DNA from: a virus
Taxonomy: Duplodnaviria > Heunggongvirae > Uroviricota > Caudoviricetes
Reading direction: 5' to 3' (one strand)
IMG/VR virus record: IMGVR_UViG_2681813321_000031
Length of the DNA stretch: 27,060 nucleotides
In this document: positions 1-27,060 of the stretch, one piece after another
How the letters are laid out: each line of letters begins with the position of its first letter
How positions within the stretch are numbered: the stretch's first letter is position 1
Program-made: the position numbers and the translations under genes
Notes under the pieces: generated by a model
Told to the model about the DNA's origin: nothing
What the model saw: the letters and a program-made list of their open reading frames with translations, nothing else
Database searches by the model: none

Positions 1-198
1 TCACTGAGGAAGGCGTCTGTAACAACCGAACTGATAATCTGCCAGACCCGCCATAACAAGCTGAGTCAGTATTAACTGGCAGCGTTCGCGTGAAAGGTAA
101 GTATTCTGCGCAATTTCCCCGACGGTCGCCGGTTCGGTGACGCTTAATTCATTAAACACCACTCTGGCGGTTTCGGTCATATCCTGCTGTTTTAGCAT
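1..198 (-). CDS. hypothetical small protein (65 aa from internal ATG; track ORF extends to a GTG at 319-321)
   Basis: Track ORF 1..321 minus. The GTG at 319-321 overlaps the U-tract of the terminator just upstream, so the ATG at 196-198 (purine-rich GGAAAAGGG upstream) is the more plausible start. No family recognised. Confidence 0.3.
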   Translation of the reverse strand: MLKQQDMTETARVVFNELSVTEPATVGEIAQNTYLSRERCQLILTQLVMAGLADYQFGCYRRLPQ

Positions 199-319
199 GC
201 CTTTTTCCCTTTTCCGGTTAACGTGACATACCAATACCTCTTGTCGAAAAAGCCAGCAAGCTGAAAGACCGGCATTCGCAACCACCAGCGCATTTAACGT
301 CCTGTACCGCTTTTCGGGC

Positions 320-345
320 ACAAAAAAACCCGCATAAAACGGGTT
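320..345 (-). terminator. intrinsic terminator (tR'-like) downstream of the Q-like gene
   Basis: Minus-strand RNA reads AACCCG-UUUUAUG-CGGGUU followed by U7 (plus-strand A-run 322-328); 6-bp GC-rich stem plus U tract. Confidence 0.6.
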
Positions 346-404
346 CTTTCAGGTGTCCATGTCTGCTATTCGCCTCGCGGTATAGCTTTGCGAAGCGTAG
401 CTGG

Positions 405-433
405 ATTGAAACAGTTTATGCGTAAAAAATCAA
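405..433 (-). promoter_or_regulatory. candidate sigma70 late promoter (PR'-like): TTGATT-17-TTCAAT
   Basis: On the minus strand, -35 TTGATT (428-433) and -10 TTCAAT (405-410) with a 17-nt spacer, overlapping the stop of the Q-like gene and about 60 nt upstream of the terminator hairpin. The -10 is weak. Confidence 0.25.
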
Positions 434-984
434 GACATTTTTTGAGCAAACGATTCTCGCATAGGGATGTATAGCGCATATTCAGCAACAGCCAACCAAT
501 TAGCAATTCGCTTTTCGCATGTACTAAAACACCATTCCGGGTGCACCTCATTCAACAATTCAGCCATTTTGCGTTTACTCATCCCCCGCCCTTCGTATCT
601 TTGCCGCAGGATATCAATCAATCCAGGATAACGTGCAAGCGCTTTACTTATCACCCCATCAATGCGTAACGCCTCTGCATCAGTACAGTGAGACAACCAG
701 CTCTTCTGTCTGCCAGCGATCATCTCTCGCAAGAATGCTTCCAGCTCTGGTTTATCAATCCCTGACTCCCTGATTCTACGCAGGGCTTCATTGATCGCGG
801 TTTTTGTCAGTTTTTTGGATGTCAGCAACTGATTGAACATATTTCCTGGTTTGCCACCACCTATGTACGACCAACGCCCCCACATCCGTAATTTCCCCTG
901 GATCCAGACGGCTTCCAGCGTTTTTAGACGTAAATGCTCGCCGCTTTTGCCTGTAATTTCCGGGTATATCATATTTACGATCAC
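430..984 (-). CDS. putative late-gene antiterminator (Q-like), 184 aa; function assigned by position
   Basis: ORF is coupled to the rusA stop (GTGA overlap at 981-984; alternative ATG at 970-972). It sits immediately after rusA and immediately before a promoter-terminator pair, the position Q occupies in lambdoid phages. No sequence motif of a known Q family was confidently recognised. Confidence 0.45.
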   Translation of the reverse strand: MIVNMIYPEITGKSGEHLRLKTLEAVWIQGKLRMWGRWSYIGGGKPGNMFNQLLTSKKLTKTAINEALRRIRESGIDKPELEAFLREMIAGRQKSWLSHCTDAEALRIDGVISKALARYPGLIDILRQRYEGRGMSKRKMAELLNEVHPEWCFSTCEKRIANWLAVAEYALYIPMRESFAQKMS

Positions 985-1340
985 TCACTCTCAATTTTGT
1001 AAATCTTCACGCCCAGCCGCCCCCCAGGAACGAGCTGACCGCGCACAATATTAATTTCATCAAACTGCTCGTCGTCTATGAGAAGTCCGGCATGCGTCAG
1101 CGCATCCAGTGGTGCTTTCAGGATATTGTCCAGGTCACGACGACGCTTATCCGGTGGCTCTGCAATAATCTTTATCGCCAGCCGTCCGGACAGGTTTAAT
1201 TTCAGCCGCTGCTCGCGAACAATTAGCGCCACATCCCGGCGATAACGCTCACCGGCTTTTGATACAAAATATGTGTTGTCACGACGTCGCCAGTAGGTGT
1301 TCACCGTTGGCGGGTAAGGCAAAACAAACTCTATACGCAT
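981..1340 (-). CDS. rusA: RusA-family Holliday junction resolvase
   Basis: 119-aa product MRIEFVLPYPPTVNTYWRRR...DLDNILKAPLDALTHAGLLIDDEQFDEI matches the RusA endodeoxyribonuclease pattern, including the acidic DLDN and DDEQ motifs; size and position are typical of prophage rusA. Confidence 0.9.
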   Translation of the reverse strand: MRIEFVLPYPPTVNTYWRRRDNTYFVSKAGERYRRDVALIVREQRLKLNLSGRLAIKIIAEPPDKRRRDLDNILKAPLDALTHAGLLIDDEQFDEINIVRGQLVPGGRLGVKIYKIESE

Positions 1341-1352
1341 CAGTAACCTCTT

Positions 1353-2348
1353 TTACCCAAGCACGCCGGTTGCAAAGGCGTGATCAAGAAAATGAAAAAT
1401 TAAATCAACCTGGGAACCATGCTTTTCTTCGAATGCCAGCGGATCCGCATGAAGCTCGTTGTGATGTTCCCGACACAGCGGTAGTGTGAAAATATCGTGG
1501 GATTTTGTTCCCATTCCACCCTGACCGTGGCCTATCAGGTGGTGGGCATCATCAGCAGGCTTTCCGCAACATGCGCACGGCTGCGTCTTAACCCAGCGCG
1601 TGTACTTTTCATTAACCCAGCGGCGACGTTTTGGGCGTAACATAAAAGACTCCGGCGACTCCGGATCCACTTTCAGCGCCAGCACCTTTTTCGCCTTATC
1701 CTGGATGATGCTGGTGGCAGTAACCGAAGGCACAAGGTCACTTTCCCGGGTAACAGACGGCACAACAGGCTTCGGTAATCTCAGTGCCTTACGGGCTGCA
1801 CTTTCCGATAAGGCATCCGCCAGATCATTACGAATCAGCCACCAGCACAGTTCCGGCATTGTCACAACGTGACTGTCGTCAAAACCGAGCTCCCGACGCA
1901 CAACAGACAACACCCAGCGGGCACAGTTATCCGTTGCCATTGATTCCAGCCGTTCCGTGAACTGATCGCGCAGCTGGTTATCGCAGTGCCAGCACAGACG
2001 GATCGCGCCCGGAGCGTGTCGCATTGTGGTCATGTTCTCGCTGTGCCAGTTGGAATGAGGCCACTGACAGCCCTTTTCACGAAGTAACCAGCTTTCAAGA
2101 CATTCCACGCCACCAGCACGACGGATCACTGCCTCATTGCGGAACACGGCCCGAACGGCAGGATCATCCGCCAGCGGTTGTGATGCCGCCGGAACGGCAC
2201 CACTGGCAAAAGATGAATAACGTTCCGGCTCAGGCTCCAGCAGGACACGCCCCTGCATAAACAGGGGCATCAGCTCTGAACCGGGCCTGAACAATACGAT
2301 CCCCATACGCGGGGCAATTTCAGGGGTCAGTAGTGCTCTCACGGTCAC
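1353..2348 (-). CDS. DUF968-like prophage protein with C-terminal HNH-type Cys/His motif
   Basis: 331-aa ORF; C-terminus CACCGKPADDAHHLIGHGQGG...LPLCREHHNELH is a CxxC...HH...C..HH HNH-like zinc-finger signature; resembles YdfU-type prophage proteins. The 5' part of the gene lies inside the 7.55-kb repeat unit. Confidence 0.75.
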   Translation of the reverse strand: MTVRALLTPEIAPRMGIVLFRPGSELMPLFMQGRVLLEPEPERYSSFASGAVPAASQPLADDPAVRAVFRNEAVIRRAGGVECLESWLLREKGCQWPHSNWHSENMTTMRHAPGAIRLCWHCDNQLRDQFTERLESMATDNCARWVLSVVRRELGFDDSHVVTMPELCWWLIRNDLADALSESAARKALRLPKPVVPSVTRESDLVPSVTATSIIQDKAKKVLALKVDPESPESFMLRPKRRRWVNEKYTRWVKTQPCACCGKPADDAHHLIGHGQGGMGTKSHDIFTLPLCREHHNELHADPLAFEEKHGSQVDLIFHFLDHAFATGVLG

Positions 2349-2393
2349 CTCAGCGAACGGTATTGCATGAACGCAGAAGAAAAAATTCAGCCA

Positions 2394-2651
2394 TCACGCA
2401 GTAAACTCCTTCACCAGTATTTCAAACTGGCTTACCTGGCCTTCCAGTTCCGCCACGCAATCCACCAGCTCATCCACCGCCTTTTGTGTGCGGTGTTTTG
2501 CCAGCAGCAGATCACGCAGCGCCGGAGTAAGCTGCTTGCGGAGCGTATCCTTTGCCACGCTCGTTTTTTCCATCTGTTCAGCACAACGAAGCATCTCCTG
2601 CGCCTGCCGACGAAGTTGTTCCGGTGAAACAGTGATTGCTCTGTTGTTCAA
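2394..2651 (-). CDS. hypothetical protein (85 aa, predicted helical)
   Basis: ORF overlaps the dnaB-like stop by 4 nt (translational coupling); no family recognised. Confidence 0.55.
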   Translation of the reverse strand: MNNRAITVSPEQLRRQAQEMLRCAEQMEKTSVAKDTLRKQLTPALRDLLLAKHRTQKAVDELVDCVAELEGQVSQFEILVKEFTA

Positions 2652-4048
2652 AATAAACGCTCCGTTTTACTGCCCGACATGCGGTTATTGCTGTATCTGC
2701 GCGGATTGCCCGGCGTCATGGGTGTGGAAAGAACCCGGGCACTCTCCTGGTCCACAGGCAGAAAATGTCCGTTATGAAAACGCCGGTAAATGGTCCCGAG
2801 CGTGCCATTACGCTGTTTCGTGATGTTGATTTCTGCTATGCCTCTGGCCTGAGTTTCCGGGTTGTATACCTCATCCCTGTAAAGCATCAGAATGATGTCG
2901 GCATCCGCCTCGATTTCCCCGGAGTTTTTCAGGTCCGAGTTCATTGGGCGTTTATTGGGTCTGGATTCCACGCCGCGGGAGAGCTGGCTCAGAGCAATCA
3001 GCGGAAAACCGCCGGATTTTGCCAGGCTTTTAAGTCCCTTTGAGATTTCCCCCACAGCAAGGTCGTGACGCCCCGTGCTGCGGGTTTTAATCAGGCCGAG
3101 GTAATCGACCACAACCAGCGCCGTTTCCGGGTGTTTCATCCGGTGGTGCTTCGTGGTTGCACATATCTCATCAATGGTCAGGTTTGCCTGGTCCACCATC
3201 CAGATATTACGCCCCGTCATTCGTCCCACGCCCTGCGAGAAACGCGCCCAGTCTTCATCTTCAAAACGGGCAACAGACTTAAGACGGGATACCGGCATTC
3301 CACCGGCAGCAGACACCATACGTTCACCAATCTGGATGTTCGCCATCTCCATGGTGAACAGAAGCACGCCATGCCCCTGCTCAGTCACCTTGTCGATGAT
3401 GTCCAGCGCAAGTTCGGTTTTCCCCATCGAAGGACGGGCGGCAATGAATACCAGGTCTCCGGGCTCCATACCGCCCGTTTTTGCGTCCAGTTCATCAATA
3501 CCGGTCATCAGCGCCCTGGATTTCTCCAGTCCCTGATTGCGGCATTCAACACGGTCGACCACTTCCGGAAGGACATCATCAATGTGAACCGGCTGAATGA
3601 CGCCCTTTCCGGTCGACAGTGAGGCCATCATGTTCTGCGCATCCTTCAGGGCATCCTCGGCTGCTTCACAGGTATACGCATCACGTAAATTCTGTAATGC
3701 TTCAGTCAGTGTTTTTTCTGCATCGCGCAGTGCGGCATTGCGCCGCAACGCTGCGACATAGTGCTCCAGTGAAGACTTCACCCAGGTTTTGCGTCCGGTG
3801 TCGGTAATCACCGGGGCAAGTTCCGGCATCTCATTGCACAGCAGTACGGGGTCAATGACGCCGAATATGCGAGCCTGTCTGCAAATCCCCGCGTAAATAT
3901 CCCGGTACTGACGCACAAAAAATACATCCGCCGGAAGTGTGGCCAGAATATCCATCACTTCCGGATCGGCCCCACGCAGAAAAAACGCACCGATGACAGC
4001 GCCTTCCAGGTCATCGTTACGCCATGCCGGGGTGTTCTGGCTGGTCAT
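2648..4048 (-). CDS. DnaB-family replicative DNA helicase
   Basis: 466 aa; Walker A GARPSMGKTELALDI, FTMEMANIQ and SQLSRGVESR regions match the DnaB RecA-like domain; 4-nt overlap with the upstream loader gene. Confidence 0.95.
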   Translation of the reverse strand: MTSQNTPAWRNDDLEGAVIGAFFLRGADPEVMDILATLPADVFFVRQYRDIYAGICRQARIFGVIDPVLLCNEMPELAPVITDTGRKTWVKSSLEHYVAALRRNAALRDAEKTLTEALQNLRDAYTCEAAEDALKDAQNMMASLSTGKGVIQPVHIDDVLPEVVDRVECRNQGLEKSRALMTGIDELDAKTGGMEPGDLVFIAARPSMGKTELALDIIDKVTEQGHGVLLFTMEMANIQIGERMVSAAGGMPVSRLKSVARFEDEDWARFSQGVGRMTGRNIWMVDQANLTIDEICATTKHHRMKHPETALVVVDYLGLIKTRSTGRHDLAVGEISKGLKSLAKSGGFPLIALSQLSRGVESRPNKRPMNSDLKNSGEIEADADIILMLYRDEVYNPETQARGIAEINITKQRNGTLGTIYRRFHNGHFLPVDQESARVLSTPMTPGNPRRYSNNRMSGSKTERLF

Positions 4049-4953
4049 GCGGCAACACCTCCGATACGAGAACGGTAGCTGGGCCAGTTAAACGACAACC
4101 AGTTGCGCCCGCCATCGGTGATCCTGTCGGCAATCCGGGGACTGATGAACGCCCACAATTCTTCCGGTGAAAGGTTGCTGATCAGGATAGTTGGCAAAAT
4201 ACCCTCATACCGGGCATTGATAATTTCCTGCAAAATGGCCATTTCAGCCGCACTGCCAAACTGAACGCCGACTTCGTCGACAATCAGCAAATCCAGTGAC
4301 GCATAATGCTCAATGACGTCATCCGCTGTTTTTTCACTGTCATTCCGCCAGCAGTTTTTCACAGCCCGGGTAAGGCGCATCACGTCGGTGATCTCCACAC
4401 TGGCCAGATAGTTACGGATGATGTGTTTTGCCATTGATACCGCCAGATGATTTTTCCCGGTACCGCAACTGCCGGTCATAACAAGACTGGTACCGTTCTC
4501 CAGCATATCTGGCCAGTTCTCCGCATAGCGGCGACAGGCCGCAAGATTTCTGGCTGCGTCAGGATTAACCTCCAGATAATTATCAAACTCGCAGTCCCGA
4601 AAACGCAGAGCAATTCCGGCGTTATCAGTCAGTTCTTCCGCCTTGAGGGACGACAGTTCCATGGTCAAATCACTGGCCTCAGCGATCAAGCAGTCAGGGC
4701 AGCATGAAATTTTTTCTCTGTCCTCGCCATTACGATCGATCCACACCAGTATATGCGTACGATATTTACCGTGTTTTTCGCAATATCCGCGACCTTCACG
4801 CATCAGGCAGGAACGATAAGGCCATGGCTTTTCGCCCTTCTGAGCAAATGCAATCTCTGCCCGTAACTCATCCATTTCTGCCCGTAACTCATCCATTCGC
4901 GCCTGTAGTCTTGTTTGTTTCTCACGTTGGTCAATCGTCATCATCGCTGTCAC
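4045..4953 (-). CDS. DnaC/IstB-like AAA+ helicase loader with N-terminal Cys-rich region
   Basis: 302 aa; Walker A GSCGTGKNHLA, Walker B LLIVDEVG; N-terminal Cys/His cluster (C...CEKHGK...CCPDC). Confidence 0.85.
   Translation of the reverse strand: MTAMMTIDQREKQTRLQARMDELRAEMDELRAEIAFAQKGEKPWPYRSCLMREGRGYCEKHGKYRTHILVWIDRNGEDREKISCCPDCLIAEASDLTMELSSLKAEELTDNAGIALRFRDCEFDNYLEVNPDAARNLAACRRYAENWPDMLENGTSLVMTGSCGTGKNHLAVSMAKHIIRNYLASVEITDVMRLTRAVKNCWRNDSEKTADDVIEHYASLDLLIVDEVGVQFGSAAEMAILQEIINARYEGILPTILISNLSPEELWAFISPRIADRITDGGRNWLSFNWPSYRSRIGGVAA
4858..4899. repeat. 21-bp in-frame tandem duplication inside the loader gene
   Basis: ctgcccgtaactcatccattt / ctgcccgtaactcatccattc; encodes MDELRAE-MDELRAE in the N-terminal coiled region. 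Confidence 0.8.
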
Positions 4954-4954
4954 C

Positions 4955-5947
4955 TCAGAATGTCAATTTGTTACTGGATTTACCGAATTTGTCCGACATG
5001 GCTCCCAGGCCAGCCAGGACATCGACCTGTCGCTGTCGCCCACCTCCGTGAGCGGCTGGCTGTTGCCAGTAATCTTCGAAGTGACGATCGGGTCCAAAGA
5101 ACGTCGCAGCCTGCTTCACGAACTGTGTGCCGATATTTCCTGTAGCACGTACCCAGGCGGCATACCGCTTCACGCCATCAAGCATGGTCTCCGGTTTTAT
5201 TCCCTCCCTGATACGGGCTTTCCAGGCTTTGAAGGCTGCTGACTTGGAATTGCCACCAGCACGTTTGGGATATTCCTGCCAGGCCTGTTCAAATTCCGGT
5301 GAATATTCCTGTCGGGCAGAACGCGCTGGCGCAGACGCGTCAGCGGATGCATCAATAGTGTTTTTAGTCTCCGTTGTAATCTCTGTAGTAATCTCTGTAT
5401 TTGTATCAACATTCGGCGTATCCCCTGTTCCGTTATGACGTCGGGGGGTGTTCCGTTTTAACGTAATAGCTGTATCGCTGATTGCATTATTGCTGTTACT
5501 TTCTGGCGAAACAGAAGAAGGTGTGGTGATGGCCGCAATTGCCTGTGGGTTGATCCCGACAAACAAAATATTGCTGCATTTCACCCCATCGAGCATTTCC
5601 ACCGTGCGTAAATCCAGAGTAATAAACCCTGCATCGCGCAGACGCTTCAGCGCATCTGCGGTTTCCCTTTTCCCGAAACCAAACTGCTCAGCAAACGCCT
5701 GGTAGCTTCTTTGCAGTTTGTCGCCCTGAAAACGCTTGCGATATCCCAGCAACGCTCCGGTGTGCTCATCCCTGACCTCTGTCGGGCGGTACCAGTAAAC
5801 GATCTCTGAAAGCAGAGCGATAGCCGTCGCATCCGGACGCCCACTGGGTAGTCGAATATATTTCCACCAGTTCGCAGGTGTAACATTGCCGGAAATATTA
5901 ATTTGACCAATAGCCATAACTTCCGGTGTGGGGGCGTAACGGCTCAT
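4955..5947 (-). CDS. putative replication initiator (O-like / replisome organizer)
   Basis: 330-aa ORF directly upstream of the loader and helicase genes; conserved N- and C-terminal blocks separated by a low-complexity T/E/I-rich linker. Assignment is by position plus weak motif resemblance. Confidence 0.55.
   Translation of the reverse strand: MSRYAPTPEVMAIGQINISGNVTPANWWKYIRLPSGRPDATAIALLSEIVYWYRPTEVRDEHTGALLGYRKRFQGDKLQRSYQAFAEQFGFGKRETADALKRLRDAGFITLDLRTVEMLDGVKCSNILFVGINPQAIAAITTPSSVSPESNSNNAISDTAITLKRNTPRRHNGTGDTPNVDTNTEITTEITTETKNTIDASADASAPARSARQEYSPEFEQAWQEYPKRAGGNSKSAAFKAWKARIREGIKPETMLDGVKRYAAWVRATGNIGTQFVKQAATFFGPDRHFEDYWQQPAAHGGGRQRQVDVLAGLGAMSDKFGKSSNKLTF
5375..5398. repeat. 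12-bp direct repeat (gtaatctctgta x2) in the initiator linker
   Basis: Encodes TEITTEITTE; candidate iteron-like repeats by analogy with lambda ori lying inside O. Confidence 0.4.
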
Positions 5948-6243
5948 ACAACCTCCTTCCGCGGCATGAGAATTGTGTAGCCACGCGCAGGTTGTAGTCT
6001 GGCTTTTGCATCAATAGTAAGCGTTGCAATTTTTCGGATATGAAGATAACCAGCTCTTTCCAGTGCCAGGGTTTCCCTGAATATCGCTTGCTTAGAACAA
6101 CAGCAGAAATCAGCAAGCACCTGATGATCAATAACTCTCTCGCCTTCACCGTCTGAAGAACCCGACATCAAAACACGCAACATAATCAGGCGCTGAATCG
6201 GGTTATCGAAAGCACATCCGCACACAAACTGAAAACAGTTCAC
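5944..6243 (-). CDS. hypothetical protein, possible winged-helix DNA-binding
   Basis: 99-aa ORF coupled to the initiator start by a 4-nt overlap. Confidence 0.45.
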   Translation of the reverse strand: MNCFQFVCGCAFDNPIQRLIMLRVLMSGSSDGEGERVIDHQVLADFCCCSKQAIFRETLALERAGYLHIRKIATLTIDAKARLQPARGYTILMPRKEVV

Positions 6244-6464
6244 GCCACACCTCCCAGACGCTTAAACATTTTTCCAGACAGAAATACCGCCAGAGGGTAA
6301 CTGATGGTGTAGCTACGCCCCTGTAGTTCGCACACGACTTTCTGGCTTTCAGCGTTGACTAGGCAAACCCGCAGAACGTGACCGTTGCTGGTGGCGAACC
6401 ACTGCCCCACACGGGGGCAACGGTTGTATCGGTGATACAGGGAATTAACGATGTGGCGGATCAT
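6240..6464 (-). CDS. hypothetical protein (74 aa)
   Basis: ORF in the operon, 4-nt overlap with the downstream gene. Confidence 0.4.
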   Translation of the reverse strand: MIRHIVNSLYHRYNRCPRVGQWFATSNGHVLRVCLVNAESQKVVCELQGRSYTISYPLAVFLSGKMFKRLGGVA

Positions 6465-6655
6465 GGACGCACCTCCACCGTAGTTACGTATTTAACCGGG
6501 CTACCTTTCATTGAGATGGTTTCACACATCTCTGCCGCTTTCAGTTCCGCTGTTTTTCTGGATTTATAGCGACGGTGCCAGACAGATACATCCGTGCGAA
6601 CTGATACATCGTTTCTGTATTCCGTAGTGGAGATGATGATTTCGTAACTAATCAT
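6461..6655 (-). CDS. hypothetical protein (64 aa)
   Basis: ORF in the operon, coupled to the neighbours. Confidence 0.4.
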   Translation of the reverse strand: MISYEIIISTTEYRNDVSVRTDVSVWHRRYKSRKTAELKAAEMCETISMKGSPVKYVTTVEVRP

Positions 6656-7203
6656 GGGCGAACCTCCTTGTCAGAACCATTCAGCCTGGAATCAACAAGT
6701 GCAGCGCCAAAAACAGCATCACCAACACGGTCGTACAGTTTGCTAGCCAGCGGAGATTCAACGGCCTTAAGCATTGGATAAAGCTGGCTTGTCCAGATTT
6801 GATGGATTTCACGCAAATGCAGGTATACGCCTCTGGCGTTTCGTGCGACAGCTGACATATCAACCGCGTCAGCACCAGATAAATTCTTCTCCATCTGGTT
6901 AAAGGCGTTGATGTATGCCTCTTTGAACCGGGCTGCACGTTTGCCAGTAAAGCCCATAGCAAGGAACGCGAAGCCATCGCGGGTGATTTGATAGCAAGGT
7001 AGTTTGCGGCCTGTGCAATCGGTGTAATCACTGGGCTGAAAATTCAGCTCAGTGAATTCAACAGAGCACTCAAGCGTCTGGATTTTTTGAATAACGTTTT
7101 TGTGCTGCTTGCAGAAATATTCGGCAACGGCCAAAGAAGAGGTAACAGCCTTCCCATGGATAACATCAATTTTAGGGTGAGTTTGGGTAGGGGTGGTTGC
7201 CAT
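6652..7203 (-). CDS. rha: phage regulatory protein Rha (core, 183 aa from ATG 7201-7203; track ORF extends to 7500)
   Basis: VTSSLAVAEYF...FTELNF...GRKLPCYQITRDGFAFLAMGFTGKRAARFKEAYINAFN matches the Rha N-terminal domain. ATG at 7201-7203 has a GAGGA Shine-Dalgarno 7 nt upstream. The longer 282-aa ORF reads through an upstream terminator hairpin and the structured element. Confidence 0.8.
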   Translation of the reverse strand: MATTPTQTHPKIDVIHGKAVTSSLAVAEYFCKQHKNVIQKIQTLECSVEFTELNFQPSDYTDCTGRKLPCYQITRDGFAFLAMGFTGKRAARFKEAYINAFNQMEKNLSGADAVDMSAVARNARGVYLHLREIHQIWTSQLYPMLKAVESPLASKLYDRVGDAVFGAALVDSRLNGSDKEVRP

Positions 7204-7260
7204 AGTGACATCCTCATGTGCGAATTTTGAAAACTCACCACATGGGACGCCAATCACAGA

Positions 7261-7339
7261 GGTGGTGAGACGTACAGGGTTGGCGTAACCGGTCGCACAT
7301 GACCCCGGCGCATCTTTCGATGCCCCTGCACGCCCCACC
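7261..7339 (-). ncRNA. candidate structured cis-regulatory RNA in the rha leader (P1 16-bp helix enclosing P2 and P3 hairpins)
   Basis: Minus-strand GGUGGGGCGUGCAGGG (7339-7324) pairs with CCCUGUACGUCUCACC (7279-7264): 13 Watson-Crick + 3 G-U pairs, which become A-C mismatches on the plus strand. P2 GCAUC-GAAA-GAUGC at 7323-7310. Copy 2 has the same P1 and a P2 of CCAAC-UUCG-GUUGG. Confidence 0.45.
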
Positions 7340-7366
7340 ATAATTTGGATGTGAGGAAACGTGCGC

Positions 7367-7389
7367 AAAAAAACCGCTGAAGCGCGGTT
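7367..7389 (-). terminator. intrinsic terminator-like hairpin + U7 between the rha-like gene and rha
   Basis: Minus-strand AACCGC-GCUUCA-GCGGUU followed by UUUUU; stem and U tract are conserved in copy 2 while the loop and flanks diverge. Confidence 0.45.
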
Positions 7390-7583
7390 ATGCGCATGTG
7401 CGAATTTCAGGACGCCAATCCCGGCACCCGCTTTATAAGGTGCGGAGACAGTGTAACGTCCCGAAATTGCAGAATCAATATTTGGTCTTGAAATGATCAT
7501 ATAGCTGCTGATATCTTTAGAACTGTTCTTGGATGTTTCGGAGCCGTTTTATGCGAAACAGCTCCCCGTTATTGATGTTGAGT

Positions 7584-7609
7584 GAGCCGGGTTACTCCCG
7601 GCTTTTTTT
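7584..7609 (+). terminator. plus-strand intrinsic terminator overlapping the stop codon of the 235-aa gene
   Basis: GAGCCGGG-UUACU-CCCGGCUU plus a 7-T tract on the plus strand only (no U tract on the minus strand); implies a plus-strand transcript convergent with the operon. Confidence 0.45.
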
Positions 7610-8316
7610 CACCGCTGCCAACCAATAACCTGAAATAACCCCATTTTCGGGTGATACCAGCGAGTCCCTCGCGGTTCTGCTTCCTCCATAACCCGATAAA
7701 AAGCAGCCATAAACGGTTCCACAGCAACAATTGCGCGACGTGACAACAATCCGTCCGGCGTCATGAACTCATGGGTGTCTGTAGGAATTTGATAGGCGTT
7801 CACCAGATTGCGGCATTTATCATCTGACAAACCGGTTTTTGCTTTCAGTTGGCGATATCCGGCATAGCCCTCACGAATAGTGCCCTTTTTAATTTGCTCG
7901 ACTGTTTCAGCAACGTGGCTGACTTTTTCTTCCACCTGAGTGATCCGTTTCTGTTGGCGAACGGCTTCAAGAGCCATCGCGGCAACCATTTCGATTTCGC
8001 TCATTGGCTTACGGATCTGTTCTTCCAGTTCGCGCCAGCGATCTACCAGGCGAGCAGTGAATTCAGGACAGAGCTGTGCGACGACAATGATGCTGTCGCG
8101 CTTACCTCGTTCACCTTCGAATACATACGCGCTAGAAAATCGGCGAGGCCCAAGTGATTGTTTATTCTCAATTTCCACAGTCTGTGGAAATTGGATGATT
8201 CCCTTTTTAGCCAGTGTTTCAATAGTTCTCTTAACACTATCTGGTCGGCTTCCCACCAGCTCTGCGATCTCAACGCTGGTCATGGATGCTTTGCCGTTAA
8301 AAATTGCGGTGTTCAT
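7609..8316 (-). CDS. Rha/antirepressor-like phage regulatory protein (235 aa) at the cII position
   Basis: N-terminal TSVEIAELVGSRPDSVKRTIETL resembles the Rha-type N-terminal DNA-binding motif; ATGA overlap with the upstream Cro-like gene. Confidence 0.55.
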   Translation of the reverse strand: MNTAIFNGKASMTSVEIAELVGSRPDSVKRTIETLAKKGIIQFPQTVEIENKQSLGPRRFSSAYVFEGERGKRDSIIVVAQLCPEFTARLVDRWRELEEQIRKPMSEIEMVAAMALEAVRQQKRITQVEEKVSHVAETVEQIKKGTIREGYAGYRQLKAKTGLSDDKCRNLVNAYQIPTDTHEFMTPDGLLSRRAIVAVEPFMAAFYRVMEEAEPRGTRWYHPKMGLFQVIGWQR

Positions 8317-8540
8317 TGTTGGTCTCCTGTGGGCTTGTCATCTTCTGTATTCGCTAGACTTGGGTGTGTATATGGAATGCTCGGATCCAGATGACAAAGA
8401 ATGGCAACATCCTCCGGAACACCTCGCGTTTTCCACTTTCCAACACCTTGACTGCCACGAGGCCTTCCTTTCTTTGGGAACCTGCGACCAATAGCGGCAT
8501 TGGTTTTAAATTGAATTTTTAATATTTCATAAAGGGTCAT
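8313..8540 (-). CDS. Cro/DicC-like small DNA-binding protein (75 aa)
   Basis: First gene divergent from cI across an operator-rich intergenic region; small and basic; ...FKTNAAIGRRF... resembles the Cro/DicC HTH region. Largely positional inference. Confidence 0.5.
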   Translation of the reverse strand: MTLYEILKIQFKTNAAIGRRFPKKGRPRGSQGVGKWKTRGVPEDVAILCHLDPSIPYTHPSLANTEDDKPTGDQQ

Positions 8541-8651
8541 TCTTTAGTCTCACACCAGATACTTTGTTATTCAACGATGTTAACCACAGGAATCCAAAGT
8601 ATCAAGAAATTCTGTTACTTTAGTATCAACAGCCATGAGAGGAGAAGAAAA
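8541..8651. promoter_or_regulatory. OR-like operator/promoter region between the cro-like gene and cI
   Basis: Three copies of the core AGTATCA / GATACT (8558-8564 inverted; 8598-8604 and 8622-8628 direct) in 110 bp; AGAGGAGAA Shine-Dalgarno before the cI ATG. Confidence 0.5.
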
Positions 8652-9308
8652 ATGAAGTCTTTAGGTGAACGTCTCATCAACGCACGGCAAAAAGCTGGGT
8701 TAACACAAGATGCGTTGGCTAAAAAAGCTGGGATCACCAGAGTTGCAATCAGTAAAGCCGAGCAAGGCCTTACAAAAAGTTTCAACGGTGACACCCTTTT
8801 TAAAGTTGCAGCTGCACTGCGGTGTTCACCGCAGTGGCTTCAGAACGGAGATGAAAAAGATAAGCATTGGGAAAATAATGTTAAGAGCTGCCCACAGAGA
8901 GACACAGCACACTCTTACCCTGTAATTAACTGGGTTCAGGCAGGATTATTCGCAACTTCTGGTGATGACTACAACATGTATGATCAGGATAATTGGAGGC
9001 ATTCTGTAAAATACGCTGGTGAGAGGGGGTTCTGGCTGGAAGTGCACGGAGACTCAATGACTTCGCCCGTAGGAATAACATTTCCTGAAGGAATGTCGAT
9101 CCTTGTCAACCCAGATAAAGAAGTTTTTTCAGGGTGTTACGTCATCGCCAGAAAAAAATCTACCAATGAAGCAACATTCAAAAAATATATTTCTGACATG
9201 GGAAAGGCGTTTCTAAAGCCCCTTAATCCACAATATCCAATCATAGAAATGGACAATGATTGCGAAATAGTAGGTGTTGTGGTTGATGCCAGGTGGGATA
9301 TTTTCTGA
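8652..9308 (+). CDS. CI-like prophage repressor (XRE HTH + S24 LexA-like peptidase domain)
   Basis: MKSLGERLINARQKAGLTQDALAKKAGITRVAISKAEQG is an HTH; C-terminal ...LEVHGDSMTSP...CYVIARKK... shows the S24 Ser/Lys dyad pattern; strong RBS. Track ORF starts 75 nt earlier at an alternative codon. Confidence 0.9.
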   Translation: MKSLGERLINARQKAGLTQDALAKKAGITRVAISKAEQGLTKSFNGDTLFKVAAALRCSPQWLQNGDEKDKHWENNVKSCPQRDTAHSYPVINWVQAGLFATSGDDYNMYDQDNWRHSVKYAGERGFWLEVHGDSMTSPVGITFPEGMSILVNPDKEVFSGCYVIARKKSTNEATFKKYISDMGKAFLKPLNPQYPIIEMDNDCEIVGVVVDARWDIF

Positions 9309-9411
9309 CCAGACACAAAACACAAAAAGAAACCAAAGTATCAAAAATCACTTGCCACACCTTGATACCTTAGTTACCATAAAACAAAGTTCGTAACTGA
9401 GGTATCATCCC
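9309..9411. promoter_or_regulatory. OL-like operator/promoter region downstream of cI
   Basis: The same GTATCA core recurs three times (9337-9343, 9363-9369 inverted, 9401-9407), forming an inverted pair AAGTATCAA...TTGATACCT. Confidence 0.4.
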
Positions 9412-9771
9412 ATGATCAATAAAGCTACAACTCTTGACTGTCTCGAAGAACTGAAAAACCTCGGCAGCCTCATTACACTAATAGCAAAAGCAACACCTGA
9501 TGCTACGCTCTCTAGCGATATAGAGTCATGCGCAGGACTGGCATGGGATATGACAAATAGCATATCCAGAAAGCTATCGTCAGCAATGCTTTTACAGAAC
9601 AAAAATTCTGCAATCAACAACCGTCTTCGCACCCAACGCGAAGCCTGCGGCTTAACAACCGCCGAACTCGCCAGGCTGCTCGATCTCGATGAAGAAATTA
9701 TCATCCAGTGGGAGAGCGGAGAGTATGAACCAACTATCAGTATGCTTATCCCACTGGCAAAAGATGAATAA
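9412..9771 (+). pseudogene. 3'-truncated copy of the XRE HTH gene, cut at the tandem-duplication junction
   Basis: Identical to the first 116 codons of 16969..17472, then diverges after the microhomology ccactggcaaa (9751-9761) into sequence from the DUF968 gene, ending ...LAKDE. Confidence 0.6.
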
Positions 9772-9944
9772 CGTTCCGGCTCAGGCTCCAGCAGGACACG
9801 CCCCTGCATAAACAGGGGCATCAGCTCTGAACCGGGCCTGAACAATACGATCCCCATACGCGGGGCAATTTCAGGGGTCAGTAGTGCTCTCACGGTCACC
9901 TCAGCGAACGGTATTGCATGAACGCAGAAGAAAAAATTCAGCCA

Positions 9945-10202
9945 TCACGCAGTAAACTCCTTCACCAGTATTTCAAACTGGCTTACCTGGCCTTCCAGTT
10001 CCGCCACGCAATCCACCAGCTCATCCACCGCCTTTTGTGTGCGGTGTTTTGCCAGCAGCAGATCACGCAGCGCCGGAGTAAGCTGCTTGCGGAGCGTATC
10101 CTTTGCCACGCTCGTTTTTTCCATCTGTTCAGCACAACGAAGCATCTCCTGCGCCTGCCGACGAAGTTGTTCCGGTGAAACAGTGATTGCTCTGTTGTTC
10201 AA
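9945..10202 (-). CDS. hypothetical protein (85 aa), copy B
   Basis: Identical to 2394..2651. Confidence 0.55.
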   Translation of the reverse strand: MNNRAITVSPEQLRRQAQEMLRCAEQMEKTSVAKDTLRKQLTPALRDLLLAKHRTQKAVDELVDCVAELEGQVSQFEILVKEFTA

Positions 10203-11599
10203 AATAAACGCTCCGTTTTACTGCCCGACATGCGGTTATTGCTGTATCTGCGCGGATTGCCCGGCGTCATGGGTGTGGAAAGAACCCGGGCACTCTCCTG
10301 GTCCACAGGCAGAAAATGTCCGTTATGAAAACGCCGGTAAATGGTCCCGAGCGTGCCATTACGCTGTTTCGTGATGTTGATTTCTGCTATGCCTCTGGCC
10401 TGAGTTTCCGGGTTGTATACCTCATCCCTGTAAAGCATCAGAATGATGTCGGCATCCGCCTCGATTTCCCCGGAGTTTTTCAGGTCCGAGTTCATTGGGC
10501 GTTTATTGGGTCTGGATTCCACGCCGCGGGAGAGCTGGCTCAGAGCAATCAGCGGAAAACCGCCGGATTTTGCCAGGCTTTTAAGTCCCTTTGAGATTTC
10601 CCCCACAGCAAGGTCGTGACGCCCCGTGCTGCGGGTTTTAATCAGGCCGAGGTAATCGACCACAACCAGCGCCGTTTCCGGGTGTTTCATCCGGTGGTGC
10701 TTCGTGGTTGCACATATCTCATCAATGGTCAGGTTTGCCTGGTCCACCATCCAGATATTACGCCCCGTCATTCGTCCCACGCCCTGCGAGAAACGCGCCC
10801 AGTCTTCATCTTCAAAACGGGCAACAGACTTAAGACGGGATACCGGCATTCCACCGGCAGCAGACACCATACGTTCACCAATCTGGATGTTCGCCATCTC
10901 CATGGTGAACAGAAGCACGCCATGCCCCTGCTCAGTCACCTTGTCGATGATGTCCAGCGCAAGTTCGGTTTTCCCCATCGAAGGACGGGCGGCAATGAAT
11001 ACCAGGTCTCCGGGCTCCATACCGCCCGTTTTTGCGTCCAGTTCATCAATACCGGTCATCAGCGCCCTGGATTTCTCCAGTCCCTGATTGCGGCATTCAA
11101 CACGGTCGACCACTTCCGGAAGGACATCATCAATGTGAACCGGCTGAATGACGCCCTTTCCGGTCGACAGTGAGGCCATCATGTTCTGCGCATCCTTCAG
11201 GGCATCCTCGGCTGCTTCACAGGTATACGCATCACGTAAATTCTGTAATGCTTCAGTCAGTGTTTTTTCTGCATCGCGCAGTGCGGCATTGCGCCGCAAC
11301 GCTGCGACATAGTGCTCCAGTGAAGACTTCACCCAGGTTTTGCGTCCGGTGTCGGTAATCACCGGGGCAAGTTCCGGCATCTCATTGCACAGCAGTACGG
11401 GGTCAATGACGCCGAATATGCGAGCCTGTCTGCAAATCCCCGCGTAAATATCCCGGTACTGACGCACAAAAAATACATCCGCCGGAAGTGTGGCCAGAAT
11501 ATCCATCACTTCCGGATCGGCCCCACGCAGAAAAAACGCACCGATGACAGCGCCTTCCAGGTCATCGTTACGCCATGCCGGGGTGTTCTGGCTGGTCAT
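10199..11599 (-). CDS. DnaB-family replicative helicase, copy B
   Basis: Identical protein to 2648..4048. Confidence 0.95.
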   Translation of the reverse strand: MTSQNTPAWRNDDLEGAVIGAFFLRGADPEVMDILATLPADVFFVRQYRDIYAGICRQARIFGVIDPVLLCNEMPELAPVITDTGRKTWVKSSLEHYVAALRRNAALRDAEKTLTEALQNLRDAYTCEAAEDALKDAQNMMASLSTGKGVIQPVHIDDVLPEVVDRVECRNQGLEKSRALMTGIDELDAKTGGMEPGDLVFIAARPSMGKTELALDIIDKVTEQGHGVLLFTMEMANIQIGERMVSAAGGMPVSRLKSVARFEDEDWARFSQGVGRMTGRNIWMVDQANLTIDEICATTKHHRMKHPETALVVVDYLGLIKTRSTGRHDLAVGEISKGLKSLAKSGGFPLIALSQLSRGVESRPNKRPMNSDLKNSGEIEADADIILMLYRDEVYNPETQARGIAEINITKQRNGTLGTIYRRFHNGHFLPVDQESARVLSTPMTPGNPRRYSNNRMSGSKTERLF

Positions 11600-12504
11600 G
11601 CGGCAACACCTCCGATACGAGAACGGTAGCTGGGCCAGTTAAACGACAACCAGTTGCGCCCGCCATCGGTGATCCTGTCGGCAATCCGGGGACTGATGAA
11701 CGCCCACAATTCTTCCGGTGAAAGGTTGCTGATCAGGATAGTTGGCAAAATACCCTCATACCGGGCATTGATAATTTCCTGCAAAATGGCCATTTCAGCC
11801 GCACTGCCAAACTGAACGCCGACTTCGTCGACAATCAGCAAATCCAGTGACGCATAATGCTCAATGACGTCATCCGCTGTTTTTTCACTGTCATTCCGCC
11901 AGCAGTTTTTCACAGCCCGGGTAAGGCGCATCACGTCGGTGATCTCCACACTGGCCAGATAGTTACGGATGATGTGTTTTGCCATTGATACCGCCAGATG
12001 ATTTTTCCCGGTACCGCAACTGCCGGTCATAACAAGACTGGTACCGTTCTCCAGCATATCTGGCCAGTTCTCCGCATAGCGGCGACAGGCCGCAAGATTT
12101 CTGGCTGCGTCAGGATTAACCTCCAGATAATTATCAAACTCGCAGTCCCGAAAACGCAGAGCAATTCCGGCGTTATCAGTCAGTTCTTCCGCCTTGAGGG
12201 ACGACAGTTCCATGGTCAAATCACTGGCCTCAGCGATCAAGCAGTCAGGGCAGCATGAAATTTTTTCTCTGTCCTCGCCATTACGATCGATCCACACCAG
12301 TATATGCGTACGATATTTACCGTGTTTTTCGCAATATCCGCGACCTTCACGCATCAGGCAGGAACGATAAGGCCATGGCTTTTCGCCCTTCTGAGCAAAT
12401 GCAATCTCTGCCCGTAACTCATCCATTTCTGCCCGTAACTCATCCATTCGCGCCTGTAGTCTTGTTTGTTTCTCACGTTGGTCAATCGTCATCATCGCTG
12501 TCAC
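11596..12504 (-). CDS. DnaC/IstB-like helicase loader, copy B
   Basis: Identical protein to 4045..4953. Confidence 0.85.
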   Translation of the reverse strand: MTAMMTIDQREKQTRLQARMDELRAEMDELRAEIAFAQKGEKPWPYRSCLMREGRGYCEKHGKYRTHILVWIDRNGEDREKISCCPDCLIAEASDLTMELSSLKAEELTDNAGIALRFRDCEFDNYLEVNPDAARNLAACRRYAENWPDMLENGTSLVMTGSCGTGKNHLAVSMAKHIIRNYLASVEITDVMRLTRAVKNCWRNDSEKTADDVIEHYASLDLLIVDEVGVQFGSAAEMAILQEIINARYEGILPTILISNLSPEELWAFISPRIADRITDGGRNWLSFNWPSYRSRIGGVAA

Positions 12505-12505
12505 C

Positions 12506-13498
12506 TCAGAATGTCAATTTGTTACTGGATTTACCGAATTTGTCCGACATGGCTCCCAGGCCAGCCAGGACATCGACCTGTCGCTGTCGCCCACCTCCGT
12601 GAGCGGCTGGCTGTTGCCAGTAATCTTCGAAGTGACGATCGGGTCCAAAGAACGTCGCAGCCTGCTTCACGAACTGTGTGCCGATATTTCCTGTAGCACG
12701 TACCCAGGCGGCATACCGCTTCACGCCATCAAGCATGGTCTCCGGTTTTATTCCCTCCCTGATACGGGCTTTCCAGGCTTTGAAGGCTGCTGACTTGGAA
12801 TTGCCACCAGCACGTTTGGGATATTCCTGCCAGGCCTGTTCAAATTCCGGTGAATATTCCTGTCGGGCAGAACGCGCTGGCGCAGACGCGTCAGCGGATG
12901 CATCAATAGTGTTTTTAGTCTCCGTTGTAATCTCTGTAGTAATCTCTGTATTTGTATCAACATTCGGCGTATCCCCTGTTCCGTTATGACGTCGGGGGGT
13001 GTTCCGTTTTAACGTAATAGCTGTATCGCTGATTGCATTATTGCTGTTACTTTCTGGCGAAACAGAAGAAGGTGTGGTGATGGCCGCAATTGCCTGTGGG
13101 TTGATCCCGACAAACAAAATATTGCTGCATTTCACCCCATCGAGCATTTCCACCGTGCGTAAATCCAGAGTAATAAACCCTGCATCGCGCAGACGCTTCA
13201 GCGCATCTGCGGTTTCCCTTTTCCCGAAACCAAACTGCTCAGCAAACGCCTGGTAGCTTCTTTGCAGTTTGTCGCCCTGAAAACGCTTGCGATATCCCAG
13301 CAACGCTCCGGTGTGCTCATCCCTGACCTCTGTCGGGCGGTACCAGTAAACGATCTCTGAAAGCAGAGCGATAGCCGTCGCATCCGGACGCCCACTGGGT
13401 AGTCGAATATATTTCCACCAGTTCGCAGGTGTAACATTGCCGGAAATATTAATTTGACCAATAGCCATAACTTCCGGTGTGGGGGCGTAACGGCTCAT
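12506..13498 (-). CDS. putative replication initiator (O-like), copy B
   Basis: Identical protein to 4955..5947. Confidence 0.55.
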   Translation of the reverse strand: MSRYAPTPEVMAIGQINISGNVTPANWWKYIRLPSGRPDATAIALLSEIVYWYRPTEVRDEHTGALLGYRKRFQGDKLQRSYQAFAEQFGFGKRETADALKRLRDAGFITLDLRTVEMLDGVKCSNILFVGINPQAIAAITTPSSVSPESNSNNAISDTAITLKRNTPRRHNGTGDTPNVDTNTEITTEITTETKNTIDASADASAPARSARQEYSPEFEQAWQEYPKRAGGNSKSAAFKAWKARIREGIKPETMLDGVKRYAAWVRATGNIGTQFVKQAATFFGPDRHFEDYWQQPAAHGGGRQRQVDVLAGLGAMSDKFGKSSNKLTF

Positions 13499-13794
13499 AC
13501 AACCTCCTTCCGCGGCATGAGAATTGTGTAGCCACGCGCAGGTTGTAGTCTGGCTTTTGCATCAATAGTAAGCGTTGCAATTTTTCGGATATGAAGATAA
13601 CCAGCTCTTTCCAGTGCCAGGGTTTCCCTGAATATCGCTTGCTTAGAACAACAGCAGAAATCAGCAAGCACCTGATGATCAATAACTCTCTCGCCTTCAC
13701 CGTCTGAAGAACCCGACATCAAAACACGCAACATAATCAGGCGCTGAATCGGGTTATCGAAAGCACATCCGCACACAAACTGAAAACAGTTCAC
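13495..13794 (-). CDS. hypothetical protein, copy B
   Basis: Identical to 5944..6243. Confidence 0.45.
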   Translation of the reverse strand: MNCFQFVCGCAFDNPIQRLIMLRVLMSGSSDGEGERVIDHQVLADFCCCSKQAIFRETLALERAGYLHIRKIATLTIDAKARLQPARGYTILMPRKEVV

Positions 13795-14015
13795 GCCACA
13801 CCTCCCAGACGCTTAAACATTTTTCCAGACAGAAATACCGCCAGAGGGTAACTGATGGTGTAGCTACGCCCCTGTAGTTCGCACACGACTTTCTGGCTTT
13901 CAGCGTTGACTAGGCAAACCCGCAGAACGTGACCGTTGCTGGTGGCGAACCACTGCCCCACACGGGGGCAACGGTTGTATCGGTGATACAGGGAATTAAC
14001 GATGTGGCGGATCAT
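13791..14015 (-). CDS. hypothetical protein, copy B
   Basis: Identical to 6240..6464. Confidence 0.4.
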   Translation of the reverse strand: MIRHIVNSLYHRYNRCPRVGQWFATSNGHVLRVCLVNAESQKVVCELQGRSYTISYPLAVFLSGKMFKRLGGVA

Positions 14016-14206
14016 GGACGCACCTCCACCGTAGTTACGTATTTAACCGGGCTACCTTTCATTGAGATGGTTTCACACATCTCTGCCGCTTTCAGTTCCG
14101 CTGTTTTTCTGGATTTATAGCGACGGTGCCAGACAGATACATCCGTGCGAACTGATACATCGTTTCTGTATTCCGTAGTGGAGATGATGATTTCGTAACT
14201 AATCAT
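14012..14206 (-). CDS. hypothetical protein, copy B
   Basis: Identical to 6461..6655. Confidence 0.4.
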   Translation of the reverse strand: MISYEIIISTTEYRNDVSVRTDVSVWHRRYKSRKTAELKAAEMCETISMKGSPVKYVTTVEVRP

Positions 14207-14754
14207 GGGCGAACCTCCTTGTCAGAACCATTCAGCCTGGAATCAACAAGTGCAGCGCCAAAAACAGCATCACCAACACGGTCGTACAGTTTGCTAGCCA
14301 GCGGAGATTCAACGGCCTTAAGCATTGGATAAAGCTGGCTTGTCCAGATTTGATGGATTTCACGCAAATGCAGGTATACGCCTCTGGCGTTTCGTGCGAC
14401 AGCTGACATATCAGACGTATCGGCACCTGATAAACTCTTCTCCATCAGGTTAAAGGCGTTGATGTATGCCTCTTTGAACCGGGCAGCACGTTTACCAGTG
14501 AAGCCCATGGCAAGGAACGCGAAGCCATCGCGGGTGATTTGATAGCAAGGTAGTTTGCGGCCTGATGCGTCGGTGTATTCACTTAACACAAAATTGTGTT
14601 CAGTAAATTCAGCGGAACATTCGAGGTTTCTAATTCTATCTAAAACCCGCTCATGCCGTTTAGTAAAGTAATTAGCTACTGCAAGAGATGTGGTGACAAC
14701 GCGACCATTGATAATCGTGATTTCAGGGTGAGATTGGGTTGGGAGAGTAGTCAT
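14203..14754 (-). CDS. rha: phage regulatory protein Rha, divergent allele (core from ATG 14752-14754; track ORF extends to 15057)
   Basis: C-terminal half identical to copy A; the N-terminal Rha domain carries many substitutions (e.g. KQHKNVIQKIQTL vs KRHERVLDRIRNL). Confidence 0.8.
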   Translation of the reverse strand: MTTLPTQSHPEITIINGRVVTTSLAVANYFTKRHERVLDRIRNLECSAEFTEHNFVLSEYTDASGRKLPCYQITRDGFAFLAMGFTGKRAARFKEAYINAFNLMEKSLSGADTSDMSAVARNARGVYLHLREIHQIWTSQLYPMLKAVESPLASKLYDRVGDAVFGAALVDSRLNGSDKEVRP

Positions 14755-14814
14755 GGTGACAGCCCCTATGTTGAATTCAATGAACTCACCACCAAGGCTT
14801 TCCACGACCATATA

Positions 14815-14893
14815 GGTGGTGAGACGTACAGGGGTGGAAATACCGGTCAACATAGAACCCGGCCCAACCGAAGTTGGCCCTGCACGCCCCACC
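14815..14893 (-). ncRNA. candidate structured RNA element, copy B (covarying with 7261..7339)
   Basis: P1 strands identical to copy A; P2 is CCAAC-UUCG-GUUGG (plus strand 14864-14877); P3 retains the CCGG...CCGG pairing with a diverged loop. Confidence 0.45.
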
Positions 14894-14924
14894 ATAATTT
14901 GGGCGTAACGATGCTCATGACACG

Positions 14925-14946
14925 AAAAAACCGCATGAGCGCGGTT
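14925..14946 (-). terminator. intrinsic terminator-like hairpin + U tract, copy B
   Basis: Minus-strand AACCGC-GCUCAU-GCGGUU followed by UUUU; same stem as copy A, different loop. Confidence 0.4.
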
Positions 14947-15140
14947 GTGCTCTATATTGAATTTCGGGTTTCCACGCCCGGCACCCGCTTTATAAGGTGC
15001 CTGAGCAGTGTAACGTCCCGGAATTGCAGAATCAATATTTGGTCTTGAAATGATCATATAGCTGCTGATATCTTTAGAACTGTTCTTGGATGTTTCGGAG
15101 CCGTTTTATGCGAAACAGCTCCCCGTTATTGATGTTGAGT

Positions 15141-15166
15141 GAGCCGGGTTACTCCCGGCTTTTTTT
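15141..15166 (+). terminator. plus-strand intrinsic terminator, copy B
   Basis: Identical to 7584..7609. Confidence 0.45.
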
Positions 15167-15873
15167 CACCGCTGCCAACCAATAACCTGAAATAACCCCA
15201 TTTTCGGGTGATACCAGCGAGTCCCTCGCGGTTCTGCTTCCTCCATAACCCGATAAAAAGCAGCCATAAACGGTTCCACAGCAACAATTGCGCGACGTGA
15301 CAACAATCCGTCCGGCGTCATGAACTCATGGGTGTCTGTAGGAATTTGATAGGCGTTCACCAGATTGCGGCATTTATCATCTGACAAACCGGTTTTTGCT
15401 TTCAGTTGGCGATATCCGGCATAGCCCTCACGAATAGTGCCCTTTTTAATTTGCTCGACTGTTTCAGCAACGTGGCTGACTTTTTCTTCCACCTGAGTGA
15501 TCCGTTTCTGTTGGCGAACGGCTTCAAGAGCCATCGCGGCAACCATTTCGATTTCGCTCATTGGCTTACGGATCTGTTCTTCCAGTTCGCGCCAGCGATC
15601 TACCAGGCGAGCAGTGAATTCAGGACAGAGCTGTGCGACGACAATGATGCTGTCGCGCTTACCTCGTTCACCTTCGAATACATACGCGCTAGAAAATCGG
15701 CGAGGCCCAAGTGATTGTTTATTCTCAATTTCCACAGTCTGTGGAAATTGGATGATTCCCTTTTTAGCCAGTGTTTCAATAGTTCTCTTAACACTATCTG
15801 GTCGGCTTCCCACCAGCTCTGCGATCTCAACGCTGGTCATGGATGCTTTGCCGTTAAAAATTGCGGTGTTCAT
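15166..15873 (-). CDS. Rha/antirepressor-like regulatory protein (235 aa), copy B
   Basis: Identical to 7609..8316. Confidence 0.55.
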   Translation of the reverse strand: MNTAIFNGKASMTSVEIAELVGSRPDSVKRTIETLAKKGIIQFPQTVEIENKQSLGPRRFSSAYVFEGERGKRDSIIVVAQLCPEFTARLVDRWRELEEQIRKPMSEIEMVAAMALEAVRQQKRITQVEEKVSHVAETVEQIKKGTIREGYAGYRQLKAKTGLSDDKCRNLVNAYQIPTDTHEFMTPDGLLSRRAIVAVEPFMAAFYRVMEEAEPRGTRWYHPKMGLFQVIGWQR

Positions 15874-16097
15874 TGTTGGTCTCCTGTGGGCTTGTCATCT
15901 TCTGTATTCGCTAGACTTGGGTGTGTATATGGAATGCTCGGATCCAGATGACAAAGAATGGCAACATCCTCCGGAACACCTCGCGTTTTCCACTTTCCAA
16001 CACCTTGACTGCCACGAGGCCTTCCTTTCTTTGGGAACCTGCGACCAATAGCGGCATTGGTTTTAAATTGAATTTTTAATATTTCATAAAGGGTCAT
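15870..16097 (-). CDS. Cro/DicC-like protein, copy B
   Basis: Identical to 8313..8540. Confidence 0.5.
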   Translation of the reverse strand: MTLYEILKIQFKTNAAIGRRFPKKGRPRGSQGVGKWKTRGVPEDVAILCHLDPSIPYTHPSLANTEDDKPTGDQQ

Positions 16098-16208
16098 TCT
16101 TTAGTCTCACACCAGATACTTTGTTATTCAACGATGTTAACCACAGGAATCCAAAGTATCAAGAAATTCTGTTACTTTAGTATCAACAGCCATGAGAGGA
16201 GAAGAAAA
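16098..16208. promoter_or_regulatory. OR-like operator region, copy B
   Basis: Identical to 8541..8651. Confidence 0.5.
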
Positions 16209-16865
16209 ATGAAGTCTTTAGGTGAACGTCTCATCAACGCACGGCAAAAAGCTGGGTTAACACAAGATGCGTTGGCTAAAAAAGCTGGGATCACCAGAGT
16301 TGCAATCAGTAAAGCCGAGCAAGGCCTTACAAAAAGTTTCAACGGTGACACCCTTTTTAAAGTTGCAGCTGCACTGCGGTGTTCACCGCAGTGGCTTCAG
16401 AACGGAGATGAAAAAGATAAGCATTGGGAAAATAATGTTAAGAGCTGCCCACAGAGAGACACAGCACACTCTTACCCTGTAATTAACTGGGTTCAGGCAG
16501 GATTATTCGCAACTTCTGGTGATGACTACAACATGTATGATCAGGATAATTGGAGGCATTCTGTAAAATACGCTGGTGAGAGGGGGTTCTGGCTGGAAGT
16601 GCACGGAGACTCAATGACTTCGCCCGTAGGAATAACATTTCCTGAAGGAATGTCGATCCTTGTCAACCCAGATAAAGAAGTTTTTTCAGGGTGTTACGTC
16701 ATCGCCAGAAAAAAATCTACCAATGAAGCAACATTCAAAAAATATATTTCTGACATGGGAAAGGCGTTTCTAAAGCCCCTTAATCCACAATATCCAATCA
16801 TAGAAATGGACAATGATTGCGAAATAGTAGGTGTTGTGGTTGATGCCAGGTGGGATATTTTCTGA
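16209..16865 (+). CDS. CI-like repressor, copy B
   Basis: Identical to 8652..9308. Confidence 0.9.
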   Translation: MKSLGERLINARQKAGLTQDALAKKAGITRVAISKAEQGLTKSFNGDTLFKVAAALRCSPQWLQNGDEKDKHWENNVKSCPQRDTAHSYPVINWVQAGLFATSGDDYNMYDQDNWRHSVKYAGERGFWLEVHGDSMTSPVGITFPEGMSILVNPDKEVFSGCYVIARKKSTNEATFKKYISDMGKAFLKPLNPQYPIIEMDNDCEIVGVVVDARWDIF

Positions 16866-16968
16866 CCAGACACAAAACACAAAAAGAAACCAAAGTATCA
16901 AAAATCACTTGCCACACCTTGATACCTTAGTTACCATAAAACAAAGTTCGTAACTGAGGTATCATCCC
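16866..16968. promoter_or_regulatory. OL-like operator region, copy B
   Basis: Identical to 9309..9411. Confidence 0.4.
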
Positions 16969-17472
16969 ATGATCAATAAAGCTACAACTCTTGACTGTCT
17001 CGAAGAACTGAAAAACCTCGGCAGCCTCATTACACTAATAGCAAAAGCAACACCTGATGCTACGCTCTCTAGCGATATAGAGTCATGCGCAGGACTGGCA
17101 TGGGATATGACAAATAGCATATCCAGAAAGCTATCGTCAGCAATGCTTTTACAGAACAAAAATTCTGCAATCAACAACCGTCTTCGCACCCAACGCGAAG
17201 CCTGCGGCTTAACAACCGCCGAACTCGCCAGGCTGCTCGATCTCGATGAAGAAATTATCATCCAGTGGGAGAGCGGAGAGTATGAACCAACTATCAGTAT
17301 GCTTATCCCACTGGCAAATATTCTTGGCTGCGATCCGATGTGCCTGTTAACTGGTGAGGTTACTCCTCCGGAGCAACCAAAAAGTGAGGAGCAGCAACAC
17401 CATGACGCATCTCAACAAGTTTGCCCCTTATCTCGCGAAGCTCTTCTGCGGAAGAACCAATACCAATGGTGA
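16969..17472 (+). CDS. XRE-family HTH protein at the N position (167 aa; HTH in the central region)
   Basis: ...NNRLRTQREACGLTTAELARLLDLDEEIIIQWESGEYEPTISMLIPLANILGCDPMCLLTG is a typical XRE HTH_3 domain; the 58-aa N-terminal extension is uncharacterised (alternative start at ATG 17143). Confidence 0.65.
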   Translation: MINKATTLDCLEELKNLGSLITLIAKATPDATLSSDIESCAGLAWDMTNSISRKLSSAMLLQNKNSAINNRLRTQREACGLTTAELARLLDLDEEIIIQWESGEYEPTISMLIPLANILGCDPMCLLTGEVTPPEQPKSEEQQHHDASQQVCPLSREALLRKNQYQW

Positions 17473-17600
17473 CATAATCGCCGCTTCGCCCTTCAAGGTA
17501 CATGCGAACATTTTTATCAATCATTGCGGAAACAGTCTCAATATGAAAACACTTCTGAGACTCGCTATATAGCAGAACATATAAGTCAGCTGAGGAAGCC

Positions 17601-17966
17601 ATGAAAAAGTTCGAAAACATAACTGTTCTCCATGTTGATGACTTTGATTATACAAACCCGGAACTTCTCCCGGAGGTTGTAAAGGCAATGGATGTTGCCG
17701 ATATAGTGATTAGAGAAAAGAGAATTGTCAAAAACAGGCTCGCATGCACTTCAGGAGCAATGACAGAAACAACCTCACAGCAAGATAATTACGAAGGCAT
17801 TTGTCTGGAGCCTGATTCATTTGCGGTAAATGTTTATCATTTATTGCATGCAACACAGGTATTACATATGTCCAGTAATCACGAAACGAAAACACTCGGC
17901 AGCGAAATTCTGAGTTTTGCATGTGAGTATACAAAAGCTGCTGCCGAAAAAGAATTAGCGCAATAA
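17601..17966 (+). CDS. hypothetical protein (121 aa)
   Basis: ORF with GAGGAAG Shine-Dalgarno 5 nt before the ATG; no family recognised. Confidence 0.55.
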   Translation: MKKFENITVLHVDDFDYTNPELLPEVVKAMDVADIVIREKRIVKNRLACTSGAMTETTSQQDNYEGICLEPDSFAVNVYHLLHATQVLHMSSNHETKTLGSEILSFACEYTKAAAEKELAQ

Positions 17967-18160
17967 CAACAAATATGCCCTGAACGTTTATTGCGGTTTT
18001 ATCGCCGGGGATTGTTACAACCTTAATCCACAGGAGGCTTTATTGTGACTTTTATAAAGAATATGGCATCACACAAGACCGCCTGCCTTATTGCACAATA
18101 CGGTGAAAATTACATGCATATTGCCTGCTTATTTCTGCGTAAAGCATACGGGAGATAATA

Positions 18161-18361
18161 ATGCATCAGAAAACAGCAGAACACGAACAAACCAGAATAT
18201 TGCTGACCATCAAAAACGGGAAAGTAATATTCATTCGCCATGTTCATGACGATGAACTTGTAGGAACTCTTTCAACATTCCTGTTTATTGCAGAAAAGGC
18301 AGGATATGACGTTATTGCACCAGCAGATGAAGATGAAGATGAAGATGAAGATGAGGAATAA
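18161..18361 (+). CDS. hypothetical small protein with poly-acidic C-terminal tail (DEDEDEDEDEE)
   Basis: 66-aa ORF with GGGAGATAATAATG start context; tail encoded by the hexanucleotide repeat (GATGAA)4-GATGAG at 18328-18357. Confidence 0.5.
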   Translation: MHQKTAEHEQTRILLTIKNGKVIFIRHVHDDELVGTLSTFLFIAEKAGYDVIAPADEDEDEDEDEE

Positions 18362-18366
18362 ATATC

Positions 18367-18948
18367 ATGCAATACGATGAATTCCAGGCTGAAGCAACAG
18401 CCAATGGTATACGAACTGGCAGTATGACGATTGATTATCACGACGCCATACGTCGTCTGGATGCCGGAGAATTCGATACTCCTAATGTGCGAGGTTTACG
18501 TATCCTTCAGTGTCTGGCGCAAGCCGACGAAGCAGGATTACTGGGTAAACTTCCGGTTGAGATGAAGGTTGCTCAGTGGCGATGGTTGTATGTGACGACA
18601 TTCATCAACGAAGAAGAAGACAAGAACGGCACAATTGATATCCTGAATGAACACGGAACAACTGAACACGCCGTGGTATATAACGGGATGTATGGGTTTA
18701 TGACGATATATCCCGGCCCCATTCGATTTGCCTTACAACAGTATATTGAATGGAATTTAATTCAAAAATACGGCGAAGCTGAAGGAATGGGAAGAGCGCT
18801 GTTTCTTTATCAGAAAATGCTCACTACTTCCCCTGATAAAGGTTTCATTCTTTCAGATATGGGTCGAGAAGGGCTTGAAATCCTTCTGGATGAAATTATT
18901 AACGAAATGAATACTCATGGCATGCAATCCGAAACAGATATTAAGTAA
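18367..18948 (+). CDS. hypothetical protein (193 aa)
   Basis: ORF starting 6 nt after the previous stop; no family recognised. Confidence 0.6.
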   Translation: MQYDEFQAEATANGIRTGSMTIDYHDAIRRLDAGEFDTPNVRGLRILQCLAQADEAGLLGKLPVEMKVAQWRWLYVTTFINEEEDKNGTIDILNEHGTTEHAVVYNGMYGFMTIYPGPIRFALQQYIEWNLIQKYGEAEGMGRALFLYQKMLTTSPDKGFILSDMGREGLEILLDEIINEMNTHGMQSETDIK

Positions 18949-18958
18949 AAGGGACCAC

Positions 18959-19207
18959 ATGACCGTTATCGAGTATATCCAGGAAAATCCAGATTGCAGT
19001 AGAGAAGATATATCCCTCGCACTTGGAAGAAGCGCAACTTCTATCAGTAATGAATTATCACGGTTATTGTGGAATGGGTTAATAGTACGAACTGGAGAAA
19101 AAAACAAAATGATTCTGTACTGCGTAAACAATCTGCCGTTTGGATACAGCAATCCCCTAAGTGTTATGTTCAACCAGTTACTTAAACAGGTAAGAAATGG
19201 CAACTGA
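18959..19207 (+). CDS. hypothetical protein, possible winged-helix (82 aa from ATG 18959)
   Basis: Track ORF 18917..19207; the internal ATG at 18959 follows the upstream stop and AAGGG; ...REDISLALGRSATSISNELSRLLWNGLIV is HTH-like. Confidence 0.45.
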   Translation: MTVIEYIQENPDCSREDISLALGRSATSISNELSRLLWNGLIVRTGEKNKMILYCVNNLPFGYSNPLSVMFNQLLKQVRNGN

Positions 19208-19514
19208 CTCACAACTAACCATAGAAACGGCCCTGAATGTCGGCCTGGCGCTCCTTGGTTATTTTTACATCGTGTTCTGCAGCGGACGGTGGCTGTCGCT
19301 GTTGTTCCTGAAAAAATGGAATAAACGCCGTAAGCAGGATGAACGCCAGAAGGCAATGAATGCGTTTTCCGAAGCCTTCGGAATTGACGGCATGGAACCA
19401 GGGGATCCAGCTCGCGCAATCAGCAGAGGGGGTGTAGTAATCCTTGTATATCGGAGTGAAGAGAAAAATGACGATCACAAAACAACGAGTAGAAAAAATC
19501 ATATATCGCCATGA
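19197..19514 (+). CDS. hypothetical protein with N-terminal hydrophobic segment (105 aa)
   Basis: ALNVGLALLGYFYIVFCSGRWLSLLFL is a likely transmembrane helix; overlaps neighbours on both sides, so the extent is uncertain. Confidence 0.4.
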   Translation: MATDSQLTIETALNVGLALLGYFYIVFCSGRWLSLLFLKKWNKRRKQDERQKAMNAFSEAFGIDGMEPGDPARAISRGGVVILVYRSEEKNDDHKTTSRKNHISP

Positions 19515-19782
19515 AATGGGACTGAACAGCGATGTCACTGCCGAAGAGGTTTATGACCTGGCTGTACTGGCGCTGAATTTATCAAATATCGCAAACCTGA
19601 AGCGATACGAGCTTGATATGGATGGTTGCGACTCGTGCGGTCAGGATTGTGGCGCAGATATGACTGAAGATCCTGATGGTGATTATGTCCTGTTTGATGA
19701 CGTGGTTAAGTTGTTTGAATTTGATACAACCACTCAAAAGTTAGAAATCCCGGCAAAGGAGGCTGCCAGTGAGCAAGATTGA
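19468..19782 (+). CDS. hypothetical acidic protein (104 aa from ATG 19468)
   Basis: Track ORF 19444..19782 starts at TTG; the ATG at 19468 has GGAG upstream. Confidence 0.45.
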   Translation: MTITKQRVEKIIYRHEMGLNSDVTAEEVYDLAVLALNLSNIANLKRYELDMDGCDSCGQDCGADMTEDPDGDYVLFDDVVKLFEFDTTTQKLEIPAKEAASEQD

Positions 19783-19954
19783 CTATCAGGCACTGCGCGA
19801 GGCGGCGGAACAGGCAACGCAAGATGAATGGGTAGCATATATTTTGCCGGGTCATAACGGCATTTATCCTGCGCGCACGTCTGAGGGTAGGCATTGTGCG
19901 GATACTTTATTGACTGGCCTGGCGTCTGTCAGGGGCGGGAGAGCATCAACATGA
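19769..19954 (+). CDS. Ea22-like N-terminal family small protein (61 aa)
   Basis: N-terminus SKIDYQALREAAEQA parallels SEINYQALREVAERA of 20454..20939; same architecture AAGGAGG-6 nt-GTGAGC overlapping the upstream stop. Confidence 0.45.
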   Translation: MSKIDYQALREAAEQATQDEWVAYILPGHNGIYPARTSEGRHCADTLLTGLASVRGGRAST

Positions 19955-20457
19955 GCATCAGAACCTACGCAGTGAATTGCAATGACGCATGGCTAAACAC
20001 CGAAGGTGATGACATCTCCGGCTCATACGTTAAGTACAAAGACCATCAGGAAGTGGTTGCCGCTCTTGAGGCCAAGTGCGCGGCGCTGGCAGCGGAGAAT
20101 GCGGGAATAAAGTCTGCAATTCCAGAATCACGGGATATTGAAGATGACAATGACAATATGGATGACGTATCTCTCGCGGAAGACTTCGGGTTCAATCATG
20201 CAATAGAACGGATGAGGAGACAGATACCTGAAACGCCAACCACTGATGCTTTCCTGGCTGAAGTCCGGGCGCAGGGGGTGGATGCTGCTATAGAAGCTGC
20301 AAAAAATCTGGTGGCCCAAGAATATGAGTATAAGGATTTCAAAGCGGCGCAGAGTGATTGCTGTATGTACCCTGGTTCAGACCTGGTAGGGAAGGTTGAA
20401 ATGACTGAGTGGTTAGTTGACTTTGCTGCCCAGCTTCGCAAAGGAGGCAACCAGTGA
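19951..20457 (+). CDS. hypothetical acidic protein (168 aa from ATG 19951)
   Basis: ATGA overlap with the stop of 19769..19954; track ORF 19894..20457 starts at TTG. Confidence 0.5.
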   Translation: MSIRTYAVNCNDAWLNTEGDDISGSYVKYKDHQEVVAALEAKCAALAAENAGIKSAIPESRDIEDDNDNMDDVSLAEDFGFNHAIERMRRQIPETPTTDAFLAEVRAQGVDAAIEAAKNLVAQEYEYKDFKAAQSDCCMYPGSDLVGKVEMTEWLVDFAAQLRKGGNQ

Positions 20458-20939
20458 GCGAAATTAATTACCAGGCACTGCGTGAGGTGGCGGAACGTGC
20501 AATTCCAGCAATGGAACGCCTGTTAATGTTGCCAGCTGATGATGACTTGTTAAGTGAACAGGAACTTAAAGATTACGGTGTGGATATTGATGCGCTCAAC
20601 GCCTTCAAATTTCTGACCGGACCAGAAACCGTGCTGGCACTGCTGGATGAACGGGAAAGAAACCTGCAATACATCAAAAGCCGCGATCAGGAGAACGAGG
20701 ATATTGCGCTAACGGTAGGGAAGCTGCGCGTTGAGCTTGAAGCAGAAAAACAGCGGGCAAAAGTTCTATTTATGGAAAATGCTCGGCTTAAGTCAGGCAT
20801 AGCCGGTCTGATACACCTCGGTATTCGATATGCAGATGTTGAGGTCATGAAAATTGCTGGAGATGCCCAGCTTTCTACCCCATGCACTGACAGCATCATA
20901 AACAGCATTGCAACAGGCATTCGCATCAAAGGAGAGTGA
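20454..20939 (+). CDS. Ea22-like family protein (161 aa)
   Basis: Conserved N-terminal SEINYQALREVAERA motif typical of lambdoid ead/Ea22-like proteins; coiled-coil middle; AAGGAGG Shine-Dalgarno; GTG start overlapping the upstream stop. Confidence 0.65.
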   Translation: MSEINYQALREVAERAIPAMERLLMLPADDDLLSEQELKDYGVDIDALNAFKFLTGPETVLALLDERERNLQYIKSRDQENEDIALTVGKLRVELEAEKQRAKVLFMENARLKSGIAGLIHLGIRYADVEVMKIAGDAQLSTPCTDSIINSIATGIRIKGE

Positions 20940-20940
20940 T

Positions 20941-21456
20941 ATGGCGTTAACACACCACGAACTCTGTCAGATTGCGTACAAGTTCCTTAAGCGCAACGGG
21001 TTCAAGGTTTGCTTTCATGACCGCTTTGTTGCTGTAACCAGTACCGGAGAACAGCCAGATGCTATGGGATTCAGAAATTCAGCATCATGCCTGATAGAGG
21101 CGAAGTGTTCTCGTGCTGACTTGTTGGCAGATAGAAAAAAGCGTTTCCGTAAAAATCCCTCACTTGGCATGGGCGACTGGCGATTCTTTATTAGTGAGCC
21201 GGAAATTATTTCAGTTGAGGATTTACCTCCCGGCTGGGGATTACTTCACGTTGTTAACGGAAGAGTACGGAAAGTACATGGATGGCCCAGGGGTAATTGC
21301 TGTTGGGGTAATCCTGACGATAAGCCATTTACTGGGAATAAGCAGGTTGAATGCGATTACATGTTATCTGCATTAAGGCGCATGGAGTTGAGAGGGCACC
21401 TTAATGAAATATATGACGGTGTGATTGTTAATAAGAAAGAAGGAAACGCGGCATGA
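20941..21456 (+). CDS. hypothetical protein with PD-(D/E)xK-like nuclease motif (171 aa)
   Basis: ATG at 20941 preceded by AAAGGAGAG; ...DAMGF...CLIEAKCS... fits the D...(D/E)xK signature. The 3' end of this gene is where the 2.87-kb repeat begins. Confidence 0.5.
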   Translation: MALTHHELCQIAYKFLKRNGFKVCFHDRFVAVTSTGEQPDAMGFRNSASCLIEAKCSRADLLADRKKRFRKNPSLGMGDWRFFISEPEIISVEDLPPGWGLLHVVNGRVRKVHGWPRGNCCWGNPDDKPFTGNKQVECDYMLSALRRMELRGHLNEIYDGVIVNKKEGNAA

Positions 21457-22211
21457 TCACTATTACCAAAGGGCGACTGCTGACAATCAAGCAGTGGCGC
21501 GAAACATACGGACCGGGTAGCAACGTTGTACTGCCAGCAGAAGAAGCGGAAGAACTGGCACGAATTGCACTGGTATCGCTGGAAGCAGAGCCGGTGGCAA
21601 AGATTATAGCTCATTACCCATTAGGAGTTGACGTAGGCAAACAAAAGTTCGTACAGGCCATTGGAGAGCTTCCTGACTTTGGCGGATATCTATTTGCCGC
21701 CCCGCCAGCGCCGGTAGTGCCGGAAGAAGCAACTCCGGAAAACGTAGAAATGCTCTCTGGCTATGTTTCCACGTACAAATTAACCGATAGCGAGCGCGAT
21801 ATTGCTGCCGAAATATGGAACGCCTGCCGCACCGCCATGCTTCAGTCCGGAAACTTTCGGGAAAGCAAGAATTCGTCAACCAATAATTTTCGGGAAATCC
21901 CGGAAGCGTCAACCAGCTCTCCGGTAACTCCGGCTCTTCTGCCTGGTGGTTTCACCATTGAGGAGGCGAAGGAATTACATGAAGACCTGGTACGCAGCCA
22001 CATAAGCAAGGCCTTAAGTGGCGAAAAGATGAAAAAGAAAGATCGCGATGCTGATTTGCGCTGGATTCATGGCGTTATAGTTCAGGCAGCGTGGTTTGTA
22101 AAAGCATCACTGGAGCAGAATGCACTATCGGGCAACTCTCCGGTAACTCCGGATGGTTGGATAAGCTGTAGTGAGCGAATGCCGGACGACAGGCAGGAGG
22201 TGAATCAATGA
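21453..22211 (+). CDS. DUF551-like prophage protein (252 aa)
   Basis: C-terminal PDGWISCSERMPD resembles the DUF551 signature; ATGA coupling with the upstream gene. Confidence 0.6.
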   Translation: MITITKGRLLTIKQWRETYGPGSNVVLPAEEAEELARIALVSLEAEPVAKIIAHYPLGVDVGKQKFVQAIGELPDFGGYLFAAPPAPVVPEEATPENVEMLSGYVSTYKLTDSERDIAAEIWNACRTAMLQSGNFRESKNSSTNNFREIPEASTSSPVTPALLPGGFTIEEAKELHEDLVRSHISKALSGEKMKKKDRDADLRWIHGVIVQAAWFVKASLEQNALSGNSPVTPDGWISCSERMPDDRQEVNQ

Positions 22212-22291
22212 GCTGGCCTGATGCAATCGTAACTCTGGGGGTGGTATTCGCAGCAGCGTTTGTTGTGTTCTCGATTTGTCGATGGGGATAA
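22208..22291 (+). CDS. candidate 27-aa hydrophobic micropeptide
   Basis: MSWPDAIVTLGVVFAAAFVVFSICRWG; ATG overlaps the DUF551 stop (ATGA). Too short for the ORF track. Confidence 0.3.
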   Translation: MSWPDAIVTLGVVFAAAFVVFSICRWG

Positions 22292-22295
22292 CCAC

Positions 22296-22538
22296 ATGTT
22301 CGCTTTGATTCAACGCGGTCAGATATACACGGACAGAGCTGGATACCCCGTGGTGATTACTCGCATCACTGAGCACTCAGTGTTCTTTCGACGGATGGAC
22401 GGACGATCCGGGCGGGTACGCATTGGTGAGTTAAACTGCCTGTTCGAACATATTGACCACCAGGAGTACCGCAAAATTCTCGCGGACACTGAGCAGGAAA
22501 AGCACCTGAAAAAATTACGAGCCATAAAAAGGAAGTAA
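22296..22538 (+). CDS. hypothetical protein (80 aa from ATG 22296)
   Basis: Track ORF 22260..22538 starts at TTG; ATG at 22296. Confidence 0.45.
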   Translation: MFALIQRGQIYTDRAGYPVVITRITEHSVFFRRMDGRSGRVRIGELNCLFEHIDHQEYRKILADTEQEKHLKKLRAIKRK

Positions 22539-22550
22539 AGAATGAATAAA

Positions 22551-22571
22551 NNNNNNNNNNNNNNNNNNNNN
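22551..22571. other. assembly gap (21 N)
   Basis: Run of n; an ATG (22542) with AAGGAAG Shine-Dalgarno opens an ORF that runs straight into the gap. Confidence 1.
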
Positions 22572-23623
22572 GGGGACGCTGGGTGATTGAAGGCGACCTG
22601 TCCAGTTACTTCGACACCGTACATCATCGACTGCTGATGAAGGCTGTACGCCGCAGGATCAGTGACGCACGTTTCATGACTCTGCTGTGGAAAACCATCA
22701 AGGCGGGACATATCGATGTCGGTCTCTTTCGGGCGGCCAGTGAAGGTGTGCCACAGGGCGGTGTTATATCGCCGCTATTATCGAACATCATGCTGAATGA
22801 GTTCGATCAATACCTGCATGAGCGCTACCTGAGCGGGAAAGCCAGAAAAGATCGGTGGTACTGGAATAACAGTATCCAACGGGGCCGAAGTACGGCGGTC
22901 AGAGAAAACTGGCAGTGGAAACCCGCGGTGGCGTACTGCCGCTATGCCGATGATTTTGTCCTCATCGTCAAAGGCACCAAAGCACAGGCGGAAGCCATCA
23001 GGGAGGAGTGTCGGGGTGTGCTCGAAGGCAGTCTGAAACTCAGGCTGAACATGGATAAGACTAAAATCACCCATGTTAATGACGGCTTTATCTTTCTGGG
23101 GCACAGGATCATTCGCAAACGCAGTCGTTATGGCGAGATGCGAGTGGTCTCAACGATCCCGCAGGAGAAAGCCAGAAACTTCGCCGCATCGCTGACAGCA
23201 CTGTTATCAGGCAACTACAGTGAAAGCAAAGTCGATATGGCTGAACAACTCAACCGAAAACTGAAAGGCTGGGCCATGTTCTATCAGTTCGTTGATTTTA
23301 AGGCCAAAGTCTTCAGTTATATCGACCGTGTCGTGTTCTGGAAGCTGGCTCACTGGCTGGCCCGCAAATACCGTACAGGTATCGCTTCCCTGATGAGGTG
23401 GTGGTGTAAATCACCGAAACCGGGTCAGAGCAAAACGTGGGTTTTATTTGGTAAAACCAATCACGGCAAGCTCAGCGGCGAAATACTGTACCGGTTGGTG
23501 GGGCAAGGCAAGAAGCTGTTCCGCTGGCGGCTACCCGAAGGTAATCCCTATCTGAGGACGGAGACCAGAAACACGTATACATCGCGCTTTACAGAAGTGG
23601 CAATGGCGTTCGCCAGCATTTAA
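22572..23623 (+). CDS. group II intron-encoded reverse transcriptase/maturase, 5'-truncated by the gap, no endonuclease domain
   Basis: GRWVIEGDLSSYFDTVHH, VPQGGVISPLLSNIMLNEFD and YCRYADDFVLIV parallel the RT motifs of Ll.LtrB LtrA; LKGWAMFYQF is maturase-domain-X-like. Frame is open upstream into the N-run. Confidence 0.85.
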
Positions 23624-23628
23624 ATGGA

Positions 23629-23662
23629 GAGCCGGATGCGCTGAAAGGTGCACGTCCGGTTC
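23629..23662 (+). ncRNA. group II intron domain V (catalytic hairpin)
   Basis: GAGCCGGATGCGCTGAAAGGTGCACGTCCGGTTC: 34 nt, AGC triad, GAAA tetraloop, 2-nt bulge; near-identical in architecture to the Ll.LtrB domain V as recalled. Followed by a domain VI-like hairpin with a bulged A (~23663-23711). Confidence 0.85.
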
Positions 23663-23685
23663 GGGGAGGAGAGGCAGGGAAATAG

Positions 23686-24200
<515 letters not shown>

Positions 24201-24324
24201 TGGGAATAAGCAGGTTGAATGCGATTACATGTTATCTGCATTAAGGCGCATGGAGTTGAGAGGGCACCTTAATGAAATATATGACGGTGTGATTGTTAAT
24301 AAGAAAGAAGGAAACGCGGCATGA
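24201..24324 (+). pseudogene. 3' fragment of the PD-(D/E)xK-like gene (duplicate of 21333..21456)
   Basis: Begins abruptly at the IS right end; lacks a start codon. Confidence 0.6.
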
Positions 24325-25079
24325 TCACTATTACCAAAGGGCGACTGCTGACAATCAAGCAGTGGCGCGAAACATACGGACCGGGTAGCAACGTTGTACT
24401 GCCAGCAGAAGAAGCGGAAGAACTGGCACGAATTGCACTGGTATCGCTGGAAGCAGAGCCGGTGGCAAAGATTATAGCTCATTACCCATTAGGAGTTGAC
24501 GTAGGCAAACAAAAGTTCGTACAGGCCATTGGAGAGCTTCCTGACTTTGGCGGATATCTATTTGCCGCCCCGCCAGCGCCGGTAGTGCCGGAAGAAGCAA
24601 CTCCGGAAAACGTAGAAATGCTCTCTGGCTATGTTTCCACGTACAAATTAACCGATAGCGAGCGCGATATTGCTGCCGAAATATGGAACGCCTGCCGCAC
24701 CGCCATGCTTCAGTCCGGAAACTTTCGGGAAAGCAAGAATTCGTCAACCAATAATTTTCGGGAAATCCCGGAAGCGTCAACCAGCTCTCCGGTAACTCCG
24801 GCTCTTCTGCCTGGTGGTTTCACCATTGAGGAGGCGAAGGAATTACATGAAGACCTGGTACGCAGCCACATAAGCAAGGCCTTAAGTGGCGAAAAGATGA
24901 AAAAGAAAGATCGCGATGCTGATTTGCGCTGGATTCATGGCGTTATAGTTCAGGCAGCGTGGTTTGTAAAAGCATCACTGGAGCAGAATGCACTATCGGG
25001 CAACTCTCCGGTAACTCCGGATGGTTGGATAAGCTGTAGTGAGCGAATGCCGGACGACAGGCAGGAGGTGAATCAATGA
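24321..25079 (+). CDS. DUF551-like protein, copy B
   Basis: Identical to 21453..22211. Confidence 0.6.
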   Translation: MITITKGRLLTIKQWRETYGPGSNVVLPAEEAEELARIALVSLEAEPVAKIIAHYPLGVDVGKQKFVQAIGELPDFGGYLFAAPPAPVVPEEATPENVEMLSGYVSTYKLTDSERDIAAEIWNACRTAMLQSGNFRESKNSSTNNFREIPEASTSSPVTPALLPGGFTIEEAKELHEDLVRSHISKALSGEKMKKKDRDADLRWIHGVIVQAAWFVKASLEQNALSGNSPVTPDGWISCSERMPDDRQEVNQ

Positions 25080-25159
25080 GCTGGCCTGATGCAATCGTAA
25101 CTCTGGGGGTGGTATTCGCAGCAGCGTTTGTTGTGTTCTCGATTTGTCGATGGGGATAA
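25076..25159 (+). CDS. candidate 27-aa hydrophobic micropeptide, copy B
   Basis: Identical to 22208..22291. Confidence 0.3.
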   Translation: MSWPDAIVTLGVVFAAAFVVFSICRWG

Positions 25160-25163
25160 CCAC

Positions 25164-25406
25164 ATGTTCGCTTTGATTCAACGCGGTCAGATATACACGG
25201 ACAGAGCTGGATACCCCGTGGTGATTACTCGCATCACTGAGCACTCAGTGTTCTTTCGACGGATGGACGGACGATCCGGGCGGGTACGCATTGGTGAGTT
25301 AAACTGCCTGTTCGAACATATTGACCACCAGGAGTACCGCAAAATTCTCGCGGACACTGAGCAGGAAAAGCACCTGAAAAAATTACGAGCCATAAAAAGG
25401 AAGTAA
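25164..25406 (+). CDS. hypothetical protein (80 aa), copy B
   Basis: Identical to 22296..22538. Confidence 0.45.
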   Translation: MFALIQRGQIYTDRAGYPVVITRITEHSVFFRRMDGRSGRVRIGELNCLFEHIDHQEYRKILADTEQEKHLKKLRAIKRK

Positions 25407-25418
25407 AGAATGAATAAA

Positions 25419-25439
25419 NNNNNNNNNNNNNNNNNNNNN
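25419..25439. other. assembly gap (21 N), copy B
   Basis: Run of n identical in length and position to 22551..22571. Confidence 1.
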
Positions 25440-26491
25440 GGGGACGCTGGGTGATTGAAGGCGACCTGTCCAGTTACTTCGACACCGTACATCATCGACT
25501 GCTGATGAAGGCTGTACGCCGCAGGATCAGTGACGCACGTTTCATGACTCTGCTGTGGAAAACCATCAAGGCGGGACATATCGATGTCGGTCTCTTTCGG
25601 GCGGCCAGTGAAGGTGTGCCACAGGGCGGTGTTATATCGCCGCTATTATCGAACATCATGCTGAATGAGTTCGATCAATACCTGCATGAGCGCTACCTGA
25701 GCGGGAAAGCCAGAAAAGATCGGTGGTACTGGAATAACAGTATCCAACGGGGCCGAAGTACGGCGGTCAGAGAAAACTGGCAGTGGAAACCCGCGGTGGC
25801 GTACTGCCGCTATGCCGATGATTTTGTCCTCATCGTCAAAGGCACCAAAGCACAGGCGGAAGCCATCAGGGAGGAGTGTCGGGGTGTGCTCGAAGGCAGT
25901 CTGAAACTCAGGCTGAACATGGATAAGACTAAAATCACCCATGTTAATGACGGCTTTATCTTTCTGGGGCACAGGATCATTCGCAAACGCAGTCGTTATG
26001 GCGAGATGCGAGTGGTCTCAACGATCCCGCAGGAGAAAGCCAGAAACTTCGCCGCATCGCTGACAGCACTGTTATCAGGCAACTACAGTGAAAGCAAAGT
26101 CGATATGGCTGAACAACTCAACCGAAAACTGAAAGGCTGGGCCATGTTCTATCAGTTCGTTGATTTTAAGGCCAAAGTCTTCAGTTATATCGACCGTGTC
26201 GTGTTCTGGAAGCTGGCTCACTGGCTGGCCCGCAAATACCGTACAGGTATCGCTTCCCTGATGAGGTGGTGGTGTAAATCACCGAAACCGGGTCAGAGCA
26301 AAACGTGGGTTTTATTTGGTAAAACCAATCACGGCAAGCTCAGCGGCGAAATACTGTACCGGTTGGTGGGGCAAGGCAAGAAGCTGTTCCGCTGGCGGCT
26401 ACCCGAAGGTAATCCCTATCTGAGGACGGAGACCAGAAACACGTATACATCGCGCTTTACAGAAGTGGCAATGGCGTTCGCCAGCATTTAA
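25440..26491 (+). CDS. group II intron RT/maturase (5'-truncated), copy B
   Basis: Identical to 22572..23623. Confidence 0.85.
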
Positions 26492-26496
26492 ATGGA

Positions 26497-26530
26497 GAGC
26501 CGGATGCGCTGAAAGGTGCACGTCCGGTTC
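26497..26530 (+). ncRNA. group II intron domain V, copy B
   Basis: Identical to 23629..23662. Confidence 0.85.
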
Positions 26531-26553
26531 GGGGAGGAGAGGCAGGGAAATAG

Positions 26554-27060
<507 letters not shown>

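Follow-up and report, generated by a model that had tools for sequence, protein, structure and literature searches.

The window analysed here, a 27,060-nt stretch of Caudoviricetes prophage DNA, raises the question of whether its repeated immunity and replication module is a real tandem duplication or a product of assembly. It corresponds to positions 154-27213 of contig CYBF01000044.1 (45,267 nt), a gapped draft scaffold with N runs inside the window. The contig belongs to the E. coli draft GCA_001285025.1, and its 044 suffix suggests that the assembly has at least 44 contigs. A sequence-only reading had proposed a 7.55-kb head-to-tail duplication with an 11-nt joint, adding that a mis-scaffold of two related prophages could equally be the cause.

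The described anatomy was confirmed in the deposited sequence. By self-BLAST, 2200-9761 and 9751-17318 are direct, head-to-tail copies with 98.03% identity over 7,579 aligned columns, and a repeat search of the window gave spacings of 7551, 7554 and 7557. The 11-mer CCACTGGCAAA is found at 2200-2210 (DUF968 gene), at 9751-9761 (joint) and at 17308-17318 (intact HTH gene). HTH-gene sequence lies to the left of 9751 and DUF968-gene sequence to the right of 9761. Pfam and the source gene list returned the gene content that had been read from the sequence, and at the sequence level two cI genes and two operator sets are indeed present. The features of the left flank and of the two copies are as follows.

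1-2199, minus strand: single-copy left flank, collinear with strain 12A and including a small ORF on the minus strand (Pfam; source gene list)
430-984, minus strand: DUF1133/Q-like gene (Pfam; source gene list)
981-1340, minus strand: RusA (Pfam; source gene list)
1353-2342, minus strand: DUF968 gene, its 3' five-sixths in the single-copy left flank and its 5' part in the repeat
2200-9761, no strand: copy A of the repeated unit, with the 5' part of DUF968 at its left end (self-BLAST; Pfam; source gene list)
2394-2651: 85-aa ORF, copy A
2648-4048: DnaB-type helicase, copy A
4045-4944: IstB/DnaC-like ATPase, copy A
4955-5947: initiator, 330 aa, copy A; listed between it and the cassette are three small ORFs, followed by the isrK/C4/Rha cassette in allele A, which includes an Ash+Rha ORF
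7609-8316: second Rha-family gene, 235 aa, copy A
8313-8540: cro-position gene, 75 aa, copy A
8652-9308, plus strand: repressor, LexA/S24-type, ORF intact, copy A
9412-9771, plus strand: truncated chimeric HTH ORF, 119 aa
9405-9899, minus strand: 164-aa ORF, absent from the record's gene list, no Pfam family
9751-17318, no strand: copy B of the repeated unit, gene set as in copy A (self-BLAST; source gene list)
10199-11599: helicase, copy B
12506-13498: initiator, copy B
14203-15057: cassette in allele B, copy B
16209-16865: repressor, copy B
16969-17472: intact HTH gene, 167 aa, copy B

The chimeric ORF expected at the joint was also found. It consists of residues 1-116 of the intact 167-aa HTH protein followed by K-D-E-stop. 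On the opposite strand, the 164-aa ORF encodes the DUF968 N-terminus for its first ~49 codons, the remainder being antisense to the HTH gene. A tandem polylysogen was considered and rejected, as the joint connects the HTH gene to DUF968 and the copies have neither an integrase gene nor an att site nor late genes between them.

The two copies were then compared with each other and with related prophages. Copies A and B agree byte for byte in two stretches of 4,663 and 2,297 nt (6,960 nt with zero differences), share a private synonymous SNP (4994/12545) that is absent in 12A, CE10 and L027 (GCA_900449225.1), and are both 12A-type at all 41+ sites where 12A and CE10 differ. The differences amount to 170 columns, comprising 164 substitutions and 6 indel columns, and all fall within 6863-7464 in copy A and 14414-15021 in copy B. 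At 170/170 of these sites the patch of copy A matched E. coli CE10, and that of copy B matched strain 12A, also at 170/170. Each allele occurs in single-copy prophages, in the same context and at 99.9-100% identity. Judged by these matches, copies A and B are one backbone carrying two natural alleles. The copies of a duplication should be identical at formation or differ by later point mutations only; the patch is instead a swap of pre-existing natural alleles. The patches contain the following features.

6863-7464, minus strand: allele A patch, to which all differences of copy A from copy B are confined; the Rha N-terminal part lies inside it, minus strand
7367-7443, minus strand: isrK, allele A
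7258-7345, minus strand: C4 antisense RNA, allele A
7253-7247 (a2) and 7223-7214 (b2), minus strand: predicted C4 target sites, allele A
14414-15021, minus strand: allele B patch (comparison with copy A and strain 12A); the Rha N-terminal part lies inside it, minus strand
14924-15000, minus strand: isrK, allele B
14812-14899, minus strand: C4 antisense RNA, allele B
14805-14799 and 14774-14766, minus strand: predicted C4 target sites, allele B

The C4 RNA family (RF01695) scored 75.1 and 82.4 bits in the two alleles against an Rfam threshold of 45. Predicted C4 targets, 7-10 nt long, are located on both sides, within isrK upstream and beside the start codon downstream, and each allele matches its own targets only. 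On these predicted features, the patch qualifies as a C4 antisense RNA immunity module of the P1/P7 immI type.

The joint itself was searched for in other sequences. A joint-spanning query gave no match across the joint in 5,426 complete E. coli genomes or 50,697 phage records, and a joint-spanning 40-mer was absent from three contig collections (genome, viral and metagenome). The chimeric protein (CTT95445.1 / WP_053899642.1) was traced to exactly one contig among ~15 billion proteins. The window from 9751 to 22550, in comparison, aligns to strain 12A as a single piece at 99.9%.

Unremarked in the sequence-only reading were the confinement of the differences to one patch, two 21-N runs, and a second, 2,868-nt repeat downstream. 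The N runs, at 22551-22571 and 25419-25439, are both placed where unrelated sequences meet. The former separates phage DNA, on its left, from the middle of ltrA, a group II intron gene, on its right. All relatives run on identically for at least 96 nt past 22550, so the sequence is broken at that position. The second repeat is composed as follows (self-BLAST; domain and Rfam matches).

21333-27060, no strand: second-repeat region, in which 21333-24192 and 24201-27060 are 100% identical with a 2,868-nt period, extending to the window end
21333-22550: phage part of the unit, followed by N21
22583-23623: ltrA 3' part, a truncated group II intron maturase ORF with RVT_1 and GIIM domains
23627-23713: intron domains (Intron_gpII RNA), directly downstream of the ltrA ORF
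24200: exact end of the IS911 3' part, the last part of the unit
24201: start of the next unit

As this 2,868-nt loop of phage DNA and an IS911::group II intron fragment runs across the N gaps, the scaffold puts the same sequence in more than once. Position 21333 has two different left contexts, and therefore at least two copies of 21333-22550 were present in the sample. The junction of the IS911 end with phage position 21333 occurs in none of the 5,426 complete E. coli genomes. It was found in L027, where one single-copy prophage has both this junction (1 mismatch in 1,705 nt) and an identical allele A patch. L027, with its allele A and IS911 junction, thus provides a natural model for the second variant.

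The reading that we favour, with a probability of roughly 0.55, is that the 7.55-kb repeat is an assembly product in which two prophage variants were threaded in series, a bacterial version of the 'false heterotype duplication'. The sample would have held two versions of one lambdoid-prophage early region, contributed either by two co-resident prophages of the same family or by a mixed population. The A version would be that of CE10 and GCA_900449225.1, and the B version that of strain 12A. A short-read assembler could have separated them only at one cassette of ~0.6-1.1 kb, containing isrK, the C4 antisense RNA and the Rha antirepressor. Unable to merge the cassettes, it would have walked the shared backbone twice with one cassette on each pass. 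We infer the identity of the assembler and the way in which the link was made: the return link may have been sealed on the 11-nt overlap at 9751-9761, where the sequence runs without a gap, just over the 10-nt minimum overlap on which gap closers such as GapFiller will close a gap (PMC3446322). Farther along the scaffold, the same looping would have left the unclosed 21-N gaps. False joins are a known weakness of pipelines that combine scaffolding with gap filling, at 4-10 misassemblies per genome (PMC5320598). In false heterotype duplications the copies usually lie side by side, with gaps or incorrect gap filling between them (PMC9516828). As expected of such a duplication, each copy has variant-specific sequence between identical flanks and the joint was absent from the independent assemblies searched. 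Because the record is a gapped draft scaffold that uses one backbone twice, with a cassette swap, an N-gap loop nearby and a joint present in no other public sequence, a true duplication is not established, although its anatomy stands; the caveat of a mis-scaffold of two related prophages is the better-supported part of the sequence-only reading.

Some observations count against an artefact. Two breakpoints would be expected to share an 11-mer by chance at ~0.002 within ±50 nt and ~0.02 within ±150 nt. A chance overlap is thus improbable and the joint was made by a homology-seeking process, one such process being microhomology-mediated recombination in the cell. Without a molecule joining HTH to DUF968, there is also no evident source of linking read pairs. 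A natural mosaic boundary at 2200, which would explain a contig end, was not found, the common boundary being at ~2363. The SNPs that DUF968 paralogues carry at 2202 and 2208 fall within the 11-mer and do not flank it.

A rival reading, which we regard as possible but somewhat unlikely, is that the 7,551-nt module was genuinely duplicated in tandem in the chromosome, at the 11-nt direct repeat CCACTGGCAAA. The 11-mer, natural in the HTH gene and in this DUF968 allele, would have served RecA-independent recombination or template switching, and its occurrence at each outer boundary and, once, at the joint is a textbook footprint. Microhomology of this length, 11 nt, is classically associated with RecA-independent duplication. 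Substrates are plentiful, as the 15-kb single-copy version contains 33 identical 11-mer pairs that are 3-12 kb apart, and the length is within the 5-25 nt microhomology range of RecA-independent joining in bacteria (bioRxiv 10.64898/2026.05.22.727201). The private SNP in both copies is compatible with a recent duplication, and neither breakpoint is a natural mosaic boundary. However, two 100%-identical 4.7-kb copies are not separable by short-read assembly, so that copy identity and the A/B order carry no weight as evidence. The cassette difference requires an additional event, such as patch recombination from another resident prophage, or mis-threading of a second prophage's allele by the assembler. 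The same scaffold contains a loop that spans N gaps, only one draft record has the joint, and perfect direct repeats of 7 kb are unstable in RecA+ hosts. If the duplication were true, the prophage would have its repressor gene, its operator region and its origin and replication gene set in duplicate, and possibly C4 RNAs of two specificities. The stricter proposal of a real heteroallelic duplication, in which two full immunity/replication modules differ only in C4/Rha cassette specificity, is in our view unlikely. Its source could be recombination between two sibling phages at 11 nt of microhomology, or a duplication with a later exchange of cassettes. Such a lysogen would have a doubled repressor dosage and would also silence antirepressors belonging to two specificity classes.

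It is improbable, to a greater degree, that the joint is real while the structure is something other than a local 7.55-kb duplication. A deletion might have fused tandem or neighbouring related prophages, bringing the left prophage's HTH gene to the DUF968 gene of the right prophage; unequal exchange between prophages at the att sites mlrA and yecE might have duplicated a large chromosomal segment; or a lambda-dv-like circular by-product of 7,551 nt might exist alongside the prophage. In a short-read assembly graph, the same loop would result from any of these. Members of this prophage family with near-identical early regions occur at mlrA as well as at yecE, the sample held at least two copies of 21333-22550, and the two natural alleles are compatible with two parental phages. 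The unit also includes the initiator, helicase loader and helicase. Yet a deletion would lose the right arm of the left prophage, while the arm-typical IS911/phage junction persists, and with 7 kb of perfect homology RecA-mediated exchange would be expected over an 11-nt event. A repressor gene left intact should make a dv-like plasmid switch off its own replication, judging from lambda dv. Targeted hypermutation of the patch by a diversity-generating retroelement after duplication has almost nothing in its favour beyond the nearby reverse-transcriptase ORF (22583-23623) and the limitation of the differences to ~600 nt. That ORF encodes a truncated maturase of a group II intron. The substitutions cover all twelve types and show no adenine bias, indels are present too, and both versions are pre-existing natural alleles (CE10 and 12A, 170/170 sites each), by which this proposal is refuted.

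Several known systems resemble the locus. RecA-independent short-homology tandem duplications occur in E. coli and Salmonella, for example at ampC and lac amplification junctions, and share with it the head-to-tail copies and a short direct repeat, here of 11 nt, at both ends and at the joint. Unlike fresh duplications of this kind, the present copies differ by a natural allele swap, and they come from a draft scaffold. As in lambda tandem-duplication mutants and lambda-dv, which retains the immunity-plus-replication segment, usually without an active repressor, the repeated unit runs from the repressor and cro-position gene through initiator, loader and helicase. Here the repressor gene is intact, which would be unexpected in a dv-type replicon, and there is no sign of a circle or of genome-length selection; replication relies on a DnaB-type helicase and an IstB/DnaC-like loader, compared with O and P in lambda.

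The cassette shares its layout with P1/P7 immI (c4 antisense RNA, icd, ant) and Gifsy-1 isrK-anrP, namely a1-b1 (in isrK), C4 RNA, a2-b2, ribosome-binding site and antirepressor ORF. As in immI, both target pairs show complementarity to the loop and single-stranded segments of the predicted C4 RNA, and alleles A and B, like P1 and P7, have apparently mutually exclusive recognition sequences. The cassette differs from both systems in lying in a lambdoid prophage, with replication genes on one side and the cro-position gene on the other, and in its putative control of a Rha-family protein. Two isrK-C4-rha cassettes with different C4 recognition sequences also occur in one natural prophage, L024 (GCA_020907605.1), but there they are ~0.66 kb apart in one early region of a contiguous 5.26-Mb contig, with no repeated 7.55-kb module between them. 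L029, which has the same Ash+Rha gene pair as L024, probably also carries two such cassettes side by side.

In the false heterotype duplications of Ko et al. (2022, PMC9516828), the cases come from diploid vertebrates and gaps are common at the joins, whereas here two prophage variants or a mixed culture, in a haploid bacterium, would stand in for the 'haplotypes', and the joint itself has no gap. As in those cases, two allelic versions are adjacent in the scaffold, with identical flanks, allele-specific sequence in each copy, and gaps, or perhaps misfilled gaps, at or near the joins.

Self-comparison of the window aligned 2200-9761 (copy A) head-to-tail with 9751-17318 (copy B) over 7,579 columns at 98.03% identity. 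The 11-mer CCACTGGCAAA was present at 2200-2210, 9751-9761 and 17308-17318, which are the two outer boundaries and the joint between the copies. The joint is flanked by sequence of the HTH gene on its left and of the DUF968 gene on its right. It leaves an HTH remnant of 119 aa (residues 1-116, followed by K, D, E and a stop) and produces a 164-aa minus-strand ORF beginning with the DUF968 N-terminus. The sequence-only reading, which had described a 7.55-kb unit of immunity and replication genes present twice head-to-tail, an 11-bp microhomology joint at 9751-9761 and a truncated HTH gene fused to DUF968 sequence in a chimeric ORF, was borne out in these respects. The repeated unit comprises, in order:

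DUF968 gene, 5' part
85-aa ORF
DnaB-type helicase
IstB/DnaC-like ATPase
330-aa replication initiator
three small ORFs
'Ash+Rha' ORF
235-aa Rha-family gene
75-aa cro-position gene
LexA/S24-type repressor
HTH gene, 5' part

The 8541-8651 intergenic region, which separates the repressor gene from the cro-position gene, was seen to contain GATACTTTG...CAAAGTATC and repeated CTTTAGT(C/A)TCA motifs, which are candidate operator half-sites in both copies.

Within the collection, just one contig encodes the chimeric HTH protein: CYBF01000044.1 (45,267 nt; E. coli GCA_001285025.1), position 154 of which corresponds to window position 1. When a query spanning the joint was compared with 5,426 complete E. 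coli genomes and 50,697 phage records, no match crossed the joint and all ended at 9751-9761. A 40-mer over the joint was missing from all three contig collections searched (genome, viral and metagenome). Strain 12A carries window 9751-22550 in a single unbroken piece (99.9%).

Copies A and B are byte-identical across 4,663 nt and 2,297 nt, and every difference (164 substitutions and 6 indel columns) lies inside 6863-7464 / 14414-15021, a patch containing isrK, the C4 antisense RNA and the N-terminal part of Rha. The copies were placed in a four-way alignment with the natural single-copy mlrA prophages of E. coli 12A and CE10. The copy A patch (allele A) matched CE10 at 170/170 columns and the copy B patch (allele B) matched 12A at 170/170; outside the patch, both copies were 12A-type at all 41+ sites distinguishing 12A from CE10. 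Both also have a private synonymous SNP (4994/12545) that is missing from 12A, CE10 and the prophage of GCA_900449225.1 (L027); as it is synonymous, no protein is unique to the isolate. Alleles A and B are both in circulation, each in this same context and with 99.9-100% identity. On this alignment, the copies read as one backbone carrying two alleles. Mutation after duplication, including hypermutation of the DGR type, was rejected, since every type of substitution occurs and each version exists as a natural allele; the DGR-type explanation retains a negligible probability.

Two smaller features were observed downstream. A 12-nt in-frame insertion at 18325-18336, which extends a small gene to 66 aa from the 62 aa of 12A and CE10, is shared with L027, and the window is nearer to L027 than to 12A in that stretch. 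A 59-nt direct repeat (19753-19811 / 20438-20496; 85% identity), within or beside adjacent ead/Ea22-like ORFs, probably reflects paralogous gene segments.

A second head-to-tail repeat, 21333-24192 / 24201-27060, reaches the window end; its period is 2,868 nt and its copies are 100% identical. Its unit, consisting of a phage piece, 21 Ns and an intron/IS piece, is present twice without any difference; the same pieces were therefore placed more than once, and the repeat is almost certainly a scaffolding loop. The 21-N runs (22551-22571 and 25419-25439) lie between unrelated sequences. Each run is preceded by phage DNA, which continued unchanged for at least 96 nt past 22550 in 13/13 relatives checked, and is followed by the middle of ltrA, a group II intron maturase gene, then by the 3' domains of the intron and the IS911 3' part. 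A simple mask of continuous sequence was discarded as the origin of the N runs because the flanks come from loci unrelated to each other and none of the relatives continues as the window does; a masked adaptor, placed where a chimeric join was made, is possible. The sequence right of the gap begins just past a homopolymer (gaaaccc/GGGG) that is variable among ltrA copies elsewhere. The same early region joins two excisionase/integrase arms, giving prophages at mlrA or yecE (L001 versus L024-L026, L029 and L037), and these arms diverge about 122-123 nt past 22550. The end at 22550 and the variable-homopolymer start fit a de Bruijn scaffold with k of ~97-123, a value that was not confirmed at the 9751-9761 joint.

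The IS911 terminal inverted repeat ends exactly at 24200, after which the sequence of phage position 21333 resumes. This junction (24177-24201) falls within a 182-aa gene neighbouring Ead/Ea22. It was found in L027 (11538-13242) with 1 mismatch in 1,705 nt, IS911 there standing in place of phage 19142-21332, and in 0/5,426 complete E. coli genomes; the junction is natural, though rare. The IS911 copy of the window is split by a group II intron. L027, a single-copy mlrA prophage, also carries allele A with an identical patch, so that a single type of natural prophage combines the two 'extra' features of the window. This suggests that the sequenced sample also contained a second variant, resembling L027.

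Natural mosaic boundaries were considered as an explanation for contig ends at the limits of the 7.55-kb unit, and were rejected. None was found at 2200, the common left boundary being at ~2363, and DUF968 paralogue SNPs at 2202 and 2208 fall within the 11-mer. No convincing boundary was found at 17318; the known right boundary is 17182, 126-137 nt ahead of the joint. Partial HTH proteins of 108-121 aa occur in other draft assemblies, and their explanation by the 17182 boundary together with a k-mer of ~127, not by a boundary at 17318, is suggestive only. At positions 17182 (in the HTH gene, 16969-17472) and 8320/8321 the immunity region has sharp natural mosaic boundaries: prophages of the L027 and L015 types differ between these points in cro, repressor and HTH 5' part, and are identical outside.

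The sequence-only reading had allowed equally for a real duplication and for a mis-scaffold of two related prophages. An artefact of the latter type, with two prophage variants threaded in series by the assembly, is favoured here with a probability of roughly 0.55. Chance matches of 11 nt at both breakpoints are expected at about 0.002 within ±50 nt and about 0.02 within ±150 nt, making a coincidental 11-mer improbable; such a joint can be made by the cell or by software. For GapFiller, an overlap of 10 nt or more is enough to close a gap (PMC3446322), scaffold-and-fill pipelines concede false joins (PMC5320598), and the copies in a false heterotype duplication typically lie side by side, separated by gaps or by wrongly filled sequence (PMC9516828). 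No literature on the record accessions was found, so the link to a Velvet/SSPACE/GapFiller pipeline stays a guess. The missing boundary at 2200, the lack of a convincing one at 17318 and the lack of a nameable source for a paired-read link between the breakpoints count against an artefact.

A genuine microhomology-mediated tandem duplication is doubtful, although 33 pairs of identical 11-mers, 3-12 kb apart, are available in the single-copy region and the 11-nt joint falls in the 5-25 nt homology range of RecA-independent joining (bioRxiv 10.64898/2026.05.22.727201). It requires an additional event for the allele swap, its joint is private to one draft, and the neighbouring loop shows that the scaffold is unreliable here. 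Two identical 4.7-kb copies are also beyond the resolution of short reads, and copy identity and A/B order are therefore uninformative. Less probable still is a real joint in some other structure, namely a prophage-prophage fusion, a large segmental duplication or a circle; the intact repressor gene left a lambda-dv-like circle as no more than a minor rival. The rest of the probability, the DGR-type share included, falls to unassigned or other explanations. On present evidence, the repeat is not to be taken for a feature of the biology.

An artefact would mean that gene counts are inflated to two repressors and two helicases, that a spurious 119-aa 'regulator' has its own RefSeq accession (WP_053899642.1), and that draft-assembly studies of prophage immunity dosage or gene duplication would be misled. 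A real repeat would make this a rare natural example of a lysogen in which the immunity and replication module is duplicated; the phage should exceed packaging length until recombined to a single copy, and would be predicted to hold two antirepressor-control specificities.

The cassette in which the copies differ is worth keeping whichever reading holds, as a P1/P7-like C4 antisense RNA with discrete alleles predicted not to cross-react. Its features are:

7367-7443, minus strand: isrK, allele A (Rfam)
14924-15000, minus strand: isrK, allele B (Rfam)
7258-7345, minus strand: C4 antisense RNA, allele A (Rfam, 75 bits, threshold 45)
14812-14899, minus strand: C4 antisense RNA, allele B (Rfam, 82 bits, threshold 45)
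7214-7443 and 14766-15000, minus strand: immI-like module of isrK (targets a1, b1), C4, targets a2 and b2, ribosome-binding site and Rha AUG
allele A targets: 'a' UUGGCGU, 'b' UCGCACAUG(A)
allele B targets: 'a' GUGGAAA, 'b' UCAACAUAG

The C4 outer stem is the same in A and B, and the internal hairpin, loop and single-stranded segment differ. In either allele, two target pairs are complementary to the loop and the single-stranded segment, one within isrK and the other just ahead of a ribosome-binding site and an internal AUG that opens a typical Rha protein. No cross-complementarity was found between the C4 recognition sequences of one allele and the targets of the other, and judging by base complementarity the two would be mutually exclusive recognition sequences. 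Over their full length the two Rha ORFs share 75% identity, and their C-terminal thirds do not differ.

In the annotated 282/284-aa ORF, the stretch assigned to the Pfam 'Ash' domain overlaps the isrK and C4 RNA genes (7170-7500 / 14720-15057, minus strand), and the conserved internal AUG (~7203 / ~14754), immediately past target b2, begins a typical Rha N-terminus. It may be that the 'Ash' part is no protein and that annotation has translated sequence encoding the RNAs. L024 (GCA_020907605.1), a natural prophage of this family, has a tandem pair of isrK-C4-rha cassettes at 5199-6709 with 0.66 kb between them. Their C4 loops differ, one cassette having the allele B C4 and the other a third loop. 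The RNA scan covered L024; L029 encodes the same two Ash+Rha genes.

The C4/isrK/Rha cassette, with its discrete specificity alleles, is the sole variable element of a widespread E. coli prophage backbone. In the immI region of P1 and P7, the specificity of c4 defines heteroimmunity. The window cassette resembles P1/P7 immI in having the same layout and a C4 with two target pairs.

Follow-up and report, generated by a model that had tools for sequence, protein, structure and literature searches.

The long rha reading frame of a caudoviral genome crosses IsrK- and C4-type RNA elements and may be a nested gene of the P4 eta/kil type

Does the long rha ORF of this phage DNA encode a Rha protein with a variable N-terminal extension lying over RNA structure, or is the extension an untranslated leader? 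We examined this question in the window, i.e. the whole stretch of 27,060 nucleotides of a virus of the Caudoviricetes (IMG/VR record IMGVR_UViG_2681813321_000031). A preliminary description had reported two long ORFs reaching about 100 codons upstream of the Rha-domain ATG and had put the matter as an either/or. Both ORFs exist as it stated, with 282 and 284 amino acids, and the extension upstream of the Rha-domain ATG amounts to 99 codons in copy A (7500-7204, minus strand) and 101 codons in copy B. The PGAP annotation contains an identical 849-nt CDS (WP_000587264.1). The Phage_pRha family (PF09669) matched both copies above its cut-off of 29.9, with 111.8 bits for copy A (residues 120-205, E = 2.4e-32) and 105.3 bits for copy B (residues 122-207). 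Differences between the two copies are confined to a cassette of about 600 bp, in which joint changes at the a and b sites define heteroimmune alleles.

RNA elements and promoter within the extension

The Rfam C4 model (RF01695, gathering score 45) matched at 7345-7258 with 75.1 bits and at 14899-14812 with 82.4 bits, in model positions 1-87 of 87, and the isrK model (RF01394, gathering score 50) matched with 62.3 bits in copy A and 61.6 bits in copy B. The c4-a1b1 model (RF03163), which overlaps the isrK matches in relatives, in Gifsy-1 and in P4, reached its gathering score in five relatives and in Gifsy-1 (48.1 bits), stayed slightly under it in P4 (44.1 versus 46.7) and gave no match at gathering score in the window. 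The isrK and C4 pair was found directly upstream of Rha homologues at 11 genome loci, together representing several enterobacterial genera, and the predicted fold of the 254-nt leader had a z-score of -4.4.

Table 1. Features of the two rha leaders and genes in the window
Feature	Position	Strand	Basis and remarks
Long ORF, copy A, 282 aa	6652..7500	minus	ORF list; leader codons 1-99 fused in frame to Rha codons 100-282; eta-like frame
Candidate start ATG of the long form	7498..7500	minus	57 nt upstream of the predicted IsrK transcription start; no SD here
Predicted constitutive promoter: -35 TTGATT 7478-7473, 17-nt spacer, -10 TACACT 7455-7450	7450..7478	minus	Conservation, Gifsy-1 homology
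IsrK / c4-a1b1 (P4 seqA-type) small RNA gene, copy A	7367..7443	minus	Rfam RF01394, terminator scan
IsrK parts, copy A	5' hairpin; a1 UUGGCG 7418-7413; b1 UCGCACAUG 7403-7395; terminator hairpin 7389-7372; T run 7373-7367		
C4-type antisense RNA (P4 CI type), copy A	7258..7345	minus	Rfam RF01695, full-length match
C4 parts, copy A	long closing stem; hairpin 1; b' loop UCAUGUGCGA 7302-7293; a' CGCCAA 7285-7280		
AUG in C4 5' arm (M54 of the long ORF, in frame with Rha)	7339..7341	minus	Matches first start codon of Gifsy-1 orf45
C4 target sites: a2 UUGGCG 7253-7248; b2 UCGCACAUGA 7223-7214; Rha SD GAGGA 7215-7211 overlaps b2	7211..7253	minus	Complementarity to a'/b'
Short Rha gene, 183 aa, ATG 7203-7201 behind SD GAGGA	6652..7203	minus	Pfam Phage_pRha, codon periodicity
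Long ORF, copy B, 284 aa, heteroimmune allele	14203..15057	minus	ORF list, alignment with copy A
IsrK / c4-a1b1, copy B: a1 GUGGAAA, b1 UCAAUAUAG	14924..15000	minus	RF01394 61.6 bits, alignment
C4 antisense RNA, copy B: a' UUUCCAC, b' CUAUGUUGA	14812..14899	minus	RF01695 82.4 bits, alignment
AUG in C4 5' arm, copy B	14895-14893	minus	
Rha ATG, copy B	14754-14752	minus	

In copy A, CGCCAA pairs with UUGGCG and UCAUGUGCGA with UCGCACAUGA, the latter site overlapping the SD GAGGA; in copy B, UUUCCAC pairs with GUGGAAA and CUAUGUUGA with UCAACAUAG. The a1/b1 sites are also complementary to a'/b'. The differences between copies A and B hit a1, b1, hairpin 1, b', a', a2 and b2 and preserve the complementarity. 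Over 39 allele combinations, the mean cognate pairing was 7.05 nt for a'-a2 and 10.6 nt for b'-b2, versus 4.65 and 5.68 nt for non-cognate pairs; pairing runs over the 39 (a', b') combinations were of 6.9-10.6 nt when cognate and of 4.3-5.7 nt when not. The structural features of the preliminary description were found here too: its terminator-like hairpin with U7 is the IsrK terminator, whose T run is of 7 in copy A and 6 in copy B, and its covarying hairpin is real (GCAUCGAAAGAUGC in copy A versus CCAACUUCGGUUGG in copy B) and turns the residues ASKDA into PTSVG. The C4 RNA is predicted to be excised from a longer transcript, with RNase P generating the 5' end, and to repress the downstream gene.

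The promoter block is kept across relatives with unrelated sequence further upstream, and its spacing is that of the Gifsy-1 isrK promoter, whose +1 reproduces the published numbering; the position of the IsrK transcription start in the window is predicted on this model. With only 8 of 12 consensus positions matching, the internal promoter escaped the consensus promoter scan, and it is conservation, together with homology to Gifsy-1, that supports the call. The four conserved peptide blocks which had been taken as an argument for translation are all present. They coincide with the promoter or with RNA stems, which accounts for their conservation.

Reading frame, peptide and start site of the extension

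Over about 273 nt, 79 of 91 unique homologous leaders are stop-free in the long-ORF frame, compared with 7 and 1 in the other two frames, so that the open frame noticed in both copies goes beyond chance. At variable codon columns, stop alleles were counted as 0/249, 0/124, 0/112 and 0/41 in the long-ORF frame and as 27/503, 11/237, 18/217 and 7/74 in the other two; the totals of distinct codon alleles are 0/526 and 63/1031, respectively, counts which are not fully independent events since the sampled leaders are related by descent. The first of these pairs (0/249 versus 27/503) concerns the IsrK part, upstream of the C4 AUG. Among the 79 unique Rha-linked leaders, whose Rha proteins are 39-100% identical to that of the window, 74 have a frame that runs without a stop into the gene from a point 135 nt or more upstream of the C4 AUG. 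The stops or frameshifts in close homologues that the preliminary description expected of a short form were thus almost absent, and the long form was not refuted. Length changes in the Rha clade are mostly multiples of three, with one -1/+1 compensation; across all length classes, changes other than multiples of three are in frame about as often as chance predicts, and the indel test is therefore suggestive, not decisive. The frame is broken in L011, L013, L058, L111, in one of the three leaders of L127 and in most leaders ahead of non-Rha genes. The matches to the 99-aa extension in a protein search were mostly partial sequences no longer than 175 aa, and many bore the name "ash family protein"; being biased towards open frames, this search was left out of the frame test. 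Overall, the open in-frame ORF appears to be selectively maintained.

The peptide behaves differently from the frame. Entropy by codon position in the leader was 0.62/0.71/0.68, 0.55/0.54/0.60 and 0.87/0.97/0.80, with no third-position excess, compared with 0.39/0.30/0.90 and a strong codon periodicity in Rha. AlphaFold gave residues 1-109 a pLDDT of about 30-40 and no secondary structure, though the alignment is deepest there; the run lends weak support, its mean pLDDT of 45.8 overall coming partly from a shallow alignment over Rha. The peptide sequence of the extension thus seems not to be selected, with no amino-acid constraint in these comparisons. Pfam PF10554 (Phage_ASH) nevertheless matched with 53.8 and 38.4 bits (cut-off 26), residues 16-110 covering the whole model. 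Neither purifying selection on residues nor a predicted fold, as expected of a protein domain, was found for PF10554. In contrast with protein domains, its conserved columns are the RNA stems, its variation has no codon periodicity and no fold is predicted, and the Ash family accordingly behaves, as far as alignments and models tell, as the translation of the RNA leader rather than as a protein domain. The old P4 "cI gene product, 137 aa" ORF, a part of eta, also matches PF10554. P4 epsilon belongs to PF25738 and not to PF10554, though one paper equates epsilon with Ash. The alignments in the supplement of Weinberg et al. 2010 are given with no comment on overlapping ORFs.

The either/or of the preliminary description therefore dissolved, each half holding in part: the RNA leader is there (promoter, IsrK, C4, a2/b2) and the open frame is maintained, while the conserved peptide was not found.

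Where the long form could start was examined in the relatives. Of 53 distinct upstream contexts, 36 have an in-frame ATG upstream of the -35 box, compared with 1 and 0 for the other frames; an SD-like motif accompanies 19 of these ATGs, and many show an ATGA overlap with the preceding ORF, a 4-nt overlap which PGAP also shows for the long ORF and the preceding gene in L188. Such a P4-type coupling to an upstream gene was found in many relatives and not in the window. The ATG 7500-7498 had been described as lacking a Shine-Dalgarno sequence, and in this allele, to which the statement is limited, it is indeed preceded by cagcagctat with no purine-rich motif. A gap of 108 nt separates it from the preceding gene, and the window has no small ORF that ends there, so that initiation at this ATG may be weak or absent. 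We rejected coupling by way of a small upstream ORF with its end at the ATGA 7500-7497, since that frame has an earlier stop and no start. We infer that the long form may all the same be translated in this allele. The IsrK part of the frame is translatable only from an upstream start.

Comparison with P4, Gifsy-1 and P1

The P4 mechanism was taken from PMC10111431 and checked against the P4 sequence. As far as that account goes (Forti et al. 1999, via PMC10111431), the long ORF of eta has its start before a constitutive promoter that lies within it, only transcripts coming from upstream are used for its translation, and this overrides RNA immunity; translating it from upstream-promoter transcripts prevents termination. 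In the P4 sequence, we located the isrK-like seqA at 8692-8615, the C4-like CI RNA at 8507-8420, the long-ORF start ATGATGATG overlapping the stop of ORF88, and the kil start as GGAGG-N7-ATG (MATTLTPSHPEF), 55 nt after CI and in the place homologous to the short Rha start. The P4 immunity factor is the CI RNA and not a protein. P4 and the window have in common an internal constitutive promoter, an isrK-like RNA with its terminator and a C4-like RNA, in the same order and with homologous sequence. They also share target sites abutting a GGAGG/GAGG SD, a short gene beginning MATT about 55 nt after the RNA, and a long ORF with its start ahead of the promoter and an unbroken frame throughout (in the window, ATG 7500 versus the -35 at 7478-7473, with no stop to 7203). 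The P4 a/b alleles (GUGAGAA, UUCACAGG) are also found among the lambdoid leaders. In contrast, the P4 short gene encodes the 65-aa Kil and that of the window a Rha-family regulator; P4 is a satellite, whereas the module of the window belongs to the early operon of a lambdoid prophage and precedes replication genes; the stretch from the seqA terminator to CI is about 100 nt longer in P4; and the P4 long-ORF start overlaps the ORF88 stop, whereas the ATG of the window is not coupled to an upstream gene. By its sequence, the system of the window would be of a known kind, that of the P4 eta/kil-type nested genes, with P4 as its closest precedent.

The isrK-orf45-anrP locus of Gifsy-1 matches the same Rfam isrK and C4 models in the same order. 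Its orf45 starts at the same AUG in the C4 5' arm, nt 107 from the isrK +1 and within AAUUAUGGUGGGG, and the counterpart of C4 at this locus is a processed RNA of about 80 nt (STnc1160). There, IsrK switches on translation in trans (Hershko-Shalev et al. 2016, PMC4825925), and the authors noted that the nucleotide sequence is conserved and the amino-acid sequence not (PMC4825925). The Gifsy-1 frame differs from that of the window in being closed by a TGA 6 nt upstream of the orf45 AUG, and the Gifsy-1 C4 is of 77 nt, so that its 3' half is read in another frame. Moreover, orf45 ends in an AUGA overlap with anrP, whereas the frame of the window shows no such stop overlap and runs on, fused to Rha. 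The Gifsy-1 downstream gene is not a detectable Rha relative, similar 77-nt leaders (L121, L084) occurring in the non-Rha class, and the locus adjoins the Q antiterminator gene, whereas the module of the window is in the early operon.

The immI locus of P1/P7 shares with the window a C4 RNA with nearly the same 5' arm (AAUUAUGGUGGGGCGUG), a1/b1 sites upstream and a2/b2 sites downstream directly before the first translated gene, and heteroimmune alleles differing in the a and b sites. Its downstream genes are icd and ant, compared with rha in the window. The P1 leader contains at least two stops in every frame, and the icd frame closes 33 nt upstream of the icd ATG with no long ORF over the RNA genes. 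P1 was considered as a second long-ORF example and rejected, all three frames being closed; the long-ORF design is therefore not obligatory for C4 systems.

Possible readings of the long ORF

We lean, with some reserve, towards seeing in the long ORF a P4 eta/kil-type nested gene that overlies an RNA immunity leader. The best reading would join both proposals: transcripts begun upstream would give the long form, and those of the internal promoter the short form. Most transcripts of the internal promoter would end at the IsrK terminator, and those reading through would yield C4. Pairing of C4 a'/b' with a2/b2 would block initiation of the short Rha and, by analogy with P1 and P4, might also expose the RNA to termination, leaving Rha and the downstream replication genes silent. 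The a1/b1 sites of IsrK would act as decoy target sites able to titrate C4. Transcripts of the early operon, running from the divergent cI-like repressor gene through the first rha gene, would carry ATG 7500, so that ribosomes could read the promoter, IsrK, terminator, C4 and a2/b2 in frame into Rha. Their transit would unfold the RNA elements and bypass the ribosome-binding site guarded by a2/b2, making this route insensitive to RNA immunity; the selected feature would be ribosome passage and not the peptide sequence. Both the C4 block and the role of translation are proposed here by comparison with these systems.

A purely untranslated leader, its frame passed down from an ancestor without stops and kept by conservation at the RNA level, with the 282-aa CDS and Pfam Ash as annotation artefacts, would explain why every conserved block is an RNA or promoter element, why leader variation lacks codon periodicity, why AlphaFold predicts no fold and why ATG 7500 has no SD. 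It also fits the P1 system, which works with a leader closed in all frames, and the P4 ORF matching Ash, which covers the CI RNA gene. We consider it rather improbable, however, as variable positions free of conservation give no stop in frame among 526 alleles versus 63/1031 elsewhere, indels keep the frame, and unrelated upstream contexts provide an ATG in frame, often accompanied by an SD and an ATGA overlap; P4 eta is, moreover, reported in the account of PMC10111431 to be translated and functional in cis. At the opposite extreme, the extension could be a genuine folded Ash domain with its own function, fused to Rha and overlapping the RNA genes by chance. The PF10554 scores, the many database proteins named "ash family protein" and the maintained frame agree with this, but the third codon position shows no bias, compensatory stem changes rewrite residues, the same nucleotides are read in another frame in Gifsy-1, the low pLDDT comes with no secondary structure and the Pfam match is carried by RNA stems; such a domain is very improbable.

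Translation could also begin at the C4 5'-arm AUG (7341-7339), as in Gifsy-1 orf45. There being no stop between this AUG and Rha, a 229-aa Rha with a 46-residue extension would then be made, and the first 53 codons would never be translated. The AUG and its context AAUUAUGGUGGGG are identical to those of Gifsy-1, where translation from it was shown by tagging and start-codon mutants and is needed for the downstream gene (PMC4825925), and the AUG is present on internal-promoter transcripts. Such a start leaves, however, the avoidance of stops in the IsrK part and the upstream in-frame ATGs of the relatives unexplained; the AUG has no SD and lies within the C4 closing stem, and 5'-end processing of C4 would remove it. 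The P1 C4 undergoes RNase P processing. We regard this start as unlikely, while giving it a real chance, and it is compatible with the nested eta/kil reading.

Returning to the nested-gene reading, we propose tentatively, and with slightly more doubt than confidence, that the lambdoid "Ash domain" is a by-product of ribosomes crossing a P4-type RNA immunity module. Its frame would be kept only to let early-operon transcripts overcome the block that IsrK/C4 places on Rha and on the downstream replication genes, and dozens of freely recombining a/b specificities would form a second RNA-based immunity layer beside the cI-like repressor. Judged from sequence, this would be a clear case in which evolution preserves the act of translation and not its product. 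As to annotation, the 282-aa form goes in RefSeq under "Rha family phage regulatory protein" and ORFs related to it under "ash family protein", the IsrK and C4 genes being unmarked in both, and at least one survey takes Pfam Ash to mark P4 epsilon, a protein of another family. The comparison places an RNA immunity switch of the P4/P1 type within the early operon of E. coli prophages that are widespread, immediately ahead of their replication genes, and suggests that these phages have a second immunity specificity, which can be swapped with a cassette of about 600 bp. Many records of Stx-converting phages contain homologous leaders as well.

The long ORF and its RNA leader

The 282-aa ORF of copy A and its 284-aa twin in copy B are both real, and 99 (copy A) or 101 (copy B) codons lie 5' of the ATG in front of the Pfam Phage_pRha domain. 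The preliminary description had posed a variable N-terminal extension of Rha against an untranslated leader. The extension forms an RNA immunity leader that is very probably also translated, as in P4 eta/kil; in the homologous leaders, selection keeps an in-frame path open but does not act on the residues. By inspection, the ATG at 7500 indeed has no Shine-Dalgarno (SD) sequence, nor is it coupled to a preceding ORF. The terminator-type hairpin and its T run were recovered by a terminator scan, the covarying hairpin was present on comparing the two copies, and all four conserved peptide blocks were found.

Features of the leader and its surroundings in the two copies
Feature	Copy A	Copy B	Strand	Evidence or remark
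Long ORF	6652..7500	14203..15057	-	
Predicted promoter, TTGATT-17 nt-TACACT	7478-7450		-	conservation and Gifsy-1 equivalence
isrK (RF01394)	7443-7367	15000-14924	-	Rfam, above gathering score in both copies
Terminator-type hairpin	7389-7372			followed by T run
C4 antisense RNA (RF01695)	7345-7258	14899-14812	-	Rfam, above gathering score in both copies
C4 target sites a2/b2	3' of C4		-	complementary to C4 a' and b'
Peptide block MIISRPNIDSAI				upstream flank and -35 box
Peptide block PYKAGAG				IsrK 5' hairpin
Peptide block IMVGRAG				C4 closing stem, 5' arm
Peptide block PVRLTT				C4 closing stem, 3' arm
Swapped cassette	6863-7203	14414-14754		N-terminal DNA-binding part of Rha and RNA specificity sites
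Terminator-like hairpin with T run	7584-7604		+	faces the opposite way

In relatives, the isrK matches are overlapped by RF03163 ("a1, b1 targets of C4 antisense RNA"). The predicted promoter was missed by a consensus promoter scan; its block is kept in relatives with unrelated sequence farther upstream, and it occupies the same location as the isrK promoter of Gifsy-1, where counting from a +1 at 34316 gives nt 107 and 119 for the start codons of orf45, as published (Hershko-Shalev et al. 2016, PMC4825925). The second target site shares nucleotides with GAGGA, the SD of the Rha ATG at 7203. At 7255-7205 (-), the a2 and b2/SD regions form a local hairpin in the predicted fold, so that the Rha SD may be hidden even without C4. 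The plus-strand hairpin at 7584-7604 separates the long ORF from the first rha gene (7609..8316); read on the minus strand, it lacks a T tail and therefore should not stop early-operon transcripts.

We infer that, on transcripts from the internal promoter, the Rha ribosome-binding site would be guarded by C4, with decoy sites carried on IsrK, and that, on transcripts from upstream, ribosomes initiating before the promoter would continue past both terminator and C4 as far as Rha, evading the block. Translation of the window's own SD-less allele is likewise a prediction. With the cI-like repressor region on one side and the replication genes on the other, the module may gate replication, as the P4 leader gates the alpha gene.

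Reading frame and codon variation in homologous leaders

Leaders were sampled independently of gene calls, from 120 IMG/VR loci with the exact C4 stem sequence and from genome loci found via the short Rha protein. Across about 273 nt, 79 of 91 unique leaders were stop-free in the long-ORF frame, against 7 and 1 in the other frames. Stop codons were counted among the distinct codon alleles of variable columns, within gap-free length classes, and variation was measured as mean column entropy per codon position.

Stop alleles and column entropy by segment
Segment	Stop alleles, long-ORF frame	Stop alleles, other two frames	Entropy, codon positions 1/2/3
135 nt upstream of C4 (IsrK part)	0/249	27/503	0.62 / 0.71 / 0.68
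C4	0/124	11/237	0.55 / 0.54 / 0.60
C4 end to Rha ATG			0.87 / 0.97 / 0.80
C4 end to Rha ATG, 57-nt class	0/112	18/217	
C4 end to Rha ATG, 60-nt class	0/41	7/74	
Rha coding sequence of the same genomes			0.39 / 0.30 / 0.90

Stops or frameshifts in close homologues, which had been proposed as support for the short form, are rare: where the downstream gene is of Rha type (39-100% identical to the window's Rha), 74 of 79 leaders keep the frame open into that gene over a stretch that includes at least the 135 nt 5' of the C4 AUG; loci L011, L013, L058 and L111 and one leader of L127 do not. Before other genes (n=12), 5 leaders are fused and 7 are not. Most length changes in the Rha clade are of 3n nucleotides, and one case is a -1/+1 compensation; when all length classes are pooled, this frame-keeping is suggestive only. 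Upstream of the -35 box the sequence is mosaic, and 36 of 53 distinct contexts hold an in-frame ATG after the last stop (1 and 0 in the other two frames). An SD-like motif accompanies 19 of these 36, and many overlap the stop of the preceding ORF as ATGA, e.g. gacaaGGAGGtgcgtccATGAtt; PGAP annotates such a 4-nt overlap where leader-gene modules are tandem (locus L188).

The leader peptide itself is not under selection. No codon periodicity of variation was found by column entropy in the three leader segments, and AlphaFold, given a 51-sequence alignment with its best coverage over the extension, predicted no secondary structure for residues 1-109 (pLDDT of about 30-40). In the 77-nt C4 of Gifsy-1, the 3' half of the same nucleotides is read in another frame, and its authors noted that the nucleotide sequence is conserved and the peptide is not (PMC4825925).

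Specificity of the two copies

The segment 2200-9761 recurs in tandem at 9751-17318 as a 7.58-kb direct repeat with 98% identity. All 170 differences fall in 6863-7464 (leader and N-terminal Rha domain) and the remaining roughly 7 kb are identical, which could mean that the segment was duplicated very recently and had a cassette swapped, or that the assembly joins two variants of one prophage. The leader differences hit a1, b1, hairpin 1, b', a', a2 and b2 with complementarity preserved, a heteroimmunity of the P1/P7 type. The a/b sites were parsed in 88 of the 91 leaders and gave 14 a' and 30 b' alleles in 39 combinations, with pairing runs of 6.9-10.6 nt for cognate versus 4.3-5.7 nt for non-cognate sites. 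Given the content of the swapped cassette, RNA specificity and the Rha N-domain travel together.

In some prophages, two or three IsrK-C4-gene modules follow one another in tandem, with different a/b alleles in each (loci L188, 1678-2519; L012, 1252-2399; L078 and L127, three leaders each); the long ORF of the next module starts where an ATGA overlaps the end of the gene before it. A second tandem repeat, 21333-24192 and 24201-27060, is 100% identical over 2860 nt, and each copy matches the Group II intron family RF00029 at 64.9 bits (23627-23713, 26495-26581).

Comparison with P4, Gifsy-1 and P1

The P4 precedent has been known since 1999. According to the summary of Forti et al. 1999 in PMC10111431, Kil is a truncated Eta, full-length Eta is made only from an upstream promoter and is coupled to the alpA homologue, and termination is prevented by Eta translation. 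The Rfam C4 model matched the P4 CI RNA (8507-8420) and isrK/c4-a1b1 its seqA region (8692-8615). The long frame of P4 has no stop from ATGATGATG, a sequence overlapping the ORF88 stop, to 8168; kil begins behind GGAGG as MATTLTPSHPEF, 55 nt after CI, the same relative position as the window's Rha N-terminus MATTPTQTHPK. In Gifsy-1, orf45 is translated when IsrK is supplied in trans (PMC4825925); its start codon is an AUG within the C4 5' arm, and an AUGA couples orf45 to anrP. The window has the same C4-arm AUG (7341-7339), but in frame with Rha. P1 is annotated with a1, b1, c4, a2, b2 and icd in the same order, but has at least two stops in every frame.

A 2023 paper had already placed CI and seqA homologues inside genes of the Bro network, which includes Phage_ASH and Phage_pRha (PMC10111431). 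The present analysis adds evolutionary evidence that the lambdoid Rha clade maintains the frame while the peptide is unconstrained. It also maps Pfam Ash to the RNA leader and shows the breadth of combinatorial a/b specificity. The old P4 "cI gene product, 137 aa" ORF is an Ash member, whereas epsilon is not and belongs to PF25738. In the P4 locus (L190; 7888-8175, 8168-8584), PF10554 (Ash) matches this ORF, which covers the CI RNA; hits from a survey of P4-like satellites that took PF10554 as its profile for epsilon (PMC8628076) would therefore point to the immunity leader rather than to epsilon. The same leader forms in-frame fusions with Icd-like genes (loci L099, L106 and L164; proteins P0015, P0073 and P0074), of the type "host cell division inhibitor Icd-like protein" and matching Pfam Ash; unlike these fusions, the icd frame of P1 is closed 33 nt upstream of the icd ATG.

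Follow-up and report, generated by a model that had tools for sequence, protein, structure and literature searches.

Two alleles of a C4/IsrK-type RNA cassette at rha, predicted to be orthogonal, in a lambdoid prophage contig

Introduction

The heteroimmunity of phages P1 and P7 rests on C4, an antisense RNA whose pairing around the ribosome binding site keeps ant from being expressed, according to those parts of PMC12197685 and PMC8198154 that cite Citron and Schuster 1990. Mature C4 of P1/P7 is released from a precursor by RNase P processing. Weinberg et al. 2010 (PMC2864571) list the motif upstream of C4 as 'c4-a1b1'. In Gifsy-1, the promoter PisrK drives isrK-orf45-anrP (Hershko-Shalev et al. 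2016, PMC4825925). An ~80-nt RNA, STnc1160, is processed from the orf45 region, and the short IsrK RNA activates translation of the antirepressor AnrP in trans, with compensatory mutants supporting the pairing (PMC4825925). The same authors regard the SeqA RNA of phage P4 as a structural homologue of IsrK (PMC4825925).

Here we describe a related locus in 27,060 nt of prophage DNA (the window), which corresponds to positions 154-27213 of the 45-kb contig CYBF01000044.1 in the scaffolded draft GCA_001285025.1, with N-runs. Two copies of a repeat unit differ there in a single patch, which we interpret, with a probability of roughly 0.8, as a cassette controlling an antirepressor-type gene by means of RNA, like those of P1/P7 immI and Gifsy-1 isrK, in the early-right operon of a lambdoid prophage. 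The cassette type is already known; the window presents it as two alleles that we predict, from their complementarities, to be orthogonal.

Results

A divergent patch within a head-to-tail repeat

Self-BLAST and global alignment identified positions 2200-9761 and 9751-17318 as a head-to-tail repeat with a period of 7551/7557 nt, comprising unit copies A (2200-9750) and B (9751-17307). The global alignment confined all differences within the unit to positions 6863-7464 of copy A, equivalent to 14414-15021 of copy B, and the remaining ~6.95 kb showed zero differences between copies. The patch contains 133 substitutions and 24 indel columns, a clustering that cannot be chance. A sequence-only reading of this DNA had reported both the dense differences within ~7 kb of identical sequence and a net length difference of 6 bp, and the alignments bear out both points, copy B being the longer. 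Two mismatches at 9760-9761 are merely the repeat end. Domain and PHROG matches place in copy A, in order, the 5' part of a DUF968 gene, DnaB, a DnaC-like loader, an O-like initiator, small ORFs and rha, followed by a Roi/Ant-like gene, a cro-like gene, cI and a truncated HTH gene. The earlier reading had also assigned the patch to the Rha N-terminal domain and its leader; this description overlooks that the leader holds two Rfam RNA genes. Specifically, the patch carries on the minus strand an IsrK sRNA, a C4 antisense RNA, the box pairs a1/b1 and a2/b2, and the Rha N-domain. The two RNA genes, the scaffold gaps of the assembly and an 11-bp microhomology at the repeat junction (CCACTGGCAAA) are points absent from that reading.

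A local mutator, such as a diversity-generating retroelement (DGR), could in principle produce such a patch, and a fragment of a reverse-transcriptase gene does lie in the window (22583-23623). However, this fragment encodes a truncated maturase of a group II intron located within an IS element, and the substitutions fall evenly on every base (A 35, C 26, G 36, T 36; 65 transitions and 68 transversions), in agreement with the earlier remark that they are not restricted to adenines. The indel columns likewise speak against a DGR, as does the occurrence of both alleles at 100% identity in many other genomes. Neither adenine-specific changes nor a DGR-type reverse transcriptase nearby was found in the window. 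Hypermutation, to which we assign a vanishingly small probability, was ruled out by the substitution spectrum together with the existence of both alleles elsewhere.

IsrK and C4 RNAs with matching boxes

Both copies contain a minus-strand match to the Rfam isrK family (RF01394, the c4-a1b1 motif; gathering score 50 bits), at 7367-7443 in copy A (62.3 bits) and 14924-15000 in copy B (61.6 bits), each spanning model positions 1-77 with an intrinsic terminator at its end. In copy A, folding gives a hairpin at 7424-7443, box a1 (TTGGCGT, 7412-7418) lies in a hairpin loop, and box b1 (TCGCACATG, 7395-7403) was located by its complementarity to segment b' of C4; a terminator scan placed the terminator at 7367-7389 (7389-7372, then a T-run), all on the minus strand. 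The equivalent minus-strand features in copy B are box a1 (GTGGAAA, 14969-14975), complementary to a', box b1 (TCAATATAG, 14952-14960), complementary to b' with one G-U pair, and a terminator at 14925-14946. A putative IsrK promoter, read by eye, occupies 7450-7478 on the minus strand of copy A (-35 TTGATT, 7473-7478; 17-nt spacer; -10 TACACT, 7450-7455), and its equivalent in copy B, also read by eye, occupies 15007-15035 on the same strand. The two promoter sequences are 91% identical, and dense divergence begins at the predicted transcription start. A consensus promoter scan did not report this promoter, which agrees with 8 of 12 consensus positions and thus falls below the cut-off of the scan; PisrK of Gifsy-1 has the same position (PMC4825925).

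Downstream, both copies contain a minus-strand match to the Rfam C4 family (RF01695; gathering score 45 bits) over the full model length of 1-87, at 7258-7345 in copy A (75.1 bits; MFE -46.5 kcal/mol, z = -5.1) and 14812-14899 in copy B (82.4 bits; MFE -44.5 kcal/mol, z = -5.2). In copy A, the b' loop (TCATGTGCGA, 7293-7302) and the a' joint (ACGCCAA, 7280-7286) are followed by a target leader (7204-7257), whose boxes a2 (TTGGCGT, 7247-7253) and b2 (TCGCACATGA, 7214-7223) complement a' and b' of this copy without mismatch, all on the minus strand. The complement of a' is present once upstream and once downstream of C4, and that of b', TCGCACATG(A), also at two sites, of which the downstream one adjoins the rha Shine-Dalgarno; b2 overlaps this GAGGA motif (7211-7215). 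Copy B repeats the arrangement on the minus strand with different letters: the b' loop (CTATGTTGA, 14847-14855) complements box b2 (TCAACATAG, 14766-14774) downstream and, via the one G-U pair, b1 upstream, and the a' joint (TTTCCAC, 14834-14840) complements GTGGAAA at two sites, the second being box a2 (14799-14805). The boxes of this leader (14755-14811) were located by complementarity, and b2 again overlaps a Shine-Dalgarno (AGGGG, 14763-14767). The a'/a2 and b'/b2 pairs therefore measure 7 and 10 nt in copy A and 7 and 9 nt in copy B. In addition, the copy B leader contains GGTGGTGAG (14785-14793), a complement of the 3' strand of the outer stem of C4.

Of the 18 differences between the two C4 RNAs, 17 fall in hairpin 1, where they are compensatory, or in the recognition segments b' and a', and none falls in the 17-bp outer stem. 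Summed duplex energies, computed from loops and boxes only, were -26.1 kcal/mol for the C4 of A on the boxes of A and -20.4 kcal/mol for B on B, compared to -15.4 kcal/mol for A on B and -8.3 kcal/mol for B on A. Folding of C4 against whole leaders was uninformative, since intramolecular structure was opened. Alleles A and B are thus predicted from these complementarities to be two self-consistent cassettes that do not cross-react, and we would expect orthogonality in vivo, although the value of -15.4 kcal/mol for A on B is not negligible and some cross-talk is possible.

rha and its reading frame

Downstream of each leader lies rha, encoding a Rha-family regulator or putative antirepressor of 183 aa, at 6652-7203 in copy A (minus strand; Pfam Phage_pRha, E = 1e-32) and 14203-14754 in copy B (minus strand; start ATG at 14754). 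Codons 1-114 of copy A (6863-7203) lie inside the patch, and the remainder is the same in copy B; the two proteins are accordingly 73% identical over aa 1-114 and 100% identical over aa 115-183. PHROG matches point to transcriptional-regulator families, with anti-repressor families matching weakly beside them, and no Pfam domain was found in the C-terminal half. Rha-family proteins are putative antirepressors, and we infer such activity for Rha here.

An open reading frame from an AUG at the 5' end of C4 runs in frame into rha without a stop, through 46 codons in copy A and 47 in copy B, and the same in-frame run is present in most surveyed alleles, a minority having stops after 15-45 codons. 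A separate orf45-type reading frame coupled to the antirepressor gene was found in neither copy. The patch could be viewed as protein-level divergence of a long 'Ash-Rha' protein of 282/284 aa in which the RNA motifs are incidental. The corresponding frame (6652-7500; copy B, 14203-15057) is open in both alleles despite the indels, Pfam Phage_ASH matches aa 16-110, and the long form is called by PHROG 821 and by NCBI PGAP annotation. However, the putative IsrK promoter lies downstream of the ATG at 7500, the two Rfam RNA genes and the intrinsic terminator occupy the 'Ash' stretch, nucleotide changes there preserve RNA stems and box complementarity, and several alleles have the stop codons mentioned above. 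Similarly, as PMC12197685 summarises the Gifsy-1 study, the nucleotide sequence of orf45 is conserved while its amino-acid sequence varies. We therefore consider divergence of a long protein very improbable.

Under the preferred reading of the patch as an RNA control cassette, the conserved putative promoter would start a minus-strand transcript in both copies, and most transcripts would end at the intrinsic terminator to yield a short IsrK RNA with boxes a1 and b1. Read-through transcripts would carry the ~88-nt C4 RNA, then a2 and b2, and then rha. The single-stranded a' (7 nt) and b' (9-10 nt) of C4 would pair with a2 and b2, and because b2 overlaps the rha Shine-Dalgarno, we propose that this pairing blocks rha translation. 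IsrK carries the same boxes and so could titrate C4 or remodel the leader, switching rha on; Rha would then act as an antirepressor-like inducer.

Specificity classes across prophages

By their a' and b' segments, 120 IMG/VR prophage contigs with the same C4 outer stem were sorted into 26 classes, among which a' takes 10 different 7-mer sequences and b' 23 different loop sequences. Segments and boxes covary across these prophages: a1 and a2 are exact complements of a' in all 26 classes, b1 forms helices of 6-12 nt with b', and the mean b':b2 helix is 10.1 nt for cognate versus 6.4 nt for non-cognate pairs, with none of 20,000 permutations reaching the observed values. The cognate target ranked first in 24 of the 26 classes. 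Covariation was counted by an anchored script instead of from a MAFFT alignment of the 26 class representatives, which was gapped inside a2 for some of them. Eleven loci combine the a' of allele A with the b' of allele B, and different alleles are carried by three of the four same-genome module pairs in the IMG/VR sample.

These patterns lead us to suggest tentatively, at somewhat less than even odds, that enterobacterial lambdoid prophages carry a natural set of at least 26 mutually distinct C4/IsrK specificities on an invariant scaffold (the promoter and the 17-bp outer stem). The a and b determinants would reassort independently and yet remain matched at three sites each (a1/a'/a2 and b1/b'/b2), driven by selection against cross-talk between co-resident prophages, and IsrK would serve as an anti-antisense decoy for C4.

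Origin of the two-allele arrangement

Other E. coli prophages contain each of the two alleles, A and B, with the whole patch matching at 100%. At least 14 complete E. coli genomes have allele A together with 100% identical flanks over 921 bp. Both copies share the backbone of single-copy prophages with allele B: copy B shows 0 mismatches over the unit to one such prophage (L049) and 100% identity to E. coli O111:H2 12A, the closest complete genome, which has one copy with allele B. Prophages with allele A depart from the window sequence at SNPs, the nearest being at 6832 and 7612, so any transferred tract would be ~780 bp or less, and natural backbones carrying A or B are 99.8-100% alike. Many Stx phages carry the cassette module.

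The assembly itself bears on how the two alleles came to stand in tandem. A 21-N scaffold gap at 22551-22571 recurs identically at 25419-25439, within an apparent 2.87-kb 'tandem repeat' (21333-24200 and 24201-27060) whose path includes an IS3-family element present in multiple copies and split by a group II intron; duplication of the gap identifies this repeat as an assembly loop, not biology. The 7.55-kb repeat may be an artefact of the same kind, in which a graph cycle was unrolled and one collapsed 7-kb consensus was used twice, with one patch allele per pass. The sources of the alleles could then be a pair of related prophages, a duplication together with a third prophage, or a mixed population. 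We place this explanation just short of an even chance. It would account for the perfect identity outside the patch, which is expected of a collapsed consensus in a scaffolded draft contig with N-runs; the closest complete genome has a single copy, and a second prophage could supply the allele A that those complete genomes carry with identical flanks. Moreover, an exact search of IMG/VR, GTDB representative genomes and JGI metagenomes retrieved no instance of the 7.55-kb junction, none of 5426 complete E. coli genomes gave a match across it when searched by BLAST with the junction region, and the junction-specific protein is on record solely in GCA_001285025.1. However, the consensus matches a single natural backbone (L049) at every position, free of mixed SNPs, and the junction (9750|9751) contains no Ns. 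It falls at an exact 11-bp microhomology (9751-9761, 2200-2210 and 17308-17318), the 11-mer being present at both parental sites in single-copy genomes; such a junction is typical of real illegitimate recombination, and a de Bruijn graph with k > 11 would produce it only with difficulty.

The microhomology also counts in favour of two biological explanations. In the first, a 7.55-kb immunity/replication block was recently duplicated via the microhomology, and one cassette was then replaced by gene conversion from a related prophage or an infecting phage. The allele-B type of both backbones is consistent with this, as are the occurrence of allele A at 100% identity elsewhere and the short tract permitted by the SNPs of donor-type backbones; the conserved promoter and Rha C-terminal part would provide flanking homology, and the loci that mix determinants of A and B show that such exchange occurs. 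Nevertheless, we consider it unlikely, given that short reads cannot phase a 7.5-kb repeat, that the adjacent loop artefact weakens trust in the assembly, that no independent assembly contains the junction, and that tandem duplications are unstable in RecA+ cells. In the second explanation, two closely related phages differing in the cassette integrated in tandem or recombined as concatemers, and a microhomology deletion or unequal exchange joined the HTH gene to the DUF968 gene, leaving two partial genomes head to tail with gene conversion unneeded. At the junction, the HTH gene, broken in its middle, does continue into the 5' part of the DUF968 gene at the 11-bp microhomology, with the units in direct order; the similarity of natural A and B backbones and the genomes with two differing modules also agree with this course of events. 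It would, however, require two phages identical over 7 kb, unless consensus collapse hid SNPs, and the same assembly caveats apply; we regard it as quite unlikely.

The earlier reading had concluded that the patch implies either allelic exchange with a related prophage or an assembly merging two related prophages. The matches at 100% elsewhere and the B-type backbone fit exchange, and the N-gap loop in a scaffolded draft fits merging. Its premise that copies otherwise identical must be recent cannot be relied on in a scaffold built from short reads, where repeats that collapse are identical by construction. We treat the tandem arrangement of alleles A and B here as putative.

Discussion

The divergent patch is best understood as the replacement of a co-adapted RNA recognition set and not as random mosaicism of a protein gene. 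Common to the two copies are the promoter, the C4 scaffold and the C-terminal part of Rha; what sets them apart is the Rha N-domain and the six RNA segments a', b', a1, b1, a2 and b2. As a1/a'/a2 and b1/b'/b2 are spread over ~170-190 nt and must all match, they would have to be inherited together. Such cassettes probably decide which co-resident prophages silence or trigger each other's antirepressor, which may be relevant to SOS-independent induction in polylysogenic pathogenic E. coli, including that of Stx phages. If the suggested library of specificities and the tandem are both real, one prophage would possess two orthogonal RNA-gated induction switches, and IsrK acting as a C4 decoy would reconcile the P1 model, in which C4 represses, with the Gifsy-1 model, in which IsrK activates. 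For annotation, two consequences follow: (i) pipelines call 'Ash' or long 'Rha' proteins where these RNA genes lie, and (ii) 'tandem duplications' in scaffolded drafts without reads should not be taken as biology.

Among known systems, immI of P22 also involves a lambdoid-phage antirepressor gene partly kept off by a small antisense RNA. This RNA, sar, in the arc/mnt and ant region, is a cis-antisense transcript from the opposite strand without a C4-type fold, and ant is controlled mainly by the Arc and Mnt proteins; we know of nothing in the window that matches P22 immI. The immunity system of P4 (CI RNA, seqA, seqC) is similar in that a small RNA processed from a leader pairs with repeated boxes on both sides, and in that the Pfam 'Ash' family, named after the ash mutants of P4, matches the translation of the cassette stretch. 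In P4, however, CI causes transcription termination of replication genes and not occlusion of an antirepressor ribosome binding site.

The Gifsy-1 cassette also corresponds to the locus described here. In both, a member of the Rfam isrK family precedes an antirepressor-type gene at the matching position in a lambdoid prophage, and a short terminated sRNA is combined with read-through into a structured ~80-nt region followed by the regulator gene, the sRNA being complementary to the downstream structured region. The two differ in that Gifsy-1 has a separate 45-codon ORF coupled to anrP, whereas here the ORF of the C4 region runs in frame into rha, and in that the Gifsy-1 cassette lies beside antQ, whereas ours lies between roi/cro and the replication genes.

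The order of elements in P1/P7 immI is a1 b1 - c4 - a2 b2 - icd - ant1/2, and the antisense RNA here belongs to the same Rfam C4 family. As in P1/P7, the RNA has two recognition segments for a pair of boxes at the ribosome binding site, a second set of these boxes lies upstream, and allelic differences in short segments set specificity, as predicted for alleles A and B. In contrast to P1, a plasmid prophage with C1, the present locus is in a lambdoid prophage with a LexA-like cI, and the gene that would be targeted directly is of the Rha family, with neither icd nor P1 Ant downstream. Alleles A and B also differ from each other at many more positions than do P1 and P7. Overall, the comparison suggests by analogy that this locus would work like immI while being distinct from the P1 operon.

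A divergent cassette within a repeated prophage segment

Self-comparison of the window returned a head-to-tail repeat (2200-9761 versus 9751-17318, 98.0% identity), hereafter copy A (2200-9750) and copy B (9751-17307), and a second head-to-tail repeat (21333-24192 versus 24201-27060, 100% identity). Base-by-base alignment of copies A and B placed every internal difference within 6863-7464 of copy A, equivalent to 14414-15021 of copy B, as the sequence-only reading had described with correct coordinates. This patch contains 133 substitutions and 24 indel columns, with a net 6 bp more in copy B, and no difference occurs in the other ~6.95 kb of the 7.55-kb unit; such clustering is far beyond chance. 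The same reading held that the substitutions are not restricted to adenines, and the spectrum is indeed even over all four bases (65 transitions, 68 transversions), which excludes a diversity-generating retroelement as the source of the patch.

The early-right operon of this lambdoid prophage lies on the minus strand, in the order cI (8577-9308, plus strand), cro-like, Roi/Ant-like, rha, small ORFs, O-like initiator, DnaC-like loader, DnaB, DUF968/HNH, RusA and Q-like. Within the patch, copy A presents on the minus strand, 5' to 3', a promoter-like element (TTGATT-17 nt-TACACT, 7478-7450), an IsrK RNA, a C4 antisense RNA, boxes a2 and b2, and the rha start codon at 7203. IsrK (7367-7443 in copy A, 14924-15000 in copy B) matches Rfam RF01394 with 62.3 and 61.6 bits, respectively (gathering score 50), and C4 (7258-7345 and 14812-14899) matches RF01695 with 75.1 and 82.4 bits (gathering score 45), all on the minus strand. 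IsrK of copy A begins with a hairpin, continues with box a1 (TTGGCGT), which sits in the loop of a small hairpin, and box b1 (TCGCACATG), and ends in an intrinsic terminator (7389-7367, minus strand). Box a2 (TTGGCGT, 7253-7247) and box b2 (TCGCACATGA, 7223-7214) follow C4 on the same strand, the latter overlapping the Shine-Dalgarno sequence GAGGA. Just downstream of a2 is a conserved GGTGGTGAG (14785-14793 in copy B; TGTGGTGAG at ~7234-7242 in copy A), complementary to the 3' strand of the C4 outer stem (CUCACCACC). Before the transcript is processed, this segment could fold into an alternative hairpin with a2 exposed in the loop, and this may be the counterpart of alternative structures A and B of Gifsy-1.

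True Rha has 183 aa, with a Pfam Phage_pRha domain (E = 1e-32). The sequence-only reading, PHROG 821, NCBI PGAP annotation and gene callers all extend this 'Rha family' ORF to 7500, giving 282/284 aa (6652-7500 in copy A, 14203-15057 in copy B, minus strand), but the long form crosses both RNA genes and the terminator, and we read its N-terminal ~100 residues as translated RNA genes. Pfam Phage_ASH (PF10554) matches aa 16-110 of the long ORF, a match that we likewise read as translation of IsrK and C4. PGAP annotates 'ash family protein' at homologous sites, and the Ash family may largely comprise translated RNA genes. Directly upstream of the cassette is a second, distant Rha/Ant-like gene of 235 aa (7609-8316 and 15166-15873, minus strand), annotated as Roi in phage PhiR49_2 and followed by a strong terminator-like hairpin (7584-7604). 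Two antirepressor-like genes therefore stand next to each other in the prophage, and the predicted C4/IsrK control applies to the second, rha, only.

Covariation of recognition segments and target boxes

The two patch versions, allele A (copy A) and allele B (copy B), diverge unevenly. Identity is 100% upstream of the -35 element, 91% in the putative promoter, 73% in IsrK, 57% in the spacer, 80% in C4, 64% in the a2-b2 leader, 76% over rha codons 1-114 (73% at the protein level) and 100% in the rest of rha. Within C4, 17 of 18 differences fall in hairpin 1, the b' loop or the a' joint, those in hairpin 1 comprising compensatory changes and a GAAA to UUCG loop exchange; neither the 17-bp outer stem nor the hairpin 2 stem differs between the alleles. 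The C4 recognition segments a' and b' co-vary with their boxes between the copies: a' is ACGCCAA in copy A and TTTCCAC in copy B, with a1 and a2 being TTGGCGT and GTGGAAA, respectively, while b' is TCATGTGCGA in copy A, with b boxes TCGCACATG(A), and CTATGTTGA in copy B, with TCAACATAG as b2 and TCAATATAG as b1 (via one G-U). Summed energies of the cognate loop-box duplexes are -26.1 (A on A) and -20.4 kcal/mol (B on B), compared to -15.4 (A on B) and -8.3 kcal/mol (B on A) for the non-cognate pairs.

An exact-pattern scan of IMG/VR with the invariant C4 outer stem as query returned at least 120 prophage contigs. Among the matches listed, there are at least 26 a'/b' classes, with at least 10 distinct a' 7-mers and at least 23 distinct b' loops. 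Every one of the 26 classes listed has the exact complement of a' twice, once in the IsrK part (a1) and once no more than 25 nt downstream of C4 (a2). Across these 26 classes, the b':b2 helix has a mean length of 10.1 nt in cognate and 6.4 nt in non-cognate pairs; when the C4-target pairing was permuted 20000 times, the observed values were never attained. Energy ranking placed the cognate target first in 24 of the 26. Covariation is thus strong across three separated sites per determinant, which supports a function for the complementarity. The sites span ~170 nt for a1-a'-a2 and ~190 nt for b1-b'-b2, which explains the exchange of the cassette as a block. At least 11 loci combine the allele-A a' joint with the allele-B b' loop in one C4, with all four boxes matching, indicating that the two determinants reassort independently between prophages.

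An ORF that continues in frame into rha starts at an AUG on the 5' side of the C4 outer stem (7341-7203 in copy A, 46 codons; 14895-14754 in copy B, 47 codons; minus strand). Most of the surveyed divergent alleles among the loci listed share this feature, and the frame is kept even in one allele whose b' loop contains a 3-nt insertion; in a minority, stops occur after 15-45 codons, similar to Gifsy-1 orf45.

The module is present in 161 phage records, including Stx, mEp460-like, cdtI, phiP27, SfV-like and Salmonella phages, and three of four same-genome pairs in the IMG/VR sample have differing alleles. Specificity diversity on a constant scaffold, and possible co-resident alleles that may be orthogonal, constitute population-level leads, not a new mechanism.

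Origin of the alleles and of the tandem arrangement

Both alleles occur in other prophages. Five IMG/VR prophages match the whole allele-A patch at 100% identity, as do at least 14 complete E. coli genomes over 921 bp; for allele B, three IMG/VR prophages give 100% matches. Over its whole length, copy B shows no mismatch to L049, a prophage with a single copy and with both window flanks. It also matches, at 100% identity, a prophage integrated at mlrA in E. coli O111:H2 strain 12A, which carries one unit with xis and int intact; strain 12A is absent among the allele-A matches listed from complete E. coli genomes. Relative to the window backbone, the nearest SNPs of natural allele-A carriers are close to the patch, at 6832 and 7612 in one prophage (L043) and at 6477 and 8055 in another (L072). 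Read literally, the record would therefore make copy A a B-type backbone with an allele-A cassette, the transferred tract being ~0.6-0.8 kb. Elsewhere, an AGATGA hexamer repeat (18325-18336) differs in copy number from near-identical prophages (6 bp shorter in L093, 12 bp shorter in L049).

The window corresponds to positions 154-27213 of CYBF01000044.1 (45,267 bp; draft assembly GCA_001285025.1) and contains two 21-N runs (22551-22571 and 25419-25439), one at the equivalent site of each copy of the 2.87-kb repeat. Because no biological process could duplicate a scaffold gap, the assembler must have traversed a cycle twice: the 2.87-kb 'tandem repeat' (21333-24200 and 24201-27060; 100% identical) is an assembly loop rather than a biological duplication, and the record is a scaffolded draft. 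The cycle includes an IS3-family element that is split by a group II intron; the 3' part of this intron, inside the 3' part of the transposase gene, occupies 22572-24200 and is repeated at 25440-27060. This stretch contains intron domains V/VI (23627-23713; Rfam RF00029, 64.9 bits), a truncated RT-maturase ORF of 346 aa and the transposase rve domain (23776-24192); this multicopy intron-in-IS3 arrangement is present in other E. coli genomes too. The element stands in place of the prophage xis-int end, which relatives have next to mlrA.

The 7.5-kb repeat cannot be phased by short reads, and a single consensus used twice may account for the 100% identity outside the patch. The placement of each allele in its copy is unsupported by the record, and allele A may belong to another prophage. 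The junction 9750|9751 was not found in IMG/VR, GTDB representative genomes or JGI metagenomes, and no site spanning it occurs in 5426 complete E. coli genomes. Together with the duplicated gap, these points favor an arrangement shaped by assembly, to which we assign a probability of about 0.45. However, the junction contains no Ns and has an exact 11-bp microhomology, CCACTGGCAAA, that single-copy genomes have at both parental sites (in the DUF968 gene and in the HTH gene), a pattern typical of genuine illegitimate recombination; this argues against a pure artefact. We consider a real 7.55-kb duplication followed by gene conversion less likely than an assembly-shaped arrangement, and a tandem pair of related phages that then underwent a microhomology deletion slightly less likely still; other origins account for the remainder. 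At the junction, the HTH gene is cut to 119 aa (9412-9771, plus strand) versus 167 aa at 16969-17472, this 119-aa product being on record in this assembly only, and the first ~50 DUF968/HNH codons are joined to unrelated sequence (9405-9899, minus strand).

Comparison with known C4 and isrK systems

In sequence, structure and target boxes, the cassette belongs to the C4 and isrK families. C4 would occlude the rha ribosome binding site, and IsrK, whose boxes are those of the target, would lift this block either by titration of C4 or by a change in the leader fold, after which Rha would serve as an antirepressor-like inducer. The order a1 b1 - c4 - a2 b2 is the architecture of P1/P7 immI, where, according to PMC12197685 and PMC8198154, which cite Citron and Schuster 1990, C4 blocks antirepressor synthesis by pairing in the region of the ribosome binding site, and heteroimmunity rests on C4 allelic differences. 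Weinberg et al. list both the 'c4 antisense RNA' and 'c4-a1b1' motifs (PMC2864571). The lambdoid-prophage homologue studied by experiment is Gifsy-1 isrK-orf45-anrP, an operon driven by PisrK, yet with anrP untranslated (PMC4825925). There, an ~80-nt STnc1160 RNA is processed out of the orf45 region, short IsrK in trans activates translation >100-fold, with pairing supported by compensatory mutations, and the isrK locus contributes to prophage induction (PMC4825925). Unlike Gifsy-1, the C4-AUG ORF here runs in frame into rha without a separate orf45; nor is the cassette the P1 operon, because it lacks icd and ant and targets rha directly. By analogy, it probably works like P1/P7 immI and Gifsy-1 isrK; what is new is this allele pair, a further member of an already known kind of C4/IsrK cassette.

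Follow-up and report, generated by a model that had tools for sequence, protein, structure and literature searches.

Which kind of RNA is encoded ahead of a phage rha gene, at a locus where two diverged copies of the leader keep their base pairs while their sequence changes, and on what would such an RNA act? The question arises from the window considered here, that is, the whole stretch of 27,060 nucleotides of a Caudoviricetes virus (IMG/VR record IMGVR_UViG_2681813321_000031), in which a preliminary description had noticed a structured element on the minus strand, in the sense of rha. The analysis reported below indicates that this element is very probably a C4/CI-type immunity antisense RNA which, together with its partner isrK, occupies the 5' portion of an eta-like ORF whose 3' portion is the Rha gene, within the early-right operon of a lambdoid prophage.

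Genomic context of the rha leader

The early-right operon is read on the minus strand in the order cI | cro, roi, isrK-C4-rha, small ORFs and replication genes. The S24 repressor of the early region is divergent (8577-9308, plus strand), and the minus-strand genes comprise a cro-like ORF, placed between the repressor and the Roi-like gene, the Roi-like gene itself (7609-8316), which precedes the RNA module, then, after rha, three small ORFs and finally the replication genes, namely a 330-aa ORF (4955-5947) and the DnaC/IstB-like and DnaB-like genes. The Rha-family gene of copy 1 encodes 183 aa (6652-7203, minus strand, ATG at 7203-7201) and matches Pfam PF09669 with an E value of 1e-32; that of copy 2 (14203-14754, minus strand, ATG at 14754-14752) matches the same family with an E value of 2e-30. 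The element had been placed shortly before GAGGA and the rha ATG, and measured from the 3' end of the Rfam C4 match (7258) the distances are 43 nt to the Shine-Dalgarno (SD) sequence GAGGA and 55 nt to the ATG.

The two copies belong to a tandem repeat of 7.55 kb, with an offset of 7551 over about 2200-6800 and of 7557 over about 7400-9700. The diverged patch at about 6800-7400, where the copies are about 25% divergent, is indeed the only one in the repeat, as had been claimed. No complete E. coli genome out of 5,426 contained the repeat junction. Copy 1 is about 99.2% identical to the matching region of Escherichia phage PhiR49_2 (a complete-genome record), and modules related to copy 1 and copy 2 occur in 281 and 161 phage records, respectively, among them ST64B, mEp460 and many Stx-converting phages. 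In many Stx-converting and other lambdoid phages the module is found just upstream of the replication genes, and differences in specificity between its alleles could bear on superinfection immunity or induction.

A strand-specific three-helix RNA

The element extends on the minus strand over 7258-7345 in copy 1, as delimited by Rfam RF01695, folding and RNAalifold, and over 14812-14899 in copy 2, by Rfam RF01695 and folding. In copy 1 its layout consists of the P1 stem (7340-7324/7279-7263), the P2 hairpin (7323-7310) and the P3 hairpin (7309-7288). The P1 stem originally described, in which GGUGGGGCGUGCAGGG (7339-7324) pairs with CCCUGUACGUCUCACC (7279-7264) over 16 consecutive positions, 13 Watson-Crick and 3 G-U, was reproduced and can be lengthened to 17 bp by the pair U7340-A7263; both of its strands are unchanged in copy 2, as had also been noted. 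P2 reads GCAUC-GAAA-GAUGC in copy 1 and CCAAC-UUCG-GUUGG in copy 2, so that the compensatory changes reported before, two base-pair flips together with a GNRA-to-UUCG loop swap, are found in the sequences of both copies. In P3 the stem GCCGG/CCGGU is the same in both copies and the 12-nt loop differs; the view that this third hairpin keeps its stem under a diverged loop holds for the stem, but the loop is not unconstrained, as it covaries with the sites a1 and a2 described below.

The minus-strand fold has a predicted energy of -46.5 kcal/mol in copy 1 and -44.5 kcal/mol in copy 2 (z -4.7 and -4.65), a stability reached by none of 200 shuffles, and for the plus strand the z values are -1.6 and -1.15. 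The strand specificity of the structure, already proposed from mismatches on the plus strand, is borne out by these values (about -4.7 on the minus strand vs about -1.4 on the plus strand). Applied without a prior to 17 sequences, including P4 CI and Gifsy-1, RNAalifold returned the same three helices, with 27 pairs of which 11 are compensatory and none is broken, and the minimum free energy structure of C4 is identical to the RNAalifold structure. It had been stated beforehand that a broader alignment lacking compensatory changes in P1 and P2 would speak against the structure, and the alignment favours it.

For a wider comparison, 80 related loci were taken from IMG/VR by tblastn in the frame of the long ORF that overlaps the element (see below), every C4 in them was located, and a gapless alignment of 16 distinct modules was built from anchored segments, which were used because MAFFT placed the 3-nt insertion of copy 2 out of register with the b2 target. 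Among these 16 modules, 100% of the cells are paired in P1, 98.8% in P2 and 100% in P3, with compensatory changes at 4 of 17, 4 of 5 and 0 of 5 pairs, respectively. The minus-strand element is thereby confirmed as a genuine strand-specific, covarying three-helix RNA.

Membership of the C4 and isrK families

The preliminary description had not recognised a named RNA family and had suggested a search of Rfam. When the whole window is scanned at the curated thresholds (45 bits for RF01695 and 50 bits for RF01394), the element matches RF01695 with 75.1 bits in copy 1 and 82.4 bits in copy 2, over model positions 1-87 of 87 in both, so that the earlier verdict does not hold. RF01695 includes the c4 RNA of P1/P7, the CI RNA of P4 and STnc1160 of Salmonella. 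The element does lie in the 5' region of rha, as first stated, but it is not just a cis leader; the family of which it is a member consists of processed antisense RNAs.

Directly upstream, on the same strand, is an isrK/seqA-like RNA (RF01394, threshold 50 bits), at 7367-7443 in copy 1 (62.3 bits) and at 14924-15000 in copy 2 (61.6 bits), 21 nt from C4 in each case and closed by an intrinsic terminator found by a terminator scan (7389-7372 plus a U run; 14946-14929 in copy 2). Because the same pair occurs with the same order and spacing in the characterised P4 and Gifsy-1, the family is one that has been both named and experimentally studied. The c4-a1b1 model RF03163 remained below its threshold of 46.7 bits, with 23.9 bits at 7404-7456 and 23.6 bits at 14961-15013, and the a1/b1 sites themselves are present. 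These sub-threshold matches fall at the expected place in both copies. Weinberg et al. (2010) list c4 antisense RNA as well as the a1b1 motif that it targets. Neither the isrK directly upstream nor the target logic set out in the next section had been observed in the preliminary description.

In front of isrK, the minus strand carries a promoter-like block at 7450-7478, TTGATT (7478-7473) and TACACT (7455-7450) separated by 17 nt, which was delimited by positional homology and conservation and ends 7 nt before the 5' end of isrK. This 30-nt block is unchanged in all the modules, the flanks being variable. A promoter scan made no call at 7450-7478, where the block agrees with the consensus at 8 of 12 positions. 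The block occupies the same position as PisrK of Gifsy-1 (TTGACA-17-TATATT) and PLE of P4 (TTGCCT-17-TATAGT), and by analogy with them 7450-7478 would be an internal promoter.

Recognition elements and their targets

Two unpaired parts of C4 appear to carry its specificity. In copy 1, the loop of P3 forms the element a' (GGUCAUGUGCGA, 7293-7304), and the element b' (ACGCCAA, 7280-7286) is the single-stranded junction that links P3 to the 3' strand of P1. Each is complementary to one site in isrK, a' to the single-stranded a1 (UCGCACAUG, 7395-7403) and b' to b1 in the hairpin loop (UUGGCGU, 7412-7418), and to one site downstream, a' to a2 (UCGCACAUGA, 7214-7223), which shares 2 nt with the rha SD GAGGA (7215-7211), and b' to b2 (UUGGCGU, 7247-7253), which begins 4 nt past the 3' end of C4; all of these lie on the minus strand. 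In copy 2 both a' (GUUCUAUGUUGA, 14847-14858) and b' (UUUCCAC, 14834-14840) differ from those of copy 1, and all four target sites are altered to match, that is, a1 (UCAAUAUAG, 14952-14960, with one G-U pair) and b1 (GUGGAAA, 14969-14975) in isrK, b2 (GUGGAAA, 14799-14805) and a2 (UCAACAUAG, 14766-14774), the last of which adjoins the GGGG of the rha ribosome-binding site; these sites, too, are on the minus strand.

The same logic is found among the 16 distinct modules, in which the reverse complement of b' served to find b2, which lies at a constant offset of +4, with +6 in copy 2 only. When the 27 internal pairs of C4 are taken together with a'-a2 and b'-b2, the resulting 45 pairs are 98.5% paired and 21 of them are compensatory, as compared with 81% pairing in shuffles and 33-44% in slid controls. 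For the downstream targets, a'-a2 is 94% paired (8 of 11 pairs compensatory) and b'-b2 100% paired (5 of 7); for the sites in isrK, a'-a1 is 91% paired (7 of 10) and b'-b1 97% paired (5 of 7). Judged by complementarity and covariation, the P3 loop and the 3' junction are recognition elements with two complementary sites each, one in isrK and one in the ribosome-binding region of rha.

The 3' strand of C4 can also enter an alternative helix, in which 7262-7269 pairs with the segment GUGGUGAG (7234-7241, minus strand); this helix is 95% paired in the 16 modules, with 2 compensatory pairs, and would put b2 in its loop. In P4, unrelated yet complementary sequences are found where the window has the alternative helix.

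Predicted specificity of the two copies and module arrays

Duplex energies were computed on loop-only and junction-only segments. The predicted a'-a2 duplexes have a mean of -15.6 kcal/mol when the partners are of the same type vs -5.4 kcal/mol when they are of different types, and the corresponding means for b'-b2 are -9.9 and -3.5 kcal/mol. In the window, the cognate a'-a2 duplexes reach -16.1 (copy 1) and -12.1 kcal/mol (copy 2), and the cross-combinations -2.2 and -3.9 kcal/mol; for b'-b2 the cognate values are -10.0 and -8.3 kcal/mol, and the cross values -2.9 and -2.0 kcal/mol. The two copies of the window are thus predicted to be mutually orthogonal, and they are expected not to cross-react because the predicted energies separate cognate from non-cognate duplexes.

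In related prophages the modules can be multiplied further, with two or three isrK-C4-rha-like modules in a tandem array, for example at 1000, 1656 and 2312 in locus L040 and at 344, 1000 and 1656 in locus L044, and within an array the a' type differs from module to module. The 16 distinct modules contain 10 types of a' and 6 types of b' in 15 combinations, a pattern by which a' and b' appear to reassort independently. It may be suggested, as a tentative proposal that we hold with some doubt, that the two copies of the window and the tandem arrays are orthogonal RNA 'lock-and-key' cassettes, that is, a combinatorial RNA immunity code gating Rha paralogues in lambdoid phages, the Stx-converting ones included. 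If this were true, the code would define heteroimmunity groups that are invisible to typing by protein repressors. The tandem, putatively orthogonal modules also offer a handy natural system for studying how antisense specificity diversifies.

The overlapping reading frame and alternative explanations

The leader is also covered by a long ORF (6652-7500, minus strand; 282 aa, or 284 aa in copy 2), which is in frame with rha and enters it after crossing the promoter-like block, isrK and C4. Its ATG at 7500 has no obvious SD and no coupling to the upstream gene, from which it is separated by a gap of 108 nt. The first 99 aa match Pfam PF10554, Phage_ASH (42.8 and 33.6 bits vs a threshold of 26; E 8e-11 and 6e-8), and what aligns with this profile is the translated sequence of the promoter-like block, isrK, C4 and the a2/b2 region. 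All 32 distinct modules lack a stop in this frame, the two remaining frames having 77 and 129; the retrieval by tblastn in this very frame biases the primary modules towards open frames, and the secondary modules of the arrays, which are free of this bias, are also open. The differences between the copies are distributed over the three codon positions as 26/31/22 in the leader, with no excess at the third position (p 0.46), and as 23/18/44 in the rha core, where the third position is in excess (p 0.0012). At P2 the overlapping ORF reads ASKDA in copy 1 vs PTSVG in copy 2, in agreement with what had been reported. By its substitution pattern, the leader of the long ORF does not appear to evolve like a protein, and the statement that selection acts here on RNA rather than on protein proves right on account of the even spread over codon positions in the leader, even if the translation of this frame may still matter. 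In phage records the RNA genes are usually merged into a long CDS, which many records name 'hypothetical protein', 'peptidase' or 'Rha', and the RNAs are missed. The idea that PF10554 is a pure artefact of translating RNA genes was softened in view of P4 eta, an ORF that crosses the same region and is translated.

With these data in hand, it is very unlikely that the region is simply protein-coding, encoding a 282-aa Rha protein with 'Ash' as its N-terminal domain, the RNA fold being incidental. Such a reading would account for the ORF being open in both copies, for its Pfam match, for the frame free of stops in all 32 modules and for the fact that the indels between the copies are multiples of 3, and it can point to P4, in which Eta is translated through the homologous region (PMC10111431). 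It is at odds, however, with a leader that differs from the rha core in its codon-position pattern, with radical amino-acid changes exactly where base pairs persist or targets change together, and with an ORF that contains a promoter-like block and an intrinsic terminator; moreover, a '137-aa cI protein' once drawn over the same RNA in P4 is a historical misassignment, because the immunity factor of P4 is the CI RNA, and translation of the ORF and function of the RNA can coexist.

Closer to the preliminary description is the possibility of a purely cis-acting rha leader (an attenuator, a thermosensor or a riboswitch-like fold) from which no processed or trans-acting RNA is made, and this is unlikely. 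The full-length match is to a family of stable processed RNAs (P1 c4, P4 CI, STnc1160), and the loop and junction, where they vary, do so in step with two target sites, of which one belongs to a different RNA gene 90-120 nt further upstream, whereas a simple leader hairpin has no need for covarying double targets; what is conserved are the stems, and not a core of the ligand-binding type. These points outweigh the location of the element on the strand of rha and in its 5' region, the existence of the alternative helix between the C4 3' strand and the downstream segment, and the two alternative conformations of the full-length transcript in the Gifsy-1 study (PMC4825925), all of which would suit a cis leader. 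That the cassette is a decayed relic with no function in this prophage is extremely unlikely, although dead modules are frequent in cryptic prophages and the 7.55-kb tandem repeat is unusual, with a junction found in 0 of 5,426 complete E. coli genomes: both copies have Rfam scores far over the threshold and not one broken pair, each copy has its six recognition and target elements intact and matched despite the divergence of about 25%, and copy 1 is 99% identical to a region of PhiR49_2. The reading as a C4-type antisense RNA with its isrK partner is therefore the one followed below.

Proposed mechanism

By analogy with the characterised systems, the conserved internal promoter (TTGATT-17-TACACT) would start an RNA at isrK, most of which would end at the isrK terminator and some of which would read through. 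The read-through transcript would then be processed into a stable three-helix C4, with its 5' end presumably generated by RNase P as for P1 c4 and P4 CI; both C4 and CI are among the substrates of RNase P (PMC5499578). The a' and b' elements of this C4, being complementary to a2 on the rha SD and to b2, 4 nt past C4, could pair with these sites and so block the translation of rha, and a probable further effect of the pairing, as in P1 and P4, would be Rho-dependent polarity on the genes that follow. Since a' and b' also match a1 and b1, isrK, either in cis or as a free short RNA, would compete for C4 and could relieve the repression, as IsrK does in Gifsy-1. An upstream promoter could yield transcripts on which the long ORF is translated throughout and which escape control, like P4 eta. 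Finally, each C4 would be expected to control only its own rha copy, in the manner of P1/P7 heteroimmunity, since its a' and b' are copy-specific and have matching a1, b1, a2 and b2 sites. The complementarity, the covariation and the position at the ribosome-binding site come from the sequences themselves, and we infer the other steps from homology with P1, P4 and Gifsy-1.

Comparison with known systems

The satellite P4 has the same order of elements as the window, which belongs to the early-right operon of a lambdoid prophage, with isrK (seqA, 8615-8692) scoring 60.8 bits and C4 (CI RNA, 8420-8507) 74.9 bits. As in the window, the promoter lies within the long ORF, and a' and b' match sites both upstream and downstream, the downstream one at the ribosome-binding site of a nested short gene. 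The layout is nested in both, the window ORF (7500-6652) holding the rha start at 7203 and the P4 ORF (8767-8171) the kil start at 8365, and on the P4 sequence the eta frame, an AUG at C4 positions 5-7 and the kil AUG were checked to be all in phase, as in the window. In P4, PLE is inside eta, Kil is a short nested product and termination depends on CI and seqA; only transcripts that begin at an upstream promoter yield full-length Eta, whose translation prevents termination (PMC10111431). P4 differs in its cargo, the 65-aa Kil vs the 183-aa Rha-family protein, and the long ORF of the window, unlike that of P4, is not coupled to the gene before it.

Gifsy-1 is, like the window, a lambdoid prophage in which isrK (79 bits) is followed by C4 (69 bits). 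Its C4 match (34131-34214) coincides with orf45/STnc1160, downstream of IsrK, its b-type UUGGCGU/ACGCCAA is that of window copy 1, and its a2 likewise adjoins the SD of the downstream gene. Mutations in 'helix b-I' have been characterised there, two in IsrK (G28A, G31A) and two downstream (C162U, C159U): single mutants raised anrP translation from 4 up to 93-926 Miller units, and double mutants regained the wild-type RNA conformation (Hershko-Shalev 2016; PMC4825925). Mapped on the Gifsy-1 sequence, G28A/G31A fall at 34289 and 34286 and C162U/C159U at 34155 and 34158, and correspond exactly to the G-C pairs of b1-b', a pairing for which Gifsy-1 provides validation by mutagenesis. STnc1160 and IsrK are strongly transcribed in Gifsy-1 lysogens in every condition tested (PMC7067206). 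The module of Gifsy-1 differs from that of the window in lying after the Q antiterminator gene rather than between roi and the replication genes, and in its cargo AnrP, an ORF6N protein. Rha of the window was considered as an orthologue of AnrP and discarded, the two having no detectable similarity (E 3.8). A further difference is that orf45, although starting at the same AUG, is not fused in frame to anrP; an a' loop shorter by 4 nt puts it in a different frame, and its end overlaps anrP in an ATGA. The cargo of these modules is itself modular, with Rha in the window, Kil in P4 and an ORF6N protein in Gifsy-1. The published model for Gifsy-1 emphasises activation by IsrK and not C4-like repression, and constitutive STnc1160 left the toxicity of IsrK unrelieved (PMC4825925). 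This emphasis, the weak promoter match, the sub-threshold RF03163, the uncoupled long-ORF ATG with no obvious SD and the non-homologous AnrP cargo were counted against a reading in terms of C4 repression.

In immI of P1 and P7 an arrangement comparable to that of the window is found, as judged by Rfam membership and the literature: a processed antisense c4 whose a' and b' match a1/b1 upstream and a2/b2 at the ribosome-binding site, processing in the window being likely by analogy. Citron and Schuster, in 1990, reportedly described c4 of P1/P7 immI as an antisense RNA controlling icd-ant. Allelic differences in a' and b' give rise to heteroimmunity between P1 and P7, again by Rfam membership and the literature, and the two copies of the window differ likewise; the P1 cargo, icd and the antirepressor gene ant, and the plasmid state of the P1 prophage are unlike the window. 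Full repression of ant in P1 requires C4 (PMC8198154).

Compared with these systems, the element of the window is already known, inasmuch as the RNA family, its isrK partner, the logic of its targets and its occurrence in lambdoid prophages have all been described previously (Rfam RF01695, RF01394 and RF03163; the P4 CI literature; Barquist 2013; Hershko-Shalev 2016, PMC4825925), and what related prophages add to it, their putatively orthogonal modules in tandem arrays, is modest.

Architecture of the isrK-C4 Module

Directly 5' of each copy of the C4 antisense RNA, on the minus strand, lies an isrK RNA gene (7367-7443 and 14924-15000), and both isrK copies possess an intrinsic terminator and carry the a1/b1 targets of the C4 loop and junction sequences a' and b'. 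The preliminary description of the rha leader was incomplete in this respect, as isrK was absent from it, while Rfam (RF01394) detects both copies. Further upstream, inside the long ORF that runs through the module in frame into rha, a 30-nt block, ATTGATTCTGCAATTYCGGGACGTTACACTG (7450-7479 and 15007-15036, minus strand), is unchanged across all modules, and its flanking sequence varies. This block looks like a promoter for isrK-C4, and possibly serves as an operator as well. On the plus strand, antisense to the operon, a strong hairpin resembling a terminator, with a T run after it, lies in the interval that separates the Roi-like gene from the module (7584-7604 and 15141-15161).

The long ORF (6652-7500, minus strand) is matched by Pfam PF10554, the "Ash protein family," and the match corresponds to the translated promoter-like block, isrK, C4 and the a2/b2 region downstream. 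PF10554 also matches a CDS of phage P4 (8168-8584, minus strand), the old "137-aa cI gene product/transcriptional repressor," an annotation that persists over the CI RNA. The family seems to model RNA-constrained sequence within eta-like ORFs.

Tandem Modules and Repeats

In related IMG/VR prophages, two or three complete modules, each composed of isrK, C4 and a short Rha-like ORF, are found in tandem with a period of 656-866 nt (at 1000-1087, 1656-1743 and 2312-2399 in locus L040; at 344, 1000 and 1656 in L044; at 1656 and 2522 in L003/L010; at 809 and 1656 in L051). Within an array, the a' loop is distinct in every module, and b' is usually distinct too.

Among 5,426 complete E. coli genomes, none covers the junction (about 9700-9760) of the 7.55-kb tandem repeat that holds both module copies of the window, and the best matches end at query position 552. 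Either this duplication is uncommon, or it derives from another source, or it arose in assembly. A second tandem repeat, whose period is 2868 bp, spans about 21400-27060 on the plus strand. It carries an ORF for a group II intron reverse transcriptase/maturase (RVT_1 and GIIM; 22583-23623, repeated at 25451-26491); intron domains V-VI come next (Rfam RF00029, 64.9 bits; 23627-23713 and 26495-26581), and after them a fragment of an rve integrase core (23776-24192 and 26644-27060), all on the plus strand.

A Possible Alternative Helix at the 3' Strand of C4

In the closing stem of C4, the 3' strand (7262-7269, minus strand) can also pair with 7234-7241 (minus strand), a segment between b2 and a2, and this potential helix is conserved. 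As predicted from the sequence, such pairing would be in competition with the C4 stem, and b2 would then be exposed in a loop. In phage P4, the sequences at this position differ from those of the window, yet they are complementary.

Follow-up and report, generated by a model that had tools for sequence, protein, structure and literature searches.

An IsrK/C4 immunity module and a candidate divergent small RNA in the early-right operon of an Escherichia coli lambdoid prophage

The immI region of phages P1 and P7, as reportedly worked out by Citron and Schuster in 1990 and by Riedel et al. in 1993 (via PMC8201110), contains the c4 antisense RNA, the sites a1/b1 and a2/b2, and icd and ant. A similar module, isrK-orf45-anrP, has been described in Gifsy-1 (Hershko-Shalev et al. 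2016, PMC4825925). The IsrK terminator of Gifsy-1 has been shown experimentally to be partly read through, this read-through gates the downstream gene, and the RNA STnc1160 is processed from the read-through transcript (PMC4825925). Trans-activation by IsrK was measured there and translation of orf45 is required; according to the published model, IsrK remodels the long mRNA rather than titrating free C4 RNA (PMC4825925). The immunity of phage P4, with its CI RNA and the sites seqA and seqC, operates by premature transcription termination (PMC4825925).

The DNA analysed here, called the window, is a stretch of 27,060 nucleotides from an IMG/VR virus record (IMGVR_UViG_2681813321_000031), and its host element is an E. 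coli lambdoid prophage. It holds two otherwise identical 7.5-kb copies, A and B, which differ only in the IsrK/C4 cassette; coordinates refer to copy A unless stated. The early-right operon lies on the minus strand in the order cro-like, roi-like, spacer, isrK, C4, rha, replication genes and Q, and the Roi-like protein shares 73% identity with Ant of the P1-like phage D6. The region very probably consists of two adjacent, divergent RNA units, namely an IsrK/C4 immunity module and a candidate plus-strand small RNA (sRNA). The minus-strand features are these:

7609-8316, minus strand: gene of the Roi-like, Rha-family DNA-binding protein, 235 aa, second gene, after the cro-like one, and outside the RNA module
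7478-7450, minus strand: isrK promoter, -35 TTGATT 7478-7473, 17-nt spacer, -10 TACACT 7455-7450, read from the sequence
7443-7367, minus strand: IsrK-family sRNA, 77 nt (Rfam RF01394)
7419-7412, minus strand: a1-type site AUUGGCGU inside IsrK, complementary to C4 loop
7403-7395, minus strand: b1-type site UCGCACAUG inside IsrK, complementary to C4 loop
7389-7367, minus strand: intrinsic terminator of IsrK, stem 7389-7372, U7 7373-7367, from scan and folding
7345-7258, minus strand: C4-family antisense RNA (Rfam RF01695)
7341-7339, minus strand: AUG (nt 103 of the isrK transcript) of an orf45-like frame that continues in frame via C4 into rha, from the list of open reading frames
7302-7293, minus strand: C4 loop b' UCAUGUGCGA
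7286-7280, minus strand: single-stranded C4 segment a' ACGCCAA
7254-7247, minus strand: a2 site AUUGGCGU in the rha leader, read from the sequence
7223-7214, minus strand: b2 site UCGCACAUGA in the rha leader, read from the sequence
7203-6652, minus strand: rha, 183 aa, AUG at 7203, first gene of its operon, which continues into replication genes (Pfam Phage_pRha, E = 2.4e-32)
15000-14812, minus strand: copy B module of different specificity, IsrK 15000-14924 (61.6 bits, cut-off 50, positions 1-77) and C4 14899-14812 (82.4 bits, cut-off 45, full length)

With high confidence, we assign IsrK and C4 upstream of rha to the type of module represented by P1 immI and Gifsy-1 isrK. IsrK of copy A reaches 62.3 bits over the full length of its model (positions 1-77), above the gathering score of 50. 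The first position of the Rfam model falls on the G at 7443, the presumed transcription start, 7 nt downstream of the end of the -10 hexamer, and the promoter is invariant across all related loci, even those with unrelated upstream DNA. IsrK thus appears to possess both a promoter of its own and a Rho-independent terminator. The stem of the latter (AACCGC/GCGGTT, 6 pairs, 4 of them G-C, loop of 6 nt, hairpin dG -9.1 kcal/mol) is weak enough for leakiness, and the U7 tail would be compatible with Hfq binding. The Rfam model c4-a1b1 (RF03163) scored 23.9 bits at 7404-7456, below its cut-off of 46.7, and this segment is better captured by the IsrK model.

A terminator scan spanning 6 kb returned 12 terminator-like sites, compared with 7.0 +/- 3.0 in shuffled sequence, and the two top-ranked of them are 7367-7389 on the minus strand and 7584-7609 on the plus strand. 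A preliminary description of this DNA had already placed the first of these hairpins, with its U7, in the rha leader and had stated that stem and U tract recur in copy B with another loop, as is indeed the case (14924-14946, tract U6C, loop CUUCAG versus CUCAUG in copy A). It overlooked that this terminator is the 3' end of the known sRNA IsrK and that the adjoining "structured element" belongs to the C4-type antisense RNAs, and the control is therefore that of an antisense system of the P1 c4/P4 CI type. The attenuation which it suggested holds in a broad sense, by way of the leaky homologous terminator in Gifsy-1, but it is antisense-RNA-based and no classical attenuator is involved.

C4 of copy A matches its model over the full length with 75.1 bits (gathering score 45) and has a folding energy of -46.5 kcal/mol (z = -5.1). 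Its segments a' and b' are complementary to a2 and b2 in the rha leader, with b2 at the ribosome-binding site, where it overlaps the Shine-Dalgarno sequence GAGGA at 7215-7211, and the duplicates a1 and b1 are located upstream, within IsrK. The promoter scan found no separate promoter-like site between the IsrK terminator and C4.

In the switch that we propose for this locus, read-through, processing, decoy action and polarity are adopted from the homologues. Transcription would begin at 7443 from the conserved isrK promoter and would in the majority of cases end at the weak hairpin and U7 (7389-7367), giving the 77-nt IsrK. A minority of transcripts would continue into a long RNA carrying the C4-type RNA (7345-7258) and the rha message. 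Two exposed C4 segments would then pair with the two sites just upstream of rha, one of them over its ribosome-binding site, and rha would stay silent; the lost rha translation would probably silence the downstream replication genes as well. Because IsrK bears the same two sites as the rha leader, free IsrK would compete for the C4 sequence and switch rha on, corresponding to the Gifsy-1 trans-activation. The frame opening at nt 103 and running through C4 probably couples ribosomes into rha, comparably to orf45 in Gifsy-1 and icd in P1. As a representative of a known RNA immunity system, the IsrK/C4 module is unremarkable; lying directly ahead of the replication genes, it could add a second layer of immunity, based on RNA, to lambdoid prophages, Stx-converting phages among them.

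The module resembles that of Gifsy-1 in having an sRNA of the same Rfam family that has a promoter to itself and ends in a leaky intrinsic terminator, a stable structured RNA downstream (STnc1160 there, the C4 match here), a small frame starting near nt 103-107, passing over the structured RNA and followed by a regulator/antirepressor-type gene, and complementarity of IsrK to the downstream RNA. It differs in location, after cro and the roi-like gene and ahead of the replication genes, whereas the Gifsy-1 module follows the antQ gene; in the orf45-like frame, which is fused in frame to rha but stops before the regulator gene in Gifsy-1; and in the recognition sequences. With P1/P7 immI it shares a C4-family RNA recognized by the covariance model, two loops pairing with two upstream and two downstream sites, a downstream b site over the ribosome-binding site, an upstream frame that is probably coupled translationally, a regulated gene of Ant/Rha type, and heteroimmune variants that differ only in the pairing sequences. 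In contrast to immI, a terminated sRNA of its own, IsrK, carries the upstream sites here, the module resides in a lambdoid prophage that has a cI/cro switch, icd has no homologue and the c4-a1b1 model stays below threshold. Likeness to P4 immunity (PMC4825925) would consist in an RNA processed from a leader that pairs with sites flanking it on either side and controls downstream replication genes; in addition, the Pfam "Ash" family matches the translated RNA region.

Copies A and B differ solely at 6800-7450, where IsrK, the C4 loops and the pre-rha sites change together; the a1/b1 sites likewise covary between them. For duplexes of C4 with the rha leader, energies are -12 to -17 kcal/mol in cognate combinations and -4 to -9 kcal/mol with C4 of the other copy, and for all duplexes of the two copies -12 to -18 (cognate) and -4 to -12 kcal/mol (cross). 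All C4 pairing energies were computed segment-wise, whole-sequence duplex folding of C4 against its targets being too noisy. The same relationship extends to 81 unique related modules with 21 loop combinations: the cognate leader is the best partner of C4 in 21 of 21 specificity types and the cognate IsrK in 19 of 21. Mean duplex energies over these types are -21.7 (IsrK) and -23.5 kcal/mol (leader) for cognate pairs and -13.4 and -14.4 kcal/mol, respectively, for non-cognate ones. C4 loops, IsrK sites and the region of the rha ribosome-binding site thus covary both in the two window copies and in the 21 types; this three-way covariation is observed in the E. coli module itself, as are its family membership and anatomy. 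Specificity has diversified into 21 or more combinations of two short pairing sequences, altered in step at three places.

The second unit is situated in the spacer of 128 bp between the Roi-like gene and the isrK promoter and is composed of the following elements:

7488-7517, plus strand: candidate sigma-70 promoter with extended -10, TTGAAA 7488-7493, 18-nt spacer, TG 7509-7510, TATCTT 7512-7517, from scan
7524-7537, plus strand: conserved block TGTTCTTGGATGTT (core GTTCTTGGAT), would-be 5' end of the candidate RNA, kept in all three spacer types
7540-7565, either strand: 10-bp hairpin with plus-strand arms GGAGCCGUUU and AAACAGCUCC, from folding
7584-7609, plus strand: intrinsic terminator, stem 7584-7604, T7 7603-7609, from scan and folding
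15045-15166, plus strand: copy B unit, promoter 15045-15074, terminator 15141-15166, identical to copy A

The candidate promoter, pointed out in the preliminary description as TTGAAA-18-TATCTT, was recovered by the scan with 9 of 12 matches plus the TG of an extended -10; it stands back to back with the isrK promoter and its predicted start is at about 7522-7525. Promoter-like matches of this quality occur by chance about once per 1.3-1.9 kb, and this one is the sole plus-strand site relative to the scanned 2.5 kb (5000-7487) upstream of the plus-strand terminator. The terminator hairpin comprises 8 pairs, 6 of them G-C, with a loop of 5 nt (dG -15.0 kcal/mol), and a U-rich stretch comes before it. 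Its counterpart on the minus strand is followed by CACUCAAC, and 7584-7609 can therefore terminate the plus strand only; the last T of T7 falls in the TGA stop codon (7611-7609) of the 235-aa Roi-like gene. Strand specificity and the overlap with this stop codon agree with what had been claimed before. The idea of two opposed terminators in the rha leader has to be abandoned, however: the plus-strand terminator lies upstream of the isrK promoter, outside the leader, and the two do not form one device.

A discrete plus-strand RNA of ~86 nt may be made from the spacer, where promoter and terminator stand in the appropriate order and at a suitable distance; we regard it as a serious, if tentative, candidate. 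A small plus-strand antisense RNA had been postulated; its existence is plausible, given that its elements are kept in three spacer types, but such an RNA would have no antisense overlap with IsrK, C4 or the rha leader, and its complementarity would be confined to transcripts that emerge from the Roi-like gene. As the terminator scan found no minus-strand terminator 3' of the roi-like gene, such transcripts should exist.

Comparison of 19 unique spacer sequences distinguished three types, ~70% identical overall. The -35, TG and -10 (TTGAAA-18-TGnTATYTT), a 5' block of 10-14 nt and the terminator are kept across all three, while the middle hairpin is replaced in types 2 and 3 by two other hairpins at the same place; this pattern fits a divergent sRNA gene of ~86 nt. 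Only 8 of 15 promoter-spacer positions match across types 1-3, as opposed to the conserved hexamers and TG. Stem and T tract (6-8 T) of the terminator are retained in all 19 versions, and its loop-closing pair covaries between T-A and C-G. The distance of the 5' block from the -10 varies from 6 to 12 nt between spacer types, and the -35 hexamer is weakened in one natural variant (L147). RNAalifold applied to the 19 sequences was uninformative because the three types align poorly.

In such an RNA, the 5' segment would be conserved, the hairpin variable, and the 3' end U-rich and of the Hfq type. It is conceivable, and we advance it more cautiously than the RNA as such, that the spacer encodes an undescribed Hfq-type sRNA of ~86 nt, mainly lysogenic, whose 5' GUUCUUGGAU regulates a host or phage target, or which acts on early transcripts in the manner of lambda OOP. 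Transcription of the early operon would occlude the plus-strand promoter, and the RNA would consequently be found mainly in the lysogen. In the OOP-like alternative, pairing with early-operon transcripts would set the transcription entering the isrK-C4-rha-replication block. The candidate is of a size similar to OOP (about 86 versus 77 nt), would oppose the early-right operon from just downstream of the post-cro gene, and has a strong terminator at the 3' end of that gene. The analogy drawn earlier applies to position only; sequence similarity is absent, and the overlap is limited to the stop codon, so the candidate RNA cannot target the coding region.

Rfam searches of 7100-7700 at permissive thresholds gave no family for the plus-strand unit. 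A resemblance to sroD (24.5 bits, cut-off 50) concerned the terminator only and was rejected. The searched literature on prophage sRNAs contained no transcript evidence for the unit; AsxR/AgvB/EcOnc, HnrS, the Pas sRNAs, svsR and the StxS context map elsewhere, to late genes or the cI 3' end. No conserved peptide was found in the unit: frames and sequences differ between types and a ribosome-binding site is missing. A search of the window for sequences that the conserved 5' block might target in trans yielded nothing beyond chance. Copy A has 8 nt matching ACAUCCAA immediately before C4; other cassettes lack them, and the match was therefore taken to be fortuitous.

The plus-strand terminator could also exist without any dedicated sRNA, either as an insulator against stray plus-strand transcription that would otherwise cross the roi-like and cro-like genes and reach the cI-like one, or as a relic at the roi/isrK recombination junction; we consider this unlikely. 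The flanks (roi 3' end and isrK promoter) are ~100% identical and the spacer only ~70%, as expected of a mosaic junction, and both spacer and terminator are absent from most phages with an isrK module. Moreover, all detected occurrences of the unit lie between this roi-type gene and isrK, which is in keeping with a junction relic; since both scans took flanking or unit sequence as their anchor, it is inseparable from its flanks. The 14-mer scan of viral contigs gave mostly chance matches and was usable only once filtered, the composite pattern of seed and terminator had no match in species-representative genomes, and no reverse terminator was detected downstream of other Roi homologues (D6, KPP5665-2, phi467). 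A relic would not retain -35, TG, -10 and 5' block over three diverged types while its hairpin is replaced, however, and an insulator would have little else to act against, the sole plus-strand promoter-like site in 2.5 kb being 70 nt upstream of the terminator itself.

It is still less probable that the spacer structures act in the minus-strand RNA of the early operon, as 3' stabilising hairpins or as a processing or antitermination-type site, with the plus-strand T tract incidental. The 10-bp hairpin, located at 7540-7565 and not at 7536-7561 as given in the preliminary description (4 nt off), is better paired on the minus strand, as stated there: all 10 pairs form, one of them U-G, in comparison with one C/A mismatch on the plus strand. 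Natural variants of the hairpin do not agree on the strand that matters. In two type-1 variants that are independent of each other (L002/L084; L020), G-U pairs are kept on the minus strand while A/C mismatches arise on the plus strand; pairing on the plus strand alone is retained by one type-2 hairpin variant (L167, L004, L074) and one terminator variant (L074). Function in the early-operon RNA would suit the lack of a minus-strand terminator after the roi-like gene, but the tract of 6-8 A 5' of the hairpin would have no known role, resemblance to boxA/boxB (nut-like) sites is poor, and no N-like gene is annotated in the CE10 prophage.

Returning to the IsrK/C4 module, classical translation-coupled attenuation is an improbable substitute for antisense control. 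Ribosomes translating an upstream frame through IsrK would block the terminator hairpin; translated transcripts would then be extended past it, and untranslated transcripts from the isrK promoter would stop. In 78 of 80 unique modules a frame starting at isrK +1 does indeed stay open across the terminator and C4 and onwards into the downstream gene, indels are mostly multiples of 3, an upstream ORF is fused in frame in many phages, and annotation pipelines call a 282-aa ORF from 7500. The AUG at 7500 nevertheless has no Shine-Dalgarno sequence, the variation across modules shows no codon periodicity despite the open frame, and the modules, with their shared scaffolds, do not count as independent samples. 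The Gifsy-1 data, in turn, account for read-through and activation without a translation-coupled mechanism.

RefSeq annotates the region as a 282-aa "Rha family phage regulatory protein" or "ash family protein", and Pfam Phage_ASH matches residues 16-110 of the ORF spanning it; the Pfam "Ash" family is named after phage P4. That 6652-7500 is one protein-coding gene for such an "Ash-Rha" protein, with incidental hairpins, is what these two annotations would favour, yet it is very improbable: two covariance models match full-length and above threshold inside the ORF, variation occurs where RNA pairing predicts it and not at third codon positions, a U7 terminator lies within, a strong ribosome-binding site precedes the AUG at 7203, and IsrK and STnc1160 have been detected as RNAs in Salmonella (PMC4825925; bioRxiv 787010). 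What hundreds of E. coli genomes list as "Ash family" and extended "Rha family" proteins is thus for the most part the translation of two RNA genes.

True homology of the plus-strand unit to lambda OOP, a short leftward RNA starting downstream of the gene in cII position and ending at its 3' end, can practically be dismissed despite this positional agreement, as the local alignment score of 16 (shuffles, 13.6 +/- 2.3) comes from the generic terminator alone and the overlap with the upstream gene comprises just the stop codon (7609-7611), whereas OOP overlaps cII by about 55 nt.

About 4% of complete E. coli genomes carry the spacer harbouring the candidate sRNA, among them O103, O26, some O157 and ST131 strains; if expressed, the candidate would represent a new prophage sRNA in pathogenic E. 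coli.

The window consists of E. coli prophage DNA. Around the present finding it matches prophages of strains CE10 and AR_0013 with 100% identity and phage PhiR49_2 with 99.3%, and a lambdoid early-right operon occupies the minus strand.

Gene order around rha
8653-9308, plus strand: cI-like repressor gene, divergent from the early-right operon
8540-8313, minus strand: cro-like gene of the early-right operon
8316-7609, minus strand: Roi-like gene of the Rha family (235 aa), same operon
between the Roi-like gene and rha: 404 bp without a convincing gene
7203, minus strand: AUG of rha, preceded by GAGGA
after rha, minus strand: three small genes, then O-like, DnaC-like, helicase, DUF968 and Q antiterminator genes, same operon

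All features listed here by the preliminary description are present in the sequence, and its two opposed terminators rank top of 12 terminator-like sites found in a scan of 6 kb (7.0 +/- 3.0 in shuffled sequence). The minus-strand one (stem 7389-7372, 6 pairs, then U7; hairpin -9.1 kcal/mol) proves to be the IsrK terminator, and the "structured element" at 7345-7258 a C4-type RNA, as established by full-length Rfam matches exceeding the curated thresholds in both copies of the module. IsrK (RF01394, cut-off 50) matches 7443-7367 in copy A with 62.3 bits and 15000-14924 in copy B with 61.6 bits; C4 antisense RNA (RF01695, cut-off 45) matches 7345-7258 with 75.1 bits and 14899-14812 with 82.4 bits. 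The isrK promoter, TTGATT-17-TACACT, ends 7 nt upstream of IsrK position 1 and is invariant across all related loci examined, including those with unrelated DNA upstream.

This minus-strand IsrK-C4-rha module (Unit 1) is a member of the known families IsrK, C4 and P1 immI / P4-like immunity; in the SfV and Ayreon records the region is already labelled "immunity region". Particular to the present case are its location ahead of lambdoid prophage replication genes, the in-frame fusion of its coupling frame to rha and its combinatorial specificities. The same layout is found in Gifsy-1, where some isrK transcripts pass the IsrK terminator and yield a translationally silent isrK-orf45-anrP mRNA (PMC4825925). 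When IsrK is provided in trans, translation of anrP increases more than 100-fold and its transcription 8-fold; this activation needs translation of orf45, whose AUGs lie at nt 107 and 120 (PMC4825925). The read-through transcript is also the source of a stable processed RNA, STnc1160, and the authors likened IsrK to P4 seqA and STnc1160 to P4 CI RNA (PMC4825925). Going by such homologues, one would expect the IsrK terminator to be read through here, the RNA to be processed, IsrK to act as a decoy and the replication genes to be subject to polarity. Taken broadly, the attenuation first proposed for the rha leader is retained, with rha gated by a leaky terminator, but the device is a known antisense-RNA immunity module.

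Specificity of the module can be compared within the window, which carries two tandem 7.55-kb copies of the replication/immunity segment (2200-9750 and 9751-17300). They are 100% identical save for 6800-7450, the isrK-C4 specificity cassette plus the 5' part of rha (63-92% identity). The CE10 and AR_0013 reference genomes have one copy of the segment; the two-copy state may have arisen naturally, by duplication and exchange of one cassette, or in the assembly. Divergence starts exactly at isrK +1, and three places within the RNAs change together.

Pairing sites in the two copies
IsrK sites: copy A, AUUGGCGU ... UCGCACAUG; copy B, GUGGAAA ... UCAAUAUAG
C4 loops: copy A, UCAUGUGCGA and ACGCCAA; copy B, UCUAUGUUGA and UUUCCAC
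sites ahead of rha: copy A, AUUGGCGU ... UCGCACAUGA; copy B, GUGGAAA ... UCAACAUAG

The last of the copy A sites ahead of rha (UCGCACAUGA) overlaps the GAGGA of rha. Loop-site duplexes reach -12 to -18 kcal/mol for cognate pairs versus -4 to -12 across copies. Combinatorial assortment of the two loops is evident in a set of 81 unique modules (sources: E. coli genomes, GenBank phages, IMG/VR contigs), which show 21 different combinations. By segment-wise duplex energies, the best partner of each C4 is its own IsrK in 19 of 21 and its own leader in all 21 (mean cognate versus non-cognate energy, -21.7 versus -13.4 kcal/mol with IsrK and -23.5 versus -14.4 with the leader). This three-way covariation follows the scheme of the P1/P7 c4 system, a1/b1 - a'/b' - a2/b2 (upstream sites, C4 segments, leader targets), reportedly set out by Citron and Schuster in 1990. 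A summary of that scheme is available (PMC8201110); the difference here is that the upstream sites are packaged as a separate sRNA, IsrK.

Some IMG/VR phage contigs (L010, 6500-7181; L015; L021, 9907-11244; L214; L219; L240) contain tandem arrays of isrK-C4-gene modules, two or three per array, at spacings of about 656 or 863 bp. Recognition-sequence pairs differ from module to module in both arrays that were read at sequence level, L010 and L021.

A frame starting with the AUG at 7341-7339 (nt 103) passes through C4 and enters rha in frame. From isrK +1 through IsrK, terminator, C4 and leader (window 7443-7203, minus strand), no stop codon interrupts the frame in 78 of the 80 unique modules; indels mostly come in multiples of three. 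Since variation has no codon periodicity in IsrK, C4 or leader, unlike at the start of rha, we read the open frame as a need for ribosome transit, by analogy with orf45 of Gifsy-1 and icd of P1, rather than as a conserved protein. An open frame past nt 103 agrees with coupling of the orf45 type; IsrK itself is likewise open, beyond what such coupling explains. Pfam Phage_ASH (PF10554) covers exactly the translated RNA region, residues 16-110 of a RefSeq-annotated 282-aa ORF, and conserved RNA genes may be largely what this protein family represents. RefSeq annotation has a single long protein, named "Rha family phage regulatory protein" or "ash family protein", spanning isrK promoter, IsrK, C4 and rha (window 6652-7500, minus strand; also L003, 899-1561, and many RefSeq genomes).

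The plus-strand terminator (stem 7584-7604, 8 pairs, then T7; hairpin -15.0 kcal/mol) lies outside Unit 1, within the 128-bp spacer (7481-7608) that precedes the isrK promoter. Its hairpin is followed on the minus strand by CACUCAAC, so it can work for the plus strand only; as described before, it overlaps the stop codon of the Roi-like gene, its last T falling within TGA 7611-7609. The promoter-like TTGAAA-18-TATCTT at 7488-7517 has 9/12 matches and a TG-extended -10, and is the sole plus-strand promoter-like site when the 2.5 kb upstream (5000-7487) are scanned. The 10-bp hairpin between them exists, at 7540-7565, 4 nt from the position originally given, and pairs fully on the minus strand only.

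We surveyed the DNA preceding 178 occurrences of the isrK promoter. The 128-bp-type spacer is found at 91, always adjoining the same roi-type 3' end (type 1, 75; type 2, 15; type 3, 1, with a second type-3 version, L224, in another set); the others are preceded by an in-frame coding region, a tandem isrK-C4 module or other DNA, and none of these has a terminator upstream of the isrK promoter on either strand. Among 5,426 complete E. coli genomes, 204 have the type 1 spacer. From one type to another, flank identity is ~100% and spacer identity ~70%. Kept throughout are the -35 TTGAAA, the TG and the -10 (TATCTT or TATTTT) at constant 18-nt spacing, with just 8/15 positions matching in between; the block TGTTCTTGGATGTT (core GTTCTTGGAT), 6-12 nt past the -10; AACGTTGAG, preceding the hairpin; and the terminator with 6-8 T, whose loop-closing pair alternates T-A / C-G. 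The middle hairpin is different in each type.

Such a pattern of conservation, in which the hairpin varies but the promoter, 5' segment and terminator enclosing it stay constant, is typical of an sRNA gene. Folding of the predicted RNA (~7523-7609) gives z = -2.8 (type-2 version, -3.7), and a type-2 hairpin variant and a terminator variant keep pairing on the plus strand only. Against an sRNA gene, just three spacer variants exist, none of them seen apart from its flanks, pairing is kept on the minus strand only in two type-1 hairpin variants, and promoter matches of such quality are not rare by chance. That this unannotated unit (Unit 2, 7488-7609) makes a discrete plus-strand RNA is something we stop just short of expecting, and an undescribed sRNA is a candidate reading. 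It also counts against Unit 2 that it matches no Rfam family and that no transcript from it was found in the literature searched; its short ORFs are not conserved between spacer types.

The suggested role as antisense to the rha leader fails: the RNA has no complementarity to IsrK, C4 or that leader, and no convincing target was found within the window. If made, it would be complementary only to transcripts leaving the roi-like gene toward isrK. The parallel drawn with lambda OOP is one of position, as comparison with oop found no similarity and overlap with the upstream gene is confined to the stop codon. In copy A, UUGGAUGU of the conserved 5' block (7530-7537, plus strand) is perfectly complementary to ACAUCCAA (7345-7352, minus strand), directly upstream of C4 and of the orf45-like AUG; the match is probably chance, because other cassettes that adjoin this spacer lack it.

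Phage D6, which is P1-like (L130, NC_050154 19986-20917), has after icd a gene annotated Ant, whose 235-aa Roi-like product is 73% identical to that of the window's gene at 7609-8316; what lies upstream of the isrK module thus belongs itself to the antirepressor type that c4 regulates in another phage. Elsewhere in the window, group II intron domain V/VI (RF00029, 64.9 bits) has two identical plus-strand matches 2868 bp apart (23627-23713 and 26495-26581), each preceded by a 346-aa ORF (22583-23623; 25451-26491), which looks like a tandemly repeated intron or repeated segment.

Follow-up and report, generated by a model that had tools for sequence, protein, structure and literature searches.

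The stretch of DNA analysed here (the window) comprises 27,060 nucleotides of viral sequence (IMGVR_UViG_2681813321_000031) and represents the early region of a lambdoid prophage of Escherichia coli that resembles phiP27. The gene for the repressor, cI, lies on the + strand at positions 8652-9308 and encodes a protein of 218 amino acids (CI), which has a helix-turn-helix (HTH) N-terminal domain and a LexA/S24 C-terminal domain (Pfam HTH_3, 1.7e-14; Peptidase_S24, 3.2e-22). The start of cI was placed at 8652 rather than at the start of a longer open reading frame (ORF) at 8577, on the basis of a GAGGAG ribosome-binding site and the RefSeq annotation of relatives. CI aligns with full-length lambda CI (3bdn) over residues 12-215 with E = 8.7e-34, and in this alignment the features on which the lambda repressor relies for its cleavage are retained: the VQAG cleavage site (Ala97-Gly98), the GDSMT motif that contains Ser135, and the TFKK lysines, i.e., the Ala-Gly site and the Ser/Lys dyad. 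In the cI region, identity is 95% with phage phiP27 and about 86% with several Stx1a- and Stx2a-converting prophages. A single copy of the region is present in each of 197 (about 3.6%) of 5,426 complete E. coli genomes, and among 50,697 deposited phage genomes the N-terminal domain was found at more than 60% identity only in phiP27 and a few Stx-converting prophages.

Divergent from cI, on the - strand at 8313-8540, is a gene in the position of cro, which is the first gene of the PR operon and encodes 75 amino acids. The protein models as an all-alpha Cro fold, and would thus be the small Cro-type protein of the locus; it has no Pfam match and no PDB sequence match, the sole family to which it belongs (PHROG 4749) has no assigned function, and its homologues are all annotated as hypothetical. 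The family is linked to the present CI family across Enterobacterales. The model also contains a basic insertion, PKKGRPRGSQ, between the helices of residues 14-20 and 30-34. Beyond cro, the - strand carries Rha/Ant-type genes, DnaC- and DnaB-like replication genes and a Q-like antiterminator gene. Beyond cI, the + strand carries an early-left-type operon, in which an HTH gene is followed by Ea22-like genes; in phiP27, xis and int follow the corresponding early-left genes. The HTH gene is the first gene of the PL operon ('CII-like' PHROG; 9412-9771, + strand) and is cut by the junction of a tandem duplication, its intact copy being at 16969-17472. Thus, judging from the order of the genes around cI, the two intergenic regions that flank cI sit where OR/PR/PRM and OL/PL sit in lambda. 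The tandem duplication, which is 7.56 kb in length, has given the window two copies of this whole immunity region: the second cI is at 16209-16865, and there are no differences over 8300-9761 relative to the copy at +7557.

The original prediction was that six copies of AGTATCA/TGATACT occur in the two intergenic regions. Three of these are exact (8598-8604, 8622-8628 and 9337-9343, and again at 16155, 16179 and 16894 in the duplicated copy), and the other three are variants with one mismatch, so that the core shared by all six is GTATC. Positions 9363-9369 read TGATACC and positions 9401-9407 read GGTATCA, each one mismatch from the predicted core; the copy assigned to 8558-8564 reads GATACTT, the 7-mer in register being AGATACT at 8557-8563, i.e., its coordinates were off by one. 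The exact 5-mer GTATC/GATAC is present in all six sites, and GTATCA in five of them. In the 27-kb window, AGTATCA is absent outside the intergenic regions flanking cI and their duplicated copy; its six matches in the whole window compare with 1.97 expected, and at least six were reached in 0 of 100 shuffles. When the remainder of the de-duplicated window is used to derive the expectation, the six GTATC cores in the 214 nucleotides of the two intergenic regions compare with 0.40 expected (Poisson P = 4e-6). A motif search across the window and related prophages thus gave cores that are enriched about 15-fold relative to the rest of the window and that are kept in the relatives. The arrangement in direct and inverted pairs was also borne out: the cores at 8598 and 8622 are in direct orientation and 24 bp apart, 8558-8566 and 8595-8603 form an inverted pair of 9 nucleotides (100% complementary), and 9363-9377 and 9393-9407 form an inverted pair of 15 nucleotides (93% complementary).

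The reading of these motifs as operators clustered on both sides of cI stands, but the motifs do not pair with each other as half-sites. Instead, each GTATC core belongs to a separate 14-bp pseudo-palindrome, GATAC-N4-GTATC, of which it forms the strong half, the other half being degenerate (GTTAC, GTAAC, GTTTC, GAATC or TTATT). All six sites fit GATAC-N4-GTATC with no more than two mismatches; at this threshold there are 21 matches in the window, compared with 7.1 expected, and 12 of the 21 are the six sites and their duplicates. Three putative sites (A, B and C) lie between cI and the divergent Cro-fold gene, and three (D, E and F) lie just downstream of cI. As an independent measure, a position weight matrix (PWM) was trained on non-E. 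coli loci only, and its five best distinct matches in the de-duplicated window are D, B, C, E and F, with scores from 24.9 to 14.5 bits, whereas the maximum in shuffled sequence averages 10.8 bits. Two matches elsewhere are most likely due to chance: one at 19900-19915 (13.7 bits) is a few bases inside an ORF with a TTG start (19894-20457), and the other at 18153-18168 (10.1 bits) overlaps an ATG in the early-left operon (at about 18162, with GGGAG upstream).

Both intergenic regions were scanned with a consensus for sigma-70 promoters, and each gave one promoter-like match. The predicted PR is on the - strand at 8577-8605, with the -35 hexamer TTGATA (8605-8600), a 17-nucleotide spacer and the -10 hexamer TAACAT (8582-8577), and heads the cro-like gene and the early-right operon. 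Putative operator B, the middle site of the cluster (8590-8603, GAATCCAAAGTATC; 22.5 bits), overlaps its -35 hexamer, and putative operator A, the site proximal to cro (8558-8571, GATACTTTGTTATT; two mismatches, with a strong left half and a degenerate right half), overlaps its predicted start site. Thus, if CI occupied B and A, it would shut off the Cro-fold, Rha/Ant and replication genes. Site A is the weakest of the six by the independent PWM (8.6 bits, below the two off-target matches); its orthologue in the Stx2_12E129 prophage is a perfect palindrome, GATACTTAAGTATC. The second copies of A, B and C, which are identical, are at 16115-16128, 16147-16160 and 16171-16184 (span 16115-16184). 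A fourth OR site over the start codon of cro (8537-8552, TCATTCTTTAGTCTCA, about 6 bits) was considered and dropped, as it is not conserved in relatives.

Putative operator C, the site proximal to cI (8614-8627, GTTACTTTAGTATC; one mismatch, 19.4 bits), lies where a promoter for cI would be sought. No + strand promoter in 8541-8651 passed the consensus scan. A candidate PRM core is proposed, from sequence and conservation, at 8613-8626 on the + strand, where either an extended -10 element, TGtTACTTT (8613-8621), or TAGTAT (8621-8626) could serve; neither has a good -35 element. Both of these -10 candidates are inside site C, so occupancy of C would repress cI.

In the second intergenic region, the predicted PL is on the + strand at 9352-9380, with the -35 hexamer TTGCCA (9352-9357), a 17-nucleotide spacer and the -10 hexamer TACCAT (9375-9380), and is surrounded by the second cluster of sites of the same specificity. 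Putative operator D, the site proximal to cI (9329-9342, GAAACCAAAGTATC; one mismatch), is upstream of the PL -35 and is the best PWM match in the window (24.9 bits). Putative operator E, the middle site (9364-9377, GATACCTTAGTTAC; 19.2 bits), lies in the PL spacer and -10, and putative operator F, the distal site (9393-9406, GTAACTGAGGTATC; 14.5 bits), shares sequence with the PL leader and with the first PL gene's ribosome-binding site, GAGG. Their second copies are likewise identical (16886-16899, 16921-16934 and 16950-16963; span 16886-16963). In the E. coli/phiP27 lineage, including the window, there is no terminator between cI and PL (9309-9351), so that transcripts from PRM should run into the PL operon unless they are otherwise blocked; in most of the relatives L043-L051, a strong intrinsic terminator separates cI from OL/PL, e.g. 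AGCCAGATATTTCTGGCTTTTTTTT in L051.

The same overlap of sites with PR and PL is found in L051, a relative from Providencia, in which a promoter equivalent to PR was found independently and the orthologue of PL has the form TTGACA-17-TACATT (10 of 12 matches). Further relatives were gathered as CI homologues down to 49% identity, and their loci were compared. In six relatives from E. coli and Stx phages, with CI 94-98% identical, the sites are invariant, including site E, and the flanks vary; the HTH of these close relatives is almost the same, the one conservative change (Ile/Val) lying before the recognition helix. Ten distant loci, from Kosakonia/Dryocola-like bacteria, Serratia, Photorhabdus, Morganella, Providencia and others, have a CI that is 53-86% identical with the helix TRVAISKAE(Q/L)G. 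Upstream of cI, all ten have three sites with spacings of exactly 32 and 24 bp; downstream, each has two or three, and the remaining intergenic DNA is scrambled. The density of sites in distant relatives is 56 times that of flanking DNA, and identity to the base in the window is 0.80-0.85 inside the sites, compared with 0.49-0.50 outside. Column identity is 98% for site B (in 14 relatives), 91% for site C and 90% for site E, and the B-C spacing is 24 bp in every relative; B, C and E may owe some of their conservation to the promoter elements that they overlap rather than to operator function. Site F is missing in five relatives, which have just two OL sites. The motifs give a testable operator consensus of a specific form, namely GATAC-N4-GTATC, with three sites at OR and three at OL and a fixed spacing of 32 and 24 bp upstream of cI.

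The segment of CI that contains the recognition helix, LTQxxLAKKAGVTRVAISKAE(Q/L)GLTK, changes hardly at all among homologues with an overall identity as low as 53%. Where the recognition helix has changed, the sites have changed too. In Yersinia ruckeri, the helix is SRVAISKAELG and the sites are GTAAC-TAAA-GTGTC and GTTAC-TTTG-GTGTC. In Serratia sp. Ag1, the helix is SRMAISKIEMG and there are perfect palindromes of the form TAAAC-N4-GTTTA on both sides of cI (TAAACTAAAGTTTA and TAAACTTTAGTTTA), the upstream sites being spaced again at 32 and 24 bp. In E. coli P0051, the helix is SRVTISKIELR, and GAAAC-CTAG-ATTTC and GTAAC-CTAG-ATTTC occur on both sides of cI. In all three lineages with altered helices, the half-sites are altered (to GTGTC, GTTTA and ATTTC, respectively) and the 5-N4-5 frame is kept. 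The half-site therefore tracks the CI helix, GTATC going with TRVAISKAE(Q/L)G, in what are few independent lineages, and this covariation matches what one would expect of heteroimmune lambdoid phages.

The sites in the window are enriched, overlap consensus promoters, are conserved and covary with the recognition helix of CI, and very probably they are the OR and OL operators of a lambdoid immunity region of the phiP27 type, read by CI. The layout that had been recognised from the motifs, i.e., that of the OR and OL of a CI/Cro switch, is thus supported by the genes, the promoter overlap, the conservation and the covariation, the evidence for all of which is computational. The mechanism proposed is as follows. 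A dimer of CI would bind the 14-bp GATAC-N4-GTATC via an HTH like those of 434 and P22. In the lysogen, CI dimers would occupy A/B and E/F (together with D), and PR and PL would be silent: at PL, E would fill the spacer and -10, F would cover the leader and the ribosome-binding site, and D would lie upstream of the -35. Site C, on the presumptive PRM core, would provide negative autoregulation of cI. Since CI has an Ala-Gly cleavage site of the lambda type together with the Ser/Lys dyad, it should be cleaved upon SOS induction; RecA-stimulated cleavage at Ala97-Gly98 would free PR and PL, after which the Cro-fold protein would take over the same sites. Beyond the binding of CI and Cro, we infer an order of affinities among the sites, cooperativity, and looping between OL and OR.

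This switch can be compared with those of well-known phages. As in lambda, the order is cro, PR/OR/PRM and cI, with cro and cI divergent, and then an OL/PL cluster that is co-directional with cI; as in lambda, there are three sites per cluster, and OR1 and OR2 of lambda are 24 bp apart from centre to centre, like B and C. The C-terminal domain of CI is homologous to that of lambda CI (E of about 4e-31 to structures of the lambda domain), with the cleavage and catalytic motifs kept. The operators are 17 bp in lambda, whereas here they are 14 bp (5-N4-5 with a GATAC core), and the N-terminal domain of CI resembles 434 Cro and P22 c2 more than it does lambda CI. Here, OL abuts cI and is about 775 bp from OR, with no genes between cI and OL, no rex genes and, in this lineage, no terminator. 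In contrast to lambda, the -10 of PR is not under a site but between A and B, an HTH protein takes the place of N as the product of the first PL gene, and the Cro-position protein is predicted to be all-alpha, whereas lambda Cro has an alpha+beta fold.

The HTH of CI belongs to the same family as those of 434 Cro (E = 1e-8) and P22 c2 (E = 1.4e-8). The operators of 434 and P22 are short, have two-fold symmetry and consist of conserved outer half-sites around 4 central bp that vary, like the sites described here, and there are three of them at OR and three at OL in each phage; their half-sites are ACAA in 434 and of the ATTTAAG type in P22, from which GATAC differs. Among lambdoid Stx-associated phages, in which CI controls PR and PL, the number of sites varies, and some relatives of the present region have two OL sites, as 933W does. 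933W and H-19B differ from the present phage in immunity specificity, and no sequence similarity between their immunity regions and the present window was detected. Their operators have been mapped experimentally: 933W has three OR and two OL sites, and H-19B has four OR sites (reviewed in PMC8065619).

A more radical version of the proposal is that the wiring of the switch differs from that of lambda, in that a cooperative B-C pair, 24 bp apart, straddles PR and PRM. The pair proximal to PR, A-B, is 32 bp apart, with the PR -10 uncovered between the two sites. If CI were cooperative on the 24-bp pair, the consequence would be either strong, obligatory autorepression or activation from the unusual position of about -32 to -36, and such a wiring, unlike that of lambda, would replace the OR1-OR2/OR3 logic. 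This is a speculative reading, which we regard as unlikely. As it stands, the switch is an ordinary lambda-style switch, whose DNA target had not previously been spelled out and which adds nothing conceptual to the lambdoid paradigm.

Three other explanations of the repeats have been considered. The first is that the inverted pair E/F acts as RNA, forming a hairpin that hides the first PL gene's ribosome-binding site in transcripts that read through from cI. The hairpin (9363-9407, 15 bp) has a folding energy of -20 kcal/mol with z = -5.5 relative to shuffles, and its 3' arm holds the GAGG; read-through would be favoured in the E. coli/phiP27 lineage, which, unlike most relatives, has no terminator between cI and PL, and a single substitution in arm F (A to G, in CFSAN029787) retains a G-U pair. 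Any two inverted operators, however, yield such a hairpin. Complementarity in distant relatives extends to about 11 of 14 positions (counted by eye), a level that the shared operator consensus would by itself account for, no compensatory changes in the arms were seen in the relatives, and five relatives dispense with site F altogether. Rfam detected no known RNA families in 8300-9800. Such a hairpin is rather improbable and would in any case be an extra layer on the operators, not a replacement for them; transcripts from PL would start in the loop and escape it.

The second explanation is that the sites are read mainly or only by another regulator, either the 75-residue Cro-fold protein or the product of the HTH gene downstream of cI (the 'CII-like' PHROG), and that CI binds elsewhere. 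The Cro-fold family accompanies the CI family in every relative and, because it too varies in the heteroimmune ones, covariation alone cannot separate CI from the Cro-fold protein or assign the sites to CI. Yet the CI helix is nearly invariant exactly where GTATC is kept and differs in three of three relatives that lack GTATC, the two intergenic regions contain no alternative repeated palindrome for CI, and several relatives with the sites either lack the downstream HTH gene or have another gene in its place. It is thus very unlikely that CI is not the principal reader. In lambdoid switches, Cro and CI share operators, so binding by Cro would supplement the assignment of the sites to CI and not compete with it. 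The last explanation, that the repeats are reiterated -35-like hexamers (four of the six sites read TTGATA, or TATCAA as its reverse complement, on one strand) or a chance cluster in AT-rich intergenic DNA, is scarcely credible, since a single TTGATA has a properly spaced -10, the conserved unit is 14-16 bp and includes the second half-site, the 32/24 spacing is fixed across genera, relatives carry perfect palindromes, and the shuffle and Poisson tests reject chance.

The probable assignment of the sites to CI has some practical interest. phiP27 (Stx2e) and several Stx1a- and Stx2a-converting prophages share this immunity type. Knowledge of the operators would make it possible to predict immunity groups and superinfection exclusion among Stx phages, to design reporter or derepression assays, and to compare the architecture of the switch with those of lambda, 933W and H-19B. 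A literature search (phiP27, VT1-Sakai and the motif AAAGTATCA, each with "operator") returned no study of the present immunity type, and no operator mapping for the phiP27-type region was found in the searchable literature; the Stx-phage operators that have been mapped belong to other immunity types.

Other features of the window concern its repeats. A second tandem duplication, of 2.86 kb and 100% identical, comprises 21333-24192 and 24201-27060. The repeat contains a fragment of an rve integrase core and a group II intron with an ORF for a reverse transcriptase/maturase (22583-23623), and Rfam places Intron_gpII at 23627-23713 and 26495-26581 in the two copies; each copy has a run of 21 N (22551-22571 and 25419-25439).

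In the 7.56-kb duplication, 2200-9761 matches 9751-17318, with the microhomology CACTGGCAAA at the junction (about 9751-9761). It takes in the replication genes, the Rha/Ant genes, cro, cI and both operator clusters, and truncates the first PL gene in copy 1, leaving 119 amino acids compared with 167. Neither a contiguous junction nor two cI regions were found in any of the 5,426 complete E. coli genomes, so this duplication is either rare or an artefact of assembly. The two copies differ only in 6863-7464, where there are 170 differences. This region contains, according to Rfam, a C4 antisense RNA (RF01695) and isrK (RF01394), at 7258-7345 and 7367-7443 on the - strand, and the second copy of the pair is at 14812-14899 and 14924-15000, also on the - strand. 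The C4/isrK pair lies upstream of an Ash-Rha antirepressor-like ORF, i.e., in the manner of a secondary immunity module like immI of P1. The putative recognition sequence of C4 and its repeated target change together, being ATTGGCGTCC in copy 1 and CGTGGAAAC and CGTGGAAAG in copy 2, which suggests, from the sequences of the two copies, that two heteroimmune C4 alleles lie side by side in the tandem repeat.

Follow-up and report, generated by a model that had tools for sequence, protein, structure and literature searches.

A 66-aa left-operon protein with a microsatellite-encoded acidic tail is a putative small antirepressor of the GfoA/FsoA/Rem family

Genetic composition of the left operon

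We analyzed a gene for a 66-aa protein and its surroundings in a stretch of 27,060 nucleotides, here referred to as the window, which was taken from a Caudoviricetes record of IMG/VR (IMGVR_UViG_2681813321_000031). A megablast search with positions 16000-21000 identified the window as a lambdoid prophage of the phiP27/Stx-converting type. Matches were found to Escherichia phage PhiR49_2 (99% identity), to many Stx1a- and Stx2a-converting phages and to phiP27. In the complete phage records that were compared, the genes are arranged in the order cI - HTH regulator - L08 - (37-aa ORF) - 66-aa gene - L06 - accessory genes - xis - int. The accessory genes past L06 vary, with a MarR-like regulator in Stx1_14040 and Ea22 in PhiR49_2, and L06 is followed in the window by MarR-like, DUF4752 and Ead/Ea22-like genes. 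The features of the analyzed region were as follows:

16134-16865, + strand: CI-type repressor with HTH_3 and Peptidase_S24 domains (Pfam), of the cleavable LexA-like type; true start probably ATG 16209
16886-16964, + strand: three operator-like sites (16886-16900, 16920-16934, 16950-16964), candidate OL/pL
16969-17472, + strand: XRE-type HTH protein of 167 aa, homologous to phiP27 L10 and encoded first in the left operon; DicA-like HTH without a peptidase domain
17601-17966, + strand: 121-aa protein (phiP27 L08 homologue), PHROG 5451 (no function label), part of the conserved L08-L07-L06 block
18045-18158, + strand: putative 37-aa ORF with GTG start and AGGAGG Shine-Dalgarno, ending 2 nt before the ATG of the 66-aa gene
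18150-18155, + strand: GGGAGA, Shine-Dalgarno-like, 5 nt before the ATG; invariant in 8 of 8 aligned alleles
18161-18361, + strand: coding sequence of the 66-aa protein, stop included, with ATG start and TAA stop; member of PHROG 340
18191-18322, + strand: conserved core (residues 11-54) with a beta-hairpin (13-18, 21-27), a helix (37-46) and a closing AGY.V..P motif, according to family alignments A2, A3 and A4
18326-18355, + strand: hexanucleotide microsatellite (GATGAA)x4 + GATGAG, encoding DEDEDEDEDE; copy number polymorphic
18353-18357, + strand: GAGGA, Shine-Dalgarno-like, for the 193-aa gene, within the last two Glu codons of the tail and 9 nt from ATG 18367; kept in all aligned alleles
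18367-18948, + strand: 193-aa gene (phiP27 L06 homologue), PHROG 1515 (no function label), starting 5 nt after the TAA of the 66-aa gene

The 66-aa gene has the same orientation as the cI-type repressor gene and lies downstream of it, its start being located about 1.3 kb beyond the cI end. Since the operon of related complete phages runs from cI to xis and int, the early-left placement given in a previous reading of the sequence alone (the sequence-only reading) is correct. The protein has the translation MHQKTAEHEQTRILLTIKNGKVIFIRHVHDDELVGTLSTFLFIAEKAGYDVIAPADEDEDEDEDEE, the C-terminal end ADEDEDEDEDEDEE and a net charge of about -12. NCBI already lists this exact sequence as a hypothetical protein (MULTISPECIES, Enterobacteriaceae), and PGAP names the gene "hypothetical protein" in all five E. 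coli genomes checked.

The 193-aa protein shared 65% identity with phiP27 L06. The 5-nt spacer between the stop of the 66-aa gene and the 193-aa gene was the same in five E. coli genomes and two phage records. Judged from its sequence, GAGGA is likely the Shine-Dalgarno of the 193-aa gene. Two phage records annotate the 37-aa ORF, which PGAP does not call, and no family match was found for it in Pfam, PHROGs, NCBIfam or PADLOC. The HTH protein of 167 aa shared 35% identity with the HTH of DicA (E=1e-13) and no similarity with GtgR. Neither for the 193-aa nor for the 121-aa protein was a PDB match or an informative family match found, and the 193-aa gene is not conserved beside FsoA. A toxin-antitoxin or other two-gene module is therefore unsupported.

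Control of the left operon

The resident repressor is named "LexA family protein" (657 nt) by PGAP in related genomes. A sigma-70-like promoter (16909-16937) is overlapped by the three operator-like sites. The 15-nt motif GTWACTNWRGTATCA had 10 matches versus 0.61 expected, all flanking two cI copies, an enrichment that is partly circular because the motif was derived from the same sites that it then finds. It is placed once between cro and cI and three times just 3' of cI, and this set is repeated beside the duplicated cI.

No terminator was predicted on the + strand between this promoter and the 66-aa gene. No LexA box was found near the 66-aa gene either, LexA-box matches being at chance level only, and in its control the gene is thus not of the GfoA type. 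As far as can be judged from sequence, the resident HTH+S24 repressor and the operator-like sites over a promoter are consistent with a control of the FsoA type.

Length polymorphism of the acidic tail

The array consists of (GATGAA)x4 at 18326-18349, followed by GATGAG, GAA and TAA. Tandem Repeats Finder reported positions 18325-18354 with a period of 6, 5.0 copies and 100% matches, which together with the sequence confirmed the description of a 66-aa protein with a poly-Asp/Glu tail encoded by (GATGAA)4-GATGAG. The chance expectation for so perfect an array in 27 kb is about 2e-10. A poly-Ser ORF on the minus strand and a KM-repeat ORF in another frame, both lying over the array, are a mechanical result of the repeat.

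Direct DNA alignment of eight alleles (five E. coli genomes, two phages and the window) revealed 1, 2, 4, 5 or 6 GATGAA units per allele. The alleles differed only by whole units, and the flanks were almost invariant. Alleles of 64 aa (3 units) are on record as well, and near-identical E. coli alleles thus span 60-70 aa or 1 to 6 GATGAA units. The length classes, counted for the 60- to 66-aa classes within the 90%-identity cluster of the 66-aa protein, were:

60 aa: at least 1000 contigs
62 aa: at least 1000 contigs
64 aa: 265 contigs
66 aa: about 170 contigs
68 aa: on record as a separate cluster
70 aa: allele of E. coli O111:H21 15A

By far the commonest alleles were the shortest ones with 1-2 repeat units. 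Three allele pairs had 0 substitutions over 233 flanking nt and yet were 2-4 units apart. The repeat therefore mutates faster than point mutation, as slippage predicts, and the proposal that the tail length is variable by slippage held for the whole range of 1-6 units among near-identical alleles.

Because the repeat unit is 6 nt long, the reading frame was constant in every variant. GAGGA and its spacing to the 193-aa gene lie 3' of the repeat and were the same in all aligned alleles. An on/off contingency switch acting by frameshift or by promoter spacing was ruled out, since the variants are in frame and the downstream Shine-Dalgarno is unchanged. The GATGAA array is a case of length variation and not of on/off phase variation.

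Conserved core and clade-specific tail

To collect homologues, the protein without its tail was used in an exhaustive HMMER search, and a profile search was then run. Several hundred homologues of 54-85 aa were found in Escherichia, Salmonella, Klebsiella, Raoultella, Serratia and Pantoea, and 442 proteins matched the family profile at E<=0.001. phiP27 L07 shared 49% identity with the 66-aa protein, and the window encodes no further family member. The family consensus reads R[IV]LLTIENGxVI..R...D.E...S.DTF....[KR]AGY.V..P and is followed by diverging short polar tails. One homologue (P0057) carried two tandem copies of the core, and frameshifted or truncated variants are on database record (P0019-P0026). 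P0048 (1950 aa) and P0066 (530 aa) showed repeat matches in multiple stretches and were excluded as homologues.

The sequence-only reading had proposed a comparison of repeat length across relatives and had named homologues without the acidic tail but with a conserved function as evidence against its own interpretation. The comparison gave classes of 60-70 aa within the E. coli clade and no polyacidic tail elsewhere, and in this respect went against that interpretation. Homologues with a conserved core ended in AKEQTL, NTEKQ, HQEEISGTNSNTHS, HPAMSD or SDI, none of them polyacidic. Polyacidic tails are confined to the E. coli clade that holds the 66-aa protein, with ADEDEE as the minimal form, and the ending DEDEE was kept in alleles whose cores are about 20% different.

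Charge and predicted structure separated the same two parts. The core has a net charge of about -1 (pI 6.4) and the tail of about -11. AlphaFold2, run with a 57-sequence alignment, placed residues 11-50 at a pLDDT of 91-95 and the tail at about 54. According to this model the poly-Asp/Glu tail is probably disordered, and the structure and charge-distribution check suggested along with the DNA-mimic idea located the acidity in this low-confidence part instead of on a folded surface. For the core, neither a solved structure nor a fold match was found that would support a binding mode. Scans of the 66-aa protein against Pfam, NCBIfam and PADLOC, anti-restriction families included, gave no match; PF27490 is recorded for a few homologues.

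Relationship to characterized antirepressors

Within PHROGs, the 66-aa protein matched phrog_340 ("unknown function") with E=3.6e-23. Weaker matches covered the C-terminal parts of two PHROGs annotated as "anti-repressor". A tblastn search with P0057 led to rem of phage Rac-SA53 and to a gene of the Fels-1 left operon. The known antirepressors gave the following results against phrog_340 and, by hhalign, against the family profile A2:

FsoA: phrog_340 E 1.1e-26; hhalign probability 99.0% (E=2.8e-18)
GfoA orthologues: phrog_340 E about 1e-20; hhalign probability 94.6%
Rem of K-12: phrog_340 E 1.6e-20; hhalign probability 73.9%
Rem of Rac-SA53: phrog_340 E 2.4e-15; hhalign probability 96.9%
GftA: no phrog_340 match, placed in phrog_4847; hhalign probability 46%

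GftA was not retained as a close relative, its separate PHROG and its hhalign probability making the relationship marginal only. By BLASTP the 66-aa protein shared 46% identity with FsoA over a 37-aa core. The published fsoA primers le154 and le162 (PMC3121763) fit exactly the first and last codons of Fels-1 STM0898.2n, which identifies this gene as fsoA. Primer le163 of the same study encodes the GfoA C-terminus RRLGYRVTPPSDI, which carries the family motif. The gfoA primer sequence had no match in viral_contigs, and the dinI-adjacent GfoA orthologues found by means of le163 came from the records of phages SEN34 and mEp237.

GfoA and GftA form stable complexes with the non-cleavable Gifsy repressors, and GftA frees GtgR from operator DNA; the authors favour an altered repressor conformation as the most likely mode of action of GftA (Lemire et al. 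2011, PMC3121763). The gene for FsoA belongs to the left operon of Fels-1, which the cleavable repressor FsoR controls. Acting in trans, FsoA inactivates the repressor of Gifsy-2, and Fels-1 can be induced without it; neither GftA nor FsoA is impaired by a C-terminal 3xFLAG tag (PMC3121763). Rem of the K-12 prophage Qin was discovered because it is homologous to GfoA and FsoA of Salmonella. It is an antirepressor of DicA which derepresses dicBp 165-fold and causes filamentation via DicB/DicF, while three further candidate antirepressors had no effect on dicBp (Ragunathan et al. 2023, PMC10448788). All three characterized family members act on XRE-type repressors (PMC3121763, PMC10448788). Specificity within the small-antirepressor family is narrow and unpredictable. 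A search for further literature on phiP27 L07 and for newer structural work on Rem/DicA returned nothing.

Members of this family are small single-domain proteins (about 58-85 aa) that lambdoid prophages encode away from the immunity region, and the 66-aa protein of a phiP27/Stx-like prophage, with its gene in the left operon, agrees with this. It resembles FsoA of Fels-1 in its membership in PHROG 340, in its size (66 versus 78 aa) in the position of its gene within the early-left operon after a cleavable HTH+S24 repressor, and in the lack of LexA control. FsoA differs by an N-terminal extension of 30 aa, by its end GIRFEEISNVG without a polyacidic tail or microsatellite, by other neighbour genes and by its known target, GtgR of Gifsy-2.

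GfoA/GfhA of Gifsy-1/Gifsy-3 (Lemire et al. 2011) belong to PHROG 340 as well and share the core with the GY.V.PP motif, the C-terminal motif region being RRLGYRVTPPSDI in GfoA and KAGYDVIAPADE in the 66-aa protein. However, GfoA-type genes are located in the nin region beside dinI, after a LexA box and a terminator, and the repressor of their own phage is non-cleavable, whereas the 66-aa gene lies in the left operon with a cleavable resident repressor and no LexA box. Rem of Qin is likewise a PHROG 340 member from E. coli with its core aligned in the same register. It differs by its location between hokD and ydfU upstream of Q (a nin-region position) and by the lack of an acidic tail, and in K-12 Rem the hairpin shows an internal insertion or duplication.

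Tum of coliphage 186 combines an antirepressor function with an acidic C-terminal part (its DinI-like half) and was cited as a functional analogue by Lemire et al. (PMC3121763). In contrast to the 66-aa gene it is LexA-controlled, and it has 146 aa. Homology to Tum was rejected on the basis of an hhalign probability of 0.1% against the family profile.

Putative function and alternative explanations

Based on the sequence relationships described above, we consider it probable, though well short of certain, that the 66-aa gene encodes a trans-acting small antirepressor of the GfoA/FsoA/Rem family in an FsoA-like arrangement, with a tail that would be dispensable or at most modulatory. In a lysogen, the left operon would be kept silent by the resident CI/LexA-type repressor on operators over pL. 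Upon SOS induction with CI self-cleavage, or upon infection, pL would fire and the 66-aa protein would be made together with the other early-left genes. The presumed partner of its hairpin-helix core of about 45 aa is a repressor of the XRE type, short and non-cleavable (DicA/GfoR/GtgR class), which belongs to a co-resident or cryptic prophage. The bound repressor would leave its operator and induction would spread ("prophage crosstalk"). Repressors of the DicA/RacR class are candidate targets in E. coli, and the 167-aa DicA-like HTH protein of the same operon is a possible target in cis. Antirepressor activity, the target, pL control and near-neutrality of the tail are what we infer for the 66-aa protein; that such a protein binds a repressor and frees it from DNA, and that C-terminal tags do no harm, is carried over from the papers on its homologues.

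The tail itself would be a disordered C-terminal appendage specific to the E. coli clade, whose GAG GAA codons may double as the Shine-Dalgarno of the 193-aa gene. The neighbouring GATGAA/GATGAG proto-repeat would expand and contract in frame by replication slippage (1-6 units). That the C-terminus tolerates appendages is suggested by the acidic 3xFLAG tags that were harmless to GftA and FsoA. Acidic codons overlap the ribosome-binding site of the next gene, and the tail is probably a by-product of them, near-neutral or modulatory in effect. The retention of DEDEE despite about 20% core divergence may indicate that the tail is not purely neutral, and this retention is possibly accounted for by the Shine-Dalgarno within the terminal Glu codons.

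An antirepressor in which the tail is functional would be a closely related alternative. The DNA-binding surfaces of repressors are basic, and the tail could act on them as an electrostatic, DNA-like decoy with the repeat number tuning potency or specificity. Retention of DEDEE across diverged alleles, the maintenance of six length classes in nature and the fairly acidic character of FsoA (net charge -6) would fit such a role. We nevertheless judge it rather improbable, since functional homologues do without the tail (GfoA ends in SDI, Rem in SGE and FsoA in SNVG), the short alleles dominate and the overlapping Shine-Dalgarno explains the terminal Glu residues equally well. Furthermore, unrelated C-terminal tags are tolerated and GftA most likely works via a conformational change of the repressor (PMC3121763). 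The wider idea of a tunable polyanion that strips repressors or other DNA-binding proteins of host or phage from DNA, with length variation as a "rheostat", is decidedly improbable.

The sequence-only reading had suggested a DNA-mimic or anti-restriction factor. The polyanionic tail would mimic the DNA backbone and, early in infection, block a restriction enzyme or another defence protein that binds DNA. Ocr and ArdA are indeed small acidic early proteins that act as DNA mimics, and the charge of known DNA mimics is displayed on a rigid fold. The 66-aa protein shares with T7 Ocr and ArdA the small size, the strong overall acidity and the origin from early genes of mobile elements, and the conservation of a short acidic DEDEE within the clade could be read in the same sense. 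However, it has no sequence or family match to them, neither in the anti-restriction families of Pfam nor in PADLOC, and its charge is found in a probably disordered tail beside a near-neutral core instead of on a rigid DNA-shaped surface. The acidity is not conserved either: the tail is missing from homologues of other clades and genera, and the commonest alleles have just 1-2 repeat units. Together with the homology of the core to antirepressors these results did not uphold the suggestion, which we regard as very unlikely. A weaker version, in which the acidic tail helps the protein to compete with DNA for the DNA-binding surface of a repressor, is speculation.

The core could also be a general protein-binding module which regulates a partner from its own operon, either the 193-aa L06-like or the 167-aa HTH protein, and not a foreign repressor. 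The block L08-L07-L06 is conserved from phiP27 to Stx phages with a fixed spacer of 5 nt to the next gene, the 167-aa protein has a DicA-like HTH, and the core also makes up the C-terminal part of larger "anti-repressor" PHROGs and is present twice in tandem in P0057. Still, the 193-aa gene is not conserved beside FsoA or beside the Rem/GfoA-type members, which precede irsA-like genes in the nin region, and the three tested family members all act on XRE-type repressors. This explanation is unlikely, but with some chance of being right; with the 167-aa HTH protein as the target, it would amount to antirepression all the same. A non-functional or decaying ORF with a freely drifting repeat is hardly credible. 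The frameshifted and truncated variants in the databases could be taken in its favour, but the core motif is conserved across six genera in 442 proteins, the Shine-Dalgarno of the 66-aa gene is invariant, the fold is confidently predicted and the repeat variants are all in frame.

Implications for prophages of E. coli

The small-antirepressor family, its mechanism and the FsoA-type arrangement have been published already. The clade of the 66-aa protein in E. coli and Stx phages is unannotated, and PHROG 340 is without a function label despite three characterized antirepressors. Linking PHROG 340 to antirepressors fills this annotation gap. From it we also predict an FsoA-like antirepressor, acting in trans, in the phiP27-like and Stx1/Stx2-converting prophages of pathogenic E. 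coli.

Such antirepressors can couple the induction of several prophages within one cell. For Shiga-toxin phages and for the toxins of cryptic prophages (DicB/DicF) this would bear on toxin release and on cell fate after SOS stress. Should the improbable rheostat hold, tail length would set, by E. coli lineage, the ease of cross-inducing co-resident prophages, Stx phages included. The tail is a natural example of an in-frame microsatellite in a putative phage regulatory gene, and the evidence suggests that it is secondary to the function.

Tandem duplications in the window

Two large tandem duplications were observed in the window. Positions 2200-9761 are repeated at 9751-17318 with 98.0% identity, and positions 21333-24192 at 24201-27060 with 100% identity. 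In a comparison with 5,426 complete E. coli genomes no sequence spanned either junction, and the duplications reflect a rare rearrangement or an artefact of assembly. The 66-aa gene is located in the single-copy stretch between them.

Annotation and possible modularity of the antirepressor family

The characterised antirepressors FsoA, GfoA (via its orthologues) and Rem, all three established by experiment, matched PHROG 340 with E-values between 1e-20 and 1e-27, and the database label of this group is 'unknown function'. The genes in question in the records of Fels-1, SEN34 and mEp237 (L013:2435-2668, L017:1309-1557 and L014:3652-3903) are labelled 'hypothetical protein'.

Among the homologues of the 66-aa ORF, the family member P0057 (120 aa) carried the core domain twice in tandem. 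Additionally, the family core matched the C-terminal parts of the larger 'anti-repressor' PHROGs 4792 and 2379. The tandem copies together with these C-terminal matches suggest that the core is a portable module. Sequences of a Klebsiella/Salmonella subclade of the family (P0049, P0053, P0058, P0059 and the locus L010:2408-2662) shared [DN]S[DNH]T[HN]S as a recurrent motif at their C-terminus, with endings such as GTDSDTHS, INSNTHS and ADSHTHS. This ending may be caused by overlap with the downstream gene or with the ribosome-binding site of that gene.

Operator-like sites and candidate regulators

The operator-like motif GTWACTNWRGTATCA and the gene that opens the left operon were located as follows:

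16171-16185: operator-like motif
16886-16964: operator-like motif, three sites
8614-8628: operator-like motif, duplicate copy
9329-9407: operator-like motif, duplicate copy
16969-17472, plus strand: 167-aa XRE-type HTH protein, homologue of phiP27 L10, first gene of the left operon

In total, GTWACTNWRGTATCA had 10 matches in the window compared with 0.61 expected, an enrichment which is partly circular as the motif was derived from the very sites counted. The sites were restricted to both flanks of each copy of the repressor gene cI. Three copies of GTWACTNWRGTATCA, spaced approximately 30 nt apart, lay over a promoter-like site, and the layout of these three putative operator sites beside cI resembles that of OL1-3.

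The HTH of the 167-aa protein shared 35% identity with that of DicA, and the protein was without a peptidase domain. Its gene holds the position at which N is found in lambda. The protein may represent a second regulator, and it is conceivable that it serves as a cis target of the putative antirepressor.

Two proteins of the right operon carried Phage_pRha domains:

14203-15057, minus strand: Phage_pRha domain protein
15166-15873, minus strand: Phage_pRha domain protein

One of the two also contained an Ash domain. In related phages one of them is annotated as Roi or as a DNA-binding protein, and in Stx1_14040 an 'antirepressor Ant' is found at the adjacent position. Judged from these domains and annotations, the phage has further putative regulator or antirepressor-like genes besides the 66-aa ORF.

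Large duplications and the boundary at the target gene

Two tandem direct duplications were present in the window:

2200-9761 and 9751-17318: 7.6 kb, 98.0% identity
21333-24192 and 24201-27060: 2.86 kb, 100% identity

The larger one spans the replication/immunity region, with cro and cI among its genes, and the smaller one contains IS911-like transposase sequence. Among 5,426 complete E. coli genomes, not one spanned either junction, so the duplications result from an uncommon rearrangement or are artefacts of assembly.

A mosaic boundary was observed at the start of the target gene (approximately 18160-18185). The nucleotide identity of 94.6% between phiP27 and the window ended at about 18184, and beyond this point L07 of phiP27 shared just 49% protein identity with the target. 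Some E. coli genomes carried the approximately 120 nt upstream of the target and lacked the target itself. This upstream region contains a short ORF:

18045-18158, plus strand: 37-aa ORF, GTG start, strong AGGAGG Shine-Dalgarno sequence, stop 2 nt before the target ATG

Family searches with the 37-aa ORF gave no match. Two phage records list it as a CDS, but PGAP does not annotate it.
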